Virus record (IMG/VR): IMGVR_UViG_2695420662_000003
Span: 1-64,000 of that record
Length of the DNA stretch: 64,000 nt
Origin: a virus
Taxonomy: Duplodnaviria > Caudoviricetes
Strand: one strand, 5' to 3'
In this document: positions 1 to 64,000 of the stretch, piece after piece
How the letters are laid out: each line of letters opens with the position of its first letter
Numbering within the stretch: position 1 is the stretch's first letter
The notes under the pieces: model-generated
What the model was told of the DNA's origin: nothing
What the model saw: the letters and a program-made list of their open reading frames with translations, nothing else
Database searches by the model: none
Translations under genes and position numbers: made by a program

Positions 1-1
1 T

Positions 2-310
2 ATACCTAATCCAGAGAATAAACCAGAGGTAAATCATATAGACGGAGATAAAACTAATAATAGAGTTGATAATTTAGAATGGGTAACAAGATCTGAAAAT
101 GGAATTCATAAATATAAGGTTTTAGGTTGTGATACCGCAGGTCAAATAGAGGTTGTAGTATATGATACTATTAAAAGAATTGAGAATAGGTATAAATCTA
201 TAGCTGCGGCAGAAAGAGTTATAATTGGTAAGAACACGACAATATTATACTTATACTTAGATACAGATAAATTATATAAAAATAGATATAAAATAACTAG
301 ATGTAAGTAG
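2..310 (+). CDS. HNH homing endonuclease, 5'-truncated by window edge
   Basis: Manual translation of frame 2: [29 protein letters not shown]...YKSIAAAER...TAG at 308-310; HNH_3 motif plus NUMOD1-like C-terminus. Confidence 0.85.
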
Positions 311-335
311 AAAGGTTTTAAGGAGGAATATTATT

Positions 336-689
336 TTGATTAAACACAAAAAGAAAATCACAATAGAAAGGAAAGAGATGTCAGAGGGGAATAAAAACCT
401 CTTTGACTCTTTTATGAGAAGTTTAGGTGGTAGAAAATTAACTGAATCCACAAAATACAATTACAGAAAAGATATAGAGGATTTTATATATTACGTAGAT
501 AAAGAAATTCCAAGTATAACAGTACAGGATCTTAAAGACTATTTAAATAAATGTAAAGAATTAGGAAATGGGTATTCTAGACTAGAAAGAAGATATAGAA
601 TAGTTCAAAGTTTCTATAAGTATGTTGTTGGTAAAAGAATATTAGAAAAAGATATAACTAAGATGGTAAAAATAAGTAACTATAAATAG
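336..689 (+). CDS. Stand-alone tyrosine-integrase N-terminal (SAM-like/core-binding) domain protein
   Basis: FMRSL..RKLTESTKYNYRKDIEDF..ITVQDLKDYL..RRYRIVQSFYKY pattern of XerC/D N-terminal domain; no catalytic domain follows; AGGAGG upstream of TTG. Confidence 0.75.
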   Translation: MIKHKKKITIERKEMSEGNKNLFDSFMRSLGGRKLTESTKYNYRKDIEDFIYYVDKEIPSITVQDLKDYLNKCKELGNGYSRLERRYRIVQSFYKYVVGKRILEKDITKMVKISNYK

Positions 690-697
690 ATTATGTA

Positions 698-740
698 AAC
701 CTTTGAGTGTAGAAATTGCATTCAAAGGTTATTTTTTATA
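698..740 (+). terminator. Intrinsic terminator
   Basis: AACCTTTGAGTGT..TGCATTCAAAGGTT stem followed by T-run. Confidence 0.75.
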
Positions 741-888
741 ATATTTAAAATAGACGTAAATAGTACCAAGAAATTCAAGTGATATATTCATAAAATAAAT
801 TTACGCTCATTTTAAATATTATAATACCCAAATACAGTTTAAATAATATTTATATATTTTTTATTTTTCTGTAACAAACCAATATTGA

Positions 889-917
889 TTGACATAGTAT
901 TTAATATAGATTAAAAT
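889..917 (+). promoter_or_regulatory. sigmaA-type promoter of parM operon
   Basis: TTGACA (889-894), 17 nt, TAAAAT (912-917). Confidence 0.7.
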
Positions 918-954
918 AGTATCTATAAAGAAAAATACGAAAAGAGGTTATTTT

Positions 955-1893
955 ATGGAAAAGAACATACAAACTGTTGGTGTAGATATAGGAAGAGGAT
1001 ATGTTTGTGCATCAAGTGAATATGGTGGAGAAAGATATGAGTGTAATTTTAAATCAATAGTTGGAATAGGTAGACCTATGGAGGAATACCCAAAGAAAAT
1101 AAAAGAAAATATACATTTAGAATTTAACAATTCAGGAAAAGAATATTTTGTAGGAGAATTAGCAGAAAAAGAAGGATATCTTCCAACTCAAAATGTTAAA
1201 GATAGTAAGGTTACAGATACAGCAGAAAGATTATTATTTTCCTCACTATTTAAAGTATGCAAAGCAAAACGTGTAAATGTTATGTTGGGTGTTCCATATA
1301 AGATTTTCGAAAGAAAAACACTTAAAGATGTTAGAGAAAAATATGAAGGAAGAAGAGTGATAGCTAAAGATTGTTGCTCTGGAGAATTAAAAGAGATAAT
1401 AATCAATAAGATTTCTATATATAGAGAGGCAGATGCGGCATTAGCATGGCATACTAGAAAGTTAGATAGATTAGATAGACCTTATGGAATGGTAAATGTA
1501 GGATTCAGAAGTTCTGAGTTCTGTTATTTTAATAGAGACTTTGAATATAGCAATAAACATAGTGCAACTAAGGAAATAGGCAATAAGACGGCACTAGAAT
1601 ATGTTCAAAAGACTCTACAAGAATCAAATGAGAAAATAATGAAGACTTTATATGAAGTAGATTCATCAAATGAGTATAATGAATTAAAGAAAAATGGATA
1701 TGATATATTAAAAGAACTTCTAAATCAAGAAATGGAAACACTTTGGATTAATAAAGAAGAAATGAAAATAATATTCGCTGGCGGCACTCCATACTATCAT
1801 TTCGGTGATGATTTTGAATATGAAATAATAGAGGAGGCGCATATGGCAACCGCAAGAGGTTTGTGTTATGTTGCAAAGGAGATGGGAATGTAA
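955..1893 (+). CDS. parM: ParM/StbA-family actin-like segregation ATPase
   Basis: VGVDIGRG phosphate-1 motif, EADAA, VNVGFRSSE phosphate-2, FAGG and ATARG actin-fold motifs. Confidence 0.85.
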   Translation: MEKNIQTVGVDIGRGYVCASSEYGGERYECNFKSIVGIGRPMEEYPKKIKENIHLEFNNSGKEYFVGELAEKEGYLPTQNVKDSKVTDTAERLLFSSLFKVCKAKRVNVMLGVPYKIFERKTLKDVREKYEGRRVIAKDCCSGELKEIIINKISIYREADAALAWHTRKLDRLDRPYGMVNVGFRSSEFCYFNRDFEYSNKHSATKEIGNKTALEYVQKTLQESNEKIMKTLYEVDSSNEYNELKKNGYDILKELLNQEMETLWINKEEMKIIFAGGTPYYHFGDDFEYEIIEEAHMATARGLCYVAKEMGM

Positions 1894-1894
1894 T

Positions 1895-2203
1895 ATGGCA
1901 AAAAAGAATACATCAGTAAATCTAGAAGAAGATATACTGGATTATATAGATAACTATAGAGAAGTAAATTCATTAAGTAGTAGAAATAAAGCGTTAGAAA
2001 GGATTATTTTAAAGTTTCAAACACAAGAAAGAGAGATTGAGACACTAAAATACTTTGAAAAAATAGTTAAAGGTAAAAATATATCATTGGCCGAATCTAA
2101 TGTAGAGACCGATCCTGAAGATAAAATAGAGAAACCAAAAGAAGAATTGAGTAAAAAAGGAAGTAGATTTAAATCTGCGTTAAGTGAGATTGGAGATGAA
2201 TAA
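1895..2203 (+). CDS. Ribbon-helix-helix protein, ParR-like adaptor
   Basis: KKNTSVNLEEDILDYID..SRNKALERII RHH pattern, low-complexity linker and C-terminal helix; ATG 2 nt after parM stop. Confidence 0.65.
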   Translation: MAKKNTSVNLEEDILDYIDNYREVNSLSSRNKALERIILKFQTQEREIETLKYFEKIVKGKNISLAESNVETDPEDKIEKPKEELSKKGSRFKSALSEIGDE

Positions 2204-2204
2204 T

Positions 2205-2513
2205 ATGGAAACAACGGAAAGTAAAATAATGTCTGAAAGAGAAAGAAAAAAGAAGGAAAAGCAACAAAATAGAATAACAGTAAGTTTTACAAAAAAATAT
2301 CTAGACGAACTTAAGAAACTAGAAAAAGAAAAGAGTAAAAGTGACACAGTTTGTAAAGCATTAAGATATTATTATAATAGAGATGAAATTGAAAAGAGTA
2401 TACAACAAGAAACGTTAGAAAAGTTAGATATATTAACACATTTAATATTAGATACTAAAAAGGAAGTAATGGAAATTCATAAAGAATTACCTGATATTAA
2501 GAAACAGAAATAA
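2205..2513 (+). CDS. Second RHH-like DNA-binding protein of parM operon
   Basis: RITVSFTKKY..SKSDTVCKALRYY pattern plus coiled coil; coupled to upstream gene by TAATATG. Confidence 0.55.
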   Translation: METTESKIMSERERKKKEKQQNRITVSFTKKYLDELKKLEKEKSKSDTVCKALRYYYNRDEIEKSIQQETLEKLDILTHLILDTKKEVMEIHKELPDIKKQK

Positions 2514-2542
2514 GGCAGCCAAAAGCTACCTTATTTTTTTAT
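2506..2542. terminator. Bidirectional terminator at strand switch
   Basis: AAATAAGGCAGC-CAAAA-GCTACCTTATTTTTTT between convergent genes. Confidence 0.75.
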
Positions 2543-2564
2543 TCATTTTTAATTAGCATATGTA

Positions 2565-3857
2565 CTAATTATACGAAACTTCTTTTCCTATTTCTCTCAT
2601 GGTTACTCTTTGTGCAAATTCTAATGACTCCTTGCCGGTCTTAGTATCAGTTGTAATATCTTTATAACTTATTTCTAATACTCTACCTATGTACTCATCT
2701 TGATTATTCCAATAATAATCTCTTTCATAGCCAGTCCATCCGCCAACCCCAACAGGAGTTCCTTTATAATCAACGAGCATACTACCTAATTTACCTTTAT
2801 TTTTACCATCACCTTCTGTCATACCTATTATTTTTAAATCTATAGTGTTAAATTTTTTATATTTTACAGCCCATTTTGATTTTTTAAATTCATACGGTGC
2901 AGTTAATATATTAGCAGATATTCCCTCTTCTTTTGTAGCAGTAACATCATCGAGTATTTTATCCATCATATTTAAATCGCTTCCTATATATATTGGCTCT
3001 ATATAATAAATTAATTCTGAATTTGCATTTTTAGCAATGTTTTCGATAAACTTTTTTCTTTCGGTTGTTGGAGTATTGTTTTTACATTCTATCATATCCT
3101 CTAGTGATATATAATCAAATAACCCAATTTTTACCCCTTTTTTAATACCATTTGAAGAATATATCGATCTGGTTTTTCTACATCTCTCGTTACTATCTTT
3201 AAATGATCCTATAGCTGTGAGTTCTCCTTCATATAGACCATTAGGTAAATTTCTAAATGAATTTTCTATGTCTAGAAATCCTTCTACATACAATCCCTGT
3301 CTACTTCTAATTTTAACTTTACCATTGTTGACTATTATTTCACCACGAACTCCATTTTCTTTAAGGTATATTGCATATCCATCCTTTTTTGCCTTTTTAT
3401 CAAAATCTCTTTTGCAATCTTTATAATTTGTAGATTTCATAACCTTAAAATCGTCTACAAATGTACTCCCAAAAACTGAATTAGCAAGTTTTTTAGACGC
3501 ACCAAGTTTGTATGATTTCATAAATATCTCTGTATAAAAACCTTGTAAATCAGAAGGCAAGGATTGTATATATGATTTTATATTTATTATATCCTCATCT
3601 CTTCCTGTGTTATTTTTTAATATGTATTCTAATGCTTCGTCCATAGTGTTTAATTCTACGGTTGGTATAAGTTTAAGTTTTTTATTCATTTTCTTTTTAC
3701 TTAATCCTGTTACTTTATATGTATTTAATGTAAACTCTAATAGCTTTATAAATAACCCATCTTCACCATATTCGGCAAGAAGTCTCTTTTTATCATTCGT
3801 TGATGAGGTGTTCTTTATAGTTTCAAACATTTCTTTTACTCTTATTATTTTCTCCAT
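2565..3857 (-). CDS. lig: ATP-dependent DNA ligase
   Basis: Motif I KENGVR, YEGEL, LFDY, EEGI, KYK and OB domain EGDGKNKGKLG. Confidence 0.92.
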   Translation of the reverse strand: MEKIIRVKEMFETIKNTSSTNDKKRLLAEYGEDGLFIKLLEFTLNTYKVTGLSKKKMNKKLKLIPTVELNTMDEALEYILKNNTGRDEDIINIKSYIQSLPSDLQGFYTEIFMKSYKLGASKKLANSVFGSTFVDDFKVMKSTNYKDCKRDFDKKAKKDGYAIYLKENGVRGEIIVNNGKVKIRSRQGLYVEGFLDIENSFRNLPNGLYEGELTAIGSFKDSNERCRKTRSIYSSNGIKKGVKIGLFDYISLEDMIECKNNTPTTERKKFIENIAKNANSELIYYIEPIYIGSDLNMMDKILDDVTATKEEGISANILTAPYEFKKSKWAVKYKKFNTIDLKIIGMTEGDGKNKGKLGSMLVDYKGTPVGVGGWTGYERDYYWNNQDEYIGRVLEISYKDITTDTKTGKESLEFAQRVTMREIGKEVSYN

Positions 3858-4051
3858 ATATTATCCCCTTTACGCTCATATTTTTCTTTAAGTATTTCTA
3901 ATATTTGACTTGTATGACAGTTTAATATTCTACGTTCTATATCGGTTAATCTTGCATATGTACTTGGATCTATTTTTATAACACAATCATTATTCTTATT
4001 TATGTCAATCTTTAATAGAGATTTACTTCCTAACATAATTAAAACCTCCAT
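3845..4051 (-). CDS. Hypothetical protein
   Basis: ORF in operon orientation with RBS. Confidence 0.55.
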   Translation of the reverse strand: MEVLIMLGSKSLLKIDINKNNDCVIKIDPSTYARLTDIERRILNCHTSQILEILKEKYERKGDNIWRK

Positions 4052-4215
4052 ATATCACATTTTTATTTAACTTCTATATGTACATCTTCCCCATTCTCAT
4101 CAAGATAATGTTCAAACTCTACCCATCTACCTTCCGTGAATATTCTATATCTCTCTAAAAATATCATCCTTATTCCTCCTATATTTAAAGGGAGAATTAC
4201 TCTCCCTTATTTTTA

Positions 4216-4818
4216 TTATTTATTAGTAGAACCAAATCCACCAATTCTTATTTTGCCTTCTTCAAAACTATCACCATCTGCTAATAATATAGGCATAAAT
4301 ATAGCCTGTGCTATACGCTCCCCACATTTTACTGTCCAGAACTTACTACCTCTATTTACTAACTTTAACATGTAATGTCCCTCATTAGACTCACAGTTAT
4401 AGTAATCTCCATCTCCAATACCAACTGTATTTGCTAACTGTATTTCATATTTAAATCCCACTCCACTTCTTGGGTATAATGCTAACATTTCTCCTGGTTG
4501 CATATATGCCTTAAATCCTGTTGGTATTATTATTGATTGACCTGGTCGTAAGGTAAAAGATTTAGTTGATATTATGTCATATCCTGCTGCCAATGCTGTT
4601 GACCTCTTAGGTAATACCAAATCTTCATATGGTAACTCTGCATCAGTATTTTTATATTGTTCTTTGCTTACTAATTCAAAACCTCTTCTTTTACTTGGTA
4701 CAAAAATAAATTCCATCTCTCCTCCTCTTACAGATATTTCACTAGTTGAATCTCCACCTATAACTGCCATATCCATACCTACATTGTTCTCGTTTATAGT
4801 TATTTTACTTGTATTCAT
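4216..4818 (-). CDS. dut: Trimeric dUTPase
   Basis: AAGYD, PRSG, GIGDGDYY, RIAQAIF, RIGGFGST motifs. Confidence 0.93.
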   Translation of the reverse strand: MNTSKITINENNVGMDMAVIGGDSTSEISVRGGEMEFIFVPSKRRGFELVSKEQYKNTDAELPYEDLVLPKRSTALAAGYDIISTKSFTLRPGQSIIIPTGFKAYMQPGEMLALYPRSGVGFKYEIQLANTVGIGDGDYYNCESNEGHYMLKLVNRGSKFWTVKCGERIAQAIFMPILLADGDSFEEGKIRIGGFGSTNK

Positions 4819-4909
4819 TTTTAAACCTCCATATGTACATTATTTTTAATTTATAAAAGTGCCATATATGGCAACTAATTTTCTAATTTAAAGACATAAA
4901 ATCGTCATT

Positions 4910-6877
4910 TTATGTACCCGTATAATATTCTATACTGCTAACATCTGTACTAACTATTAATACGGTATCTACTTTTCCATAATCATCATAAGTATTAATA
5001 TCTTTTAAACCCCATGCTGAGAGTTGCGCAGAGTTTCTACCAAATATTTCTTTTGTTAAATCCTCTAGTTTATTAGAATTTGTTTCTATTATATGTACAT
5101 CTCCGTTTTTCATATTTATTTTCCAATTATACATTCTAACCTCTCCTGTATTTTTTTTATTTTTACTCTTTCATATTTAATTCTCTTTTTATATTTCCAA
5201 CTCTTGTATTGACCTTATCAATAAGATCTATTACGTCATTAGCTGTTAAATCGAAACCATGTTCAGTCATAGTATTATAAACATCCTCTAATTCACTCTC
5301 TATTAACCACAATTGCTTGCATATGTACTCTTTATTCATCTTCTTCATCATCTTCTGTTTCATAATACTCTTCCCGTAATATTCTTCTGCCCAATCCCAT
5401 ATCGCATATTCATCAATTAAAAAAGTCTCAAGATAATCTAATGCTGCCATCTTATTTCTAACTTCTTTTATATAATAATCTTCATTACAATCTAAGTAGT
5501 TCCTTGTGGCTTTTATTATATCTCCCCTTATTTCTGATACTTTAGATTGTATAAAATCTTTTATTACACTTACTTTTTTATCCATCCTAATACCCCCATT
5601 GGTGTTTTATTTCGTTTGTATCTTCATCTACATATATCCAGCAGTCACTCATAAAATCGTCATCCGTACCTTCTCTAACCTTTGGATATATAGTATAGTC
5701 CTCATTAAAATAATCTTCCGATACAATCACTTCAAGTAATCCGTTTGGTGAGTTAAATATACGTCTCCACAACTCATTTCCTGTTATATTATGTTCGATG
5801 TGATGTATCATTTTGTTTATATAATCTTGTATATTCTTATCTACCTTTTCAATATCAAAATTCTTATATGTAATCTTCAATTAATTACTCCTAATTAAAT
5901 TATTGTTTTATTAGTTCTTACTACTTGTTAGACTTACAAAGCCAGGGAATAAGAATCCCCATAAAGGTGTTGCAGATCTAGTTATGTATATTGCCACTGA
6001 TATGGCAACTGCAACAGATATCCAAACTATTGCATATGCCATATACGCTACCATATTTACTTTTGCATTGTCACTCATTTTTTTACCTCCATATAAAAAC
6101 TTATTCTTATTTTGCTTTTGCATTTTTAATTATTTCTTTGATTAACTTTCTGGTATTCTTTCCTATATCTATAATTTCTGAAATAAACCGAAAAATCCAT
6201 ATAAAAATAGCTATTATAGATATTAGTATCCATAAGTGAGTTTTTAATAAATAATACCCATATTACGAATAATAATATTAACATCCAAATTATAGCAACC
6301 CCCCTAATCCAATTATAAAATTCATATGTACACTCCTTAATGGTTATATCTTTGATTTAAGATATTTTTACATACTGTTTTCAACTTACTTTTATCTATA
6401 GTATTTTTATCATGACAAACACCCATACACCATTCAGATATAATTAGTGTCATTAATTGTTCTGAGGATATATTACCTATAATACGCTCAATATAATCTA
6501 TATACTCACTTATAATTCTTTTAAATCCTATCCACTCCCACTTAAAATAATCAACTCCATATTCAGTACCATCTTCATCGTCTATATATGATCCTAATGT
6601 TGAAATCATTATATCTCTTCTATATAAATCTAATAGATTATCCATAATGCCTCCTTATAAAACTCCTCTTTTATGTACTTTACATTTCTTCTAAGTTACA
6701 ATTAACTTTTACTATTTTGAAACCTCTATCTTTTCTTAATCCTTCAAAGTAATACGCCGCCCCATCTAGTGAACTAAATCTTATTGCTTCAACTATATCG
6801 TCATTGTTATCTCTCATAAAATTGCTATTTATAAAATTTCCTTCTCCATCCATTATTGTATAAAATCTCTTTTCCAT
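4910..6877 (-). other. Cluster of small hypothetical ORFs (4910-5134, 5163-5585, 5587-5880, 5911-6123 membrane protein, 6337-6645, 6680-6877)
   Basis: Co-oriented ORFs, most with GGAG-type RBS; no recognisable family. Confidence 0.65.
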
Positions 6878-6984
6878 ATGTACTTATTCTCCTGTTCTAT
6901 ATTTTTATAATGCTCCTGATAAAATCCAAATTTTATGTTCATTTTAAATCATACACCTTAGTAATACCAGTGGTTTCATAATTA

Positions 6985-7211
6985 CTATTTCTTTGGCATT
7001 TCGTATTTATCAATATTTCCTAGATTATTTATCATATTCTCAAATACTTCCTTTGTTCTATCTTCTTTATACTCCCTATATTATTCCAAAATTCATCCTC
7101 GTTTCCAAATCCATAACCAGCTCCAATACTGCATATTCCACCTTTTACAGAATTTAACCAAAAATTCGTCGCCCTCAAAACATGTTTTCTATCTTGACTT
7201 ATTATCCACAT
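6985..7211 (-). pseudogene. Small phage gene with 1-nt frameshift near 7074-7076
   Basis: MWIISQDRK..WNNIG continues in the -1 frame as EYKEDRTKEVF..YEMPKK-stop; span is 227 nt, one short of a whole number of codons. Confidence 0.55.
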
Positions 7212-7283
7212 TATTCAATTCTCCCTCTCATATGTACTTGTAAAGGATTAAGAGTTTTTATTTCCTAACCCTTTACACTAATA

Positions 7284-7312
7284 ATTATATATGAACTTAT
7301 CATACTTGTAAA
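7284..7312 (-). promoter_or_regulatory. sigmaA promoter with 15-bp operator
   Basis: TTTACA-17-TATAAT; TATGAACTTATCATA at 7290-7304. Confidence 0.8.
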
Positions 7313-7318
7313 GCATTT

Positions 7319-8791
7319 TTATAAAATAAATTCATTATTTTTTTCATTCACAATATGTATTTTGTTAGTTCTATTCATTTTACTTAACTCATGTTGTAAT
7401 TCCTCTTTCAGCTCTTCTCTAGCATCCATGTTACCATGATGTAAAACCACCCTACATGAATTATTTAACCCTTTTATCATCTCAATTATTTCTTTTTGTT
7501 GTATATGACTTGAGAAGGTTTTATATTGCTTAATCCATGCATTCTTTTGAAAATCTAATCCTTCTATTTTAACTGTTTTATGTTTTTTATCTGTCATAAA
7601 ATCGCCTAACGTACCATTTCCAACATATCCAGTAAACATGATACAATTTTTTCTATCTTCAACGGTAGATTTTACCCAGTGTACTGAGTGGCCATTTGTC
7701 AAGAATCCTGAACTTGATATAACTATACATGGAAAATCTTTTTTACTTGCATATAATTGTGTGTCTTTAAATTCTTTTATAAACTTAAAGTTTCTCCAGG
7801 ACATTATTTTATTCCAGTATTCTCTATCTTCCTCAGTCAATATTTTTCTATATGTATTATTTATTTCGTTTGTAAGCCTACTGTCTATTATTATGGGTAT
7901 ATTGAATCCTTTATCATTACTAAAAGCCTCATAAAGCATTGTCATCAATACTTGTGATCTGCCAAATGAAAATGTAGGTATTACAACTTTACCCCTATTC
8001 TTGATTACTTGTTTAATAGTCTTTATCATATTTTTACGTTCGTCAATTGCTTCTTGCTTAGTAAAACCTCTTTGTTTACTTCCATATGTACTCTCCATTA
8101 TTATCATACTTGCTTTTGATATCGCAGCATTATCCTCTAAGAACGGCTGGAATTTTTTATTTAATTTACTACCTACATCTCCGGTATATATTATTTTTTC
8201 TACTTTACCAGATACTCTCTTTATAAATAATTCTATCATAGCAGCACCTACAACATGTGAATTAGGTAATAATCTAAATGATAGATTTGAGTCCAATTTT
8301 ATTATCTTATTCATAGGATATACATCTGTATATTTTTGCATTGCTATATGTACATCTGATTCCTTATAAAAGCATTCTACATTCTTATGTTTCTTAGATT
8401 GTAGAGATTCAACATCTCTATTATGAATGAATACACCATCTAATAATAATTTGTAGGCTATTTCTTTTGTTGTTTCATTCATTATTATTCTGCCATTAAA
8501 TTCCCTACTGGATGTTAGAGGTAGACCCATCGAATGATCACAATGTGAGTGAGATATGAATATATATGAGACATCTTTCAAGGGATTATTTTCTATCATA
8601 CGTTTATTTTGTTTATACTCCTCATATTTATCTCCTACACCTTGAATTATACCAAAATCACAAATTATATTCTTTCTAGAATTGATATCTTCACAATAAT
8701 AAGATATATTTACACAACTTCCGGTTACATCTATAGAACTACCACCTGTAAACCTAACTTTGATTTTATCATCTATTTTCTTTTTACCCAT
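7319..8791 (-). CDS. Metallo-beta-lactamase/beta-CASP nuclease (Ysh1/CPSF73-like RNase family)
   Basis: VTGSC, SHSHCDH, HVVGAA, YTGD, MESTYG, PTFSFGRSQ, SSGFL, FSSH, LHHG motifs. Confidence 0.92.
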   Translation of the reverse strand: MGKKKIDDKIKVRFTGGSSIDVTGSCVNISYYCEDINSRKNIICDFGIIQGVGDKYEEYKQNKRMIENNPLKDVSYIFISHSHCDHSMGLPLTSSREFNGRIIMNETTKEIAYKLLLDGVFIHNRDVESLQSKKHKNVECFYKESDVHIAMQKYTDVYPMNKIIKLDSNLSFRLLPNSHVVGAAMIELFIKRVSGKVEKIIYTGDVGSKLNKKFQPFLEDNAAISKASMIIMESTYGSKQRGFTKQEAIDERKNMIKTIKQVIKNRGKVVIPTFSFGRSQVLMTMLYEAFSNDKGFNIPIIIDSRLTNEINNTYRKILTEEDREYWNKIMSWRNFKFIKEFKDTQLYASKKDFPCIVISSSGFLTNGHSVHWVKSTVEDRKNCIMFTGYVGNGTLGDFMTDKKHKTVKIEGLDFQKNAWIKQYKTFSSHIQQKEIIEMIKGLNNSCRVVLHHGNMDAREELKEELQHELSKMNRTNKIHIVNEKNNEFIL

Positions 8792-8811
8792 CGTCTTCCA
8801 CCCTTTATTAT

Positions 8812-9423
8812 TTAGTTTATCTCATCATATTCTTCAGAATTATCAATTCCTAGTTCTATTGCTTCTGTTCTATCAAACCAATAGTCTTTATTATAATTTT
8901 TCTTTAACCATTTATCTGTGATTTTAGTTTTCTCTTTCATTAGTTCTTCTAATTTTTTATTCATACCTTTTATGTCTTTTGCTAATTTCATATGATATGA
9001 TATATTTTGTTGTTGCTCTACTGTATATTGTGCAGTATGATACATTAATTCTGCATAACGACCTACTTCTCTTCTATCACAAGCACATAATAAAAATAAC
9101 CCAGCACTTGCCGCCATTCCATTAGCATATCCGTATATCTGACCTTTGAATCTATCTAAAAGGTCTAACATTTTAAATAAGCTATATACAGAACCTCCAT
9201 TACTAGATATATGTATATGTATAGGATCTGGATGACCATCATTATAGTCAGGTAGATTTAATATCCATTCATAAAACCTATCCTCTAACTCTTCTGTGAA
9301 TTCTTCATTTATAACAAATGTTCTAGGATATTCATCTTTACTAAGTAAATCTTTTAATTCATCCTCAGTAAGTTCTAGTTCTTGTATATTATTTAATTGT
9401 TCCATATGTACGAATTCCTCCAT
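8812..9423 (-). CDS. ClpP-like serine peptidase
   Basis: ISSNGGSV, GMAASAG (Ser), LMYH (His), DYWF..EAIELGID (Asp). Confidence 0.85.
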   Translation of the reverse strand: MEEFVHMEQLNNIQELELTEDELKDLLSKDEYPRTFVINEEFTEELEDRFYEWILNLPDYNDGHPDPIHIHISSNGGSVYSLFKMLDLLDRFKGQIYGYANGMAASAGLFLLCACDRREVGRYAELMYHTAQYTVEQQQNISYHMKLAKDIKGMNKKLEELMKEKTKITDKWLKKNYNKDYWFDRTEAIELGIDNSEEYDEIN

Positions 9424-9442
9424 AATTTATATTTAATATGTA

Positions 9443-9825
9443 CTAATCCTCTAATCTTCTACCTCTTAAATCTATAAACACGTCTTTTGTATGTTCTTTT
9501 ATAAAATCATCTTGACAGTCTGTATCGCAAAATATTAATTCTTCTCCGCCCATATAGCTAAATACTGGATAGTGTTTTTCTGTATCTAATATCTCGCCAC
9601 ATGAATCACAATAATGTTTTAAACTCATTAATTTTTACCCCCTGGTATTAAAGTTAGTACGCTGCCAAAGAAATCCTTTTGTATATATGTAAGTTCGCCA
9701 TACTCATCTCTTACAAGATAAGAATCACCCATTTCTGAAAATATTTCATATGTATAACCTTCCATAAGTTCTACTGCATCAAAATCACTGTTATCTATGC
9801 ATTTTGCAAATTTTCTATAATCCAT
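9443..9825 (-). other. Two small ORFs (9443-9628 Cys-rich zinc-finger-like; 9628-9825 hypothetical)
   Basis: CDSCG..FCDTDC in first ORF; co-oriented and coupled. Confidence 0.6.
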
Positions 9826-9830
9826 ATGTA

Positions 9831-10400
9831 CTATTCCTCATCTTTCTTTTTCACTCTAATTTTACTTTTATTACAATATGCTATTGCGCAGCCGAGTGCA
9901 TCATATAAATCGTCTGTTTTAAATTTATTATATTTCTTTGAAAATTCCCCTGCATCATAATATGTATTTCTTATGTATCTTGCAACCATTTCTTTATCAG
10001 AACCACCACGCTTAAATAAGTTAGCCCTAACTTCAGTAGGCTTTAAATGATGTATATTAACACCGTTATGTTTCCCTATGTATATAATCGCACCCTTAAC
10101 CTTTGATAATGTTAATCCTGTTTTTGGGTTACAACCTATGTATTGATCCTCAATTATGAAATCAGTTATATTATGTTTTTTTGTTATCTCATCTAACCTA
10201 CATGCTAAATAGTATAGCCTTTCATCTTCAGATACATTTGCAAAGAAGTATGTGTAATCTAAATGTTTTTTACTTCTAGGTGACAATTCTTTCCCCTCTG
10301 TTACTACTCTATCTACCTCAATTATTTCTCCATCTTTTATAACACAATATCCGGTACTGGCCAATGATAAATCTAATCCTAATAAATTAATATTATTCAA
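9831..10400 (-). CDS. ruvC: RuvC-family Holliday junction resolvase
   Basis: LGLDLSLASTG, IIEDQY, PTEVR, DKEMV, DDLYDALG. Confidence 0.88.
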   Translation of the reverse strand: MNNINLLGLDLSLASTGYCVIKDGEIIEVDRVVTEGKELSPRSKKHLDYTYFFANVSEDERLYYLACRLDEITKKHNITDFIIEDQYIGCNPKTGLTLSKVKGAIIYIGKHNGVNIHHLKPTEVRANLFKRGGSDKEMVARYIRNTYYDAGEFSKKYNKFKTDDLYDALGCAIAYCNKSKIRVKKKDEE

Positions 10401-10768
10401 CCCCTTTTTAACAATTCTTTATCGTTGTATATATTTCCTATAACTTCACATATATCGTGTTTAGCATACAAATCGAAACCACCATCATCTATAAAATACA
10501 TCCCATATCCAAATTTAATACTTCCTACTATATCCTCTTGATAATATTGAGAATGGAATTTAACAATATCTCCTTCGTATATTTCTTTACCTTTAATATC
10601 TTTTAGTCCAGTATATTGCATTAGTATAAAATCATCATTGGTTATAATACCACCAAAAGACTCTTCCATTACATTGCTACCATTCATTCCAAAATCATAT
10701 GTAAGTTCTGCATTGTAATACATTTTATTTTCAGATTTGTTCCACGTTCTAAATTTTATCTCCCTCAT
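10397..10768 (-). CDS. YopX-family phage protein
   Basis: MREIKFR, MQYTGLKD..GKEIYEGDIV, EVIGNIY. Confidence 0.92.
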   Translation of the reverse strand: MREIKFRTWNKSENKMYYNAELTYDFGMNGSNVMEESFGGIITNDDFILMQYTGLKDIKGKEIYEGDIVKFHSQYYQEDIVGSIKFGYGMYFIDDGGFDLYAKHDICEVIGNIYNDKELLKRG

Positions 10769-10769
10769 A

Positions 10770-11015
10770 TTATTTCACCTCTAGATTTCTTATTAAATGC
10801 ATAATTTCATCAATCTTATTACATACGTTTTCAAAGTCTTTTAATTCGGTAGATAATATTTCTCTTTTGACAAAAGATTGTAATGCAACCTTAAAATCTG
10901 TAAAATAACCTATATTTACGTAATTGCTATATTCACCATTCTCTTTTAAGTTTCTTCTTTGTAATACTATATTTAAATCATCTGAAACTATTTTGTATCT
11001 ATCATTTATTATCAT
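10770..11015 (-). CDS. Hypothetical phage protein
   Basis: Coupled ORF with RBS. Confidence 0.65.
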   Translation of the reverse strand: MIINDRYKIVSDDLNIVLQRRNLKENGEYSNYVNIGYFTDFKVALQSFVKREILSTELKDFENVCNKIDEIMHLIRNLEVK

Positions 11016-11250
11016 AATTAATCCTCCATTTTAAATTCATTATATTCTGAGTCTACATCTTTATAAAATTCCTTAGTACAATTTCTTTTATGATATTTAC
11101 ATGTTTCACATTCTCTATCATTACAAAATATGTTGAATAATTGATATTTCGATAATTTATATTTCATTCCAATCCTCCCTAATAAATTTTAATTTAACCT
11201 ATAAATAATTCAATAAGCCTATCTTGATTAATGTTTATGTGTATTATCCA

Positions 11251-12390
11251 CTAGGAAATTTTATTTCTAAATTCATTAAATATTTCATCTAACTCTTCTA
11301 TTCCATCGGAAGATAGCCACTTCCATTCCCATTTATCTTTCCATGCTTTATATTTATCTTCAATACTCAAATCATTCTCTACAAAATTACTTTTTATCTT
11401 CTGAAAAGTACAACTATTATCTATAAATCTTTTAGTTATAGAATTCACTAGTATTGGAGTAGCATTTGCATATTTAGTATTAACTGTAACCAGTTCTTCT
11501 TGCGTAGACACCGGAATCGCTTTATCCCCATGCTTTTCTTTAAACTCCACATAAATCTTCTCACCTATTTCGGCATCTTTTTCCTCATATCTCCAATCAC
11601 TTACTATATATCTTACATCTAACGCATCTTTATCAATTAATTCATTTAAACGAAAATTATTTTGCTCTTTCCACATTCTTGATGTAGTGTGATATATATC
11701 GTAACTATTTACTAAGTCTCTATCTCTACCTATATTTAAGTATTTTGGTAAAATATCATATCCGTATGACAATTCATCGTTGTCACCTATAAACAAACCA
11801 TTTACGAATAATTTACCCTTGAATTTATCATCTAGTAATATATTTCCGTATTTTGATTTTAATAAATTTTTCTTATATGTACTTTGTAAATGTAAGCATC
11901 TTTGTATTAATTCTTTATATATATCAATATTTATACCTTCTATTTCGATAGTTAAATTATTGTTAGGAATCTTCTTCCATATATGCTCTGTTTCAACATA
12001 TATAGTTAGTACCTTTTCACCTTCATATCTTCTAGATTTGACTAATTTAGAAGTCCACACCTCCCTTTTACCATAATTATATATTGTTACATTATATCCT
12101 AGTCTAGTTAATACTAATAATGCTATTTTATACCCTTCTCCAAATTGACCTATGGTATCCTCATCATTTTCCTTTGAAGTATAGCCTAGTAATAAAGTTT
12201 TCTTTTGCAATACTGAATTCTTATTCGATATGATTAATTTATTATTACCATCGTACTCTATACTCATATCATTATCCTCTACTTGTTTTTCTTGATCTAT
12301 AGCATTTTGTATTAATTCTCTTAGTGACTCTTGCACTCCCCATGTATTTGCATAACCACTAGTTAAACTTAACTCAAATTTTTGTTTCAT
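11251..12390 (-). CDS. GHKL (HATPase_c)-type ATPase domain protein
   Basis: LRELIQNAID, LLLGYTSK, IGQFGEGYKIA motifs. Confidence 0.8.
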   Translation of the reverse strand: MKQKFELSLTSGYANTWGVQESLRELIQNAIDQEKQVEDNDMSIEYDGNNKLIISNKNSVLQKKTLLLGYTSKENDEDTIGQFGEGYKIALLVLTRLGYNVTIYNYGKREVWTSKLVKSRRYEGEKVLTIYVETEHIWKKIPNNNLTIEIEGINIDIYKELIQRCLHLQSTYKKNLLKSKYGNILLDDKFKGKLFVNGLFIGDNDELSYGYDILPKYLNIGRDRDLVNSYDIYHTTSRMWKEQNNFRLNELIDKDALDVRYIVSDWRYEEKDAEIGEKIYVEFKEKHGDKAIPVSTQEELVTVNTKYANATPILVNSITKRFIDNSCTFQKIKSNFVENDLSIEDKYKAWKDKWEWKWLSSDGIEELDEIFNEFRNKIS

Positions 12391-12418
12391 TTTAACATCT
12401 CCCTATGAAATTACAGTT

Positions 12419-12979
12419 TTAAGTTAATTTTTTATTTATCCAAGCAACATCTAATGTCTTTGGATTTATATGTAATATATTTTTATTATGTTTTAATGCA
12501 TAGTTTATACAGTTCCAAGTTCCACCTTTTTTAATTCCATCCCAACATGCTATAATGTAATCTGAGTTGTCTACCATGAATTGATTTCTTAACTGCATTT
12601 TAGCAGCACTATATTCCCCTACTACGTTACCCCTAGGCTGATATCCTTCTATCTGATCTACATAATATAAATTATTTGCGATTTCTTTATAATCATTATA
12701 TTTATCTCTATCAGATTTAAACCACTTACAATCTTGTTTTCTAAATGGTATAGCCAGATTATTTTCTATGTCATATATACGACTTAATTGTCCAACTTGT
12801 TCAAAGGCCATCATATCGAACCCTATTGCTCCACCACTTAAAAACTCATTTACTCCACACTTTTTAATTAAGTTCTCGCACAGTTGATATAATAATCTAT
12901 TTAACTGATGATATTGTCTGTTATTCAAATTATAGCCATATAATTTATTAGGTCTGTGACCTGTAAAAGAACATCTCAT
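12419..12979 (-). CDS. SLOG-superfamily protein (YspA/DUF1273-like)
   Basis: FTGHRP, SGGAIGFD, RNQFMVDNSD, WDG..GGTWNC. Confidence 0.88.
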   Translation of the reverse strand: MRCSFTGHRPNKLYGYNLNNRQYHQLNRLLYQLCENLIKKCGVNEFLSGGAIGFDMMAFEQVGQLSRIYDIENNLAIPFRKQDCKWFKSDRDKYNDYKEIANNLYYVDQIEGYQPRGNVVGEYSAAKMQLRNQFMVDNSDYIIACWDGIKKGGTWNCINYALKHNKNILHINPKTLDVAWINKKLT

Positions 12980-13176
12980 ACTAAATTAATCCTCCGTATT
13001 CAATTTTCTAATTCCTAATACTAAAATTCCAATTACGATCAAACTCGGAATCCATATTAAACCCATCATATGCCAAAACGTTGAATTAAACGTTAAATCC
13101 AATATATTCATTTTTAATTCTCCTATCATATGTACTGTATAAGGTTAAGAAATCGTTGTCTTAACCTTATATTTAT

Positions 13177-13205
13177 ATTGTATGATAAGTTCATACTGTT
13201 GTCAA
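13177..13205 (-). promoter_or_regulatory. sigmaA promoter with 15-bp operator
   Basis: TTGACA-17-TACAAT; TATGATAAGTTCATA at 13181-13195; 13-bp perfect hairpin just downstream. Confidence 0.85.
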
Positions 13206-13213
13206 TTATTATT

Positions 13214-15238
13214 TTATAATATTTCAATATTTTTTATTATTTGATTCTTCCATGTTATTATGTTAACTCCTTGAGTATTTCTAGTTGATTTAGTAGTTGT
13301 ATCTTTTAAATCTATAACTTTTTCTCTACCATCAGTCACAGTAAGCTTTAATTTTACATCGTCATCTTTGAATGTAAGTATATCAAATACTTCATTATTA
13401 CTTAATGAATTTGCAAGTTTAGATCTCATTTGTTTGGTTGCAAATGATGATATATCTACTTTGGCAAGTTTATTATTTTTATATATTACACATATGTACT
13501 TATTACCTTCATTTAATATAGACATTCCTAATACATCACACCCTATTACATTAGGCAGATATTGACCTAGATTGCTAAGTTTATCCTCTTGTAATGTATG
13601 CAATTTAAACTTATAACAACATAAGTCTGATCCAAATACTAATAATTCGTCCTTATTATTGCATTCTAATACAGTTTTAATGCTGTCTCCGTCTTTAAGT
13701 TTATTATTACCTTTATTAGATATAGATTTTACCTTTTTAAAATATCCTGATTCCGTTAAATAACATACGCAATTATAGTCATCGACTAATAATTCTTCAA
13801 CTTTTGTTTTATTTTCTTCCACATCTATAATAGGAGTTTTTCTATCATAGTGATATTCTCTACCTAATTCCCTTAATTGAGTAGCTAGTAACTCCCTTAA
13901 TTGATCTTCATCGGTTAACAAAATATCTATATGCTTTATTTTATCTTCTAAATCTTTTATCTTTTTCAACTGTTTATCTATATTATTTTTTGATATATTC
14001 CTTAGTTTCATATTAGAAATATATTCAGCTTGATCCAATGTTAAGTCGAAGACTTCTTGGAGATTTTTTATTATATCCTCATCCGTTTTTGATTTTTTTA
14101 TTATATCTATACATTTATCTATATCTATTAATATCTTTTCTAAGCCTCTTAAGAATAGCAACTCTTTTGATATTTGTTCTTTATCATATGTAAATATCCT
14201 TTTTACGGTAGACAACCTAAACTCACACCAATGTTCAAGTATTTGCTTTACTCCTAATACTTGAGGTTTGTCATTGTGTAATACTGTAAAATTACAATTA
14301 AAAGTATCCTGTAATGTCGTCATTGTAAATAACTTATCTACAACGGATTGTTTGTCTGCGTTCTTCTTAACCTCTATTGTTAAGTTAAGTCCATCTCGTC
14401 CTGTAAAGTTATTTACATCTGTGATCTCTTTAAATTTCCCTAATTTAATTAAATCCAATACCTTCTCCTCAATTTGTTCTACTGTAGTTGTATAAGGTAT
14501 TTCTGTAAATATTATATTATTATCTTTGAAATGATATTTACCTCTAAGTCTAAACGAACCTCTGCCCGTATCATGTATTTGCTTTGCAATTTTATCATCT
14601 TTAATTATAAAACCATATGTACTAAAATCTGGATACATTACGAAAGATTCCTCTTTCAACATTACTCTTGCAGTATTCTCACATAACTCCTGCATATTAT
14701 AACCACATATCGTGGATGCTACACCTACCGCAACACCTTTATTAGCATTAGCTAAAACCAATGGAAATGATACAGGTAGCACACATGGTTCTTTCATAGA
14801 GTTATCATAATTATCTTTGAAGTCTACACTATTTTTGTTTATTCCATTCAGTAACTCTTTGGTTACTTTTGCCAATCTCATTTCTGTATATCTTGATGCA
14901 CCAGGTTGCACATCTCTCATGTTTATAGATGAAAACGAACCTTTCCCATCTATAAGATTTAAGTTCACACTATCATTTGCTAGTCTTACCGCAGCACCAT
15001 AAACAGACGTATCTCCATGAGGCGAAAGTCTCATAACGCTCGAACATGCTTTTGCTGATTTTGTTCTATTCTTATCGTGTGTAAGTTTATCTAAATACAT
15101 AGAGTATATTAATCTTCTATGTATTGGTTTACATCCATCTCTTAAATCAACTATCGCTCTGTCTGTAATTGTATATTTTGCATATTCCATACAATATTGA
15201 TTTAAAAAGTCTTCCATTTGCACTATTTTTTTATTCAT
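13214..15238 (-). CDS. Type IIA topoisomerase A subunit (GyrA/ParC family)
   Basis: DRAIVDLRDGCKPIHRR, PHGD, ASRYTE catalytic Tyr; start moved to ATG 15238 after GGAGG; no clear GyrA-box. Confidence 0.93.
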   Translation of the reverse strand: MNKKIVQMEDFLNQYCMEYAKYTITDRAIVDLRDGCKPIHRRLIYSMYLDKLTHDKNRTKSAKACSSVMRLSPHGDTSVYGAAVRLANDSVNLNLIDGKGSFSSINMRDVQPGASRYTEMRLAKVTKELLNGINKNSVDFKDNYDNSMKEPCVLPVSFPLVLANANKGVAVGVASTICGYNMQELCENTARVMLKEESFVMYPDFSTYGFIIKDDKIAKQIHDTGRGSFRLRGKYHFKDNNIIFTEIPYTTTVEQIEEKVLDLIKLGKFKEITDVNNFTGRDGLNLTIEVKKNADKQSVVDKLFTMTTLQDTFNCNFTVLHNDKPQVLGVKQILEHWCEFRLSTVKRIFTYDKEQISKELLFLRGLEKILIDIDKCIDIIKKSKTDEDIIKNLQEVFDLTLDQAEYISNMKLRNISKNNIDKQLKKIKDLEDKIKHIDILLTDEDQLRELLATQLRELGREYHYDRKTPIIDVEENKTKVEELLVDDYNCVCYLTESGYFKKVKSISNKGNNKLKDGDSIKTVLECNNKDELLVFGSDLCCYKFKLHTLQEDKLSNLGQYLPNVIGCDVLGMSILNEGNKYICVIYKNNKLAKVDISSFATKQMRSKLANSLSNNEVFDILTFKDDDVKLKLTVTDGREKVIDLKDTTTKSTRNTQGVNIITWKNQIIKNIEIL

Positions 15239-15260
15239 ATGTACTGTTCCTCCAGAATCA

Positions 15261-16049
15261 TTAATCATCAATTTCAACGTTATATGAAAGTAGTGATTCA
15301 TATAATCTTTTAGGTATAAAATTTTTATAGTAGTTTGCTAATTCTTTTATATATTTTTCTTTATATTTTTTATATGTATAAAATGCGTCATTCTTATCTT
15401 CGAAATAACCTAATACTTTTCTTTGCTTCTTCTTGGTGTTAAAATTATAATAACTCAACTGAACTTTTATTTTTTCATTATACATATAACATCCTATTGG
15501 TAATTTACCACGAATGGCCTCATTTTTTGTAAATGTATTATTTAAAGTCTGAGGTACAAATACACAAGTATCCGGTGAATAAACTTTATTTCCCTTAACT
15601 AGTATATCTTTATCCAAACACATTTTCTCTCCATCTACTTCATAATAATTTTCCTCATACCACTTAGCAAAATTCTGAAAATTATGCCACTCCTCACAAA
15701 CCGTTACATCTTTATATGCCGGGTGTTTTTGTTTATATCTCTCGCAATAACCTCTACGCAAAATACCTTTCCATGTATCATAGCATTTTGTTTGTTTCTT
15801 ATTCTCAGCTATACTTTTATATTTGCCAACTCCTAAATAACCCTTGTTATAAACAATTGGCCTATTTGGATTCTTTATGTTCCCCAATTTAAATTCATAG
15901 TATCTTGTTTTTATCTTCGTCTTATGTACATCCTCAAACTCTACTGTTATATCATCGTTATTTATATATTCTACTATCGTCATTTTCTCACCTTTTTTCG
16001 AGTAAGAAACATCCCCTATCCTATTTATTAGTTTTCCCAATATAACCAC
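15261..16049 (-). CDS. Free-standing putative homing endonuclease (HNH-like) between topoisomerase subunits
   Basis: YDTWKGIL, VTVCEEWHNFQNFAKW, LDKDIL..GNKVYSPDTCVFVP, AP2-like LGYF C-terminus. Confidence 0.75.
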   Translation of the reverse strand: MVILGKLINRIGDVSYSKKGEKMTIVEYINNDDITVEFEDVHKTKIKTRYYEFKLGNIKNPNRPIVYNKGYLGVGKYKSIAENKKQTKCYDTWKGILRRGYCERYKQKHPAYKDVTVCEEWHNFQNFAKWYEENYYEVDGEKMCLDKDILVKGNKVYSPDTCVFVPQTLNNTFTKNEAIRGKLPIGCYMYNEKIKVQLSYYNFNTKKKQRKVLGYFEDKNDAFYTYKKYKEKYIKELANYYKNFIPKRLYESLLSYNVEIDD

Positions 16050-16051
16050 CT

Positions 16052-18015
16052 CTACTCTACAAGATTTACTCTATCAAAGTTTTCGACTATATAATCATAT
16101 CTAGGTTTTACATCTTTACCCATATGTAGATGTAATGTCTTCAATACTTCCTCATAATTATCCGCTCTCACTTGAATTTTATTTCTGTAATTATCTTGTA
16201 AACACATTTGCATTCCCTCTTTCGTGCATTCCGCCAACCCTTTAACGTAGTTAACTTTGTATCTTTTACCTTGCAGACTTTTTAAAATAGATTCTAATTC
16301 ATCTTCATCTACTGCGTAATGCATTTTATCATCTTTTATCTCTTGAATCTCGTATAGGGGTGTTTTTATAATATGTACTATTCCTTTTTGTACTACTTCG
16401 GGTACAACTGTATTAAACATTGTTAAAAGCAAAGGGGCTATGCTCCCCATACCATCAATATCTGCATCTGTAACTATATATATTTCATCATATCTAGCAC
16501 TATCAATATTAAACTGTATTATATCTTTATTTTTCTTTTTTGCATTTTTAGTTTCACTTATTTCTACACCATACGCTCTAAGTATATTTAATATAATTTC
16601 ATCATTTAAAATTTTATCTACTCCTGATTTCAACGCATTGGTCATTTTACCTCTTATACACATTATTGCAACATTATCTGGTCTAGCAAATAGTAAGCTG
16701 GACAATGCTGATTTCCCTTCACATATGGCAAATGCCTTTTTACCGTCTTTATTTTTACACTCATATAATCCTTGTATCTTGTTTAATACATCTATCTTCT
16801 TGGTTAATTTTTCCTTTAAATTTTGTCTTGCTTGTATATTTACATCGTTAGCCCTCTTACATATCAGGATTTGATCTACCATACGCTTAAAAGCTTTCTG
16901 ATTCTCTAATTTATATACCTCTAATTGTTCCTGGATATATTCTTTTCCTATTTGCTTATAATATTCTTTCTTTGTACTAAATTTAACCTGTGATTCAAAT
17001 TCAACTAAGTTATTAAATAATCTACATACAAAAGATATTGCATTTTCTATATCTTGAGATGATAACCCCTTTTCCTTCTTTTTATAAAGATTATTTTCTT
17101 TACAATATCTATTTACATATATTTTAAATCCATCTATTACCCCATCATATATCGTTCCATGTTCTTTTAAATAGTTTCCATTAAGCATTGTTTCTTGCAT
17201 TGGAAGTTCACTTGAGCAAGCACCGAATACAACTTGTATATCTGCTATTTCTTTTGCCGTATCTTTTATTCCTTTACGTTCGACCTCTATATCTCTTTCG
17301 AATCTTTTTTGTGAACACGTATATGATTCTCCTATTATATCTGTACTGTATTTATCAAAGTATTCAGATATATCGTGATTAAAAGAAACTGTATTATTTT
17401 TATATGTAAAATTAAAAGTTATATTTTCAGATATCATAGATACTCTTCTTATTATATCTTCTACTTCTTTCTCATTGAATATAACCTCTGTATAAACAGT
17501 ATCATCTAATTTAAATGTAATCTCTGTGCCATGTTTATCTGTATCTCCTAAACATGTTAAAGGAGTTGTTATTTCTCCTCCATTCTCATATACTATTTCA
17601 TATGACTTACCGATAGATTTCATATGTGATAAACATTTAAAATAAACGCTTGAAAATTGAAGAATAGTATTCCCTACACCATTAACTCCTGAGTTAGTGC
17701 TTTCTGATACATCGTATTTCCCACTTGCAAACAATGTTTCAAATAATAATTTTGTATTCTCATATGTGCTTATTGGAATCCCTCTGCCCGTATCTCTTAC
17801 TGTCATAGTTCTATTATCATCACTCAATACAACTTCAATTTCACCTTTATCAAAATTATTTAATATTTCGTCACAGGAATTATTCAGAGACACTCCCTGA
17901 ATCCATGATAGAAGTTATCATATGATCCATAAAATACTGGTAATTTTTCTCTCGCTTTTTCTCTTTCTGATAATGCTCTTATATTATCTTGTTTAAGTTC
18001 TTTATTATTTTTCAT
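16052..18015 (-). CDS. Type IIA topoisomerase B subunit (GyrB/ParE family) with internal frame break at about 17884-17889
   Basis: 43-codon ORF 18015-17884 (..YHGFRECL-stop) continues in another frame as NNSCDE..DTGRGIP..SGVNGVG..EGKSA..TDADIDG..KGLAE. Confidence 0.9.
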
Positions 18016-19003
18016 ATTTAATTCCCTCCATTTTTATTATATCCTCTAAAGAATGTTTTTTAGTTTTAGTCCTTAATGTACTATAATTTATTTTTAGACA
18101 TTCAGACCATTCTACTAAAGTTTTTACTTCACCATTATATTCTATATATCTATTTATAGTTTTGTTTCTGCCTTGCTCTATATCTGTAGCCCATCTACAA
18201 TTATTAGGTTCATAATTTCCGTTAACATCTATTCTATCAATGGATAATTTGTCATTATACCCATTAGTCATAGCCCAATTATAGAATTTTATAAAATCAT
18301 CCTTCCACTCATCACAAACAGTAATACCTCTGCCGCCATAGTTTTGAAAATTTTTCGATTTTTTATAATAGCATCTTTGTTTCATAGCAGTCCATATATT
18401 ATGTATTCTGGTTCTAGTTAATCCATGTGTTAAATTCGCTTTATTTTCGTATTTTAAGCATCCACATGATTTTGTTTTGCCACTTAAAAGATCACTTCTT
18501 CTTACATCGCATTTATTCCCACATTCGCACATACAAAGATAGTGCCTATAATGAGAGCTGTCCCTAATTTCAGACAATACCGTTAGCCTTCCAAATGTAT
18601 TACCATTTAAATCCAACTCTTTTTCTTTGCATATTTTACACTTACTTGACTTTTGAATGTTATGATAAAATGAACTAAATTTATTACCACAACCACATTC
18701 CCATATGTACTTCTTTCTTTTATTTTTATAATAATATTCCATATCTATAGCTTTAATCGTTATGTTCCCAAGTACCTCTCCGATATGTTTATCATTATAT
18801 AGTTTATCCTTCCAATTGCAATCAACACATCTTGTAGATTTTCCTGCTATAAGACTTGTCTGATCTACATCGTATTCATGTCCACAATCACATTTGCATC
18901 TCCAGTAAGTATGGTTATTCTTTCGTTCTTTTAGTCTGTATAATACTGTCCAACTTCCAAATTTGTTGTTTTCCAAATTATATTTGCCTTTATTTTTCTC
19001 CAA
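18005..19003 (-). CDS. HNH-type homing endonuclease with repeated CxCxCG modules
   Basis: WRCKCDCG, FGRLTV, KSCGC, WTAMKQRC, YGGRGITVCDEW, SIDRIDVNGNYEPNNCRW. Confidence 0.85.
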   Translation of the reverse strand: MEKNKGKYNLENNKFGSWTVLYRLKERKNNHTYWRCKCDCGHEYDVDQTSLIAGKSTRCVDCNWKDKLYNDKHIGEVLGNITIKAIDMEYYYKNKRKKYIWECGCGNKFSSFYHNIQKSSKCKICKEKELDLNGNTFGRLTVLSEIRDSSHYRHYLCMCECGNKCDVRRSDLLSGKTKSCGCLKYENKANLTHGLTRTRIHNIWTAMKQRCYYKKSKNFQNYGGRGITVCDEWKDDFIKFYNWAMTNGYNDKLSIDRIDVNGNYEPNNCRWATDIEQGRNKTINRYIEYNGEVKTLVEWSECLKINYSTLRTKTKKHSLEDIIKMEGIKYEK

Positions 19004-19103
19004 ATAAAATCCTCCTTTTATCTATTAAATTGTTTAATTAAAATTGCCTTATATGGCATTCCCCGTTTAAATATGTACTCGGTTACTCATTAACCTTAAC
19101 TAA

Positions 19104-19133
19104 ATAATATCATACCTTATCATACCTTGTCAA
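19104..19133 (-). promoter_or_regulatory. sigmaA promoter with direct-repeat TATCATAC half-sites
   Basis: TTGACA and extended -10 TGnTATTAT; TATCATACCT twice in spacer. Confidence 0.7.
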
Positions 19134-19156
19134 CCAACTTTTTCTAAAAAAACAAA

Positions 19157-19190
19157 AAATAAACCCATGTTATCCAAACCGGGTTTATTT
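19157..19190 (-). terminator. Terminator downstream of mazF
   Basis: AAATAAACCC..GGGTTTATTT inverted repeat followed by T-run on - strand. Confidence 0.65.
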
Positions 19191-19237
19191 CTATTACAAA
19201 CATTCTATATAAAATTATATTAGTCATATGTAAGATT

Positions 19238-19597
19238 TTATTTAGCGTACATTCCAAAAGATGTTTGTAATGCTGTCACTACTTCCATCATTGTATAATC
19301 ATCAACTTTTCCTTTATAATCTCTTAATCGTTTCTTATCTATTGTTCTAACTTGCTCTAGCAAAATAACGGAATCATCTTTTAAGAAATCAAATTTTTTC
19401 TTGGATAAAGGTATATGAGTAGGTAATTTCGCCTTTTTAACCTGTGATGTTATTGCCGCAACTATCGTAGTTGGACTAAATTTGTTACCATGATTGTTCT
19501 GAATTATTAGAACCGGTCTTATACCGCCCTGTTCTGAATGTAAAACGGGGCTAAGATCTGCATAGTAAACTTCCCCTTGTAATATTTCTCCATTCAT
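19238..19597 (-). CDS. mazF: MazF/PemK (EndoA/NdoA-like) endoribonuclease, no adjacent recognisable antitoxin
   Basis: [64 protein letters not shown], closely matching Firmicute EndoA. Confidence 0.95.
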
Positions 19598-19689
19598 AAA
19601 TTAAATTCTCCTATTCTGTAAATTTTTTATGATAATACTATATTCCAAATTTGTGAGAATGTTACATAGATTATAGGGATATTTTAAAT

Positions 19690-19989
19690 TTACCCTATAA
19701 TCTCTATTTCATCAACGTCATCATGATATATTAAACGGTTATGAAAATCGTCATATTCAGGTCTTGTACTTAATTTATGATATATATCTTTGAGCATTCG
19801 CACTCCCTTACGATACTCATTCTCATCGTCAAAGTTTACAACCTCTATATTTACCATAATATGACCATGATATGATGCTAATTGATTCGGAAGCACTCTA
19901 TGCTCAACTAAAAGCAATTCTAATTCTCCCACTTTAGAATCGTAAATGCATTCCGTAGTATCTAAACATTCACACATAAAGTAGCACAC
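19690..19989 (-). CDS. Hypothetical acidic protein upstream of mazF
   Basis: GTG start after AAGGAG; no RHH/AbrB pattern. Confidence 0.6.
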   Translation of the reverse strand: MCYFMCECLDTTECIYDSKVGELELLLVEHRVLPNQLASYHGHIMVNIEVVNFDDENEYRKGVRMLKDIYHKLSTRPEYDDFHNRLIYHDDVDEIEIIG

Positions 19990-20071
19990 TCCTTACTTTT
20001 ATAATTTAATTTGTTTACTACTTATTCAAAGTATAATATGATTAAGCGTTCGATGTCAATTGAATAATAAA

Positions 20072-20182
20072 AAATACTGTATAGAAATTTTCCAAGTAAT
20101 CCCAGGGTTTCGAACATATGTACTATCATAAATACCTTATATTCATATATTACCCTAATACTAAAATTTCTATACAGTATTT
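20072..20182. repeat. Perfect 20-bp inverted repeat with 71-nt spacer
   Basis: AAATACTGTATAGAAATTTT (20072-20091) and its reverse complement (20163-20182). Confidence 0.9.
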
Positions 20183-20249
20183 GTAATAAAAATAAAATTA
20201 TTTTATATGTAGAAAATTGTAAACTTTTAGAAAATTACATTAAAAATTA

Positions 20250-21434
20250 TTACTCCATGCAATCTAAGTATATATTATATAAACATAATTTTCCAATATC
20301 TTTATTAATTATAAGTAAATTTTGTGAAGGTCTTGATACCAATCCTAAATTTTTAGCATAAGAATCTGTTCCAGAAAGTGAACCATTTATTATTAACTCA
20401 CAGTTCCCTATGGTATCCATATAGCTATGGTGCAAATGTCCAATGCAGACATAGTTAGGAACTTCGCCTATCATAGAAGTTATACGTTGAACTATATTGT
20501 TTTTATTTCCGAATTTATCTCCGTGACACGCTGCTATTTTCCATCCTAGGCATTCAAAATATATAAGTTCTTTATCATATTTATTTTCTTTAAATATGAC
20601 ATTTTTCATATTTCTACATCTTGATTTTAATATGTATTTTATAAAGTATTCGAAATTTTCTCCATCTAAACTATCTGATTTATTAGGAGTTATTCTTCCA
20701 TGATTGCCGACCGAATAATATATATCTATACTAAATAATTTTGTTTCCGCTAATGAATATATAAATTCGGCAAGTATTTCCGCTGCATGAACTGTTTGAT
20801 CTGCCACATCTTCTTGGTTTTCTATCCTTGTAGTTGTATGTAAAAGCCCATTAATTATATCCCCTATACATAATATGTTTAATTTTTTTATATTATTTTG
20901 TTTTGCATATGTAATAGTTTTCTCTTTTAAATAATTTAATCTTTGTAGCAGTATATCCATATCAAATTTATTCCAATGATTATTTGTTTCTAGCCCTATA
21001 TGTAAATCGGATAATGTTAATATCCCTTCGTTATCTTCGATATTATTTAATTCTACACTTTCCGTTATCAATGGCAATTGTTTATTAAGTTGATTTGCTA
21101 TATCTTGTGCATATTCTAATATCTTTTCCCTTCTGGCATCTTCTCTACACATTCTATTTATATAGGTTCTTAAATCTTGATTTTTAGTTCGCTCTTTTTT
21201 TAGTTCCGTTATTTTCTCATTTAATTCTATTAATTGTTCATCCGTAGCATTTTCTATACCTTGTTCATGTAAATAATCATTATATAATTTTATACCATAT
21301 GAAATTTTCCTAAGATGATCATTTGAATAATTTAAACCTAAATAATCATTTACTTCTTTCCATGACATATCACTTTCTTTGTTTAATTTATTTAAAACTA
21401 AATCTATTATCTCTTTTTTATTATTCATCCGCAC
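20250..21434 (-). CDS. Calcineurin-like metallophosphoesterase with N-terminal HTH/coiled coil
   Basis: SDLHIG, GDIING, GNHGR, CHGD, GHLHH motifs. Confidence 0.88.
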   Translation of the reverse strand: MRMNNKKEIIDLVLNKLNKESDMSWKEVNDYLGLNYSNDHLRKISYGIKLYNDYLHEQGIENATDEQLIELNEKITELKKERTKNQDLRTYINRMCREDARREKILEYAQDIANQLNKQLPLITESVELNNIEDNEGILTLSDLHIGLETNNHWNKFDMDILLQRLNYLKEKTITYAKQNNIKKLNILCIGDIINGLLHTTTRIENQEDVADQTVHAAEILAEFIYSLAETKLFSIDIYYSVGNHGRITPNKSDSLDGENFEYFIKYILKSRCRNMKNVIFKENKYDKELIYFECLGWKIAACHGDKFGNKNNIVQRITSMIGEVPNYVCIGHLHHSYMDTIGNCELIINGSLSGTDSYAKNLGLVSRPSQNLLIINKDIGKLCLYNIYLDCME

Positions 21435-21709
21435 GTCTCCCTTATATTTATAAATATCCGATATTTAATTATGTTTTCCGTTCGATTAAAATAGGCATTT
21501 TATTGGAATTTTGCACTCTGAGAACTGGTATTTCCAATATCTCCAGAGTGATGTTTTATATTAAATTGTATCTATCATATGTACTATCCTTTATATTTTA
21601 CGTCCTAAGACCATATTTTCATAATTATTAATATTACTATTATTAGACTAAATATTTGCATTGCTGCAAGCCCTACAAACGTCCGTATCAAGTTTTCATT
21701 TGTCATACT

Positions 21710-22547
21710 TTATATATCTTCCTTTTCTTCTGATATAGTTGAAATTTTAATCACATCAGGAATCATTAAAACTTCATGTCCATCAAAAACCTCTTCGAAT
21801 TTCTTTTGTAGAATATTCATATAATCCATATTTATTTTACAAAAACCTCCTTCATCTGAAGGATATCTGATTACTATAATGTCGTTCTTATTCAATTTTA
21901 AATTCTCATATGTACAATCTGTTGTTTCTATATTATTATTTATTTCTATTTCTAAATTATCTTCAATCAATCCTAATTCTCTATCTATCCACTCCTGCGA
22001 ATCCTCTACAAAAGCACAAGCACCTTCAGCAATTTGATTCAAGAATAATTCTTTGCCTTGTATTGGCAGTGTTTCTATATAAGCATCTATATTTTCTTCG
22101 TATTCATAATTTTCTATGTAGTATATTATCTTAGGTTTTTCATTAAACCATTTTTCTAATTCATTGTGTTTCTCTATACTTCCTACGCATTCATTACATA
22201 ATTGTAACATGGTATTATGGCTATCATATAAACTTCCATAACTTCTGCCAACTAATTTATAAGTATTTATAGCCTTTTTCTTTTGCAGACACTTAAAACA
22301 CAAATCTTTTTCATATTTAACATATTTAATTTTACTCATAATCAAATTATCCCCTTTTAGAATATTTTCTTTTCTCTATTTTTTCTAATATTTCCTCACC
22401 TGTAACATAAGTAAAATATCCTAATGCCCCGATGAGAACTGCGACTTGAACTATTCTAAGTCCTATTTCACCAAGTATTAATCCAGGTAATAAAATTACT
22501 AACAACCCTATAAGTATAATTGGCAACCCTACTAAAAATTTCTTCAT
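21710..22547 (-). other. Two hypothetical ORFs (21710-22345 with CxxC pairs; 22347-22547 two-TM membrane protein)
   Basis: ORF track, coupled, hydrophobic segments in second. Confidence 0.65.
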
Positions 22548-22566
22548 AATATCCTCCTTATTCCCA

Positions 22567-23217
22567 TCATAAATTTCTTAATATATCAAAATCCATTAAC
22601 TCTTTATGTTCAAAGTAATCATCGTTTATAAAATTAACTTTCAATTCTCTTTCAAATTGTTCGGTATGTGGTATATTTGTAATTCCGCTAAATTGGAGAT
22701 GGTCATTCTTTGTGTTACATATAAAATATGCGTTTTTACACTGTCTTGTAAGTACATCTCCATGTATTACTATTCCATTCATACCTCTTATCATCATATT
22801 TAATAATAGAAAAGGGATTGTTCTATCTGATAACTCTTCTACTACTGCAAAATGATATTGCGGTTTATAATCAAAAGGAGAATATGTTCTTCTAAAATTA
22901 TCCCAGTGCTTAATTAATAACCCGCCAGTTCCACAACAACATTCATAGTAATTCCCATCATTTTCAGAACCCATTGCTAATTTACTTAATAAATCAGCAA
23001 CACATTCTGGAGTAAAATCTTGTTTCTTTGTTTTTCTATCAGCATGTTCATCTTCAAAGTATTTGTGAAACCAATCAAATCCTACGTCGTAATTATGTTC
23101 TTCTAATAGTTTCATAAATAATTCTTCTCTTTTTTCTTTATCATATAGCACCTTCATAATCTTATCAGGTGCTTTATAGCTATCATCTACACCAAATATT
23201 TTATTAAAATCCATCAT
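22567..23217 (-). CDS. Short N6-adenine methyltransferase-like protein (HsdM-like SAM-binding part)
   Basis: QDFTP, YECCCGTGG motif I, HGDVL; no NPPY/F motif visible. Confidence 0.75.
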   Translation of the reverse strand: MMDFNKIFGVDDSYKAPDKIMKVLYDKEKREELFMKLLEEHNYDVGFDWFHKYFEDEHADRKTKKQDFTPECVADLLSKLAMGSENDGNYYECCCGTGGLLIKHWDNFRRTYSPFDYKPQYHFAVVEELSDRTIPFLLLNMMIRGMNGIVIHGDVLTRQCKNAYFICNTKNDHLQFSGITNIPHTEQFERELKVNFINDDYFEHKELMDFDILRNL

Positions 23218-23256
23218 TAAATCCTCCTTATTATATTAATAATATCTCAATAAAAG

Positions 23257-23994
23257 TTAAATTTTATCTACATTTTTAATCCTGTCCATCGCAATATTAT
23301 AATAATTCTTATCTAGTTCAAAACCTATATAATTTCTATTTGTGTTCATCGCTGCTACTGCAGTTGTTCCTGATCCAATACAATTATCTAAAACAGTCAT
23401 ACCTTCGTCTGTATATGATTTTATTAACCACTCACATATATCTGTTGATTTTTCTGTCGGATGTATCATTTTTGATGGATGAGGCTTGCTAAATTCAAGG
23501 ATGGACGTTGGGTGCTTCATATCACCTAATTCCTTAGAATTGTCTACAAAGTCAAAACTTCCATAATTGTTATTTTCATTATCTTTTACCTTCCCTTTTG
23601 AATGATTTGGTTTACCTTTTACTTTTTGAGGATTGTATTTTGGGGCTTTCTTATAAAATATACATATATCCTCATGCTGTCTCAACGGCATTCTATTTGC
23701 ATTTAAAAATCCGCTAGATAAAACCTTATTCCACACCAGATTATATTTCCACATAGACTTGTTACTTAACATTAACTCCGCAGTAAACATTCCATTTGCA
23801 AATAATGCTATAACTCCATTATCTTTTATAATTCTTTTATACTCTTTCCATAGTTTATCAAATGGAATAACGCTATCCCATTTGTTTTTTGTTTGCCCGT
23901 AAGGTAAATCGCATAATATCATATCTACTGATTTATCCCTTAATCTCTTCATGCCTTCCAAACAATCCATATTATATATCTTATTTAATTCCAT
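23257..23994 (-). CDS. Beta-class N4/N6 DNA methyltransferase
   Basis: DCLEGM, CDLPY, HPTEKS, VLDNCIGSGTT, IGFELD. Confidence 0.92.
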   Translation of the reverse strand: MELNKIYNMDCLEGMKRLRDKSVDMILCDLPYGQTKNKWDSVIPFDKLWKEYKRIIKDNGVIALFANGMFTAELMLSNKSMWKYNLVWNKVLSSGFLNANRMPLRQHEDICIFYKKAPKYNPQKVKGKPNHSKGKVKDNENNNYGSFDFVDNSKELGDMKHPTSILEFSKPHPSKMIHPTEKSTDICEWLIKSYTDEGMTVLDNCIGSGTTAVAAMNTNRNYIGFELDKNYYNIAMDRIKNVDKI

Positions 23995-24034
23995 ATGTAC
24001 AAAACTCTCCCAATAAAATTTTAGTTTTATTTGT

Positions 24035-24957
24035 TTAATCTATTTTTTCTATTGTATATCCATCCAATAAATTTAAATTTCTTATAAGATTAAAATCGGC
24101 AGTATCTTCATCATAGCCCTCGATAGTTATTCTTGCAACTTCCGTTATAAATGCCATTGTTTTTATAAACATCAGATAACTATGTCCTCCACATATATGA
24201 TAATATCCATCTTTATCAATAGGATAATCCTCTCCATTAAAATTAAAGTGTGAACACCCATCCCATTTAACATCTACATCAGCAAAATATTCATAGTCAC
24301 AAGGCTCATCATTATACCACGAATGAGGTATAAAAACCTCTCCACTTAATCTTACTTCATTAATCTTCCTTATTCGATACTCGCAAATTATTAATTCATT
24401 ACTATCCTTCAGTACATATTTCATATACTCCACTACCTCTCCCAATTAAAATAATTTATTTTCTTTTTTAATTTATTTAACTCTATTCATAAAATCTTTA
24501 TCGCACCATATTGGCGAATCCGGATATCGTTTTATTATTTTCATTAATTCATTATCGTTTATCTCTTTTGTTATATTTATAAAACTTAAGTTTGCCCTCA
24601 TAATCAACCTCCAATATTATCTTGTTTTTACTTCCAACTTACAAATACTTCTATTCCATAGCCAACTTGATCATGATATCTGTTTATATTTACTTTATAA
24701 TCCTTTTCTATTAAAATCTTATGTATTTCATCCTTATACATTAATTCAAATAACTCTAATACTGATCTATTCTGTGTTGGAAATCTATCCTTAAATGATG
24801 TTTTTCTCTTTGAAGAATTTTTATTTATATTCTCTATAACTTTTTCACATAAATTTTCACTAAATACTCTAGTATCCTCTCTCATACCATAAAGATAACT
24901 TTTTATAGTATTATCCTTTGCCTCGCTAGCACTTTTTAATTTATCTAAATACTCCAT
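24035..24957 (-). other. Hypothetical ORFs (24035-24445, 24628-24957)
   Basis: Co-oriented ORFs. Confidence 0.6.
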
Positions 24958-24975
24958 ATATAAAACCTCCCATTT

Positions 24976-25419
24976 TTATTTACTAAACTCTATATAATTA
25001 CCATTTTCATCTTTTATTACTTCTAAACAACTTACAAATTGAGTAATCTCATCACATCTAATCTTCAATAATTCATCTATCAGTGGAAACTCCACAAATC
25101 TACATCTATCCGCATGTAAACTCACTACGCCTTTATCACCTTTTGTATCCATAGTATATATTACTCCATCTAATATATATTCTCTATCATCTACCTTATC
25201 TGATATAACAAGTTTATCTTCTGAATATCTTCCGCCATGAGCCATTATTAATGATTTTGCATTCGTTATTTCATTAAATAGTAATACATACACTTTTGTT
25301 TCACCATCTACTTTTGTTTTGATGATTTTTATTTCATTATGAGTTTCAAGTTTATTACCCAAATCTCCGTTTATTTCTTTTAAAACTATATAACCAGAAT
25401 CCTTTATAGCAAAATACAT
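24976..25419 (-). CDS. Hypothetical protein, paralog of 25485-25985
   Basis: Shared N-terminal F.IKD and C-terminal QF....V..DENG. Confidence 0.65.
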   Translation of the reverse strand: MYFAIKDSGYIVLKEINGDLGNKLETHNEIKIIKTKVDGETKVYVLLFNEITNAKSLIMAHGGRYSEDKLVISDKVDDREYILDGVIYTMDTKGDKGVVSLHADRCRFVEFPLIDELLKIRCDEITQFVSCLEVIKDENGNYIEFSK

Positions 25420-25484
25420 ATTATTACCTCCGTTATTTTATTGGTATATGAGAACTCTCAAAGTCCCCATATACCATTTTTTTA

Positions 25485-25985
25485 TTAATTTCTTATTATG
25501 CTTAAAAAATCACCATTCTCATCTTCGTATACTCTAAATGCTGTATCAAATTGAGACACTTCTTCTGTCGAAAATTCAAATATTTTATTTTCACGATACT
25601 TCATATCAGAAAACTTAATCTTATTACATACGATTTTTACAAGTTCATCTTTCCCATTTTCAAGTTTAATTCTTAGTTTTCCTATTAATTTATACACGTT
25701 ATTATTTCGATTTTTGTTAAAAGTTATCTTAAAATTACCCATCTCTTTATCGAAATCCGTTTTTGGTTTCATATTTCCACTTTGTAGTTCTAGCAATTCA
25801 AAATTTGTAACCTCATGATTTAATAATAACAATACCGCATCATTCTCTGTTTCTTCATCTTCGCTCCAGTATGTTGTTTCTACTATTTTTGCTGAGTTTA
25901 AAAAATCTATATTTAAAACTCTCTTTCCACCTTCATCAAATAACCCTACATCTATACAATCTTTTATAACAAAATTTATATTCAT
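25485..25985 (-). CDS. Hypothetical protein, paralog of 24976-25419
   Basis: Shared N-terminal F.IKD and C-terminal QF....V..DENG. Confidence 0.65.
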   Translation of the reverse strand: MNINFVIKDCIDVGLFDEGGKRVLNIDFLNSAKIVETTYWSEDEETENDAVLLLLNHEVTNFELLELQSGNMKPKTDFDKEMGNFKITFNKNRNNNVYKLIGKLRIKLENGKDELVKIVCNKIKFSDMKYRENKIFEFSTEEVSQFDTAFRVYEDENGDFLSIIRN

Positions 25986-26001
25986 ATTCTAATCCTCCAA
26001 T

Positions 26002-26505
26002 TTACTCACAATATAATACTATTTGATCTTGTTTTAAACTTTCTTTTACATCTATAACTCTTTGATTCTTTGAACCTCTCAATCTTAAAGTTATATCTTT
26101 CAATCCCTCAACAAATTTTCCATCTATCAATACATCTAAATAACACAAAATCTCTTTTTGTTTATCTGATAATTCTTCTAAAACATACCCCGTCCATAAA
26201 TATATATGTTTGTCTGGAAAATCATGTTTAAATCTTTTACATAAATTTATAACCCCATCAATATTAGGAGTTGCCAAAGGCTCTCCCCCTAATACAGATA
26301 AGTTTCTTTTTATTCCATTTTTATTTATATTCTCACATATGTACTGGTAAATCTTATTATTATATTCATATCCACCTTCTAAAGACCATGTTTCTTTATT
26401 GAAACACCCTTTACAATGATGCGGACAATACTGTGTAAATACCGATATATTTATTCCTTCATCAGAATTTACTATATCATTAAGTTTTATTGTATTTATT
26501 TTCAA
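26002..26505 (-). CDS. nrdG: Anaerobic ribonucleotide reductase activating protein
   Basis: CPHHCKGCFNKETW radical-SAM motif, LGGEP, DVLIDGKF, RGSKNQRVID; next to nrdD. Confidence 0.95.
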   Translation of the reverse strand: MKINTIKLNDIVNSDEGINISVFTQYCPHHCKGCFNKETWSLEGGYEYNNKIYQYICENINKNGIKRNLSVLGGEPLATPNIDGVINLCKRFKHDFPDKHIYLWTGYVLEELSDKQKEILCYLDVLIDGKFVEGLKDITLRLRGSKNQRVIDVKESLKQDQIVLYCE

Positions 26506-26516
26506 TTAATCATCTC

Positions 26517-28646
26517 CTATAAATGAAGGACTCTTTGTGCTATTTCTTGTGTTCTACCTTCACACCAATCATTAGATCCTATATAGCCGCATGTTCTTCT
26601 CATTATTTGCATCTTAGATGTATCTGTGTTACCACAAGAAGGGCATTTCCATGATGTCTCATTTACTATCTCTGCTTCACCTGAGTAACCGCAATCAAAG
26701 CATACATCCGCTTTTGTATTTATTTCTGCATATTGTACATTATGATATATGTAATTTATTATCTGCTCTACCGCTTTTATGTTGTTTTGCATATTTGGGA
26801 CTTCTATATAAGATATACATCCTCCAGATGATATACTATGGAATTGACTTTCAAATTTCAATTTTGTAAATGCATCTATTTCTTCTGCAACATGAACATG
26901 ATATGAATTAGTATAATATTTTCTGTCTGTTACATTTTTTATTTCTCCAAATTTCTGTTTATCTATTCTACAGAATCTTGAAGTTAAATTTTCTCCAGGA
27001 GTTCCATACAATCCAAACCCGTATTTTGTTTCCTCTTTCCATTCATCACACTTTGATTTTAGATATTGCATTACTTTAAGTGCAAAATCTTCGCCTTCTG
27101 GAGTTGTATGACTAACTCCTAGCATTGCCTGTGTCATTTCATATACACCAACATAACCTAGTGATACAGTTGCATATCCGTTTTCTAATAAACTATCTAT
27201 CAATTCACCCTTTTTAAGTCTTGCGATTCCACCATATTGCCAGTGAATAGGTGATATATCTGACTTAGTTCCTTTTAATAACTTAATTCTTGTTAATAGT
27301 GCATCCTTGCAAAGATCTAATCTTTCATCTAATACCTTCCAAAATTTATCCATGTCTTTATTGGCAGTCAATGCAACTTGAACTAAGTTTAATGATACGA
27401 CACCACAATTAAATCTTCCATACCATTTATAGTTCCCATTTTCATCTTTCCATGGAGATAAATGACTTCTACAACCCATAGGTGGGAATGTGCTTCCTTT
27501 GTAATTCTTTCTCATTATTTTGGCACTTTGATAATCCGGAACTAATCTTTTAGTATTACATACTGCTGCTAGTTTAGTAATATAATCATATTTTCCACCT
27601 TCTAAGCAGTTGTGTTCATCTAAAAGATAAACTAATTTTGGGAATTCCTCTCCTATATTATCCCCTTTATAACTCTTCATTCCTTCTATTCTTTGTTTTA
27701 TCATTTCTTCACAAATTAAAGCCATTTCTTTTTCATACTTATGACCTTCTTCGATTTCTAAATATATAGTACAGAATGGAGATTGCCCATTGCTTGTATG
27801 AAGAGTAGATAATTGATATCTTATTGTTTGTATTCCAGACTTAAGTTCTTCTATCATTCTATCTTCCGCTAAATCATGTGCTAATTTACGCCCATGCCCT
27901 TTATTTATGTATTTATTGTAATATTTATCATATGTAATTCTTAAAAATGGTGCTATATGTTTTATAGTTATTGAATTTCCACCATATTGTCCACTAGCTA
28001 TTTGTGCTATTATTTGTGTTACAACTGTACATGCAGTACTAAATGACTTTGGAGGTTCTACCATCTTCTCATTTATTACTGTGCCATTATTTAACATATC
28101 CTCTAGATTTATAAGCATACAGTTATGAATGGGTTGTATTGCATAGTCCATATCATGATAATGAAGAACGCCTTCGTCATGCGCCTGAGTTATGTGTGCT
28201 GGTAACAATCTTCTTCTTGCTATATCCTTAGATACTTCCCCGGCAATTAAATCTCTTTGGGTAGATGCTAGATATGAATTCTTATTAGAGTTCTCATTTA
28301 GAACATCTGTGTTTGTTAAGTCCATTATACCCATTATACTTTCATCTATGGTGTTAGTCTCTCTTTTGAACGATTGAACCGCCCTATATCCTTCATATGC
28401 TTTTGCCGTTAAATCTGCTCCGTTTTTTATTAATTTATCATACACCATATGCTCTATATTTCCCACAGATAAATCTTCTTGTGATTCTTTTGCTGTCTCT
28501 TCTATATTTTCCGCTATACTTGTTGCTAATGATTTATTAACTATTCCACTACCATACTTCATTGCTCTGAATATAGCATCCTGGATTTTACTCTTGTCAA
28601 AATTTACTTTACTTCCGTCTCTTTTTATAATTTTAGTTTTTATCAT
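26517..28646 (-). CDS. nrdD: Anaerobic ribonucleoside-triphosphate reductase with ATP cone
   Basis: IIKRDG ATP cone, HYHDMDY, MGCRS, YTNSYH, CFDCG..CPSCG, RRTCGYIG glycyl-radical loop. Confidence 0.96.
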   Translation of the reverse strand: MIKTKIIKRDGSKVNFDKSKIQDAIFRAMKYGSGIVNKSLATSIAENIEETAKESQEDLSVGNIEHMVYDKLIKNGADLTAKAYEGYRAVQSFKRETNTIDESIMGIMDLTNTDVLNENSNKNSYLASTQRDLIAGEVSKDIARRRLLPAHITQAHDEGVLHYHDMDYAIQPIHNCMLINLEDMLNNGTVINEKMVEPPKSFSTACTVVTQIIAQIASGQYGGNSITIKHIAPFLRITYDKYYNKYINKGHGRKLAHDLAEDRMIEELKSGIQTIRYQLSTLHTSNGQSPFCTIYLEIEEGHKYEKEMALICEEMIKQRIEGMKSYKGDNIGEEFPKLVYLLDEHNCLEGGKYDYITKLAAVCNTKRLVPDYQSAKIMRKNYKGSTFPPMGCRSHLSPWKDENGNYKWYGRFNCGVVSLNLVQVALTANKDMDKFWKVLDERLDLCKDALLTRIKLLKGTKSDISPIHWQYGGIARLKKGELIDSLLENGYATVSLGYVGVYEMTQAMLGVSHTTPEGEDFALKVMQYLKSKCDEWKEETKYGFGLYGTPGENLTSRFCRIDKQKFGEIKNVTDRKYYTNSYHVHVAEEIDAFTKLKFESQFHSISSGGCISYIEVPNMQNNIKAVEQIINYIYHNVQYAEINTKADVCFDCGYSGEAEIVNETSWKCPSCGNTDTSKMQIMRRTCGYIGSNDWCEGRTQEIAQRVLHL

Positions 28647-28850
28647 ATATGTACATTTACTCCTTAAATTTATTTTTAAAATACAACATTGTCACCGAAC
28701 TTATTATATTTTAATCCTTACAATCTTTACGATATACACCTTTTGCGAATCTTATATTAGTCATTATATGTACTCCTTATGTAATATTCCAAATAAAATC
28801 AGTCTTTTATTTCCATTTTTATGTATATTTATTTATTTTTTTTGCTTATA

Positions 28851-29201
28851 TTATTTATAACTCCATATAATATCTGTATTATTCTTACCTGTTCTTACTT
28901 CTATCATTGGTAGTTCAGGAGCCTCCTCATCACCATCACTTATTAATGGAAGATCATATCTTAATGCAATTTCATATGTTTTAATTTTATTATTATTAAT
29001 ATCTATAATATCTATACTAAATACTCCTATTGCATAATAATACATTTCTTCATAGTTTATTATAAAACGTTTTTTACAATCCTCCACAAGTTCGTCACAT
29101 TCTTTTATTTTATAAAAAAGTTCTTTGAATACTAGGTCATCTTCGTCTCTAACTTCAAATTTATTTTCCATGCAAGTTATTAGTTTTTCTATGTTGTACA
29201 T
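28851..29201 (-). CDS. Hypothetical protein
   Basis: ORF coupled to upstream gene. Confidence 0.6.
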   Translation of the reverse strand: MYNIEKLITCMENKFEVRDEDDLVFKELFYKIKECDELVEDCKKRFIINYEEMYYYAIGVFSIDIIDINNNKIKTYEIALRYDLPLISDGDEEAPELPMIEVRTGKNNTDIIWSYK

Positions 29202-29204
29202 AAT

Positions 29205-29906
29205 TTATTTACCCCCAACATTGTCATTGATTTGAATTTCAACATCTATATTAACTATAGATTCAATAAGGTCTGTAATTACATCTTCAGCCCTAACCCT
29301 TAAATCTGACTCTGCTACTGCCTTATTTGCTTCTTCTTTTGCAACGACATTCAACCTATTACTAGCCTTATGTAATAAATCGGCATCATCATTTTTGAAA
29401 ACATCTTTAAGTTTATTTCCTAAAGATTCCTTTTTATCAAGTATTTTTATATCAGATACCTGTTCACACTTGTATAAGTAGATATCTTCCCTGTTGATAC
29501 TAACTAATATACTATCCTTTTTATTTTTTATCCCCTTAATAACTTTTGACATATCTATTGTAAATGCTACATCATAAACACTTTCTAATGTTATATTATC
29601 ATCTTTGTTATATCCGAACGTATCACTAACTCTAATTTGAGTCTCACAAAATGATAATTTACTAGCATTAACCAATTCACTCTTTAAGGTGCTTACCGCC
29701 TCTAGATATATGTCATCGTTAAATTCCTCTTTCTTGAATTCCTTTACTACTATGTTGTCTTGCTTATTCATTTTTATATTTTTATATGTAAGTATTGTTC
29801 CTCCAACTGTCAATACCAATGCAAGCCCTATAACAATCGTTTTTTTATTTTTTAATTGTCTATGTACCCAAGTTGATATTTTTCTCTTTATCAACTTCCA
29901 TTTCAA
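29205..29906 (-). CDS. Membrane-anchored protein (DUF4230-like)
   Basis: Single N-terminal TM helix, YDVAFTIDMSK and C-terminal AE.VI..LI pattern. Confidence 0.55.
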   Translation of the reverse strand: MKWKLIKRKISTWVHRQLKNKKTIVIGLALVLTVGGTILTYKNIKMNKQDNIVVKEFKKEEFNDDIYLEAVSTLKSELVNASKLSFCETQIRVSDTFGYNKDDNITLESVYDVAFTIDMSKVIKGIKNKKDSILVSINREDIYLYKCEQVSDIKILDKKESLGNKLKDVFKNDDADLLHKASNRLNVVAKEEANKAVAESDLRVRAEDVITDLIESIVNIDVEIQINDNVGGK

Positions 29907-29932
29907 TTTATATTAGTACCTCCTCAATATTA

Positions 29933-29961
29933 ATTTTAACGACACTTTTACTTAAAGTCAA
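29933..29961 (-). promoter_or_regulatory. sigmaA-type promoter
   Basis: TTGACT-17-TAAAAT. Confidence 0.6.
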
Positions 29962-29984
29962 ACACTTTTTACTAAATATGTACT

Positions 29985-30734
29985 TTATTTTCTAAACCCA
30001 TTTTGCTCATTTGGTTTATTTTGATGAAGTTTATCTAAGTATGTAACAACATGTCGAATTATACCATCTGATATGGAATTACTTACCATATCTAAACCTT
30101 CTTCACTATTAATCAAATTATTATATTCAGGATTATCATAGAATCCACACTCAATCAATATTCCAGGTATTCCCAACTCGGTTGCCTTATCTAATAATCC
30201 TATATTATTTCTTTGATTATCTACTCCATTATTCCTAAGTGGAATTCCAGTTTCAGAAGAGTAATCTTTTATTATTTTATTTGCCAAATATGTAGTAACA
30301 TTTTCCATACTATCTTGATCCACTATAGCATGTGTTCCATTTACAGATGTTTGCATATCATGACCTAATGCATCTTGATGTATGCTTATTATAAAATCAA
30401 CATTATTTTGTTTACATTCCTCTGCTCTACTACTCCTACCTTTATTCATCTTATCAGGATTAGTTAAATAAACCTTCACATCAGGTCTTATACGTTCTAT
30501 ATTTTCTTTTATTCTATGTACTATTTCGTAATTATATTCAACTTCTCCAATGCCGTTATAATCCTTTTTATAGGAATTTTCATTAATATTATGGCCTGCA
30601 TCTAAACAAAGGACTATATCTTCTTTCTTATATGTACTATCTTTATTATTTGCATATGTACTAAAACAACTTCCAACTATCGCTGCAATAACTAATGTTG
30701 ATACGAATATTTTCTTTATTCTTTTTAACAACAT
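29985..30734 (-). CDS. N-acetylmuramoyl-L-alanine amidase (Amidase_3) with signal peptide
   Basis: LDAGH, E, ISIHQD, LIECGF zinc-amidase motifs; basic-hydrophobic N-terminus ending TYA. Confidence 0.88.
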   Translation of the reverse strand: MLLKRIKKIFVSTLVIAAIVGSCFSTYANNKDSTYKKEDIVLCLDAGHNINENSYKKDYNGIGEVEYNYEIVHRIKENIERIRPDVKVYLTNPDKMNKGRSSRAEECKQNNVDFIISIHQDALGHDMQTSVNGTHAIVDQDSMENVTTYLANKIIKDYSSETGIPLRNNGVDNQRNNIGLLDKATELGIPGILIECGFYDNPEYNNLINSEEGLDMVSNSISDGIIRHVVTYLDKLHQNKPNEQNGFRK

Positions 30735-30802
30735 TATAACTCAATCTCCCAATATTAAAATTTAATTATCGTCCACTGAAATCATTATCTTATATAAAAT
30801 AT

Positions 30803-31081
30803 TTATCTTATGTATTTCTCATATGTACATTTTTTCATATCTACAAACATATTATCCAATATATTATAATAAACCATTCCTATTCCCATCATATCAATAT
30901 ATACATCTATCATTTGTCTCCTACCTATTATCCTACCATCATTATCGAATTTATCTTTTATAACATATTCCTTTATTCTACTACATATTTCTTCTGGATA
31001 TCCTCTTAAAGTTTGAATGTTACCATTTTCAAATAGTACAGTACATTCATTATGGCATCCTGGATCAAGATATATTCTCAT
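30803..31081 (-). CDS. Hypothetical protein
   Basis: ORF with AAGGAG RBS. Confidence 0.6.
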   Translation of the reverse strand: MRIYLDPGCHNECTVLFENGNIQTLRGYPEEICSRIKEYVIKDKFDNDGRIIGRRQMIDVYIDMMGIGMVYYNILDNMFVDMKKCTYEKYIR

Positions 31082-31169
31082 ATTTTTACACTCCTTATTT
31101 AAACGTCTTATAGACTATTATATTTATTTTTAATTTCATATGTACTGTGGGGATATAAATCCCCGTATA

Positions 31170-31685
31170 TTATTTACATGTATGATGTTTATCTGACTGT
31201 GTAACCTTGTCAAAAGATGCACATAACATATTTAGATATTCTACTGCATGTGATAAATCTTCTACACCTTCATTATATTTATCCGCTTTGAAATTATCTA
31301 TTGATTTAGTTATACTATCTTGATATTGATTCGCATAAGTTTCTATACTATTATCATACCCTGCTGCATTTAACCCTTTTACATTTAATAGTTGCAATGC
31401 TCTACCTCTTGCTCCTAATACTCTCTTATCCTTAATAAAGTCTTCTTTTTTTAGTTTAACTTCATTTACCAAAGGTTCTAAACTTTCCATAACCTCATCA
31501 ATTTCATATGTGTCTTTAATTAATCCTAAGTTACATTGATCTGATTCATCAATCTTAAATTCTGTATTTGGTAAATTCATACTTTCTAATTTATCTTTTT
31601 TAGTTTCCTCTTTAGTAGAATTACATCCTGTTAGAATTGCAGTAGTTGCAATAAGTGTGATTATTAATTTACTTACTCTTTTCAT
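31170..31685 (-). CDS. Lipoprotein
   Basis: Signal peptide with lipobox LTGC. Confidence 0.8.
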   Translation of the reverse strand: MKRVSKLIITLIATTAILTGCNSTKEETKKDKLESMNLPNTEFKIDESDQCNLGLIKDTYEIDEVMESLEPLVNEVKLKKEDFIKDKRVLGARGRALQLLNVKGLNAAGYDNSIETYANQYQDSITKSIDNFKADKYNEGVEDLSHAVEYLNMLCASFDKVTQSDKHHTCK

Positions 31686-31722
31686 ATAATAAAACCCCTT
31701 TTTATTTGATTTTCTTAATTTA

Positions 31723-31751
31723 AGTATATGATAAGTTCATACTTTTTGCAA
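31723..31751 (-). promoter_or_regulatory. sigmaA promoter with 15-bp operator
   Basis: TTGCAA-17-TATACT; TATGATAAGTTCATA at 31727-31741. Confidence 0.8.
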
Positions 31752-31763
31752 CTACTTTTTAGA

Positions 31764-32282
31764 TTATTTTTCCAAGATTCTTTCGACAATTTTTTTGCTT
31801 GCATATCTCAAATCGTCTAATGTATTATTTATTACTTCAAAATCAAACTCGAAATCTTCAAATCCTTGCTCTGACTTATCATTCTTAAGTTTTTCATCTA
31901 GTCCATTTTCAAAATTAGGTCTAGTTATATGTACGGTTATTATATCATTATTATCTTTGAAGTAGTCTAAACTTGATATATATCTCCAATCAGGAACGAT
32001 ATAGACATCTCTAATAAAGTCATTAATCATATTTTTCTTTTCCCAGAAGTAAGGATCATAATTATACCCTGTATCAGTTATATCTATTAATAGTTTTCTT
32101 CCTTTTTTATCCTTCTGTCCATCCCAATTATAAAAATTATAAGCCAAGTCTTTTACCGCTTTTGCATTATGACTAATAAGGCAACTTTTATTTATATCTT
32201 CCAATTCTTTATATATGTACGTTGCCAAAGTGTCTTTCCCATGCCTTGCTTTTGAGTTAATTAAAATTATTCGTTTTTTCAT
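31764..32282 (-). CDS. P-loop nucleotide monophosphate kinase-like protein (dNMP kinase)
   Basis: INSKARHGKDT P-loop, VPDWRY, ITRP, FEVINN. Confidence 0.75.
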   Translation of the reverse strand: MKKRIILINSKARHGKDTLATYIYKELEDINKSCLISHNAKAVKDLAYNFYNWDGQKDKKGRKLLIDITDTGYNYDPYFWEKKNMINDFIRDVYIVPDWRYISSLDYFKDNNDIITVHITRPNFENGLDEKLKNDKSEQGFEDFEFDFEVINNTLDDLRYASKKIVERILEK

Positions 32283-32283
32283 A

Positions 32284-32952
32284 TTAATATACCTCCACTT
32301 CAACCCCTCGCGCTCTTAATTTATCAACTACTTTATCCATTTCTTTTGTTTGTTTTATTATATTATAATCTAACGCAATATTGTTTAACTTATCTCTGTA
32401 ACATTGATTATTTATCATTAGTTCACATTTTTTACAATCATATGTACATTTTTCTATTTTGTGACTACCTATTTTTTCAAATAAAATACATATTTCATCT
32501 ATATATTTTGGCTTAGATTCTTCATATATCTCATATTCTGCATCTGTATTAAGGTCTACACCTTGCCTTCCTTGGCTAGATATAATCTTTCCGTCTACTT
32601 TTTCTAAATATACTCCTGAAGGCATTTTAACATCTCTTATTTTTACACCTTCATCTAATAATTTTAATGCTTCAAAAATATTCATATATTACTCCTCCTA
32701 TCTAAAAATTACTATATCTCTTATATCTTTATTAAAGTGTGCAGTAAGTTTTATCGCTCTCTCTACTAAATATTTATGCTCGTCTTTATAATAGCAATTT
32801 AAAACTCCATCCTCTTCTATTATCACCATATCTCTATCCTTACATATTTTATCTAACTCATCTTTCGTTGATCCATCAATGCTTTTTATTATTTTACCAT
32901 CTCTAACGTAAACTCTTGCTATTTCCATAAAAAATATATTATCTTTTCTCAT
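32284..32952 (-). other. Two hypothetical ORFs (32284-32685, 32698-32952)
   Basis: Co-oriented with RBS. Confidence 0.65.
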
Positions 32953-33005
32953 TATTCAATTCTCCCTCTCATATGTACTTAAGATTTGATTTATCTTATA
33001 CTTTA

Positions 33006-33034
33006 ATAATATATGAATTTATCATACCTGTCAA
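33006..33034 (-). promoter_or_regulatory. sigmaA promoter with 15-bp operator
   Basis: TTGACA-17-TATTAT; TATGAATTTATCATA at 33012-33026. Confidence 0.8.
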
Positions 33035-33042
33035 CAACTTTT

Positions 33043-36000
33043 TTAATTTATTTTTAAATAAGTTTCTAACCAAAATTCACAATCAGATAATTTTACCCAT
33101 TTACCATCTATTAATTTCTTCTTTGGTTTAGATACAATTTTTTCTATAATTACAGTATCGAATAATTCTAATTTATTTTCTCTAAATATAGGCTTGCTTA
33201 TCTTTAACGTAGATGTTTTTCCCGTTGCAATACAGTATAGGGTTACTTTAGGACTATATTTCGTATCAACATTAGTAACTACACATATACTCATATCAAC
33301 AGTATCATCCTTTAGTGTGCAATTACCCATATACTCCATATGTGCCTGTATTCTTTCACCTATAGGTATATCTTCGTCTTTTATAGACACCTCTATGTCA
33401 TTCATTATTTTATGATAATCTACCTCTTTTACTTGTTTTTCGCTCGCCTTTGCAGCATGAGGTAATATATAATCTATATATTCATTATCATATTTAAATG
33501 TCTTTTTTGTTGTTATAGTATTAAACGCATCAACTACCTTTATTAATTTGCTAGTTTTCCCAAACTCTTCAAAGAACCCTATTTTTATAAGTATATCTAA
33601 TTGTCTAGAGTTTATATGTCCTTTTATATCAAATAATAATTCCGAGAATGAATTATATTTATTTTCTCTAAGACTATATAAATAGTCTGCCACATCCGCA
33701 TTTAAGAATTTAATAGATTCTATTCCTTTGTATATAGAGTTTGTTTCTTTGTCCATAAAATATTCTGCTTTAGAATATCTGAATTTTGGATCTTTTATAT
33801 GTATTCCTATCTTACTATTATAAGCCTCTACATTTTGTATTTTATCTGGTTTATTTTTTCTAGTCCACACATTCAAAGAGGCTGTAGCAAATTCTAATTT
33901 ATAATAATGACGTAAGTATCCCGCTATATATCCAGTAAATGCATATGGTACGTTATGATTCTTAGAAAATCCATAATTACTTGCCGACTTAACTGTTTCT
34001 ATGAAGTCGTCTATTATATGTGCCGCCTGATCTTCATTTAAATTATATTTCTTAGGTGTATACCCTAAAAATCCCTCTCTAATTTCTTCTATATACTTTT
34101 CAGTACCTTCTTTTTTTCCTATTGCACGTCTTAAAATATCACTTCTCGCTTGAGAATATCCACAAAAGTCAACTAAGAATTGCATTATCTGCTCTTGGAG
34201 TAAACAGTATCCCAGAGTATCGCTTAACATATCATCTAAGTCTTTTATTCCACTCTCTCCACATATACCATTTGCAACTTCATTTCTTATATGTTCTCCA
34301 ACAGGTCTTATTGCTCCATTTATAAGCATAAACAAATCGAATTTTCTTATATTAGGATATCTCTTTTTAATTTTTTCTATTATATGTGGCCTCATGATAT
34401 CACCCAAATATGATTTAGCCATATCTGACTCAAATTGAAATATAGATGTAGTATCCTCTATTATACTATCCCATACGTCATCATCAAATATATCAACTGT
34501 ATCAGGTGTAATTCTTGGTATATTTGCAAGCTTACAAGTTTCATTTATTATAGATATTGTATCTAATCCTAGTATATCTAATTTTACAAACCCCAAAGAT
34601 TCAACCTCTTTCATATCTAATACAGATACAGGTCTACTATTATCCTTAAGCATACATGTTCCAATATTATTCTCCAATGGTATTGGAGATACGATAACCC
34701 CCGCTGGATGAGAACCTATACTTACTACTGTTCCATTTATTATATCTACATATTCAAACAATTCTGGATGCTGCTCTCTTGCTATATGCTCTTTATTTTC
34801 ATCTGTCATTTTTACTATTTCATCTATAACTGAAGAATTGTATCTATCCGGGTATTCTTTTATGAATACTCTACCCACATCCCTAATAGAACCTTTTAAT
34901 GCAATCGTATTAAATGTAATAATATCCGATATGTATAATCCTTCCATTTTGTATATATAATCTCTAACCCACTCTCTATCAATATCTGAATGATCGCCGT
35001 CTATATCGGCCATCGAAACCCTATCCGGATTCATAAAGCGATAGAAATTTAATCCATGTACTATTGCATCAACTTCAACTATGCCTAATATATATGCTAT
35101 GATTGATCCATTAACCGAACCTCTTCCATATCCAAATTCAACTCCACCTTTATCTTTTGCATCTGATGATATTTTTTCTTGTAGCAACATATAATTTATA
35201 GAATCTGTTTTTATATATGTATCCAACTCTTCTCTAATTCTAGGTATATATTCGGTTTCGTAATTATCATACTTATATATACCCCTTCTTATAACGCCCT
35301 CTTGTATTTTTTGTTTAAATATCTCTAATGGATTATCATATAATTGAGGATATTTAACAGAGTTATCTATCTCATACTCTTCAACCATATTTGCTATAAC
35401 ATTTGTATTTTCTATTGCCTCCAACACTACATCCATAGGTAGTCCGTTATTATGTGATTTATAACATTCAACTAATTCATTATAAGTTTTAAATGTCAAA
35501 TCCCACCCATCTTCATTATCAAAATGTATATTTTTGGACTGTTGTAATATATTTCTACCCTTTACATGTTTTTCATCTAGTGCATGCGTATCTGTTCCAG
35601 CACTTAGTCTTATATTGTACTTTTTACTAAGTTCATATAACTCATTATTGAATAAGTTTTGATCTATAACATTATGATGTTGTATCTCTAAAAAACATCT
35701 ATCTTTATTTTCACTCATAAACAATAGAAATTTCTCTTTTAGTTCTTTGCTGCCTCTATTAATAATATTCCCTAAACACGCAGATGTAATTATTATATTA
35801 TTACTTGTATTTAACAAGTCGTCAAATGTTATTCTAGGTGCATAATGAAAATTATTACTATTTCTATTATATGCATTTTTATCTGATAGTAAACTATTTA
35901 ACTCTAAATACCCATCGTAGTTTTTTGCATATAAGCAGCAATGATAGTTATCTCTAATTTTTTCATTAAGTGTTTCAGTTATATAGCATTCTACCCCATG

Positions 36001-36204
36001 TATATACTTTATTCCTAATTTCTTGCATAAGTTTCTTTTTTTAATATGATTAAATATATTACCGTGTTCAGTAAAAGCTATAGCTTTCATACCACATTCT
36101 TTGGCTTTATATATGTACTCTTCGTATTTTGTTACACTATCTATATTTGTAGTTGCATTTGATAGCATGCTATGTAAATGTAATACTGTATAATTCTTTT
36201 CCAT
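33043..36204 (-). CDS. dnaE: DNA polymerase III alpha subunit (family C)
   Basis: PHP domain LHLHS..FTEHG, GRGS, RFMNPDR.SMADIDGD, HPAG, KLDILGL, LQEQIM. Confidence 0.96.
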   Translation of the reverse strand: MEKNYTVLHLHSMLSNATTNIDSVTKYEEYIYKAKECGMKAIAFTEHGNIFNHIKKRNLCKKLGIKYIHGVECYITETLNEKIRDNYHCCLYAKNYDGYLELNSLLSDKNAYNRNSNNFHYAPRITFDDLLNTSNNIIITSACLGNIINRGSKELKEKFLLFMSENKDRCFLEIQHHNVIDQNLFNNELYELSKKYNIRLSAGTDTHALDEKHVKGRNILQQSKNIHFDNEDGWDLTFKTYNELVECYKSHNNGLPMDVVLEAIENTNVIANMVEEYEIDNSVKYPQLYDNPLEIFKQKIQEGVIRRGIYKYDNYETEYIPRIREELDTYIKTDSINYMLLQEKISSDAKDKGGVEFGYGRGSVNGSIIAYILGIVEVDAIVHGLNFYRFMNPDRVSMADIDGDHSDIDREWVRDYIYKMEGLYISDIITFNTIALKGSIRDVGRVFIKEYPDRYNSSVIDEIVKMTDENKEHIAREQHPELFEYVDIINGTVVSIGSHPAGVIVSPIPLENNIGTCMLKDNSRPVSVLDMKEVESLGFVKLDILGLDTISIINETCKLANIPRITPDTVDIFDDDVWDSIIEDTTSIFQFESDMAKSYLGDIMRPHIIEKIKKRYPNIRKFDLFMLINGAIRPVGEHIRNEVANGICGESGIKDLDDMLSDTLGYCLLQEQIMQFLVDFCGYSQARSDILRRAIGKKEGTEKYIEEIREGFLGYTPKKYNLNEDQAAHIIDDFIETVKSASNYGFSKNHNVPYAFTGYIAGYLRHYYKLEFATASLNVWTRKNKPDKIQNVEAYNSKIGIHIKDPKFRYSKAEYFMDKETNSIYKGIESIKFLNADVADYLYSLRENKYNSFSELLFDIKGHINSRQLDILIKIGFFEEFGKTSKLIKVVDAFNTITTKKTFKYDNEYIDYILPHAAKASEKQVKEVDYHKIMNDIEVSIKDEDIPIGERIQAHMEYMGNCTLKDDTVDMSICVVTNVDTKYSPKVTLYCIATGKTSTLKISKPIFRENKLELFDTVIIEKIVSKPKKKLIDGKWVKLSDCEFWLETYLKIN

Positions 36205-36228
36205 ATTTAATCTCCCTATAATCTTAAT

Positions 36229-36402
36229 TTACTTATCATTCATTCTATTATACTTACATAAAGTAAATATATGTTCTCCGTTATCTAGACATTTATATTT
36301 TGTTTCACTCACATACGATCTATAAGTTTCTCTTATTGATGCACCTATTATTTGAAGTCTTTTAGATGCACAATAAGGGCATTTTATTCTATCATTCTCC
36401 AT
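36229..36402 (-). CDS. Small zinc-ribbon-like protein (57 aa, below ORF-track cutoff)
   Basis: Manual translation MENDRIKCPYCASK..YKCLDNGEH.. Confidence 0.55.
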   Translation of the reverse strand: MENDRIKCPYCASKRLQIIGASIRETYRSYVSETKYKCLDNGEHIFTLCKYNRMNDK

Positions 36403-36601
36403 GTTCTAATATCTCCTTCTCATTACAATCTTTACAATCTATAAAACTAACTAAGAAATTCCCCTCTTCATCAAATCTATGTACTATCTCAGCATTTATA
36501 CTCTCGCATCTCAAGCATTTTATCTCAAATTTCATAATTATCCTCTCCTTAATAATTATTTCTTCTTCCAATGTTTGCAATGTTTCTTTGAGAATGCACA
36601 A
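36392..36601 (-). CDS. Small zinc-ribbon protein
   Basis: CLRC..CKDC; true start probably MKFEIK. Confidence 0.55.
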   Translation of the reverse strand: MCILKETLQTLEEEIIIKERIIMKFEIKCLRCESINAEIVHRFDEEGNFLVSFIDCKDCNEKEILEHGE

Positions 36602-37563
36602 AGATTCTTACAGTAAAACTCATTTATATTACATTCCCACTCATTTATATTCTTCACATCTGTATTTTCTATATTTTCAATTGTATTTAATATGTACTCC
36701 ATGCATTCATCTTTTACTTCTTGTGTAACATCATATTTACACACATATGTACTTATCGCCACCTGATTTCTTATTTTTTCAGGCAATATATCTATATTAT
36801 TTACTGCCCCACATTTTGCTAACATAGCATCTATCATTATAGATTCTATTCCTTCTTTTTTTAATAATGCCTTTAATTGAACTTTAGATTTTGAAACCCA
36901 TTCCCTTGCAGATACTATCTTAGGTTTATTACTACCTATTTGGATTTGGAAATATTTCGTCATCTCCCAAGCATTTTCAACTACCTCCAAGTTATATAAT
37001 TGCTCTAAGGCCATTTGATAAACACATAATTGTCTTCCGGCATCTATTATTTTTTTCTTGTCAAATTTTGAAGATGTCTTAAAATCAATAACCTTAACTT
37101 TATTATCATCTATTTTTTCTATAAGATCTATATACCCCGTCATATATTTTTTATCATCTAATTTAAATATAAACCCCATTTCTGATATACACTCATTTTC
37201 TCTTTTCTTATAGTATTTATAGAATTCGTCTATATCTTTTTTATAATTATTTTCTACGTTCTCACTCATGAATTTCACGCCAAATAATTTACTTTTCATC
37301 CATTCCTCATCAAAACATTTTCTTTCTAGAACATCCGTTTTACCTTCATAATATCTTTCTAGATCTGAATGTACCCCACTCCCTAACAATGAATAAATAT
37401 TATTATCTTGTTCTTTCTTTTTTATATATGTATAGTAATATGCACGTTTACAGTTATTAAAGTTATTTAATCTTGATATAGAGTAGAATTTTACATCTTC
37501 TCCATATATTGATTTTATTTTATTTATTTCATCCGACATTGTTTCCCTTGTAATTATTTTCAC
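36556..37563 (-). CDS. PD-(D/E)XK (RecB/Cas4-like) exonuclease
   Basis: YSISRL..CKRAYY, GYIDL, IDFKTS, QLCVY, C-terminal Cys cluster. Confidence 0.88.
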   Translation of the reverse strand: MKIITRETMSDEINKIKSIYGEDVKFYSISRLNNFNNCKRAYYYTYIKKKEQDNNIYSLLGSGVHSDLERYYEGKTDVLERKCFDEEWMKSKLFGVKFMSENVENNYKKDIDEFYKYYKKRENECISEMGFIFKLDDKKYMTGYIDLIEKIDDNKVKVIDFKTSSKFDKKKIIDAGRQLCVYQMALEQLYNLEVVENAWEMTKYFQIQIGSNKPKIVSAREWVSKSKVQLKALLKKEGIESIMIDAMLAKCGAVNNIDILPEKIRNQVAISTYVCKYDVTQEVKDECMEYILNTIENIENTDVKNINEWECNINEFYCKNLCAFSKKHCKHWKKK

Positions 37564-38576
37564 TAAACCACCTCAATTAAGTATTCACTTAGTATTTTTT
37601 GTATCTCATCTATATTCATATCTAATAAAGATATTTTTTTCTCTTTTACATATTCATTATTCATATCAACTATCCAAACTTTGTTTTTTAAGAATGGATT
37701 ATCTATTAATACTTTCTTTGCCTCTTTTTTACAATGTTCTAAAGTTATTCCTTCATCTAATGCTAATATTACATTTGCAAATGTACTTTTTATTAACTTC
37801 GCCTGTCTTGGTTTTATACTGTTCCCGCCCAATGCAACCACATTATTTAAATTTATATCTCTACCTTTTAATACTGATTTTTCCGATTCACATATTATTA
37901 TTGTGTTAGTATTTAATATATTTTTATAATTTTGATAAAATCCATATAAGAATTTACCTTTTTCAAAGTTTAATACTGGTAAATATTTATAGTTAGTCTC
38001 TATTCCTGTTAAATCTCTTGCCATACGCCCCATTACACCAGCGAGTTTACCATCGTCTGACAACCAAGGAATCGTTATTCTATCTGTCCATATATCGTAA
38101 CCTATCAAGAAATCTTCTTGTGTCTTTCCAGATATTCCATCCTCCATAAATAATTTACATGCTGCAACTCCAAATTCATCCAAATTTGCTTTGGGATATG
38201 TTCTCAATGGTTTATCTTCTAATTCTCTAATTTTTGATATATTCTTATAGAATCCTCCGAATGGAGGTTTGACTTCAACCCTTTTGTAACTTTTATCTAT
38301 CCCTAACTCGTCTGCTAAATATCTAATTGCTTTACCTATGGATATATTTTTGATTTCAGATATAAGTGTTATAATATCCCCTTGCGTATCGTGTGAAAAG
38401 GAATTATAACCTAATGTGTCTATTCTAATTACATTCCCTGTTCCCGATCCTTCATCATCTCTCCCAAAACGTATCTGATTGCTATTTGGTTTTATATATG
38501 TACATCCTATTTTTCCAAGGATTTCAATTATCCTATCTTTATCATTTTTTAGACTATCTTTTATTTTTGTTATCAT
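37563..38576 (-). CDS. DNA primase (TOPRIM)
   Basis: RITIPW, GVMGR, LYG, ICESEKSV, ALGG, LALDEG. Confidence 0.85.
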   Translation of the reverse strand: MITKIKDSLKNDKDRIIEILGKIGCTYIKPNSNQIRFGRDDEGSGTGNVIRIDTLGYNSFSHDTQGDIITLISEIKNISIGKAIRYLADELGIDKSYKRVEVKPPFGGFYKNISKIRELEDKPLRTYPKANLDEFGVAACKLFMEDGISGKTQEDFLIGYDIWTDRITIPWLSDDGKLAGVMGRMARDLTGIETNYKYLPVLNFEKGKFLYGFYQNYKNILNTNTIIICESEKSVLKGRDINLNNVVALGGNSIKPRQAKLIKSTFANVILALDEGITLEHCKKEAKKVLIDNPFLKNKVWIVDMNNEYVKEKKISLLDMNIDEIQKILSEYLIEVV

Positions 38577-38591
38577 GAGGATAAATCCTCC

Positions 38592-39701
38592 TTAATTCGT
38601 TATTCCATATTTCTCAAATAAATGCTTTTGTGGAGCAAATTCTTTGAAATACTTATTTTCGGCTTTCAACCTGGCAACTATAGCATCATTCTTATCTTTA
38701 TATGTGCCAAGTCTATATATTTTATTATTACATCGTATGTACGAACTCCATTTTTCACAATCTTTTCTATAACAGACGCCTGTAATTCCGCTAGTGTTAC
38801 TTTTTCTTAATCCAACGTTTTTGACATTATCACTCTGTTTTACTACTCTTAAATTCTCTTTTCTATTATCATACTTAACTCTATTTATATGGTCTATTAC
38901 GTAACCATCTTTTGTCTGCATTATAAGATTATGCATCTTTACCTTTTCGCCAAAACTTACAGATTCAACATATTCCTCTTTGTAGTGCCATGTATAATCT
39001 TTTATTTTATCGTAATCTTCTTTATCAAAGTAGAATGGTTGATTTTTATTAGTGTATCCGATTCCATATTCATTTGTTAGATCATATGTATTATTGTTAT
39101 TTCTTCTATCTATTTCCTTAAGTATGCATCCGCAAGATATAACTGATTTAGTTTTTAATCGATGCGAACTTACAACGCTATTCTCACCACATTCACATTT
39201 ACAATTCCAGTAATAATGTCCTTGATTATCTTTATGACTTAATCCAACTACTGTTAATCTATTTACTACTTTGCCTATAAAATCTTCAAATTCATTTTGA
39301 AGGCAACCACATGATTTCGAAGTTCCTTTATTTAAAGAGTTTAAATAATAACTCTTTATTTCACTACATTCACACCTACAAAGTAATTTTCTATGTTTTG
39401 TCGAACTATCATCCGCCTCTTTTATCACTGTAAGTCTTCCAAATTTTAAACCTATGTAATCCTCTATATTGAAAGGTTTAGATTTAAACCCTGTACAATC
39501 TGTACATAAAACCGAATTTCTTCTTTTGATATTATCCCAACTTCTACTCTCTATTATATTTCCACACCTACATATCCATTTATGAGGATGTCTTACGTTC
39601 AAATACATATCATCATACAGTTTTAAATTATATTCTGATAATAGCTTATTAACTTCTGTATTTGTCATGTTAGGTTTAATTTTTACATCTTTCAATTTCA
39701 A
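38592..39701 (-). CDS. HNH/AP2 homing endonuclease between helicase and primase
   Basis: FGRLTV..CRCEC, KSCGC repeats; IDHINRVKYDNRKENLR HNH; NTSGITGV..LGTY AP2 domain. Confidence 0.88.
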   Translation of the reverse strand: MKLKDVKIKPNMTNTEVNKLLSEYNLKLYDDMYLNVRHPHKWICRCGNIIESRSWDNIKRRNSVLCTDCTGFKSKPFNIEDYIGLKFGRLTVIKEADDSSTKHRKLLCRCECSEIKSYYLNSLNKGTSKSCGCLQNEFEDFIGKVVNRLTVVGLSHKDNQGHYYWNCKCECGENSVVSSHRLKTKSVISCGCILKEIDRRNNNNTYDLTNEYGIGYTNKNQPFYFDKEDYDKIKDYTWHYKEEYVESVSFGEKVKMHNLIMQTKDGYVIDHINRVKYDNRKENLRVVKQSDNVKNVGLRKSNTSGITGVCYRKDCEKWSSYIRCNNKIYRLGTYKDKNDAIVARLKAENKYFKEFAPQKHLFEKYGITN

Positions 39702-39703
39702 GA

Positions 39704-41137
39704 TTATTTTCCCCCAAATCCATCATACTGTATTGAAGTGAAACCTACTTCGTAATATTGATTAAAACTCATATTCTTCTCATAAACAAGTTGAACATTA
39801 CTCTCCCCAAATCTATTTTTTGCCACAAAAAGAACGATGTAATCTTTATCTTTGTCTAACTTTATTATTTCATTCTTGTTAGTAAGTTTTCCTGTATTTT
39901 CATCTCTTTTCTTTTTCCATACTTTTAAATTTTCCTTTTCCTGATCTTTAATATCTCTAAACATAAGTATCTGAGCTGCTACCTCTGCAATGGCCCTTGA
40001 TTTTCCTATACTATTTATATCTAAATATTTTTTACCATAACTATTCGTTGCTAACTGTGCCGTACATAACAATGCTACGTCACACTGCTTTGCCAACAAG
40101 AATAATTCTTTACTTGTCTCCGAGAACTCAGCCCAAGATTTATCAGATGTCTCATCTGTAGGTTTTAATGTATCAACTAACATTGTATTAAATCCTATTT
40201 TGCTATATTTTTTTATTATACGTCTTATATTATCTATATTATAATCTTTCATTTCAACAAATGTTAGGTTGCCAGAATACTGTTCTAACCACTTAGAACT
40301 CTCTCTTAATGCCTCTCTATCTTTTTCACTAAAGTTACCATATAGAAACTTCTGTCTATTCATTCCATAATATTTAATTCTATTAAACATTACTGTGGCT
40401 AACAACATTTGTCTCCACTCCATCTCGTCTTGTTCATTGGCCATTATAACCATTTTCTCCCCACTTTCAATTATAGGTAATACTGCCAAAGGTAATGCGA
40501 ATGAAGTTTTCCCGCCTCCAGAAAAAGCTAATAATAAATTCAATGTGCCTCTATGTAATCCGGCCAGAGTATAATTTATTATTGGAAATCCCAATTTATA
40601 ACCTATTGCATTACCAAGATTCCACTCTTCTATAGCTTTATCATATCCTGTGGTTAAATCTATCTCTTTTATTCTTCCACTTACACATTTCAGCATTGTA
40701 TTTGTTGCCTTATAAATTATGTAATCTTCAACTTGTATTGATGTCATTTGTGTAAGTTTATCAAATAGTTTGTCTGATTTAAGTATACCTTCCGTTTCAT
40801 AATATTTTATTAAATTCCATTTTCTCCAATCGTCAACTATCATATCTGCATTTCTTATGTCTACGATGCTCATTAATTCCTTTATTGTAGAATATCCACC
40901 CATTCTCTCATATGTATCATTTAAATTTAAATCATTTACCTCATTAATAAAACTTACCTCATCTACTACTTCTATTCCTTTTTCTAAGAGTCTATTAACT
41001 ATACCTACATAAAATAAAGCCTCAGGACTTAATAATTCTTTGTTTATATCATAATCTTGATATAATTCTGGTTTTTTTAATATTAATCCAGAAAGCAAAC
41101 CTTCTGATCTCATAAGTCTCTCTTGTAATCTATCCAT
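39704..41137 (-). CDS. dnaB: Replicative DnaB-like helicase
   Basis: AFSGGGKTS Walker A, LVDTLK, TAQL, AKNRFG. Confidence 0.9.
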   Translation of the reverse strand: MDRLQERLMRSEGLLSGLILKKPELYQDYDINKELLSPEALFYVGIVNRLLEKGIEVVDEVSFINEVNDLNLNDTYERMGGYSTIKELMSIVDIRNADMIVDDWRKWNLIKYYETEGILKSDKLFDKLTQMTSIQVEDYIIYKATNTMLKCVSGRIKEIDLTTGYDKAIEEWNLGNAIGYKLGFPIINYTLAGLHRGTLNLLLAFSGGGKTSFALPLAVLPIIESGEKMVIMANEQDEMEWRQMLLATVMFNRIKYYGMNRQKFLYGNFSEKDREALRESSKWLEQYSGNLTFVEMKDYNIDNIRRIIKKYSKIGFNTMLVDTLKPTDETSDKSWAEFSETSKELFLLAKQCDVALLCTAQLATNSYGKKYLDINSIGKSRAIAEVAAQILMFRDIKDQEKENLKVWKKKRDENTGKLTNKNEIIKLDKDKDYIVLFVAKNRFGESNVQLVYEKNMSFNQYYEVGFTSIQYDGFGGK

Positions 41138-41146
41138 ATATACCCC

Positions 41147-41668
41147 CTAGTCTAAAAATTGCGATATATCGTTACTTTTTCTTTTTGTCGATATAGGCAT
41201 ATCATTCATTATATCTATATTAATCTCGTTATTTTCAACCTTATTAAACAATCTACTTATTTCTTCTAATTCTTTCATATGTACTTTTTTAATATCTTCT
41301 ATATTATTTAAAATTATTGCTAAAACATATCTAAATTTATTATATTCATTACTAAATTCTTTGTTATTCACAGCCCATCTAATATCCTCTTCTTTGGTCT
41401 TAAATGTTTTTGTTATTACTACATACTCATAATATTCTCTTACGGTTTTTAATTGTTTTATCATTCCCGGTGTTACCAAAGGTATATTTAAAATATCTTT
41501 TATAACTTCATAACACTTATCTCTTTGAATTATTTCGTCTTGTTGTTTATCATATTCTTCTTCGCTACAATAATATAAATTTACCCTTTTAGATTTCTGC
41601 TCTTTTACTATTTTATAAGCACTATCTCTTTCAATCTTACTCCCACATATTTTACATTTTACTTTCAT
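41147..41668 (-). CDS. Hypothetical replication-region protein with N-terminal zinc finger
   Basis: VKCKICG..YYCS; directly upstream of helicase. Confidence 0.65.
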   Translation of the reverse strand: MKVKCKICGSKIERDSAYKIVKEQKSKRVNLYYCSEEEYDKQQDEIIQRDKCYEVIKDILNIPLVTPGMIKQLKTVREYYEYVVITKTFKTKEEDIRWAVNNKEFSNEYNKFRYVLAIILNNIEDIKKVHMKELEEISRLFNKVENNEINIDIMNDMPISTKRKSNDISQFLD

Positions 41669-41724
41669 TTTTAATCTCCCTTAAAAGTTAAGGTGGAATA
41701 TTTCTACTCCACCCTCATATGTAA

Positions 41725-42837
41725 TTATATTAATTCTAATATTGCATCTAATGCTGCCATAGGTATAACTTCTACATTTGTAAAATCTGATATTTTATAT
41801 TCTGTAAGTATTTCTTGTAATTTTGCCATATCTAAATTAGCCATATTTGCCTTTATTTTATCTAGTTTTTCTTGTTTTTTCTCTGGATTATCCTCTTGTT
41901 TTTCTTTTTGTTCTATTACCTTATCTTCTAATTCTTTATTTTGTTTTTCTTTTTTACGCTCCAATTCCTCTACTGTAGATTCACCATGAAATATTTCAGA
42001 TTGTTTTCTTATAGCCTCTTCTAGCTCTTTTATTATTATATCTGAGTCTAATTCACATTTAGGAACTATATGCTTAAGATGGCTTTTAACATCTATTGCA
42101 TACTCTTCATCCCTAAATGTAACCATTCTTTTTTCTGACGCTATCTTCCCTATTTGTTTCATCTGTTTTGTAAATGCATCTTTTGCTGTTTTTAAATCCA
42201 CCATCTCTCTTTCCATATATGCGCACATTACTACGGCAACCTTATCTTTTATGGCATTATAATATTTGTTGTTTAGGTTCGAAGTTATTTGCTCATATTC
42301 TATATCTAATATTTGATCTGATTTATTTTTAGATTTTGTATGACCTATAAACCAAGGGCATATATTATAATCTCTTAATCTGAATAATGTACTTACAACC
42401 ATATCAACTACTTTATCTTCACCAGCTTGGTATCCTCCAAACGCTGATTTTATAGTGTCTGTTTTCTTATCCGGATACTTTCTATTATGTAATTCTATAA
42501 CTTTTCTTTCTGCAAGTCTAAAAACTTCATCCACCGAATCTATTCCTACTATTCTTAATTCGGGATAATCTTCATCTCTATAATCGCAAATAGTTTCTAT
42601 TATCTCTTCTAAATCATCCCAATCTACCGCTCTTTCATTGTATATTCCACCTATATGCTCTGGCTGTGGCTCTTGTCCTACTGTTATAAGTATATATCCT
42701 TCTGTTCCATATTTCTTCTTAGCTATTTCTGACACAGTTGTTGTCTTACCTATACCTCCAACTCCGTTTATTAAATATGAATAATTCGCTATATCTACTT
42801 TTACTTCTCTCATTTTTCCTATTCTTCTTCTAGTCAT
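41725..42837 (-). CDS. AAA_24/Sak4-like ATPase (recombination/annealing)
   Basis: GVGGIGKTT, IDSVDE, FGGY, FIGH. Confidence 0.82.
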   Translation of the reverse strand: MTRRRIGKMREVKVDIANYSYLINGVGGIGKTTTVSEIAKKKYGTEGYILITVGQEPQPEHIGGIYNERAVDWDDLEEIIETICDYRDEDYPELRIVGIDSVDEVFRLAERKVIELHNRKYPDKKTDTIKSAFGGYQAGEDKVVDMVVSTLFRLRDYNICPWFIGHTKSKNKSDQILDIEYEQITSNLNNKYYNAIKDKVAVVMCAYMEREMVDLKTAKDAFTKQMKQIGKIASEKRMVTFRDEEYAIDVKSHLKHIVPKCELDSDIIIKELEEAIRKQSEIFHGESTVEELERKKEKQNKELEDKVIEQKEKQEDNPEKKQEKLDKIKANMANLDMAKLQEILTEYKISDFTNVEVIPMAALDAILELI

Positions 42838-42964
42838 ATGTAATTCCTCCTATTTGCAAGCACGACCGCTTACTCCCTTTAAAATTATTTATTTTTTTAT
42901 CTTTATATGTACAGTTGAGGTTTTAGTGTGGTTATCCTCAAAACACATTCATATGTAATAAATC

Positions 42965-44200
42965 TTATCCGAATAACTTACTCATTAAATCTGCTTGATT
43001 ATTAACTTCTTGATTTGTTTCTTCTGTTTTGTCTTCTGTTGAATTATCTTCATCTTTAACATAATCAATCATTAAGTAGTCTTCTAATTCTTTTATAGGC
43101 ATAACCTCTTGTGAACCTTCTGGGTAAGCCTTTAAGTCAGGGCAAACAACTTTTAATTCCTGTATTCTATCACCGAATACCATACCTTTAGGTTTAAAGT
43201 CTTCCAACTTCTTCATATTTAACTTTATAGCCATTCTTTGACCATCAGTTAATTTACTTTCATCAAACTCTTCCATTTCTCTTCCGTTTATAACATTTAT
43301 ATCCATACCATTTTTATGTATATATTTTTTATTTGTTATCTTAAATGTTGATTTAACGAATTCTACTAACATTTGGTGATCTGCATTATCATCATCTGTT
43401 TTAGAATAATCAAATACTACTGTTAAAGGCATTAATTTATCTTCCTTTACCTTTGTATCTCTATTTTTAACTATATCCCATATGTACCCATTTACAAACA
43501 TTTTCTTACCTTTGGTATCATCATCTATACTATCTTTATCAAAGAATAAATCTATGTTTGCTTTTAATCCATTTTCAACTTCATCCTCAACAAACTCTAT
43601 GAAATTTGGTATGTATTGTAATGTAGTCTTTCCATTGTAGTAGTTAGGTTTTATTTGGCCTGAAACTCTAACTTTTTTACCTTCCATTAATTCTTTATTG
43701 TTTGCAAAGAAATCTATAACATCTTTTATATGTATGAACTCAAATCTATTTGTTGCTTGTTCTTTTATTTGTGCTGAATACTCAACTATCTTCTCTCTAT
43801 CTTCTTCTGTTTTTTCTTCTTCTTTCTTCATCTCATGATTTCTCTTTTTGAATACTAACTTAGTATATTCTTTCTTCTTTTCAAAATCAGTTTCAACGTC
43901 TACAACTATTTTTAAGAAATCTGCTGCATTACTCATTACATTCTCATCTGTTGTCATTGCATTCGGTATATCTGCTAATTCTCCGTCTTTAGTATATATC
44001 TTTACCGTATCAAATTGTTTTTCATGCATAAACTCTAAATTTAAGAATTGAGTATTTTGATTATCTTTAACTCCTACATTCGCTCTTGTTTTATACCACT
44101 TACCTTCACCTAATTGAGAAGTTGTCTTTATCTCTTTTCCAAAAGTTAAGTTTCCTACAAAGTTAAATCTTCCGTTTCTCGCCATTTTGTTGTTCGCCAT
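42965..44200 (-). CDS. Putative ssDNA-binding/replication protein
   Basis: OB-like FVGNL, KVRVSGQI segments, acidic C-terminal tail, position upstream of Sak4-like gene. Confidence 0.5.
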   Translation of the reverse strand: MANNKMARNGRFNFVGNLTFGKEIKTTSQLGEGKWYKTRANVGVKDNQNTQFLNLEFMHEKQFDTVKIYTKDGELADIPNAMTTDENVMSNAADFLKIVVDVETDFEKKKEYTKLVFKKRNHEMKKEEEKTEEDREKIVEYSAQIKEQATNRFEFIHIKDVIDFFANNKELMEGKKVRVSGQIKPNYYNGKTTLQYIPNFIEFVEDEVENGLKANIDLFFDKDSIDDDTKGKKMFVNGYIWDIVKNRDTKVKEDKLMPLTVVFDYSKTDDDNADHQMLVEFVKSTFKITNKKYIHKNGMDINVINGREMEEFDESKLTDGQRMAIKLNMKKLEDFKPKGMVFGDRIQELKVVCPDLKAYPEGSQEVMPIKELEDYLMIDYVKDEDNSTEDKTEETNQEVNNQADLMSKLFG

Positions 44201-44344
44201 AAATTCATTTCTCCTTTATGTACCTCCAAGCACCGTAAGAGGTACTTGTTATCAACTCGATAACCACCCGTTCAATTATTTAATTTTTAAAAGTGCTTTT
44301 TAATTCATTCATATGTACTTTTATAAGTTTTACCTTACTCTTTT

Positions 44345-44373
44345 ATAATATCATACTTTATCATACTTTTCAA
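44345..44373 (-). promoter_or_regulatory. sigmaA promoter of replication operon with direct-repeat half-sites
   Basis: TTGAAA-17-TATTAT; TATCATACTT twice. Confidence 0.7.
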
Positions 44374-44558
44374 CTATTATTTTTCATTTGCTTTGACTTT
44401 TTTAAAGCATTCTTCGCTGCATATTCTTTGTTCTAAGTTTATTTCAAATAAGTCTGTCAACCTAGTACAATTATTACAAGGTTCTTTCAAGTTTGTTACT
44501 ATATATCTCATTTATACCTCCCAATATGTATTTAAGTTATTAACTAACTTACAATTTA

Positions 44559-44587
44559 ATTATATATGATAAGTTCATACTAGTCAA
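44559..44587 (-). promoter_or_regulatory. sigmaA promoter with 15-bp operator
   Basis: TTGACT-17-TATAAT; TATGATAAGTTCATA at 44565-44579. Confidence 0.82.
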
Positions 44588-44635
44588 TACTTTTTATGAG
44601 ATTTTTATATTTTTAATCAACATGAAATTGACATT

Positions 44636-45257
44636 TTATTTACTTCTCAATTCTTTCAATCTATCTATTAATAAAATTAAATCATGCTTATGCAATTCTA
44701 TACTCCTATGAGTATAATGATTATTTTTATCTTCTTCCTCTATTGTGATTACTACAAAATCTTCATCCAAGTCTTCAGCATATAAAAATGTACCCATACC
44801 ATCTGATAACATAAACTTTTTCATATAATTCTCCTTAATTTTCTACTAATAAGTCACATACTGGTTTATCTAATACAGCTTGTATTTCATCTTGTAAACT
44901 ATATGGCTTTAAATCACTTTTTCCAAGTCCATAAAGAGTATCTCTAAATTTTTGATCACTTATCATATCATATACAGTTAAAACTTCATCTATGAAATCC
45001 ATAGTTTCTTCTAATTCGGCTCTTTTACCTATCCAGTAACCTTTGCTCCACATTCCATGTTTACTTAATTTATCTTCATTTTCATATTCTTTTATTCTAG
45101 ATTCAATTCTCTTATGTCTACGATGTAATTCACTTTTTCTACTTCTTAATAAGTTTTCAACTTGATTTTCTAACATTATTAAATCTCCCTTTAAAACATT
45201 TATTTTATTAACTTTTATATTTCTACTAAATCCATAGTTTATGTTAATTACTTGCAT
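44636..45257 (-). other. Two hypothetical ORFs (44636-44824, 44835-45257)
   Basis: Co-oriented; second probably starts at MLENQ. Confidence 0.6.
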
Positions 45258-45461
45258 ATTTTGTCTATTTGTTCGTAAACTAATATCAATAGGTATATAA
45301 GTTTTATTAAATCAACTATCATTACAGCACCTCCTAATCATACTATGTAATATATCTACTTACATTGTATCTTAGTCCTGTAACATTCTTACTCGCTTGT
45401 ACTGTAATTAATCTATACCTAATATCCTAAACCCAGTTTTAAATAAAAGTTATTTTTCATC

Positions 45462-46562
45462 TTAAAAATTTCTATTATATACAAATATTACTATACAACA
45501 ACTTATTAATATTACACCCATAATTACTTTTGAAACTGTTCTAGTTTCTATTTGTATGTAATCAAAGTCTTTAAATTGCTTTCTGTCAAACTTCTTTTCT
45601 ATCATATCAGAAATATCATCCATTACTTTTTCAAAGTTATTTAAATTATCTTGAGACATAATATACTCTCTTACATCTGTTTTTAATATTTCTACATCTG
45701 TCCAACTGAAAGCATAACACCAGGTTGGTTTATTATTCTTATCTGTTCCATATGTAACTATAAAATCATTCTTTGCACCATTTTTCCAATGATCTTGCAA
45801 TGCATATCCATAATCCTCAGTTTTATCTCCAAAGTTAACAAGCATTAAATTAACCTGTTTATATGATTTAACTTTATCTTTATTATTAGGATTACTTGTA
45901 TCGTTAAGTCTAGTGTTAACTTCATCTAAATATTCATTAACTTTGTCTTTATTCTTGAAATTCCCTATCGCCCTATCTACTGTTAAATTATCATTCTCTT
46001 TAACTGGATAGTCTGGCATGTTCTCAAAATCATTTAAATCTATGTCTTTATGCTTAAATATAGAATATGAAGCCTTTAATTTATTTTCATATGTATGTAC
46101 TGAAGCAGTTGGTTTTCCTATAGGATAATACTTCTCCAATTCCTTATTTGAGTTAACAAAATCATCCGTAAATTCTTTTCCATCTAGCGTTTCATAAACT
46201 TCTTCCTTACCTTTATCAGTGGTTATTATATAGTTTTCTGCATCATGATGTTGCCAGTATCCAGGTATCACCCTTGTTTTAGTTACCGTTTTACCGTCCG
46301 AGGTTGTTTCTGTATATTCTTCAGTTCTAGGAGGTATCCATTCATCCCATTCCTCAATATGTTCAACCTCAGTTATCTTACCTGACCATATTTCGTAGTC
46401 TGTTGTTTGTATGCTATAATCTATACCTATTATCACACCATAAGATACGGCTATAACCAAAGCACATATACCAACTACTTTTATATCAATTTCTTTCTCA
46501 ATTAAATATACTATAGAACTAAATATACCTAGCGCTACAATCCCAAATATTACATAAGACAT
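45462..46562 (-). CDS. Membrane protein with large extracytoplasmic domain
   Basis: Two N-terminal and one C-terminal TM segments; WKNGAKNDFIV..FSWT conserved-looking core. Confidence 0.75.
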   Translation of the reverse strand: MSYVIFGIVALGIFSSIVYLIEKEIDIKVVGICALVIAVSYGVIIGIDYSIQTTDYEIWSGKITEVEHIEEWDEWIPPRTEEYTETTSDGKTVTKTRVIPGYWQHHDAENYIITTDKGKEEVYETLDGKEFTDDFVNSNKELEKYYPIGKPTASVHTYENKLKASYSIFKHKDIDLNDFENMPDYPVKENDNLTVDRAIGNFKNKDKVNEYLDEVNTRLNDTSNPNNKDKVKSYKQVNLMLVNFGDKTEDYGYALQDHWKNGAKNDFIVTYGTDKNNKPTWCYAFSWTDVEILKTDVREYIMSQDNLNNFEKVMDDISDMIEKKFDRKQFKDFDYIQIETRTVSKVIMGVILISCCIVIFVYNRNF

Positions 46563-46564
46563 AT

Positions 46565-47113
46565 TTATTCACCTCTTAGGTTTATTTCATCTGATATACC
46601 TGCCTCAAATGTTTTCTCTGTTGAATCCGATGTTACTATGAACTTATCTGCATTCATTGCTTTTCTGTTTGTTATTGCTGCCATTATGAATTTTTTCTTA
46701 ATATATGTATTATACTCCCTTATCTTATCCGATATCGTTGCTTGATTCTTGTCAAATGTTTTTCTATTTGCTGACAATTCTCTTTGAAGCGTTGTGTATA
46801 CCGTTGAATCTAAATTTGGATTTGACTCATGAATAACCTTAAATAATAAGTTTGTATCTTGATTTCTACCTGATATTAAATCTGTATATATTCTCTCGAA
46901 ATCATCTGCATACATATCAGTTACTTGCACCATTTCTTTTGCGCTTTTCACCATACTATCGTAATTTGATTTATTTGCTATGTATTGAGCCTGAATTGAC
47001 TCTTCTAATTCTACTGCTACATTTCTATGACTTAATAATGTAAATCCGCTTACTAATCCTGAGATCGTTAAAGTTCCTGCTAAAACCAATCCTATTAAAC
47101 ATCCTTTTTTCAT
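46565..47113 (-). CDS. LemA-like membrane-anchored helical protein
   Basis: N-terminal TM, LEESIQAQY, LQRELSANR..IREYNTY pattern. Confidence 0.6.
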   Translation of the reverse strand: MKKGCLIGLVLAGTLTISGLVSGFTLLSHRNVAVELEESIQAQYIANKSNYDSMVKSAKEMVQVTDMYADDFERIYTDLISGRNQDTNLLFKVIHESNPNLDSTVYTTLQRELSANRKTFDKNQATISDKIREYNTYIKKKFIMAAITNRKAMNADKFIVTSDSTEKTFEAGISDEINLRGE

Positions 47114-47379
47114 AATATTCCTCCTATAAAATAATACTTTTATTTACTTTTAGTTATATTAAACATTATACTCATAAACTAATAATCTTTATCCTCTCTA
47201 TTTTCATATGAAATTCTCGCTATTTTAGATAAGCATTCCATGCATATAAAAATTTCACCATTGTAATCTTTATATACAGGTTTAAACCCTACGATAACTC
47301 TATCTATTTCTTCTTGATACTTCCCACACAAACTACATTTAAAAATATCATTTTTCATTTGATACCCCTTATAAAATTT

Positions 47380-47838
47380 TTATTTACTTACCCTAACACT
47401 TCCACCTGCATCTATATCACCAACTTGACCTCCTGCAACAACACAACTACCGCCACAGTCTATGTCTCCATTTACTTTACCTTCAACGGTGCAAGATCCT
47501 CCGCAATCTACTCCGCCTTCTACATCTCCATTAACTGTCATAGAACCTTCAGAATAAGCACCTTTGGATATATTGCCATTTATAGTAGCAGCACATTTAC
47601 AATCTAATTTATTTACGTCACCTTCTATAGTTATTGCAATCACTTCTTTATTTTCTAATTCTTTATCTTCGTACCTTTTACCATTTACATATAAAATTCC
47701 ATTATTTACTGATATATTTGCATTATTTGGTACTTTTATAGTTTTACCATTTATATTAACTTCTCCATTAGTCATAGATACTGAACTATTATTTCCCATT
47801 GATATGCAACTTCCAAAATTTACGTATTTACTAAACAT
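47380..47838 (-). CDS. Beta-helix repeat protein (bactofilin-like)
   Basis: Tandem G.V.G.[VI]D[CA]GGS..V repeats. Confidence 0.65.
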   Translation of the reverse strand: MFSKYVNFGSCISMGNNSSVSMTNGEVNINGKTIKVPNNANISVNNGILYVNGKRYEDKELENKEVIAITIEGDVNKLDCKCAATINGNISKGAYSEGSMTVNGDVEGGVDCGGSCTVEGKVNGDIDCGGSCVVAGGQVGDIDAGGSVRVSK

Positions 47839-48083
47839 AATTTAATCTCCTTTAATATTAATTTTTATATGTACTTACCACTTAAAAGTAAAATTTTATC
47901 CTATTCTAAATATTTATCTATATCTTTAAACATATCTTCATTCTTTGGAATTTCTTTAAACGTCGCTAAATATCTCTTATCTTCAAAATCCAATAATATT
48001 TTATTTCTATCGCAATAACTAGTACCACACCAAATATCTTGTAACATATTTAACATTCCACTTAACTTATGTACCATATTTAT

Positions 48084-50614
48084 CTATACCTCCATGTACT
48101 CTTCTATTGATATGAATGCTTGTTCAAATCCGTTATTATTTACTTCAACTTTTAAACACTCTACTTCAAAAGTTCTTGATACACAATAATCTTCATCTCC
48201 AAAGAATACATATGTATCATATTTATTCCCTTCTTTTAAATTAGTTAAGGTTCCAGTACTGTGAATATTTTTTATATTATATATTTCATTAAAGACTCTG
48301 TCCATTTCCCACATATTTTTGTTGTTAATCCAAGTTTTATATTTCATTTTGATTTCTCCTTTTATATGATAAAATTAAGATTTTATCTTGTTTCATCTAT
48401 AAGTTTATTTATTATTCTTTTATATGTTTCATTCTGCTGTGATAATATTTGTTTTACTTCATCCTTATCCCATAATGCCATTCTATTTATTAACTTCATA
48501 GTTTCTTTATTCAATTCATCTAACTTCTTATTTATAACGTGTTTTTCTAAATCGTTAATCATAAAAATACCTCCTTTTTAAAATTTTATTTAGTTTTTAC
48601 TATTCCATCAAAAATTCTTTATAGTTGGGAAGTTTTATATATCCTTCTTTTAAATTCTCATCTAGTAATCCACTCATTATTTCAAAAATTTTAATGTAAT
48701 TCAATGCATCTCTAATATTTCTCTTATATCCTTGAATTATTCCGACATTATAGTCTACTATGCAAAATATACTTCTTTTATTGCATTTAATCTCATATAT
48801 GCGATATATACCTTTGTCTGTAGCTATACCTTTTATAAACTTGCTTTTCACTTTATGCTTTTCAAGCTTTAAATCTTCTAATCTTATATTATACTCCGTA
48901 ACTCTTTGGAATTTCTTGTTTAAAAGCTCTCTATCTTTCTTATCCATTTTATACTCTCCTTTTAAAATTTTCATTTTATTTATATTATTTTCTTGTTCTT
49001 GTTTTTCCACATTTAGTGCATTTAAATCTTAAATATCCATTTCCTCGTTCAAGTAATACCCATCTATGAGAACAAAATAAACCCATACTATTCTCTCCTT
49101 CTATTTTCTTTTAAAATCTGTATTCTATCTGCTTTTAAAAATCACTTTTTACTATCCTCTCTATTTCATCCCAACTCGGAATATGATCTAATTCCTCATA
49201 TATTTTCGTAACTGGAGTTCCATACTTCCACCAATAAACTATCATTGCATAACTTTTCGGATGCTCCATTACTGAAAAGCTAATCCTCTTATTATCTATA
49301 TTTCTTATCCTAAAATCCCAAGTTGACAAATAAACATCTTCAATTTTATCATCTATTAAATAATGTCCTCTTCTAAATCCATGTCGCTCCATATATGGCA
49401 ATTTATACTTCTTATCTTGTTCTAATTGATGTTTATATCTAAAGTTTTCTATATAGTTGTCATATATGTGCATATCTTTTGCATAAATCATTCTTTACCT
49501 CTTAAACTTTCAATATGATTAATTATAGATTCTACCAATCCTATTTCTGTCTGTTTTACTATCGCATCCTCTACATCATCTATGTAGGTTTCTTCTATTT
49601 CGCTTTTTAAACTGTATAAATAATCAAGTACTTCGTTTATCATAATTCCCTCCAGATCCCAATAAAAGAACGATTTTATTCAATTTTTATTTTATATGTA
49701 CTTTACTACCAATTATTAACCCCCATCAATGCCACTATAATCCATGCTATTTGTGTAAATATTGACAATCCACCCATGCATGTTTTTATTATAGTTAAAG
49801 CACCCAATATATACATAATTATTTTCAATATTTTTAGTATATCTAATTTCATATGTACTTATTCTCCTTTATCAAATTCATATTTCATACCTGTATTTCC
49901 ACAACGCTTGTTCTGACAAATACATAAACTCTGATCTTCTCTAACTTTATCTTCAAATACTTTTACATTATTTGATTTGCATTTTCTACATCTAACCATT
50001 ACTTAACCCACCTAAATGTTGTTCTACCACACTTCTTACAAACATACAGACTATTCCCATAATGTAATTCTAAATCTTCTTCTGGGCATCCAAATAAATG
50101 AATCATCCAATAAACAAAACTCTTTAATTCTCTCATATGTACTCTACCTTTCAAATCTCTTTAATCTTTGAGTTTTAGACTTCCTATACTCAATAAAAAT
50201 CTCCTGTTCTTTTCTTGCTTTTGCAATCCTATCTTTCTTTTGTTTCTCCATAAAAGCGTTTACAAATTCATCTTTAGAAACTACTATATTCATTTTTTAT
50301 CCCCTTTTTCATATGTACTTAAGATTTAATTCATCTTATACTTATATTGTATGATAAGTTCATACCATTGTCAATCATTATTTTTAAAATTTTTATTAAA
50401 TTGTTGATGCCTTTATTTTTAGTTCACACTCTTTACATTCTCTATTTAGATTCTCTAATATTTTATCGATCATGTCAGTAGTGCCCCTAAATAGTTTATG
50501 TGTTGGTTTTTCTAAATCATTCGCCACAAACACAGATATAAGCCTACATTCCTCATATTCTCTAATTTGTCCTTTAATCTGTTTTAACTTGATTTCTAAT
50601 TCTTTTATATTCAT
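48084..50614 (-). other. Array of small hypothetical ORFs (48084-48347, 48600-49010, 49135-49491, 50396-50614 and many under 60 aa)
   Basis: Co-oriented micro-ORFs with RBS, several Cys-rich. Confidence 0.6.
50346..50374 (-). promoter_or_regulatory. sigmaA promoter with 15-bp operator
   Basis: TTGACA-17-TACAAT; TATGATAAGTTCATA at 50350-50364. Confidence 0.85.
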
Positions 50615-50773
50615 TTTTAATCTCCCTCATATGTACTAATTTAGAGTTCAGAAAACTCTATACTACCACCCATTTACATGAGTAGCAGCAACAACCTTCT
50701 GAACTTGTTGATAACCCGTAGTTATTCATTCAAGAGGATTGTAAGATTTTGTATGAGTATATCTTACATTTAT

Positions 50774-50802
50774 ATTATATGATTTTACTTTCTAAATATC
50801 AA
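50774..50802 (-). promoter_or_regulatory. sigmaA-type promoter
   Basis: TTGATA-17-TATAAT. Confidence 0.65.
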
Positions 50803-50822
50803 CTAATTTTTAAATATTTTGC

Positions 50823-51635
50823 TTATTTTTTCTTTGGATATGGATTGCCGCAGCACATATCTCCTTCTGGGCATTTACCAAATTGACATGATGCACCTAG
50901 CATTCTACTTAATAATGGAGATATCTCTTCTATTAAATCAACCATTCCCCATGCTAAATCATGAATTTCGCCCTGCGCCCTACGACAACATCTATGTTTG
51001 CAGAAGTTTATAAGAGTTCTAAGGTTCATAGTGCATATTATTTTAGTCTCACAGGCATTAGGTAATACTGATCTAGCATCCTCTATTGCCATTTTAATAA
51101 ATGATCTATATTTATCTTTGTATTTATCTTTCATAACATCTTCTAAAAGTTCTATAGGTGTATCTGGCGAATATATCTCTTTTTCTTCTACTAAATAATC
51201 ATATATAAAAAATTCTAATAATTCTCTCGATATACGTACGTAACTCTCGAAAGCATTATTCATCGCCTTCTCAAATTTTTGTTTAATATATTTTACTCCA
51301 CCTATTCTTTTAGGTACTACATACTCAAATGATTTATCTAAATTTACATAACGCTGCGATTGTTGCGAATATGATGCTATTCTATGTCTTACCAATTGAT
51401 GTGTAAGCGACCTAGACACTCCTTCTATTGCAAATGTAAATGAAACATGTTCTAATGGGCTTTCATGCCCCATTGATACTAACATATTTACAAATTTTTC
51501 TATTGCCTCTGGAGTCTGTTTTTCCATTAAATCCTTTATACTAGATGGCGAATAACATAACTTTCCCGCAACTGAGATTATTAATTCTGGATTCATTGTG
51601 TGACTTAATAATTTTATATTTAATTTAGTTTCCAT
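50823..51635 (-). CDS. thyX: FAD-dependent thymidylate synthase
   Basis: GHESPLEH, SRSLTHQLVRHRIASYSQQSQRY, EDARSVLP, MNLR, AQGEI. Confidence 0.96.
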   Translation of the reverse strand: METKLNIKLLSHTMNPELIISVAGKLCYSPSSIKDLMEKQTPEAIEKFVNMLVSMGHESPLEHVSFTFAIEGVSRSLTHQLVRHRIASYSQQSQRYVNLDKSFEYVVPKRIGGVKYIKQKFEKAMNNAFESYVRISRELLEFFIYDYLVEEKEIYSPDTPIELLEDVMKDKYKDKYRSFIKMAIEDARSVLPNACETKIICTMNLRTLINFCKHRCCRRAQGEIHDLAWGMVDLIEEISPLLSRMLGASCQFGKCPEGDMCCGNPYPKKK

Positions 51636-51654
51636 ATGTACTTATTCCCCTTTA

Positions 51655-52566
51655 TTATATATTATTTCTTTCTGCTATTTCTATTGTTTGTTCTATTAAA
51701 CTTAATACAGTCATTTGTCCAATTCCTCCTGGAACTGGCGTAATGGAACAATTCTTCTCAACCAATCTATCATAATCTGATTTAGATACATCCCCACACA
51801 TCTTACCATTTTCATCAAAGTTAATAGATATATCTATTATAGTTGTTCCAGGTTTAAAATCCTTTGATTTAAAGAAATTAGGTTTACCTATTGCAGTAAC
51901 TACAATATCCGAATTCCATACCTTATTCATTAAATCGTTTGTTTTACTATGTGCTATTGTAGGCGTAGCATCATTTTGTAACATAAGCATACTCAGTGGT
52001 TTACCTACGATATTACTTCTGTTTATGATTAATACATCCTTACCTTTAACGTCTATATTATTCTCTTTTAACAGTGTCATCACACCTTTTGGCGTACATG
52101 CTATATTACCATCTTGCCCAAGTATTAATTTCCCCATATTTTCACTTGTAAAGCCATCTACATCTTTTTTAGGATCTATTAAAGATGTTAAATAATCCTC
52201 GTCTAAGTGTTTAGGTAGTGGTAATTGCAGCAATATAGCAGTAACCCATGCATTATCATTTAATACTTTTATTTTATGTGCTATTTCCGATTGAGATATA
52301 TCTTCTCTTAGATGTATAATTTCTGATTCAATTCCAACTTCTTTACATTTATTTATCTTATTTGCAACATATTTACCTGATGCAAAATCATTTCCAACTC
52401 TAAGTATTACTAATTTCGGTTTTTTATTTAACTTACTAACTCTAACTTTTAACTCTTCTATTTTATCTTTTACTAATTCTTTCGCCTCTAATATCTTCCC
52501 TCTATTCATCACTGTCTCCTTATTTATATGTGCTGCTATATAATCTGTTGTTTGTATTTTCTTCAT
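51655..52566 (-). CDS. folD: Methylenetetrahydrofolate dehydrogenase/cyclohydrolase
   Basis: LLQLPLP, KDVDG, CTPKG, RSNIVGKP, GDV, ITPVPGGIGQMT. Confidence 0.95.
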   Translation of the reverse strand: MKKIQTTDYIAAHINKETVMNRGKILEAKELVKDKIEELKVRVSKLNKKPKLVILRVGNDFASGKYVANKINKCKEVGIESEIIHLREDISQSEIAHKIKVLNDNAWVTAILLQLPLPKHLDEDYLTSLIDPKKDVDGFTSENMGKLILGQDGNIACTPKGVMTLLKENNIDVKGKDVLIINRSNIVGKPLSMLMLQNDATPTIAHSKTNDLMNKVWNSDIVVTAIGKPNFFKSKDFKPGTTIIDISINFDENGKMCGDVSKSDYDRLVEKNCSITPVPGGIGQMTVLSLIEQTIEIAERNNI

Positions 52567-52588
52567 ATATAATCCTTACCGTTAAAAC

Positions 52589-55500
52589 CTATATTTTATT
52601 TACTTTTAAATCATCCTTTATTAAAAACTCCCTTATTTCATTGCAAGTTCCATAATAATCTTTCCCTGCTATCATTGCTCCATGAAGTGTATCATTTGGT
52701 CTAAAAGGTTCTTTTATTCTTGTTTTTAACTCATCTATTAATTCTATTAAATCCCAATTTTGATAATCATATCCTTCTACGTATTGACGTCTCATATTTT
52801 AACCCCTCCATATGTACATAAAATTTATTTTTTATCATATTTATCTTCAAATTCTATAACCGAAAGTAAACAAGATATTTTACCTTTGGCACTATGTAAA
52901 CTTTTAATGGAATTTTCCCCTGAACACCATACGTCATTTAAATCACTCATTATCGACTGTAATATACATTTAACTGAATTTTCATTTACTCTCATTTTTT
53001 CTCCTGTTTTCACCAATAAAAAGATTATTTTATTTATTGTTATGATTTATTTATTTTGTCTTAATATAGTTCTATATTTTAAACATTTTTTAAGAAGTCT
53101 ATCAAAATTTTTACCTTTTCCTATACAAGAACACCCTTCTTGTTGTTTTTTATCTATTACAAACGATAACTCCTCCTCTGCTAATAAAACACTTATCATT
53201 TTTTGACCATTTATTTCTTTTATTCTATCCATAATATTACCTCTGCTTTTTTATTTTTTCTTCTTCATATTTAAACTGTTCTAAATACTCTTTGCTTAAA
53301 GGCTTCTTCATAATTTAACTCCTTTCGATAAAAATTATATTTTATTACCTGGTAAAACTTTTAAAATCTTTACATGACTCAGAAAAATAATCCATATGAG
53401 AATTACATTTATTACACCATTCGGCCTGGTAATTATCACAAGTTCCACAGATAGCACTTTCATCATAAACCTTAGATTCTTTTATTTCTAAGATATATAT
53501 TTCTCCTATTATATTGTCATTTATCCACTCATATAACTCTTCTTCTGAATTAAGTTCAACTTCAAATTCTTCTGAACCTCCCATAAACTCATATTTCCTA
53601 TATTTTAATGTAAATAGTGTCTTATAATGCTTAAAATACTTTAATTCATCTTTTTTAAATCTCATATTTACCTCCTTTCTAAATAAATACTATCTTTTAT
53701 GATTGTTCTAAATATTGATTATAAATCCTATTCTCACATTCTTGACATAGTCCTTGATGTAAAAGATAGTAGCGATAATCTAATTCTTCTCCGCAAATAT
53801 CACAATATTTCATTTCTTTCATTTTTATATCCTCCTATTGAATGAATTCCAATTTTCATCTAATTCATACTCTGGACAAAAATTCTCATTTTCTTTTATT
53901 ATATCATCGGCTCTTTGGGGTAAAGTAAAACCATGACATATTATTAATCCTGTAGATGTCATATATCTTCCATTTTTACAATTATAACATTTTTGATTAT
54001 ACATAACTCCTCCTATTAGTAAATGAAAGTTCTATTTTATTTAAAATACTTTTCATAATCCTTTGTTGTTGCGTCTATATTATTTATATCTAAATCATCA
54101 TCCCATTCAAATTCTACAGTCTCACTATTACCAACGTGATATATGCAATCTGTACGATCTGCTAAATAGTTTATAAAACTATCGACTGTCTCAAATTGAT
54201 TATTATAATCCACTATATACAACTCTATTTTATGTAATTTTTCCATATGTACCTCCGCTTAAATATATTACCTTTTATACATCCATCTTTTCTATGCTAA
54301 TTATTCTATCTATATTTAACACTATCTCGCTATTGTCTTGATCTCCAGTTAACACAATGAATTTATTTCCTATATATATTTTTTTTAATAAATTCATCAA
54401 CAGTTTTATAATTTCCTATATGAACTGCTGTTACACCATCCGTAAGCGCTATTTTTAATTTCATGTTACTTCCTCCTTGAATTATTTTTTAATTTTATAC
54501 TTATACTTTAAATTTTCCAATATATAATCAAATATTACTTCTTCCATGTATCTTCTTCTATCGTCTTCACTCATATCTTCAAATTCATTATCATCTATTT
54601 TCATTTTAAATTTTTTGAATTCTCCAACTGAATACCCCATACAATTTATAGTGAATTCTATATTCATATTAGTCCTCCTTATAAAATCATCATTTTATCC
54701 TTATATATTCTCTGTATTATCGCATTTGTTGCACATAACGTAATATCCATTTGTAGTAAGATATTCATCTTCTCCGTCCCAACCCCAATCAAAGTCTTCT
54801 TTAACACTTACATCTCTACTTCCACAATTTAAACATTCTATTTTGAAATTCTCCAATACAATTACCTCCAACTTGAAAATACTATTTTATCTAAGTTTCT
54901 TACCACACATTGGGCAAAAATTTATCATCTTACCATACAAACTGTCATCTTCCCCACCTCTTTTATTTTCCTCCAAGTAACTACAAGTGTTTATTTTTAT
55001 CATGTGATTATTTTTTATTCCGTATAACAGTGGTTTTCTTTCTGTCCATCTCCCATTACAATATTTGCAACCGTCATAGTCTAGATTTTTTAAATATATT
55101 ATAAGATCTTTCATATACTTAATTCTGTCTCCAAAGTTTTCATTAAATTTCTTTATATTAACACTTTTACTCCTTTTTATATTTAATCTCCCTAATTCAT
55201 CTTCCAATAAGGCTATCATAAAGTTTACCTGTTCCCTATTCATATTTCACCCCTTATTTATTCCCTATAAGTATCATATATTTCTATAATCTTAGTTATA
55301 TCTTTATCCAGTTCATAATTTATATGATCTAACTCACAAGTTATATTTTCTATTACCAAACGACCCACCGCATCACTTAATCTGTCTAACTCTTCAACAT
55401 TTCTAATTTCTATTATCGACAATACATGTTCCTCATCATAATAGTCTTTTACGTGTATATATAACATATTGAAATCCGATAACTCATTTTTATATTCTCT

Positions 55501-55765
55501 TATATCTTTGTTATAAGTTCTCTTTAATAAATACCTCATGTTATCCTCCTAATTAGAATATTAGATGCCATAATGCTCTTAATGTTCTTTTCCATTCGCC
55601 GTTTTTATTTAACTCAAATCCATCTATAAAAACTTTTCCATTTATTGTAGTGATAGAAACCCCTTTCATGCCCTTAACCCAAGGATATTCTATACCGTTT
55701 ATTGCAGTAATTCTTCTATTACTATTTGTAACCACTGAAACTTCATTACTCTTTTGATCGTTCAT
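52589..55765 (-). other. Dense array of small hypothetical ORFs (52589-52795, 52825-53016, 53047-53232, 53345-53665, 54037-54246, 54482-54667, 54887-55243, 55258-55539, 55553-55765 and several under 60 aa)
   Basis: Co-oriented, mostly with GGAGG RBS, many separated by WTRAAA-N6-TTTYAT sites. Confidence 0.7.
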
Positions 55766-55786
55766 AAAATCCTCCTAATAAAAATG

Positions 55787-56305
55787 TTATTTTATTGACC
55801 ATCTAGATTTTGGTTTTAATGGTGGTAAATTCAAATGTCTCCACACTCTATTCGTAACTAACTGGGAAACAAATGATGGGTTAACATTATATTCCTCAGC
55901 TATATCTTTATATCTCATTTTTCCTTCTTTGCATTTATTATAAATTTCCATAACAATATCTTCATCAAGTTTACTCATATAACAACTTTCTCCGGATCTT
56001 TTCTTTAGTCTCTTTGCTTCATGTTGTTGATTTTCTTTCTTAGTTACCCATTCTAAATTATCAACTCTATTATTAGTTTTATCTCCGTCTATATGATTTA
56101 CCTCTGGTTTATTCTCTGGATTAGGTATAAATACTGTGGCTACTATCCTATGAAGCCCTCTAATTATCCCAAGATTTCCACCATTTATCATTGTAGTAAC
56201 ATACCCACTTTTTGATGGTTTTGTACTTAAATATTCTCCTTTTTTATTTATAACCTTTCCATAATTAGAAACTTTATAGCCATTAATTTCTCTCCATTCT
56301 TCCAA
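55787..56305 (-). CDS. NUMOD4-HNH homing endonuclease
   Basis: [49 protein letters not shown]-terminal HTH. Confidence 0.92.
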   Translation of the reverse strand: MEEWREINGYKVSNYGKVINKKGEYLSTKPSKSGYVTTMINGGNLGIIRGLHRIVATVFIPNPENKPEVNHIDGDKTNNRVDNLEWVTKKENQQHEAKRLKKRSGESCYMSKLDEDIVMEIYNKCKEGKMRYKDIAEEYNVNPSFVSQLVTNRVWRHLNLPPLKPKSRWSIK

Positions 56306-56350
56306 TTTTATTTACCTCCTTAAATTCGTACTTAAAATTCTAATTTTATT

Positions 56351-57686
56351 CTAATATATTTCAAATTCTTCGCCACAATCTAAGCATCTACCATATTTTT
56401 GACCACCATGATAGTATTTTTCATAGTTTAAACACTCACATCCAACTTCCTCTACACTCTCTTTAATAAAACTACCCTTTCCACCTATTACCTTTGCACA
56501 AAAAGTTTTTTCTATATTATCTGATATTTCATCTTCCACTTGATTTAAAAAACTGCTCCAACTATCAACTATAACATCTTCGTTTACTAATATTTTTGTA
56601 GTTATCTCCAATCCAACTATCTTTTTCATGCTATTTATCCTCCAATATATCTTTTATTAAATTATCACAATCTTTTATGAATTTTTCTTTTGCTTTATGA
56701 GTATATACATCCACATAATTATCAAGTCTTAGCCCATCTCTTTTTATTTTCTCTATTCTATCTATAAGTTCTCGTTTATACATATTTTCCACCTACCAAC
56801 TATAATCATATTTTATTTTTGCTGCTTTAAAAACATATATTATTTTATTTTCCTCTTTTAAAATTTGCATACATTTACAATGTGTTTTATTATTTAATAT
56901 TATTTCATCGCCAGGTTCATATTCGTAGTTCTTTCTCGTTCTCATATCCTCTACTTCTCCAGGTGTTATTATTCTTATATATTTTTCCATATTATTTCTC
57001 TCCATACACTTTTTACATTTTTATTTTATTTTATTTTTAAATTTCTCTCTTCCTGGTAAATATTTATTAAAACCTTTCACCTCATCAAATTCACAATTTA
57101 ATACTGCAAATCCAAGCCTAACTACTTCTCCATTGTAGAATACACACTTGCTGCCACTCATAGTTATTAAAGCGTGTGGTATTTGTGATTCATAATCTGT
57201 ACCCCAATAAAATTTATCTTTTATCTACATTTCTCTCAACAATTTATTTAATTCTTTTACTACCGCTCTATGTTTTTTGTTTGCATCTCTTATTGCTGCT
57301 TTTGCTTTTATAACATCTTGTTTCTTAAGGCATAAATCTAAACCATAATCCAAATTAAAAATATCTTCATCTAAACATACCGATCTAACCTTTTTACCTT
57401 TTTCAATTAATTCTATCGTTTTTCCATTTGTTCTATATGCAAACGTCCTGTTCTCATAATTAGGATCATTTAAGTGTCTTTTCCATTCGCCCCAAACCAA
57501 AGGTTTCTCTTCTACTTTTTCAAAGTATTTTTCAAACTCATCATATGACATTATTCCAGTTCCATAATTTGATGATATTGTAATAGTACCTAATTCATTC
57601 ACTCCTGTTATTTCAAATATATCTCCTATTTTATCAAAACCTCCTATAGCTTTTATTAATTTTATCTTATCTCCCTTTATTAACAT
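56351..57686 (-). other. Hypothetical ORFs (56351-56629, 56793-57005, 57225-57686)
   Basis: Co-oriented ORFs. Confidence 0.65.
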
Positions 57687-58831
57687 ACCTTCTTCATCCT
57701 TTCTAATCTATTATTATATTTATCTATTGCTTCTTGTTCTTCATCTGTTAAACTTCTATTAAATTTACCTAACGCCTGAACTACCTTTCCACCTTTAACT
57801 TCAACCGTAACCAGACTTTTCTCTTTACTATCTTTTCTTCTTAAAAATAATATGTGGCACTCCCCGTCTATAACTTTTTGTATATACGATGCCACGCAGT
57901 TATTTTGTTGTACTGCTTCATCTTTTATTTCATTTGTATTTTCTGGGTACATTAATACATATTTTTTGTATGTATATTCCATAGTTTTATCTATTCTTCT
58001 TTTAAAAGCATCTTCTTTAAATTTAGTTCTTAACCTTATGTAATTCCTAGATGCTATTCTATGTGTAGTTAAAAAGTTCTTAGGATATTTTTCATATTTA
58101 TCACTGATGGAACTCATCATATTAACATAGTCATGTACTTCTACTATCAATCTTTTAAACCCTTCGATGGCCTCATAAGTCATCAAATTATCTAAATATG
58201 TAAGTAATGCTTGTGGTTTATAATTATGGTTATCAACCAATCTGAAGAAGCATCTTTTATAGTTGTCTTCCCACCTTTTATCCTGATCATATGTAAGTAT
58301 ATCTAAAATATCTCTGCGATTTAATGTATTAAATTCTATCTCTAGTAATCTAAACATATTTGGTCTGGTCATAAACGCTTTTATCATTCTATTTTCTAGT
58401 TTTATATTCTGTTCTCTGCAAAATTTTATTAAGCCTTTAGGGATATCTTTGAACTCAGAATGTATAGGGTAATCTACCTTTGTTAATCCAGATGAAAATA
58501 ATTGTTCATATTTAGAATATTCATTTATTCTTTTTAAGAAAGTTCCTATATTTTTAACCTTTTCTACTCTTCTGTTTCCATATCCATATCTTTGGTCTGT
58601 GCTTCTATTGACACAGCCATCTACAAATTCTAAAAAAAATCTATATTTTATATCCTGAAATGAATTTATTACATCTAATAGATTATATCCTCTAAGTTGT
58701 GTACATACATCTTTTACTGGCCTTCCGAGTTTTCCGATACATTCATGTGTTGCTAAATTGTATTTTACATTTTTACCATCTTCAAATTCAAATACTAAGA
58801 ATTGTTTTTCTTTATATGCTTTCATATTCAA
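57680..58831 (-). CDS. PcfJ-domain protein
   Basis: DYVNM, YPKNFLTTH, EAVQQNNCVASY, ILFLR, LVTVEV..VQALGKFNR. Confidence 0.85.
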   Translation of the reverse strand: MNMKAYKEKQFLVFEFEDGKNVKYNLATHECIGKLGRPVKDVCTQLRGYNLLDVINSFQDIKYRFFLEFVDGCVNRSTDQRYGYGNRRVEKVKNIGTFLKRINEYSKYEQLFSSGLTKVDYPIHSEFKDIPKGLIKFCREQNIKLENRMIKAFMTRPNMFRLLEIEFNTLNRRDILDILTYDQDKRWEDNYKRCFFRLVDNHNYKPQALLTYLDNLMTYEAIEGFKRLIVEVHDYVNMMSSISDKYEKYPKNFLTTHRIASRNYIRLRTKFKEDAFKRRIDKTMEYTYKKYVLMYPENTNEIKDEAVQQNNCVASYIQKVIDGECHILFLRRKDSKEKSLVTVEVKGGKVVQALGKFNRSLTDEEQEAIDKYNNRLERMKKVC

Positions 58832-58860
58832 TTTTAATCTCTCCCATATGTACTTATTTA

Positions 58861-59097
58861 TTATATTATTGCATCTAGCAGTTGCTCTGAGTTCTCTTTA
58901 AAACAATTTATACCATCTGCTAACAACATTAATTCTCTACTTGCCTCAAGATCTAACTTATTTATTTTCTCAATATCTTCATCAACTAAATTTAGTTTAC
59001 TCAGCTCTATGATACCTTTTGTTAGGTCGTTACAAGCATTATATATCTTGTTATATATTGGTAATATTTCGCTCATTCTAGTTTCTTCTAATCTCAT
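58861..59097 (-). CDS. Hypothetical protein
   Basis: First ORF after promoter, AAGGAG RBS. Confidence 0.65.
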   Translation of the reverse strand: MRLEETRMSEILPIYNKIYNACNDLTKGIIELSKLNLVDEDIEKINKLDLEASRELMLLADGINCFKENSEQLLDAII

Positions 59098-59149
59098 TAT
59101 TCAATTCTCCTTCATATGTACTTGATAACTAACTTGTTATCTTAATTTA

Positions 59150-59201
59150 ATTATATTATATGTATATTTCAATGTCAATACTTTTATATGAACTTATCAT
59201 A
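59150..59201 (-). promoter_or_regulatory. sigmaA promoter with operator upstream of -35
   Basis: TTGACA-17-TATAAT (59178-59150); TATGAACTTATCATA at 59187-59201. Confidence 0.82.
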
Positions 59202-59457
59202 TTTTTTATTTTTCTAAATCTTTTATTTTAGAACATATCAATTCTGCATTATGAATATCCTCTAGATATGTTTCAAAATATTCTACTATCTCACTAACAT
59301 CTTTTTCTTCTTGTAATACAACTGTCATATTTATATTAAAATTCTTCATTTTCCAAATTATCTCCTTTTTATTTTATTAAAGTAACAATGAAAATCTTAT
59401 TTTATTGCTTTCTTTTATATTTTCCTTTTTAATTCTTTATATGTGCATTTGGAGTAA

Positions 59458-60676
59458 TCAAACACTTATATCCCTCCCTAGTTCTCTCAATCCTTCCCAG
59501 ACTATTGAATTATATTCTTCAAAATCCTCTTTTCTCTGTTGTTCTAATTCATCCATTAAATCTTTTTCACACTTTAAACACATTCCGTCAATATTAATTA
59601 ACTCCTTAATTTCTCCACAAAATATACATTTACACTTCATAACTATACCTTTCTAATTCAAAGCCTTTAAATCCTTAAAATATTCATTTGTAATATTATT
59701 TGCTAATAAATCCAAAATCTTAACAAAATCATATTCTTTAAGTTTTCGCATAGCTAAATCTTTCGGGGCAAGCCAATATTCCGAACAATAACCATTGAAT
59801 TTCAATCTTAATCTTATGTCAATTGTTCCAAAATCACTATGATCAATCATTTCTAAATGTTTGTATTTATTACTAAATTCTCTTAAGGCACTTATATTAT
59901 CTAATAAAAACATTTAAGCCTCCTTTTAATATTTAATTATATCACTAACCCACATTTTACCTTCTACACTATGTGTATCCCAATTAAAATCTCCAATACT
60001 CCATTTACACACAAATTCTGCTATGTTTATATCTGTTATTCTATCTTTCAATATGTATCTTTTAAAATCATCCTCATATGTACATTCTATCCATTTATTG
60101 CTGCTATTAAGCAAGTCTATCGTTTGTTCTATATCCATAGACTTATCATAACCTTCTATACAGTATAACAAATCTTTTATTTTATCTTCTACTACTGTTA
60201 TTTCTTTATTAATAAACTCTTTCATAAGTGACATCATTCTTCTATCACCTCGATTTCAGCATCAGTTACACCAAGTTCATCAAGATACCGAAGACCTTGA
60301 TCTAAGCAGTGTAACTGATTTATTCCATTTACAATTATATAATTGTTTTTATCTTCTAATATGTACACAATCTTACATTTCATAATGTAAATCGCCCCTT
60401 TTATTTAAATCTAGCGTTTATCCTTTTTAATTGTTCTTCTACTGTAATTCCTGTATCTTCTTCTTTTTTCATATATCTTAAGAATTCTAATACTTTATCC
60501 AAATTCACTGTTGCTAAAACTTTTTCACTACTTCCTGACTTTGATTTTACAAGTTTTCCATTTATTTTAGATGGTAAAGAAATTAACATGGCTTTATTAG
60601 TATCGTCCTCTGATTTTATTGCATAACGTTTGCCATTGTCTAATTCATAGAACTTTATTGTTTTTTCTGTTTTCAT
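59458..60676 (-). other. Small hypothetical ORFs (59458-59640, 59653-59913, 59926-60237, 60401-60676)
   Basis: Co-oriented with RBS. Confidence 0.65.
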
Positions 60677-60715
60677 TTTTTACACTCCCTGTATATGTAA
60701 GTTTATTATAACTAA

Positions 60716-60744
60716 ATAATATCATACTTTCTCATATATATCAA
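60716..60744 (-). promoter_or_regulatory. sigmaA promoter with TCATA half-sites
   Basis: TTGATA-17-TATTAT; TATCATAC and CTCATA in spacer. Confidence 0.6.
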
Positions 60745-61046
60745 GTGTTTATCAAAATATTTTTTATCTTTTGTATATTTAATTTTAATCATATGTACTA
60801 ATAATTTATTTTCTAATTTCAATTACTTTATCATTCTCTAACTTAACCAATATTCTTCTTCCTGCTAATGTTATTGCAGTCCATACATTTTTATACTGGC
60901 GCTCTAACAATCTACACATTCCCATATTTTCAATCTCGCTTGTTAAGATCCTCATATCACTCATATTCAATTCTCCCTAACATAAATTTTAAAGGTGTGA
61001 ATATAAGTTTATGCCGTAGATCCACACCATAATTACCATAAGAATA

Positions 61047-61697
61047 CTATTTTCGTTTATCTATCTTCTTAATTAATCTATCTATTCTCTTCTGACAATC
61101 GTCATTCCACCCTTCTTCTAATGCCTTTTGAGTTAATTCTAATGCTTTATCATATTCTTTTCTTTTTTCATATATTATCGCTAATTGCTTATATCCTGTA
61201 TGCGAAGGTAGTTCTTTAAAATATTTACATTTTTCAAATGCTATTTTACTTTGATTAGATATATTTATTTGTTTCTCACAGTATTCTATCGCTCTATCTA
61301 GTGCATCTGTATAATTGTCTCTATTTTTATATAAAACTCTTATACAATTCAAATAAAAGAAATGCACGTCTAATATATCTTTTGTTTCTTTTATATTATC
61401 TTCTCCAAGTTGTATAATCTTTAATGCTATATTATATCTATCTACATCTTTAAACCAACCCACTAATCCACCTATAAATGCTAGTTTTGATGCGGATGTA
61501 TAACTTATACTCCCCTTATCAATTATTATATCTTCTCCAGATGATGTAATTGGAGTATATGTTTCTCTAATAATTCTTCTTTCATTATCATTTAATTCCT
61601 TGAGCCACCAATCCTCAAGATTATAATACTTAATCCATCCTCCAACTTTTATTTTCTCATTCCCTTGGTAAATACCCTTTGAAAATATCTTACTCAC
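61047..61697 (-). CDS. TPR-like helical repeat protein
   Basis: AIEYCEKQI, GYKQLAIIYEKRKEYDKALEL. Confidence 0.7.
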   Translation of the reverse strand: MSKIFSKGIYQGNEKIKVGGWIKYYNLEDWWLKELNDNERRIIRETYTPITSSGEDIIIDKGSISYTSASKLAFIGGLVGWFKDVDRYNIALKIIQLGEDNIKETKDILDVHFFYLNCIRVLYKNRDNYTDALDRAIEYCEKQINISNQSKIAFEKCKYFKELPSHTGYKQLAIIYEKRKEYDKALELTQKALEEGWNDDCQKRIDRLIKKIDKRK

Positions 61698-61722
61698 CCC
61701 TTAAAACTATTCTTTTATTTGA

Positions 61723-62252
61723 TTAATTTAAAGTGGTCATTTCTTTTAATTTATTTTCAACTTTTATAACCTTAACTTTTAATTTATTTATTTCATTAGC
61801 ATTGCTCTCACTTAATATCTCTAATGTTTCAAATCCGTCATTCATTTTGTATTCCATTTTATTTAATCTTTTATTTATATCTTTTACTTCTGATTGAACT
61901 TCCTTTAAATCCTTTTGCATATCTAAAAGTATTTCTAATATTTTATTGTCCATATTCTAACCTCCTAAAGTTATTATCTAACTATTATAACATAACTTAA
62001 TTGCTGTTGGTGTTAAAATCGTGATTTCATGTACCATTATACCTTTTCTACTATTACATCAACTCTACATCCATGTTTATTTGCAGCAATATGATTAAAC
62101 AGTACTACATGATTAATCTTTATAACTTTATATTCCTTGTTTAAAACCATTATACACTCTTCAACTCTTGGTATAAAATCTGATTCATATTGAGTCAGAA
62201 AACTATCTCCTTTTGAATTACGTAAAAAAACTTTAATCACTTTCAATCTCAC
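61723..62252 (-). other. Two small ORFs (61723-61953 coiled coil; 62037-62252 hypothetical)
   Basis: ORF track, RBS present. Confidence 0.6.
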
Positions 62253-62287
62253 CTCTATTTTTAATTTATTGCCTCTTTACACTAATT

Positions 62288-62316
62288 ATTATATGATAAG
62301 TTCATATATTTGTAAA
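62288..62316 (-). promoter_or_regulatory. sigmaA promoter with 15-bp operator
   Basis: TTTACA-17-TATAAT; TATGATAAGTTCATA at 62292-62306. Confidence 0.82.
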
Positions 62317-62527
62317 CTTATTTTTGAAGTTTTTTATATAAAGTTTTCGACAAAATATAAATAAAATCACACTTTCATGTATTAAAATAAACCTGGACTA
62401 TCAATTCTTACAAATTAATGCAAGAATAATGAAGTAGATAATCCAGGTTTATTTATTATGTTATTCACAACTTGAGAGATTCTCATTATAATTTTAATAT
62501 ATTTCTATATTGTATGTCAATTTATAT

Positions 62528-63292
62528 TTATTTATTAAAGAATTTTCCTGTTTCAGCACTGAAGTATATAGCCTTCTTGTTCCCACCATAACTATAAATT
62601 TGATTACAGATTAAACTTAAATATTCCTTAGATGTAGCACATTGCTTTAATTGAAAACTATTTGTTTCTAATTTACTTTCCATAATTTTTTGATCATAAT
62701 CAGATCTAGTGTATAGTTTTAAGAATGCAGATATAAAATTGGATTTTTTATAATGCTTGCTAAACTCTCCAATATTGAATTTTTCTAATGCTAATAAGAA
62801 TTTTACAACTTTCTCTTTTTCATCTAAAACAAAGTTTCCATTTCTGAAATTCTTTTTAAATATTGATGTTTTTTCACCTTGTAGAGTACAGAAAATTTTC
62901 ATCATTTCACTCACTGCGATTCCATATACTTGACACATATTTCTAAAATCTACGTAATCTTCATTCCCCAATTCAACGTGTTGTATTAGGAAGTCTTCAT
63001 TTGTCCATTTTTTACTTCCGTTCGTATTTGCTAATAAAACCTGGTTTATTCCATAATCTTCTTGCATTATATAATATATTGGCAATCCTAATTCTTTTGC
63101 AGCAGTGTATCTGTGTTGTCCATCAACGATTCCGCAAGAAGAATTGACAACTATAGGAATGACAAGTTGTTCCTTTTGCATACTTTCTTTTATTTTATCT
63201 ACATTCGCCCTATCTATTTCTCTATTTCCACGTAAAAAACTGAATAAATCATAATCTTTTGTTGCTAATACATCACATATTTTCTTAGCCAT
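62528..63292 (-). CDS. ParB/Sulfiredoxin-like N-terminal domain protein
   Basis: GNREID, PIVV, IVDGQHRYTAAKELG. Confidence 0.82.
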   Translation of the reverse strand: MAKKICDVLATKDYDLFSFLRGNREIDRANVDKIKESMQKEQLVIPIVVNSSCGIVDGQHRYTAAKELGLPIYYIMQEDYGINQVLLANTNGSKKWTNEDFLIQHVELGNEDYVDFRNMCQVYGIAVSEMMKIFCTLQGEKTSIFKKNFRNGNFVLDEKEKVVKFLLALEKFNIGEFSKHYKKSNFISAFLKLYTRSDYDQKIMESKLETNSFQLKQCATSKEYLSLICNQIYSYGGNKKAIYFSAETGKFFNK

Positions 63293-63297
63293 AGTCT

Positions 63298-63762
63298 CTA
63301 TTCTCCTTTATTTTTATTTTCTATATAATAATTTCGGTTACATTCCTTGCACCAAGATTGACCTTTGCTAAATTCAGTTATAGGTTTTTCTTTTCCACAC
63401 TTCGGACATGTTTTTAATTCAATTATCTTTTCCGGAGATTTTCTTTTGTGCTTCTTTTGGCATTCAATACAATTACTTGCTAACCCATCAGGTTTAGTTT
63501 TATTTTTGTAAAATAGTGATTTATGTAAGATACTATCACATTTTTTGCAATATTTATGTGTTTCTGGAATTTTGCTTTCGTCCACCCATGTAGCCCCAAT
63601 TTGTCGTGCTTTATTTGTTACTTGATTTCTTGTAAACCCCAATATATCTGCAAGTTCATTTATCGTGTACTCATGTGTCTTATAAACTTGCTTTAACATT
63701 GCTATTTTTTCGTCCGTCCATTTTGACAATCGTATCACTCCTCTAGTTCTTATCATTTTCAA
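63298..63762 (-). CDS. HTH plus zinc-ribbon DNA-binding protein
   Basis: WTDEK..INELADILGFTRNQV; CKKC..CIEC and CPKCG..CKEC. Confidence 0.7.
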   Translation of the reverse strand: MKMIRTRGVIRLSKWTDEKIAMLKQVYKTHEYTINELADILGFTRNQVTNKARQIGATWVDESKIPETHKYCKKCDSILHKSLFYKNKTKPDGLASNCIECQKKHKRKSPEKIIELKTCPKCGKEKPITEFSKGQSWCKECNRNYYIENKNKGE

Positions 63763-63836
63763 TTTTGTTTGAAATATGTATTCGAGATTTTTTATTTTCG
63801 GTCACAAAATCTTGAGTGAATAAATCTTATGGTTTG

Positions 63837-63865
63837 ATTATACAAAATTGATTTTTAAGTGTCAA
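63837..63865 (-). promoter_or_regulatory. Consensus sigmaA promoter
   Basis: TTGACA-17-TATAAT exact consensus. Confidence 0.85.
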
Positions 63866-64000
63866 TAGTTTTTATTTTGGTTTTATTTTTAAAAAAGGAC
63901 AGAACAGGACAGTATATCTTTTCTTGTCTTTCCTGTATTTAAAAGAAAAGTATTTAAAAGCATTTAAAAGCATTTAGGACATATTGTGATTAGGTGATTG

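Follow-up and report, generated by a model that had tools for sequence, protein, structure and literature searches.

The promoter-early stem-loops (PeSL) are mobile regulatory cassettes of the T4-type phages that combine a sigma-70-like promoter with a terminator stem-loop (Arbiol et al. 2010, PMC2839356). In the account given there, this short motif is repeated in the plastic, ORFan-rich part of the genome, where it flanks small non-essential genes, and when related phages are compared, indels and replacements end at the motif via recombination of its copies; exchange between adjacent copies also gives rise to mini-circles. Another repeated signal, SPBRE, is a conserved palindrome of the intergenic regions of the Bacillus prophage SPbeta that is bound by the phage master regulator MrpR (YopR), a protein with the fold of a tyrosine recombinase and without recombinase activity (PMC10516654). 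As that work presents it, SPBRE is a 15-bp motif located in promoter regions, with approx. 10 ChAP-seq peaks.

The palindrome described here was found in a window of 64,000 nucleotides (positions 1 to 64,000 of the IMG/VR record IMGVR_UViG_2695420662_000003, 130,836 bp in total and named G000 below), which belongs to a large clostridial phage-plasmid. As with PeSL, a short motif is repeated in the plastic, ORFan-rich part of the genome beside small non-essential genes, and it marks the ends of indels and replacements by which related phages differ; shuffling at such a signal would fit a PeSL-type pattern. Unlike the PeSL of that report, the motif is only 18–20 bp long and lies inside operons, and its classification as a promoter plus terminator was rejected, given that the flanks carry no promoter hexamers, the stem is not stable and no terminator-like site was found in 20 kb. 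As with SPBRE, it is a repeated intergenic palindrome of a large temperate Firmicute phage (~130 kb); on the other hand, the 18-bp motif is an intra-operon element, and it is found four times as often as the SPBRE described. The palindrome looks like a protein-binding signal that doubles as a boundary of gene swaps in related phages.

The palindrome and its spacing

The first-pass annotation listed 27 copies of WTRAAA-N6-TTTYAT. All of these start coordinates proved to be exact matches, and five further exact sites had been overlooked (19004, 32481, 45191, 48962 and 61701), the window containing 32 distinct sites (Table 1). Among the copies reported to have one mismatch, those at 5894 and 53683 stand, and those at 49111 and 53842 are weaker than that; it had also seen no site in the 33–44 kb region, and indeed no exact site occurs from 32481 to 44622. 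Counted over strands, the window holds 54 matches, whereas 100 dinucleotide shuffles gave 2.08 on average (sd 1.8) and never more than 8. Over all 130,836 bp of the record the pattern is found at 41 sites with a spacer of six, versus 0–10 sites for each of the other spacers (0–5 and 7–15), and the strict form ATAAAA-N6-TTTTAT at 20 versus 0–3. When one mismatch is allowed there are 26 sites at spacer 6 and 4–21 at the others, and with two mismatches the excess is gone. The N6 specificity, which the first-pass annotation had left to a motif scan, is borne out, and the palindrome itself is confirmed.

The element is an 18–20-bp AT palindrome, (A)ATAAAA-N6-TTTTAT(T), with TAAAA-N6-TTTTA as its core, formed by two inverted arms of 5–6 bp and a central 6-bp spacer without conservation; the 41 spacers are all distinct after collapsing strands. 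The half-site variants ATGAAA and TTAAAA are found in the left or the right arm alike. The symmetry is imperfect relative to gene direction. Among the single-mismatch sites of G000, variation falls seven times on position 18 and not once on its mirror, position 1 (p=0.016), and 23 of 36 sites have T at position 7, which creates a -10-like hexamer whose last T is missing from one third of them. In our own reading of the phiCD211 sites, position 7 is T in 13/16 sites versus A at the mirror position in only 6/16, the right arm is TTTTAA in 15/16 and the left arm is divided 8 and 8. Changes to G3 (five times) and C16 (seven times) in the arms never occur jointly; as the joint expectation is only ~0.85, the lack of compensatory G-C changes carries no information.

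The dyad symmetry, fixed spacing and variable centre of an operator are all present, with partial polarity in G000 and phiCD211. Inverted A/T-tract arms set roughly a helical turn from each other around a centre without conservation, and many sites per regulon, are also seen in the ComK K-box, the MogR and phi29 p4 sites and the CRP-type 5-N6-5 operators. In AT-box operators phased A/T tracts are read and the sites are located at promoters, with an N5 spacer for ComK and MogR, in contrast to the N6 found here; no homologue of these regulators was identified in this genome. The explanation that we tentatively prefer is that the palindrome is the operator of a putative symmetric phage DNA-binding protein, and that crossovers beside it result from short-homology recombination. 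A putative dimeric, phage-encoded protein would bind the motif as double-stranded DNA and recognize a pair of A/T tracts spaced by one helical turn; the early arm would thereby be regulated as a block, e.g., by silencing or roadblocking while the phage is a plasmid prophage, or by early-gene shut-off. A search of the genome for the cognate protein gave no candidate, which counts against the operator reading; the product of 62528-63292 has a weak match to a ParB/Srx-like N-terminal domain.

Position of the sites relative to genes

Thirty-six of the 41 sites are intergenic, and the five intragenic ones (32481, 66267, 69954, 99946 and 114608) correspond to the background level seen at other spacers. 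The motif occupies the short gaps that separate co-oriented genes (early, nucleotide-metabolism and accessory ones); it often starts at the stop codon of the preceding gene and stops a few bases short of the ribosome-binding site. The first-pass annotation had placed almost all sites at a stop codon and ahead of a ribosome-binding site; by our count, which rests on crude gene calls in unannotated genomes, 21/36 overlap the stop or start at most 6 nt from it, and 18/36 end at most 22 nt ahead of the next start. Motif and ribosome-binding site form an island of ~30 nt that is present about 40 times in the genome, the sites being spread across 70 kb. Most of them are on the early/replication arm: among gaps of at least 30 nt, 28/73 on the minus (early) arm carry a site versus 2/28 on the late arm (p=0.0016). 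They are found within operons rather than at sigma-A-like promoters, of which at least eight are internal to the window; this location counts against an operator. The methyltransferase (23257-23994) and HNH (55787-56305) units are bracketed as first described; the LemA-like label given to 45462-47113 found no confirmation, as a Pfam search of this region gave no match.

Table 1. Sites of the palindrome in the 64-kb window and their neighbouring genes
Feature	Coordinates	Strand	Context
motif site	4896..4913	-	overlaps stop of 4910-5134; upstream of dUTPase 4216-4818
one-mismatch site (position 16)	5894..5911	-	intergenic
motif site, core GAGGAG	6657..6674	-	5 nt past a stop; 11 nt ahead of 6337-6645 start
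motif site	6919..6936	-	41 nt ahead of 6680-6877 start
motif site (TTAAAA..TTTCAT)	12405..12422	-	overlaps stop of 12419-12979; 14 nt ahead of 11251-12390 start
motif site, core GGAGGA	19004..19021	-	abuts start of HNH endonuclease 18005-19003
motif site	21486..21503	-	57 nt ahead of exonuclease gene 20250-21428
motif site	23250..23267	-	overlaps MTase 23257-23994 3' end; 32 nt ahead of MTase 22567-23217
motif site	24013..24030	-	18 nt ahead of MTase 23257-23994
motif site	28793..28810	-	146 nt ahead of nrdD 26517-28646
pattern match, probably chance copy	32481..32498	.	within ORF 32284-32685
motif site	44622..44639	-	overlaps stop of 44636-44824; just upstream of sigma-A-like promoter 44587-44559
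motif site	45191..45208	-	14 nt ahead of 44835-45176 start
motif site	45443..45460	-	1 nt past stop of 45462-46562
motif site	47126..47143	-	12 nt ahead of 46565-47113 start
motif site	47882..47899	-	1 nt past stop of 47901-48077
motif site	48369..48386	-	overlaps stop of 48383-48562
motif site	48962..48979	-	14 nt ahead of 48600-48947 start
motif site	49662..49679	-	18 nt ahead of 49488-49643 start
motif site	52582..52599	-	overlaps 3' end of 52589-52795; 15 nt ahead of FolD-like 51655-52566
motif site	52818..52835	-	separates micro-ORFs 52825-52995, 52589-52795
motif site	53016..53033	-	separates 53047-53232, 52825-52995
motif site	53328..53345	-	overlaps stop of 53345-53665
one-mismatch site (position 13)	53683..53700	-	intergenic
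motif site	54023..54040	-	overlaps stop of 54037-54246; 18 nt ahead of 53825-54004
motif site	54681..54698	-	2 nt past a stop; 13 nt ahead of 54482-54667
motif site	54873..54890	-	overlaps stop of 54887-55114
motif site	55778..55795	-	overlaps HNH 55787-56305 3' end; 12 nt ahead of 55553-55765
motif site	56332..56349	-	1 nt past stop of 56351-56629; 26 nt ahead of HNH 55787-56305
motif site	57207..57224	-	abuts stop of 57225-57686
motif site	59388..59405	-	38 nt ahead of 59206-59349
motif site	61701..61718	-	3 nt ahead of TPR gene 61047-61697
motif site	62013..62030	-	6 nt past stop of 62037-62246
motif site	62361..62378	-	between sigma-A-like promoters 62520-62491 and 62316-62288

Given the polarity of the motif and its nearness to stop codons and ribosome sites, an RNA-level or a promoter-like signal would fit too. 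In the former case, A-rich and U-rich boxes just 5' of the ribosome-binding site on polycistronic early mRNAs would be the target of an RNA-binding protein or a nuclease, of phage or host origin, that would adjust translation, define where the upstream cistron ends on its 3' side, or cut the transcript in processing. This idea, which we consider rather unlikely, draws on the intercistronic sites in long units without terminators, the frequent contacts with stops and starts counted above, the stereotyped layout in phiCD211, the polarity relative to gene direction, and two phage products, a beta-CASP/RMMBL RNase-like protein with a homologue in the Terrisporobacter mayombei element, and a MazF-like endoribonuclease. 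Reverse-complement arms are expected for double-stranded DNA or for a hairpin, yet the hairpin is unstable (mean -0.26 kcal/mol), the arms pair with a probability above 0.5 at only 12/36 sites, and an Rfam search gave no match. An intrinsic terminator was also rejected: the arms are A/T only, with no G+C-rich stem, and a scan of 44–64 kb returned 0 terminator-like sites.

A middle-class promoter-like signal is unlikely as well. TAAAAT would here be a -10-only element for a host RNA polymerase modified by a phage factor, comparable to the T4 late promoters, and many early-arm genes would have their own start. The T at position 7 in both G000 and phiCD211, the location of sites 12–40 nt ahead of start codons, the class-specific distribution on the early arm and the separate motif copy of each mobile HNH gene point in this direction. 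Nevertheless, the final T of the hexamer is absent from one third of the G000 sites, and at those sites where the ribosome site lies 2 nt past the motif, the start point would need to fall in a T run. The second, equally conserved arm would be left unexplained, and a palindrome would fire in both directions; moreover, some sites close an operon and have a sigma-A-like promoter downstream of them, as at 44622. Neither a -35 nor a -10 is conserved in the site flanks, and no sigma or RNA polymerase gene was found among the annotated large ORFs, nor any sigma-70 domain in the genome.

Related elements and host chromosomes

The strict motif is present 20 times in the T. mayombei element, versus 0–2 at other spacers, and there the palindrome reaches 20 bp; only 7.6 kb of this element aligns with G000 at the DNA level, and 53 of its 182 ORFs have homologues. 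The G002 contigs contain 8 and 4 strict sites, pCD1602_4 has 21 motif sites versus 5.0, the early region of phiCD211 has 16 versus 2.2, and LIBA6276 has 9 versus 2.7. According to the deposited annotation, all 16 phiCD211 sites are intergenic and 13 of them are at most 8 nt from a stop, with a stereotyped distance of 12–40 nt from site to start. Three Terrisporobacter genomes showed no motif excess (152–156, versus 166–187 for the reversed control). With its core TAAAA-N6-TTTTA enriched in very distant relatives (the T. mayombei element, pCD1602_4, phiCD211 and LIBA6276) and not in Terrisporobacter chromosomes, the motif is a lineage-wide, phage-specific signal. Sites precede the dUTPase and MTase homologues in the T. 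mayombei element as they do in G000, despite almost no shared DNA identity, which indicates that the signal is linked to genes. The motif is a conserved intercistronic signal of the phiCD211-like phage-plasmids of Peptostreptococcaceae.

These comparisons bear on whether the motif has any function of its own, since it could be a by-product of a stop codon, an AT-rich spacer and a ribosome site, or a scar carried with modules. The left arm does contain TAA, often the actual stop codon, and the genomes concerned have 26–28% G+C. Such an origin is nevertheless most improbable in view of the strict spacer specificity, the lack of excess in host chromosomes of equal composition, and the persistence of the same arms across genomes whose proteins are only 25–50% identical.

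Gene exchange at the motif

The first-pass annotation had proposed to look for breakpoints between related phages, and homology breaks do favour the gaps that contain a motif. Between the T. mayombei element and the G002 contigs they fall in 11/15 motif gaps versus 32/71 other gaps, and between phiCD211 and LIBA6276 in 6/6 versus 9/19; pooling these two pairs gives 17/21 versus 41/90 (p=0.0037), or, with gaps below 25 nt excluded, 17/21 versus 32/62 (p=0.022). The comparison of phiCD211 with pCD1602_4, which is not independent, gives 5/6 versus 12/26. The enrichment is modest, with p=0.05–0.18 in single pairs, and may come in part from the clustering of both motifs and breaks in accessory regions. 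Statistically, the island of motif and ribosome-binding site is a preferred boundary of swapped gene modules.

Ten junctions were found at the motif edge. Taken together, the junctions mapped coincide with the motif's 5' edge, lie within the 3' arm, or follow ~13–21 nt downstream at the start codon, and where both partners carry the motif the crossover is placed only to within the identical arms. Where phiCD211 has a tandem pair of sites, LIBA6276 has a single hybrid site. In the metagenome comparison, which covered assembled contigs of distant samples, related contigs from two runs lack 61032-61699 (gene 61047-61697), with a breakpoint 1–2 nt from site 61701; in a related metagenome contig similarity begins at 47910, near site 47882, and in a related contig it stops at 48385, inside site 48369, and restarts at 48974, inside site 48962.

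It had been suggested that a phage recombinase shuffles accessory genes at these sites; the excess of homology breaks at the sites holds, and a core-specific mechanism found no support. As first stated, the window has no complete recombinase, and the rest of the genome encodes two, both Xer-like tyrosine recombinases (68662-69597 and 129338-130276). Such an enzyme would bind at the arms, with strand exchange taking place in the 6-bp core, and the units of ORF plus site would be integron-like cassettes. Inverted arms around a specific 6-bp spacing suit the geometry of a recombinase core site, sites lie directly 3' of ORFs, breakpoints are enriched at them, the tandem and single sites of phiCD211 and LIBA6276 are suggestive, and G000, the T. 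mayombei element and contig G002:C69 all retain a conserved, intact recombinase of the Xer-like type. We still regard this mechanism as very unlikely. Classical tyrosine recombinases require matching overlaps, and here 41/41 cores differ; junctions range over the stretch between the motif's 5' edge and the start codon instead of falling within the core, and in one pair 66/72 homology switches are away from any motif. Furthermore, 40 active sites among essential genes would lead to the deletion of those genes, sites are retained before orthologous genes over deep divergence, and no recombinase homologue was found in pCD1602_4 with the query used.

Integron cassettes also have an imperfect inverted repeat right after each ORF, small promoterless ORFs and unit boundaries at the repeat. 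The attC sites, however, are 57–141 bp, recombine at a defined crossover in a folded, single-stranded form, and function with an integrase, attI and Pc; their length, fold, defined crossover and adjacent integrase, attI and Pc were all not found here. An attC was rejected because the element has only 18–20 bp and does not fold (mean arm hairpin as above), and an integron head (integrase, attI and common promoter) because no recombinase is present in or beside the arrays, whose sites extend over 70 kb with the internal sigma-A-like promoters counted above. A broader proposal is that the phiCD211-like phage-plasmids, C. difficile phages included, have a dedicated cassette exchange, in which ORF plus palindrome is a mobile module and a conserved phage enzyme, either the Xer-like recombinase or the annealase/exonuclease pair guided by a motif-binding protein, acts at the palindrome and tolerates unlike cores. 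This is quite improbable; if true, phages would have their own counterpart of the integron, and the spread of accessory genes among phiCD211-like elements would be explained.

Crossovers spread over the island, 41 unlike cores and 66/72 breaks elsewhere in one pair fit short-homology shuffling and do not fit integron-like site-specific recombination. In the operator explanation that we prefer, island crossovers would occur with no core-specific recombinase, probably via the phage annealase, exonuclease and resolvase; the genome encodes a Sak4-like annealase, exonucleases and a RuvC-like resolvase. MrpR, as reported, has a recombinase fold and binds operators, so a site that looks like that of a recombinase can be purely an operator; MrpR is inactive as a recombinase, whereas the G000 enzyme retains its catalytic residues.

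The sigma-A-like promoters of G000 bear a different 15-bp palindrome, TATGA-N5-TCATA, in their spacers, and it is this one, rather than the 18-bp motif, that the published description of SPBRE suits. The promoter region of the sole Xre-type HTH gene of the genome (73118-73309) likewise bears its own, different repeated palindrome.

A spaced palindrome at early-arm gene junctions

The palindrome WTRAAA-N6-TTTYAT has 54 strand matches in the window, where 2.08 would be expected; they correspond to 32 distinct sites. In the whole 130,836-bp genome there are 41 sites with the six-nucleotide spacer, whereas spacers of 0-5 and 7-15 nt give 0-10. The strict form, ATAAAA-N6-TTTTAT, is present in 20 copies versus 0-3 at other spacers; one-mismatch copies are about twice as frequent as background, and copies with two mismatches do not exceed it. 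Most of the sites are intergenic (36 of 41), and the five intragenic ones equal the background of about 4.8 at other spacers. The abundance, the fixed spacer and the intergenic placement put forward in the first-pass annotation were thus borne out and extended. Among gaps of at least 30 nt, the motif is found in 28 of 73 in the early arm versus 2 of 28 in the late arm (p=0.0016). In the sense direction the site reads A-ATAAAA-(T)NNNN(A)-TTTTAT/A, often followed by T-GG. According to crude gene calls, the upstream stop codon overlaps the site or lies within 6 nt of its start in 21 of 36 cases, and the next start codon lies no more than 22 nt beyond its end in 18 of 36. Anchoring to the stop codon in long gaps is not relied upon here, since the excess seen in this genome (9/22 versus 2.6 expected) was not reproduced in a related element of Terrisporobacter mayombei (2/12 versus 1.4).

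In this element, a 124,753-bp contig, no more than 7.6 kb of DNA can be aligned with our genome, and 53 of 182 ORFs are common to the two; nevertheless, it carries 20 strict copies, versus 0-2 at other spacers. Two contigs of another Terrisporobacter assembly (G002:C69 and C189) have 8 and 4 strict copies. The conserved core TAAAA-N6-TTTTA is likewise in excess in Clostridioides phage pCD1602_4 (21 versus 5.0), in the 43-kb early region of phiCD211 (16 versus 2.2) and in the early region of LIBA6276 (9 versus 2.7). With the deposited annotation of phiCD211, all 16 copies are intergenic and have a start codon 12-40 nt downstream, and 13 have a stop codon within 8 nt. The motif precedes the dUTPase and methyltransferase homologues in our genome and in the T. 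mayombei element alike. No excess was seen in Bacillus phage Kirov or in Thomasclavelia phage TR-TP1, and the Terrisporobacter host does not use the motif: three genomes of 2.9-3.8 Mb contain 152-156 copies, versus 166-187 of a reversed control pattern. The motif is, therefore, a lineage-wide, phage-specific signal. A 20-nt form of it gave single chance matches in IMG/VR among the matches listed, and no description of it was found by full-text searches on these phages, whose coverage possibly leaves out the main phiCD211 survey. It provides a simple searchable landmark for a group of large Peptostreptococcaceae phage-plasmids from gut and clinical sources that includes C. difficile phiCD211, phiCDIF1296T-like elements and LIBA6276.

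With a G+C content of 28% and a terminal repeat of 97 bp, the genome itself belongs to the phage-plasmids of the phiCD211 kind; the window comprises its first 64 kb. Its minus-strand genes span about 2.5 to 75 kb and encode replication proteins (DnaE-type polymerase, DnaB, primase, gyrase-like subunits and ligase), enzymes of nucleotide metabolism (NrdD/NrdG, dUTPase, thymidylate synthase and a FolD-like enzyme), and proteins of DNA modification and recombination (two DNA methyltransferases, a Sak4-like annealase, exonucleases and a RuvC-like resolvase), as well as at least four HNH endonucleases and numerous small ORFs. The remaining genes include those for a Rep3 initiator, an actin-like partition protein, TnpB, an FtsK-like protein and the structural proteins; two Xer-like tyrosine recombinases are encoded outside the window. 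One free-standing HNH gene sits between the genes of the gyrase-like subunits, and another separates primase from helicase. The partition gene, together with a small partner ORF beside it, is conserved in the three relatives compared. The closest deposited record is pCD1602_4, with a DnaE 51% identical, and the closest genomes are Terrisporobacter elements, with a FolD-like protein 73-74% identical; the best matches among metagenome and genome contigs have a FolD 73-75% identical. Near and distant searches of phage records revealed no close relative, nor did IMG/VR when queried with the DnaE, PcfJ-like and FolD-like proteins.

Coordinates of features discussed in the text (L003 is the stretch of the genome directly after the window)
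Feature	Position	Strand
117-aa ORF with only the N-terminal SAM-like domain of a tyrosine recombinase	336-689	+
Actin-like (ALP/ParM-type) partition gene, after the 117-aa ORF	955-2203 (span listed)	+
beta-CASP/RMMBL (RNase J/CPSF-like) protein	7319-8791	-
Gyrase-like subunit A	13214-15301	
Gyrase-like subunit B	16052-17893	
Free-standing HNH endonuclease genes (n=4)	15261-16049, 18005-19003, 38592-39701, 55787-56305	
TATGA-N5-TCATA copies, window	7290, 13181, 31727, 33012, 44565, 50350, 59187, 62292	
TATGA-N5-TCATA copies, rest of genome	67968, 71536, 72419, 75762, 75865, 85930, 112636	
GTACATAT, examples in window	2558, 4831, 6324, 9404, 13128, 15237	-
Recombinase retaining catalytic Arg, His-x-x-Arg and Tyr	68662-69597	
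Solitary MazF/PemK-like endoribonuclease gene (Pfam E=7.6e-34), outside window	72490-72843 (L003:8490-8843)	+
Sole Xre-type HTH protein of the genome, 63 aa	73118-73309 (L003:9118-9309)	-

Homology breaks and the exchange of small genes

The first-pass annotation had proposed the sites as candidate integron-like cassette junctions worked by a phage recombinase, at which accessory genes are gained, lost or shuffled. Given that this genome has no close relative, the position of breaks, i.e., losses of homology, was analyzed in pairs of related motif-bearing elements. In the first pair, the T. mayombei element versus the two G002 contigs, the homologous blocks, with identities of 82-98%, account for 42% of the former. 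There were 72 true homology switches, of which 44 lie in or adjoining gaps and six within 5 nt of a motif. Considering the gaps flanked by homology on one side or both, breaks were found in 11 of 15 motif gaps versus 32 of 71 others (p=0.086). In the second pair, phiCD211 versus LIBA6276 with the deposited annotation, the values were 6/6 versus 9/19 (p=0.051). Pooling both pairs, breaks were found in 17/21 motif gaps versus 41/90 others (p=0.0037), and the difference persists when only gaps of at least 25 nt are considered (17/21 versus 32/62, p=0.022). A third pair, phiCD211 versus pCD1602_4, which is not independent of the second, shows breaks in 5 of 6 motif gaps versus 12 of 26 others. The proposed link with gene exchange is partly supported, in that breaks are enriched at motif gaps; the enrichment is real but modest, and most breaks are elsewhere. 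A shared preference of motifs and breaks for accessory regions may contribute to it.

Four DNA sequencing runs contained fragments only. The contigs of two of them lack the region 61032-61699, which encodes a 216-aa TPR protein, with the breakpoint 1-2 nt from the site at 61701; in another run similarity stops at 48385 and restarts at 48974, both positions being within sites. Most of the joints listed from these runs have sides of 20-23 nt at repeated promoter/operator copies, and for this reason were left out of the count. Loose contig ends within 12 nt of a site were three among the 24 listed (788 further), which is not significant.

Three types of junction were recognized. Homology may start precisely where the motif does on its 5' side, in which case the motif moves with the downstream gene; it may stop inside the 3' arm, the motif then moving with the upstream ORF; or it may extend 13-21 nt beyond this, up to the start codon. 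Three extra genes of LIBA6276 are inserted directly after one site. The clearest footprint of exchange or deletion between two copies is found in phiCD211 (L321 19672-19713), where two tandem copies lie 6 nt apart, whereas LIBA6276 has at the same position (L322 about 9480) a single copy with the core of the second. From the varied positions of the junctions it follows that crossovers are scattered over an island formed by the motif and the ribosome site, and the variable N6 cores are all different in our genome (41/41). This is the outcome expected of recombination through short shared sequence, unlike that of a core-specific recombinase, and the integron-like mechanism is not supported. In this respect the island resembles the PeSL cassettes of T4-type coliphages, for which recombination of this type has been described (PMC2839356). 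The PeSL idea is thereby carried over to temperate Firmicute phage-plasmids, whose repeated signal is of a different kind. The motif is probably a regulatory signal, present in many copies, that at the same time marks the borders of modules, and its association with breaks offers a concrete, testable rule for the trading of small genes among these phages.

What the motif could be

Several common types of signal were considered and rejected. The stem formed by the arms averages -0.26 kcal/mol (range -1.4 to +0.9), which discards a stable RNA hairpin; in context, the arms pair with a probability above 0.5 at 12 of 36 sites, and the motif matches no Rfam family. No intrinsic terminator was found within 44-64 kb. 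A sigma-A-type promoter was also dismissed, given that the flanks have no conserved hexamers and the -10-like TAAAAT lacks its last T at one third of the sites; true host-type promoters sit elsewhere, their spacer carrying another palindrome, of 15 bp, and no sigma-70 domain is encoded in the genome. The polarity of the motif relative to gene direction is also compatible with a signal acting at the RNA level or with a promoter-like one, both being live, although less probable, alternatives.

On the other hand, its dyad symmetry, fixed spacing and unconserved center, the identical half-site variants in either arm, the phage specificity and the persistence across deep divergence lead us to suggest, tentatively, that it is the site of a phage-encoded symmetric DNA-binding protein, which would occupy about 40 early-arm sites. 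A precedent for a repeated palindrome acting as a pure operator is SPBRE of SPbeta, a phage similar in size to ours, where it is bound by MrpR even though this protein has a recombinase fold (PMC10516654). Candidates for the binder were sought by phylogenetic profiling among proteins common to our genome, the T. mayombei element and pCD1602_4. These are the ParM-like protein and its partner, a methyltransferase, DnaE, DnaB, HNH, a 39-aa ORF, a 406-aa protein of unknown function and structural proteins, with no evident regulator among them; likewise, no MazE/AbrB fold was found in the genome. If the motif is an operator, the regulon would comprise about 40 junctions, with most early and accessory genes, and would imply that a global regulator governs the plasmid-prophage state.

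A second palindrome, a polar word and putative RNA-acting enzymes

The palindrome TATGA-N5-TCATA (mostly TATGATAAGTTCATA) occurs in 15 copies versus 0.5 at other spacers, and occupies the 17-bp spacer between TTGACA-like and TATAAT-like hexamers; downstream of each copy there is a short 5' hairpin, then GTACATAT, and then the ribosome site. It looks like an operator through which a master repressor would control each early promoter, and it is this palindrome that truly corresponds to SPBRE; it is absent from the relatives checked. The region upstream of the Xre gene carries yet another repeat, of 14-17 nt (TTGCATATTTGCAA), in two copies; it is probably the operator of the Xre protein itself. 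The 39-aa ORF adjoins this gene; it is conserved in the T. mayombei element, pCD1602_4 and G002:C69, where its identity is about 50%.

The 8-mer GTACATAT is found 110 times on the sense strand and twice on the antisense strand of the whole genome, versus about 4.6 expected, and is followed by G in 100 copies. The sense copies are distributed within genes (50), as suppliers of the start codon (13), within 45 nt upstream of a start (19) and in other intergenic positions (28). Since the word changes orientation at about 75 kb, where the gene arms do so too, it is polar, in the manner of a Chi or KOPS word; no similar word is present in the T. mayombei element. It includes what we take to be the pentamer cut by Firmicute MazF enzymes. 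The MazF/PemK-like gene is placed behind a promoter bearing TATGA-N5-TCATA, no MazE-type partner of its product was detected, and its presence together with the 110 sense copies raises the question of whether the phage processes its own mRNAs. The beta-CASP/RMMBL protein is a possible player if WTRAAA-N6-TTTYAT acts on RNA, and has a homologue with 34% identity in the T. mayombei element.

Follow-up and report, generated by a model that had tools for sequence, protein, structure and literature searches.

The window analyzed here, a 64,000-nucleotide stretch of a phage-plasmid genome of 130,836 bp (131 kb), carries a PemK/MazF endoribonuclease gene (mazF-1) alongside genes such as dut, nrdD, thyX, and topoisomerase subunit A, and contains multiple exact copies of the 9-mer GTACATATG. 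All 40 copies in the window (spanning 2557–60798) lie on the minus strand, which is the sense strand, as compared to 0.75 expected and a maximum of 4 in 100 dinucleotide shuffles. Across the whole genome, 70 copies were found on the sense strand (50 in the minus arm and 20 in the plus arm) and none on the antisense strand, with ∼0.9 (0.86) expected. The hexamer UACAUA, on the transcribed strand, occupies positions 1 to 6 in 70/70 copies as part of a nearly invariant core. Sequence around the copies exhibited no conservation; GTACATATG is therefore not part of a longer repeat. A sequence-only reading of this DNA had described the motif as UACAU, which proved real and nonrandom but too short, the conserved unit being the fixed 9-mer.

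Copies are distributed over both noncoding (44 sites in 17.2 kb) and coding DNA (26 sites in ∼114 kb) of the whole genome. Inside genes, the 26 copies represent an approximately 28-fold excess over the 0.94 expected (200 codon permutations, maximum 5), and UACAUAU occurs 116 times as compared to 26.6 expected. The hexamer itself is not enriched, as UACAUA with A, C, or G as the next base was observed 65 times with 60.9 expected. Enrichment is confined to longer words, 7.2-fold for UACAUAU and 81-fold for the 9-mer with its flanking Gs, and the preferences for U7, G0, and G8 are also seen within genes. A plain hexamer cutter fails to explain this restriction; the phage enzymes would need to recognize more than the hexamer, or a further factor would have to take part.

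Two positional classes of site at translation starts had been proposed, and both exist; every site listed for them was recovered within a few bases of its reported position, although 22 of the 40 window sites fall outside the two classes and three class A sites had been missed. In class A (9/40 in the window, 15–16 genome-wide), the ATG of the motif is the start codon and a Shine-Dalgarno (SD) sequence lies upstream. Class A sites, all on the minus strand, begin a 65-aa ORF (6875–6883, SD followed by motif), the genes for topoisomerase subunit A (15236–15244; Pfam DNA_topoisoIV) and an N6/N4 DNA methylase (23992–24000), thyX (Thy1; 51633–51641), and a 69-aa ORF (54244–54252, GGAGGTACATATG); at 9823–9831, the TAG stop codon of the upstream gene shares its G with the motif. 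The three additional sites provide the starts of a ClpP-like gene (8812–9405; site at 9403–9411), a 48-aa ORF (49850–49858), and a 45-aa ORF (50134–50142). Two sites named earlier are variants of the 9-mer, namely GTACATATA, overlapping the nrdD start (28646–28654, minus strand), and TTACATATG, which provides the start of the AAA_24 (Sak4-like) gene (42835–42843, minus strand).

In class B (9/40 in the window, 10–13 genome-wide), the motif lies immediately 5′ of the SD. The minus-strand site at 4830–4838 follows a terminator-like hairpin and directly precedes the dut SD, with the start codon 14 nt further on. The site at 7229–7237 lies behind a sigma-A-type promoter and an 11-bp hairpin; that at 13127–13135 lies behind a 13-bp hairpin (z −8.2) and is followed by a 41-aa ORF not called as a gene. 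At 32970–32978, TACATA begins 28 nt past the −10 element of a TTGACA-17-TATTAT promoter, and a −10 element is likewise found 28 nt upstream of the site at 50310–50318. The remaining class B sites, on the same strand, are at 50628–50636 (directly preceded by a hairpin), 52809–52817 (GTACATATGGAGGGG), 58845–58853 (in front of a PcfJ-like gene), and 59113–59121. The last belongs to a cassette of consensus promoter (12/12 match), hairpin, motif, and SD, with near-identical cassettes at genome positions 66880 and 85979.

The 22 window sites in neither class, also on the minus strand, comprise 15 intragenic and 7 other intergenic copies; genome-wide, 40 to 45 of the 70 sites are in neither. The intragenic copies span 3955–60083 (highest coordinates 3963, 5328, 8091, 13499, 14622, 18710, 21915, 26344, 30661, 30828, 32447, 36752, 41284, 43487, and 60083), and the other intergenic copies span 2557–60798 (highest coordinates 2565, 6331, 20123, 21584, 31145, 44318, and 60798). 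Those at 2565, 6331, and 60798 lie no more than 7 nt past a stop codon, and in the genome as a whole, 22 of the 44 nonintragenic sites lie within 30 nt of an upstream stop codon, consistent with the motif punctuating cistron borders. At most nonstart sites, the AUG of the motif opens only 1 to 22 codons. GTACAT precedes 15/143 start ATGs and 29/328 other intergenic sense ATGs (Fisher p = 0.61), in contrast to 26/3149 coding ATGs (p = 4e−11 versus start ATGs). Enrichment at start codons thus holds only relative to coding ATGs, which partly counts against the proposal, and because starts are no richer than other intergenic ATGs, classes A and B are descriptive only.

The RNA context of the sites was examined by structure prediction. 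The 9-mer exhibited a median predicted unpaired probability of 0.097, as compared to 0.028 for 3760 9-mers of the same composition (p = 1.5e−17). At 54 of the 70 sites, predicted openness in the native context exceeded the median for shuffled flanks; the comparison with the mean of shuffled flanks was nonsignificant (Wilcoxon p = 0.125). A hairpin with z < −1.5 lies upstream of 14 of 29 intergenic nonstart sites; stem sequences vary, and most hairpins end 0 to 5 nt before the motif. Among 45 intergenic sigma-A-type promoter candidates, TACATA begins 26 to 30 nt after the −10 element in 11.

Sites are unevenly distributed among genes. Sixteen maintenance-like genes (11.3 kb) contain no UACAUA with 6.4 expected (P = 0.002), the set having been picked by function and orientation after per-gene counts were seen; the antisense strand of these genes contains 7. 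The remaining genes carry 1.64 UACAUA per kb. At least one site is present in 61 of 74 other genes of at least 150 aa; among the 89 small genes of the lytic arm, only 39 have one. Sites likewise occur in the arm with the tail and head genes and in structural-gene messages.

The phage encodes two PemK/MazF proteins, with PemK_toxin matches of 116 and 114.8 bits (E 1e−34 to 1e−35; Pfam cut-off 23.1) and a match to the PHROG “MazF-like growth inhibitor” (E 8e−31). mazF-1 (19238–19597, minus strand; 119 aa) is followed by an intrinsic terminator, and mazF-2 lies at genome positions 72490–72843; the coding bodies of both lack UACAUA. The structures nearest to MazF-1 are those of EndoA/MazF (E about 1e−39), with matches to 7bxy, 4hke, 4mdx, and 4mzm at E of 1e−37 to 1e−40, and among enzymes with measured specificity, 4mdx/4me7 match with E 1e−38 and 4mzm with 1.5e−37. 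MazF-1 and 7bxy are identical at 68 of 111 aligned positions (∼61%, counted by hand from the alignment), the best 80 bacterial homologues listed share 59 to 65% identity with the phage MazF, and MazF-2 is 64% identical to MazF-1. MazF-1 retains the GG-x-RP and AAIT-x-Q stretches, its GGIRPVL and AAITSQ aligning with GGVRPVL and AAITAQ; the corresponding residues of MazF-2 are SGVRPVL and AAITSS. Arg25 and Thr48, which we take to be the catalytic residues of EndoA, are kept in the phage MazF alignments. Judged by domain, similarity, and catalytic residues, the phage proteins belong with the Bacillota U^ACAUA MazF/EndoA enzymes. As regards an antitoxin, no match to PF04014 or PF01402 was found in the whole genome. 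Directly upstream of mazF-1, no recognizable cognate mazE is present, and a 92-nt gap is followed by the unrelated orf95 (19690–19977, minus strand), whose acidic 95-aa product belongs to no known family and which has its own promoter in front and contains no sites. Upstream of mazF-2 lies a promoter region with no ORF of at least 30 aa on that strand. A possible role for orf95 is that of a MazF inhibitor.

UACAUA, cut as U^ACAUA, is reported as the strict MazF cleavage motif in Bacillus subtilis, Listeria monocytogenes, and Staphylococcus aureus (bioRxiv 10.64898/2026.08.06.743204; bioRxiv 10.1101/2023.03.12.532304). Since the conserved word contains this site and the phage encodes two such enzymes, the phage probably cuts its own messages as a means of control. 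Taken together with the statistics, strand, position, and predicted accessibility of the motif, the two mazF genes and their family assignment make it reasonably probable that lytic messages are silenced or dismantled by the phage's own RNase at built-in MazF sites. Here, GUACAUAUG would be a cis-acting RNA site for MazF-1 and MazF-2, both of the MazF/EndoA type; by homology and from the literature, the enzymes are predicted to act on single-stranded RNA, cutting UACAUA behind its first U. Sites on the sense strand of lytic genes lie in 5′ leaders behind a putatively protective 5′ hairpin, between SD and AUG, just past stop codons, and within coding regions, and plasmid-maintenance genes and both mazF bodies are free of them. 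Active MazF would thus cause lytic messages to lose their 5′ hairpin or the linkage of SD to AUG, or to acquire internal cuts, such that the lytic program would be repressed post-transcriptionally as maintenance functions go on. Both the direction (silencing) and the timing (in the plasmid-prophage state or as a temporal shut-off) are those that we infer. A more specific version is offered tentatively, and we consider it less probable: the antitoxin-less enzymes, with an evolved 7- to 9-nt specificity (G-UACAUAU-G), may constitute the post-transcriptional immunity system of a temperate phage-plasmid. Extended specificity would render the enzymes nearly harmless to the host, every lytic message would be cut at hard-wired leader, start-region, and coding sites, and maintenance genes would stay expressed. 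Lytic growth would then need an anti-MazF, for which the acidic orf95 is one candidate. In such a system, a nuclease would do the work of a phage repressor, and its operators would be encoded in RNA.

The model proposed originally relies on the same MazF sites and differs in outcome, differential processing taking the place of silencing. A single MazF-type sequence-specific RNase as reader is strongly supported by the U^ACAUA in the core and the two phage homologues, and the proposed geometry is sound, in that a cut after U1 would part SD from AUG in class A, and in class B the SD would stay with the gene. A class A cut would accordingly yield a silenced or near-leaderless message, a class B cut would drop only the leader, post-stop sites would separate cistrons, and one RNase would reweight expression genome-wide. 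The 15 to 16 class A and 10 to 13 class B sites fit this geometry, as do the 22 of 44 nonintragenic sites within 30 nt past a stop. In B. subtilis, EndoA cleavage at UACAUA with U as the next base is reported to yield 5′-OH ends that are trimmed by 2 and by 4 nt (bioRxiv 10.1101/2023.03.12.532304); such trimming of GU/ACAUAUG would leave a 5′-monophosphate AUG, which could explain the conserved U7 and G8. However, start ATGs are no richer in the motif than other intergenic ATGs, cuts at the 24 to 26 intragenic exact sites and 116 intragenic UACAUAU (26.6 expected) would be only destructive, and a leaderless start would be pointless at the nonstart AUGs that mostly open 1 to 22 codons. With 40 to 45 of 70 sites in neither class, starts not enriched, and genes ∼28-fold enriched, the data give no support for the classes as separately selected, functionally opposed sets. 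A general role in silencing lytic messages or taking them apart accounts better for this pattern, and we regard differential reprogramming as unlikely. The original observation was therefore real but understated and is partly confirmed, while its interpretation is partly supported.

Two further explanations, each improbable, dispense with MazF as reader. In the first, the 9-mer is a DNA-level signal, either a promoter or initiator (compare the T4 late TATAAATA box) or a stoperator-like repressor site, and mazF is coincidental. This is consistent with a compact motif, longer than the MazF hexamer, that is strictly co-oriented with transcription, concentrated before genes, and in some copies located behind terminator-like hairpins (e.g., at 4838). 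However, 15 to 16 sites hold the start codon of a gene within the motif with the SD upstream, and transcription starting at or after the motif would lose that SD, which argues against a promoter. The motif also lies 26 to 30 nt downstream of strong sigma-A-type −10 boxes, i.e., inside the transcript; hairpins keep their structure despite sequence variation, with the motif in predicted open RNA; and the match to UACAUA plus two mazF genes would be left unexplained. Searches for sigma-70 region 2 and for T7-type and Rpb1-type polymerase domains gave no match, the T7-type result being weak because its control matched no genome. A T4-late-type promoter element was rejected on the basis of the AUG inside the motif with SD upstream, the 26 intragenic copies, and the lack of a sigma or polymerase domain. 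In the second, an RNA reader other than MazF would be at work, such as a T4 RegA-like translational repressor, another phage RNase, or a regulatory RNA with a 9-nt seed, for which the sense-strand motif in predicted accessible RNA adjoining SD or AUG, a 7- to 9-nt unit longer than the MazF hexamer, and the phage RNase-J-like beta-CASP/RMMBL protein at 7319–8791 may be cited. Against such a reader, the invariant core matches the MazF site exactly in a genome with two MazF genes, sequence specificity is not known among RNase J-type enzymes, the window gave no Rfam match, and the complement CATATGTAC has zero occurrences on the sense strand, so that no co-oriented phage RNA carries it.

Self-cleavage by a phage MazF would be reminiscent of several known systems. 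Dozens of short, asymmetric, co-oriented sites also keep lytic genes off in cluster A mycobacteriophages, whose stoperators are 13- to 14-bp DNA sites bound by the immunity repressor; the signals described here instead point to RNA (predicted open context, 5′ hairpins, in-transcript position) and to a nuclease. In the E. coli MazF “leaderless mRNA” model, a cut just 5′ of the AUG yields SD-less messages, as class A geometry would likewise allow, although the sites at issue there are ACA in mRNAs of the host. Most proposed MazF effects of that kind, including ribosomal reorganization, are described as strongly contested (bioRxiv 10.64898/2026.08.06.743204). Transcripts of the temperate arbitrium phages phi3T and SPbeta are likewise reported to be enriched in MazF sites (bioRxiv 10.1101/2023.04.27.537455), and the activity of B. 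subtilis MazF, from the MazEF system, is reported to drive such phages to lysogeny and limit lysis, with phage proteins as modulators (bioRxiv 10.1101/2023.04.27.537455; PMC10769878). Those phages pair a host RNase with phage MazE-like inhibitors (AimX, YosL) and exhibit a raised 5-mer density per gene, whereas the present phage has two MazF toxins of its own with no recognizable MazE, and 70 exact 9-mers at leaders, starts, and cistron ends. T4 RegB is also a phage-encoded, sequence-specific endoribonuclease acting on a short motif at initiation regions of its own messages, and is reported to inactivate early mRNAs by cutting GGAG there (PMC1702504); it differs in cutting within the SD, in requiring ribosomal protein S1, and in lying outside the MazF family. 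RegB-type SD cleavage was rejected for the present motif, which lies before or behind the SD and is present in the tail and head arm and within genes as well. Chromosomal MazF/EndoA of Bacillota, of the same family (∼60% identity) and with the same hexamer core, is described as controlling a narrow, nonlethal mRNA regulon set by the exact motif (bioRxiv 10.64898/2026.08.06.743204; bioRxiv 10.1101/2023.03.12.532304). The chromosomal enzyme is reported with MazE in a conserved host neighborhood (bioRxiv 10.64898/2026.08.06.743204) and targets scattered host genes, in contrast to the solitary phage-borne genes, own-gene targets, and selected word of 7 to 9 nt seen here. A search for relatives sharing the dense motif found none, and among 38 other MazF-encoding viral contigs, the 9-mer was absent except for one antisense copy (L049) and any excess of UACAUA was mild at most; a MazF gene alone therefore does not predict the motif.

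MazF is usually a host stress or defense factor that phages avoid or inhibit, and this phage appears to do the opposite, carrying the RNase itself and apparently having multiplied its site ∼80-fold in its own lytic genes. With sites, enzymes, and predicted cut position all defined, the system is directly testable, and a MazF with 7- to 9-nt specificity that is useful as a tool may emerge. If true, self-cleavage would represent a natural genome-wide, sequence-programmed RNA switch in a phage and would extend the recent picture in which MazF of Bacillota serves as a precise regulator and not as a poison.

The window comprises the first 64 kb of a virus record that is a single sequence of 130,836 bp, has a G+C content of 28%, and carries direct terminal repeats. 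Its genes form two oppositely oriented arms, one on the minus strand (∼1–76 kb) and one on the plus strand (∼83 kb to the end), and the sense strand is rich in purines. Genes were called by a simple scheme of our own based on codon usage and Shine-Dalgarno (SD) sequences, and every count by motif class rests on the resulting 179 calls. Genes on the left arm specify proteins for replication and nucleotide metabolism (DnaE-type polymerase, DnaB-like helicase, topoisomerase subunits, NrdD, ThyX, dUTPase, ligase, methylase, and an AAA_24 protein). Judged by its predicted plasmid hallmarks, the element is also a plasmid, i.e., a phage-plasmid; these hallmarks are a Rep3 initiator, an actin-like (ALP/ParM-type) partition protein, tyrosine recombinases, an FtsK-like ATPase, TnpB, and a GIY-YIG nuclease (window 955–2513 and 336–689, both plus strand; genome 64228–65325, 68662–69597, 73533–74783, and 81592–83629). 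Among named relatives, the closest are large phages and phage-plasmids of Clostridioides, whose DnaE proteins show 39 to 51% identity.

A 9-mer with the core UACAUA (numbered G0, U1 to U7, G8) is multiplied along this element. As GTACATATG, it has 40 window copies, each of them on the minus strand, as compared to 0.75 expected and a maximum of 4 in dinucleotide shuffles; all of the sites and gene names listed by the sequence-only reading were borne out. Genome-wide, there are 70 sense copies of the 9-mer (GUACAUAUG; minus arm, 50; plus arm, 20), or 81-fold the mononucleotide expectation of 0.86, while antisense copies number 0 (0.49 expected). The shorter word UACAUAU is enriched 7.2-fold in sense (190 observed, 26.3 expected) and matches expectation in antisense (46 observed, 46.3 expected), and UACAUA without the following U shows no enrichment (65 sense copies, 60.9 expected). 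Single-base variants indicate that T1 to T7 are nearly invariant and that bases at the two ends of the word are preferred rather than fixed (position 0: G 70, T 15, A 11, C 4; position 8: G 70, A 22, T 15, C 1). These preferences hold for UACAUA within genes as well (U7 in 114/164, G0 in 60/164, and G8 in 63/164), and thus are not a by-product of ATG serving as start codon. Alignment of the 70 copies with 60-nt flanks revealed no flank conservation beyond a weakly preferred A at −1 and A or T at −3 and −26, so that the motif is a short word rather than the core of a longer repeat.

The 70 exact sites were sorted into positional classes in two ways, and ranges reflect both callings. In class A, the motif supplies the ATG start codon with an SD 3 to 12 nt upstream (15–16 of 70 in the genome; 9 of 40 in the window). 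In class B, it lies directly 5′ of the SD, 13 to 22 nt before the start (10–13 of 70; 9 of 40). Other intergenic sites account for 17–19 of 70 (7 of 40) and intragenic sites for 24–26 of 70 (15 of 40). Non-coding DNA, 13% of the genome (17.2 kb), holds 44 sites. An upstream stop codon lies within 30 nt before 22 of these 44 non-intragenic sites and within 5 nt before 7, making a position just past a cistron a common third placement. Within genes, 26 copies were observed as compared to 0.94 expected and a maximum of 5 in 200 codon permutations, the frame xGU-ACA-UAU-Gxx being used in 17; UACAUAU is likewise elevated in genes (116 observed, 26.6 expected). The sequence-only reading called for a control for the ATG, and with this control starts showed no excess over other non-coding ATGs: GTACAT precedes 15/143 ATGs used as starts and 29/328 of the remaining intergenic ATGs in sense (Fisher p = 0.61), as compared to 26/3149 ATGs within coding sequence (p = 4e-11). 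The motif is therefore enriched across non-coding sense sequence, with starts sharing in this to an equal degree, and the class A overlap may perhaps reflect just an existing ATG supplying three of the nine letters.

Sites are predicted to be accessible at the RNA level. The predicted unpaired probability of the nine bases had a median of 0.097 at sites as compared to 0.028 in 3760 9-mers of the same composition (p = 1.5e-17), and it was also higher for coding and non-coding sites taken separately. When flanks were shuffled, 54 of the 70 sites proved more open in their native context than in the median shuffle; against the shuffle mean, the comparison was not significant (p = 0.125). At the 29 intergenic sites not at a start, the preceding 36 nt were predicted to fold more stably than shuffles (mean z −1.85; z < −1.5 in 14), with stems that vary in sequence and mostly end 0 to 5 nt before the motif; no such hairpin was found at class A (mean z −0.11) or intragenic sites (mean z −0.30). 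Among 45 intergenic sigma-A-type promoter candidates, TACATA begins 26 to 30 nt past the −10 box in 11 and 21 to 47 nt past it in several more, which would place the motif ∼20 nt into the transcript. Hairpin and promoter spacing together define a recurring unit of promoter, 5′ hairpin, motif, SD, and start codon. Three such cassettes (window 59113–59180; genome about 66880–66940 and 85920–85990) are the exception to the unconserved flanks, being near-identical over ∼60 nt; each combines a consensus or near-consensus sigma-A promoter, a GATAAC...GTTATC hairpin, the 9-mer, and an SD, and they precede unrelated genes on both arms. Searches of the genome found no sigma-70 region 2, Rpb1-type, or T7-type polymerase domain, the control for the T7-type search being uninformative.

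A Pfam search of the genome identified two PemK/MazF toxins, MazF-1 (window 19238–19597, minus strand; 114.8 bits) and MazF-2 (genome 72490–72843, plus strand; 116 bits), which share 64% identity. MazF-1 aligns with solved EndoA/MazF structures of Bacillus and Staphylococcus (E 1e-37 to 1e-40, ∼61% aligned identity) with conserved loops retained, and its best 80 bacterial homologues are mostly from Clostridia (59–65% identical). No recognizable antitoxin lies beside either gene, and MazE and RHH domains are absent genome-wide. An intrinsic terminator follows mazF-1, and the gene possibly has its own weak promoter; mazF-2 is oriented against its neighbors and has its own promoter. Both units look like autonomous, promoter-bearing inserts, an arrangement that would fit expression from the resident element. 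The variant AUACAUAUA directly precedes the SD of mazF-2 (genome 72464–72472, plus strand; about 8464–8472 of L018), which suggests that MazF-2 may cut its own message. Just upstream of mazF-1, orf95 (window 19690–19977, minus strand) encodes an acidic protein of 95 aa in a unit that lacks sites and has a promoter of its own; searches returned no known family, Atlas neighbor, or paralogue, and the protein is a possible new MazF inhibitor. Elsewhere, window 7319–8791 (minus strand) encodes an RNase J/CPSF-type protein of 490 aa (beta-CASP/RMMBL metallo-beta-lactamase; PHROG of unknown function), a second candidate RNA-processing enzyme of the phage. A link to RNA repair was dropped, as a 392-aa metallophosphoesterase proved to be an SbcD-type exonuclease and RtcB was not found in the genome.

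Sites are distributed unevenly among genes. The counter-oriented genes, the plasmid and recombination genes, both mazF genes, and orf95 form a set of 16 (11.3 kb) whose bodies contain 0 UACAUA as compared to 6.4 expected from codon permutation (P = 0.002, a generous value since the set was chosen by function and orientation after the per-gene table had been seen); their antisense strands contain 7. A site within 45 nt before the start occurs in 3 of the 16, mazF-2 included. At least one UACAUA is found in 61 of the 74 other genes of ≥150 aa and in 39 of the 89 smaller ones.

Related genomes were searched for comparable motif density. Contigs of four DNA runs cover parts of window 4000–23999 with pieces 80 to 99% alike, mazF-1 included, and a nucleotide search of GenBank phages gave no match. 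The 9-mer is absent from two C. difficile phages with related DnaE (pCD1602_4 and LIBA6276, 43 kb each) and occurs 0 to 1 time in each of 13 IMG/VR and 28 metagenome loci of DnaE relatives, so that a dense motif was found in none of these. Loci of MazF-1 relatives were similar: 38 viral loci held only one antisense copy (in L049), and those of the best 80 bacterial relatives held 8 copies in 1.2 Mb on both strands, which is not dense. In IMG/VR, AATAAGTACATATG matched at least 116 stretches, with one match each among the 80 matches listed, and the densest record among the matches listed had 3 copies in 51.9 kb; the class B cassette as a DNA pattern had 0 matches. Three metagenome loci (L060, L076, and L087; DnaE 45–51% identical) have 0 TACATA on the coding strand and 8, 11, and 5 on the other, which looks like avoidance, possibly a strategy opposite to that of the present phage. 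Other strand-specific words are over-represented in IMG/VR DnaE relatives, AGGTAAAATGT in L008 (7–9 times) and TTGACTTTTAA and TTTACTTTTAATA in L009, L014, and L015 (5–8 times), and are perhaps promoter or leader words of those phages. Two other MazF-encoding viral contigs, neither enriched in the motif overall, show isolated class-A-like arrangements (L055:3615, L055:15069, and L057:4019), each placing GGAGGA-TA-TACATATG at a start codon.

EndoA/MazF of B. subtilis is described as cutting only at U/ACAUA, leaving a 5′-OH, and the Listeria and S. aureus enzymes as preferring the same site (bioRxiv 10.64898/2026.08.06.743204 and 10.1101/2023.03.12.532304). The motif is taken to be a built-in cleavage site at which the phage's own MazF enzymes would cut lytic messages, a proposal that we consider reasonably probable; cleavage after U1 and a need for single-stranded RNA are adopted from homology and these papers. 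Cleavage in a leader would remove the 5′ hairpin and leave a 5′-OH, cleavage in class A would part the SD from the AUG, and cleavage within a gene would destroy the message. The sequence-only reading had instead proposed differential processing, with one RNase silencing class A messages or making them near-leaderless while processing class B. EndoA-generated 5′-OH ends are reportedly trimmed by 2 nt, and also by 4 nt if U or C follows the hexamer (bioRxiv 10.1101/2023.03.12.532304), and 4-nt trimming would here leave a 5′-AUG, a point in favor of such processing. However, strong enrichment within genes and absence from maintenance genes argue against it, making processing possible but unlikely, and silencing of the lytic program is favored. 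Of the remaining explanations, a Chi-like or replication-oriented signal was dropped as it leaves the placement at gene borders unexplained, and a restriction-site effect and a longer repeat were dropped given the strand specificity of the word and its unconserved flanks, respectively.

Inactivation of early messages by cleavage at GGAG is described for RegB of phage T4 (PMC1702504). UACAU enrichment is reported in phi3T and SPbeta transcripts (bioRxiv 10.1101/2023.04.27.537455), as is restriction of these phages by host MazF unless blocked by phage antitoxin mimics (bioRxiv 10.1101/2023.04.27.537455; PMC10769878). Enrichment of MazF sites in temperate Bacillus phages is already known, as is cross-talk between phages and MazF; no description of a comparable 9-mer system, or of a phage targeting itself with its own MazF, was found in literature searches. 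New here are the phage-borne, antitoxin-less enzymes, the 80-fold multiplication of the 9-mer, its placement at leaders, start regions, and cistron ends, and the site-free maintenance genes. Silencing of the lytic program by the phage's own MazF enzymes could amount to immunity at the post-transcriptional level while the element is in its plasmid state, or to a temporal shut-off.
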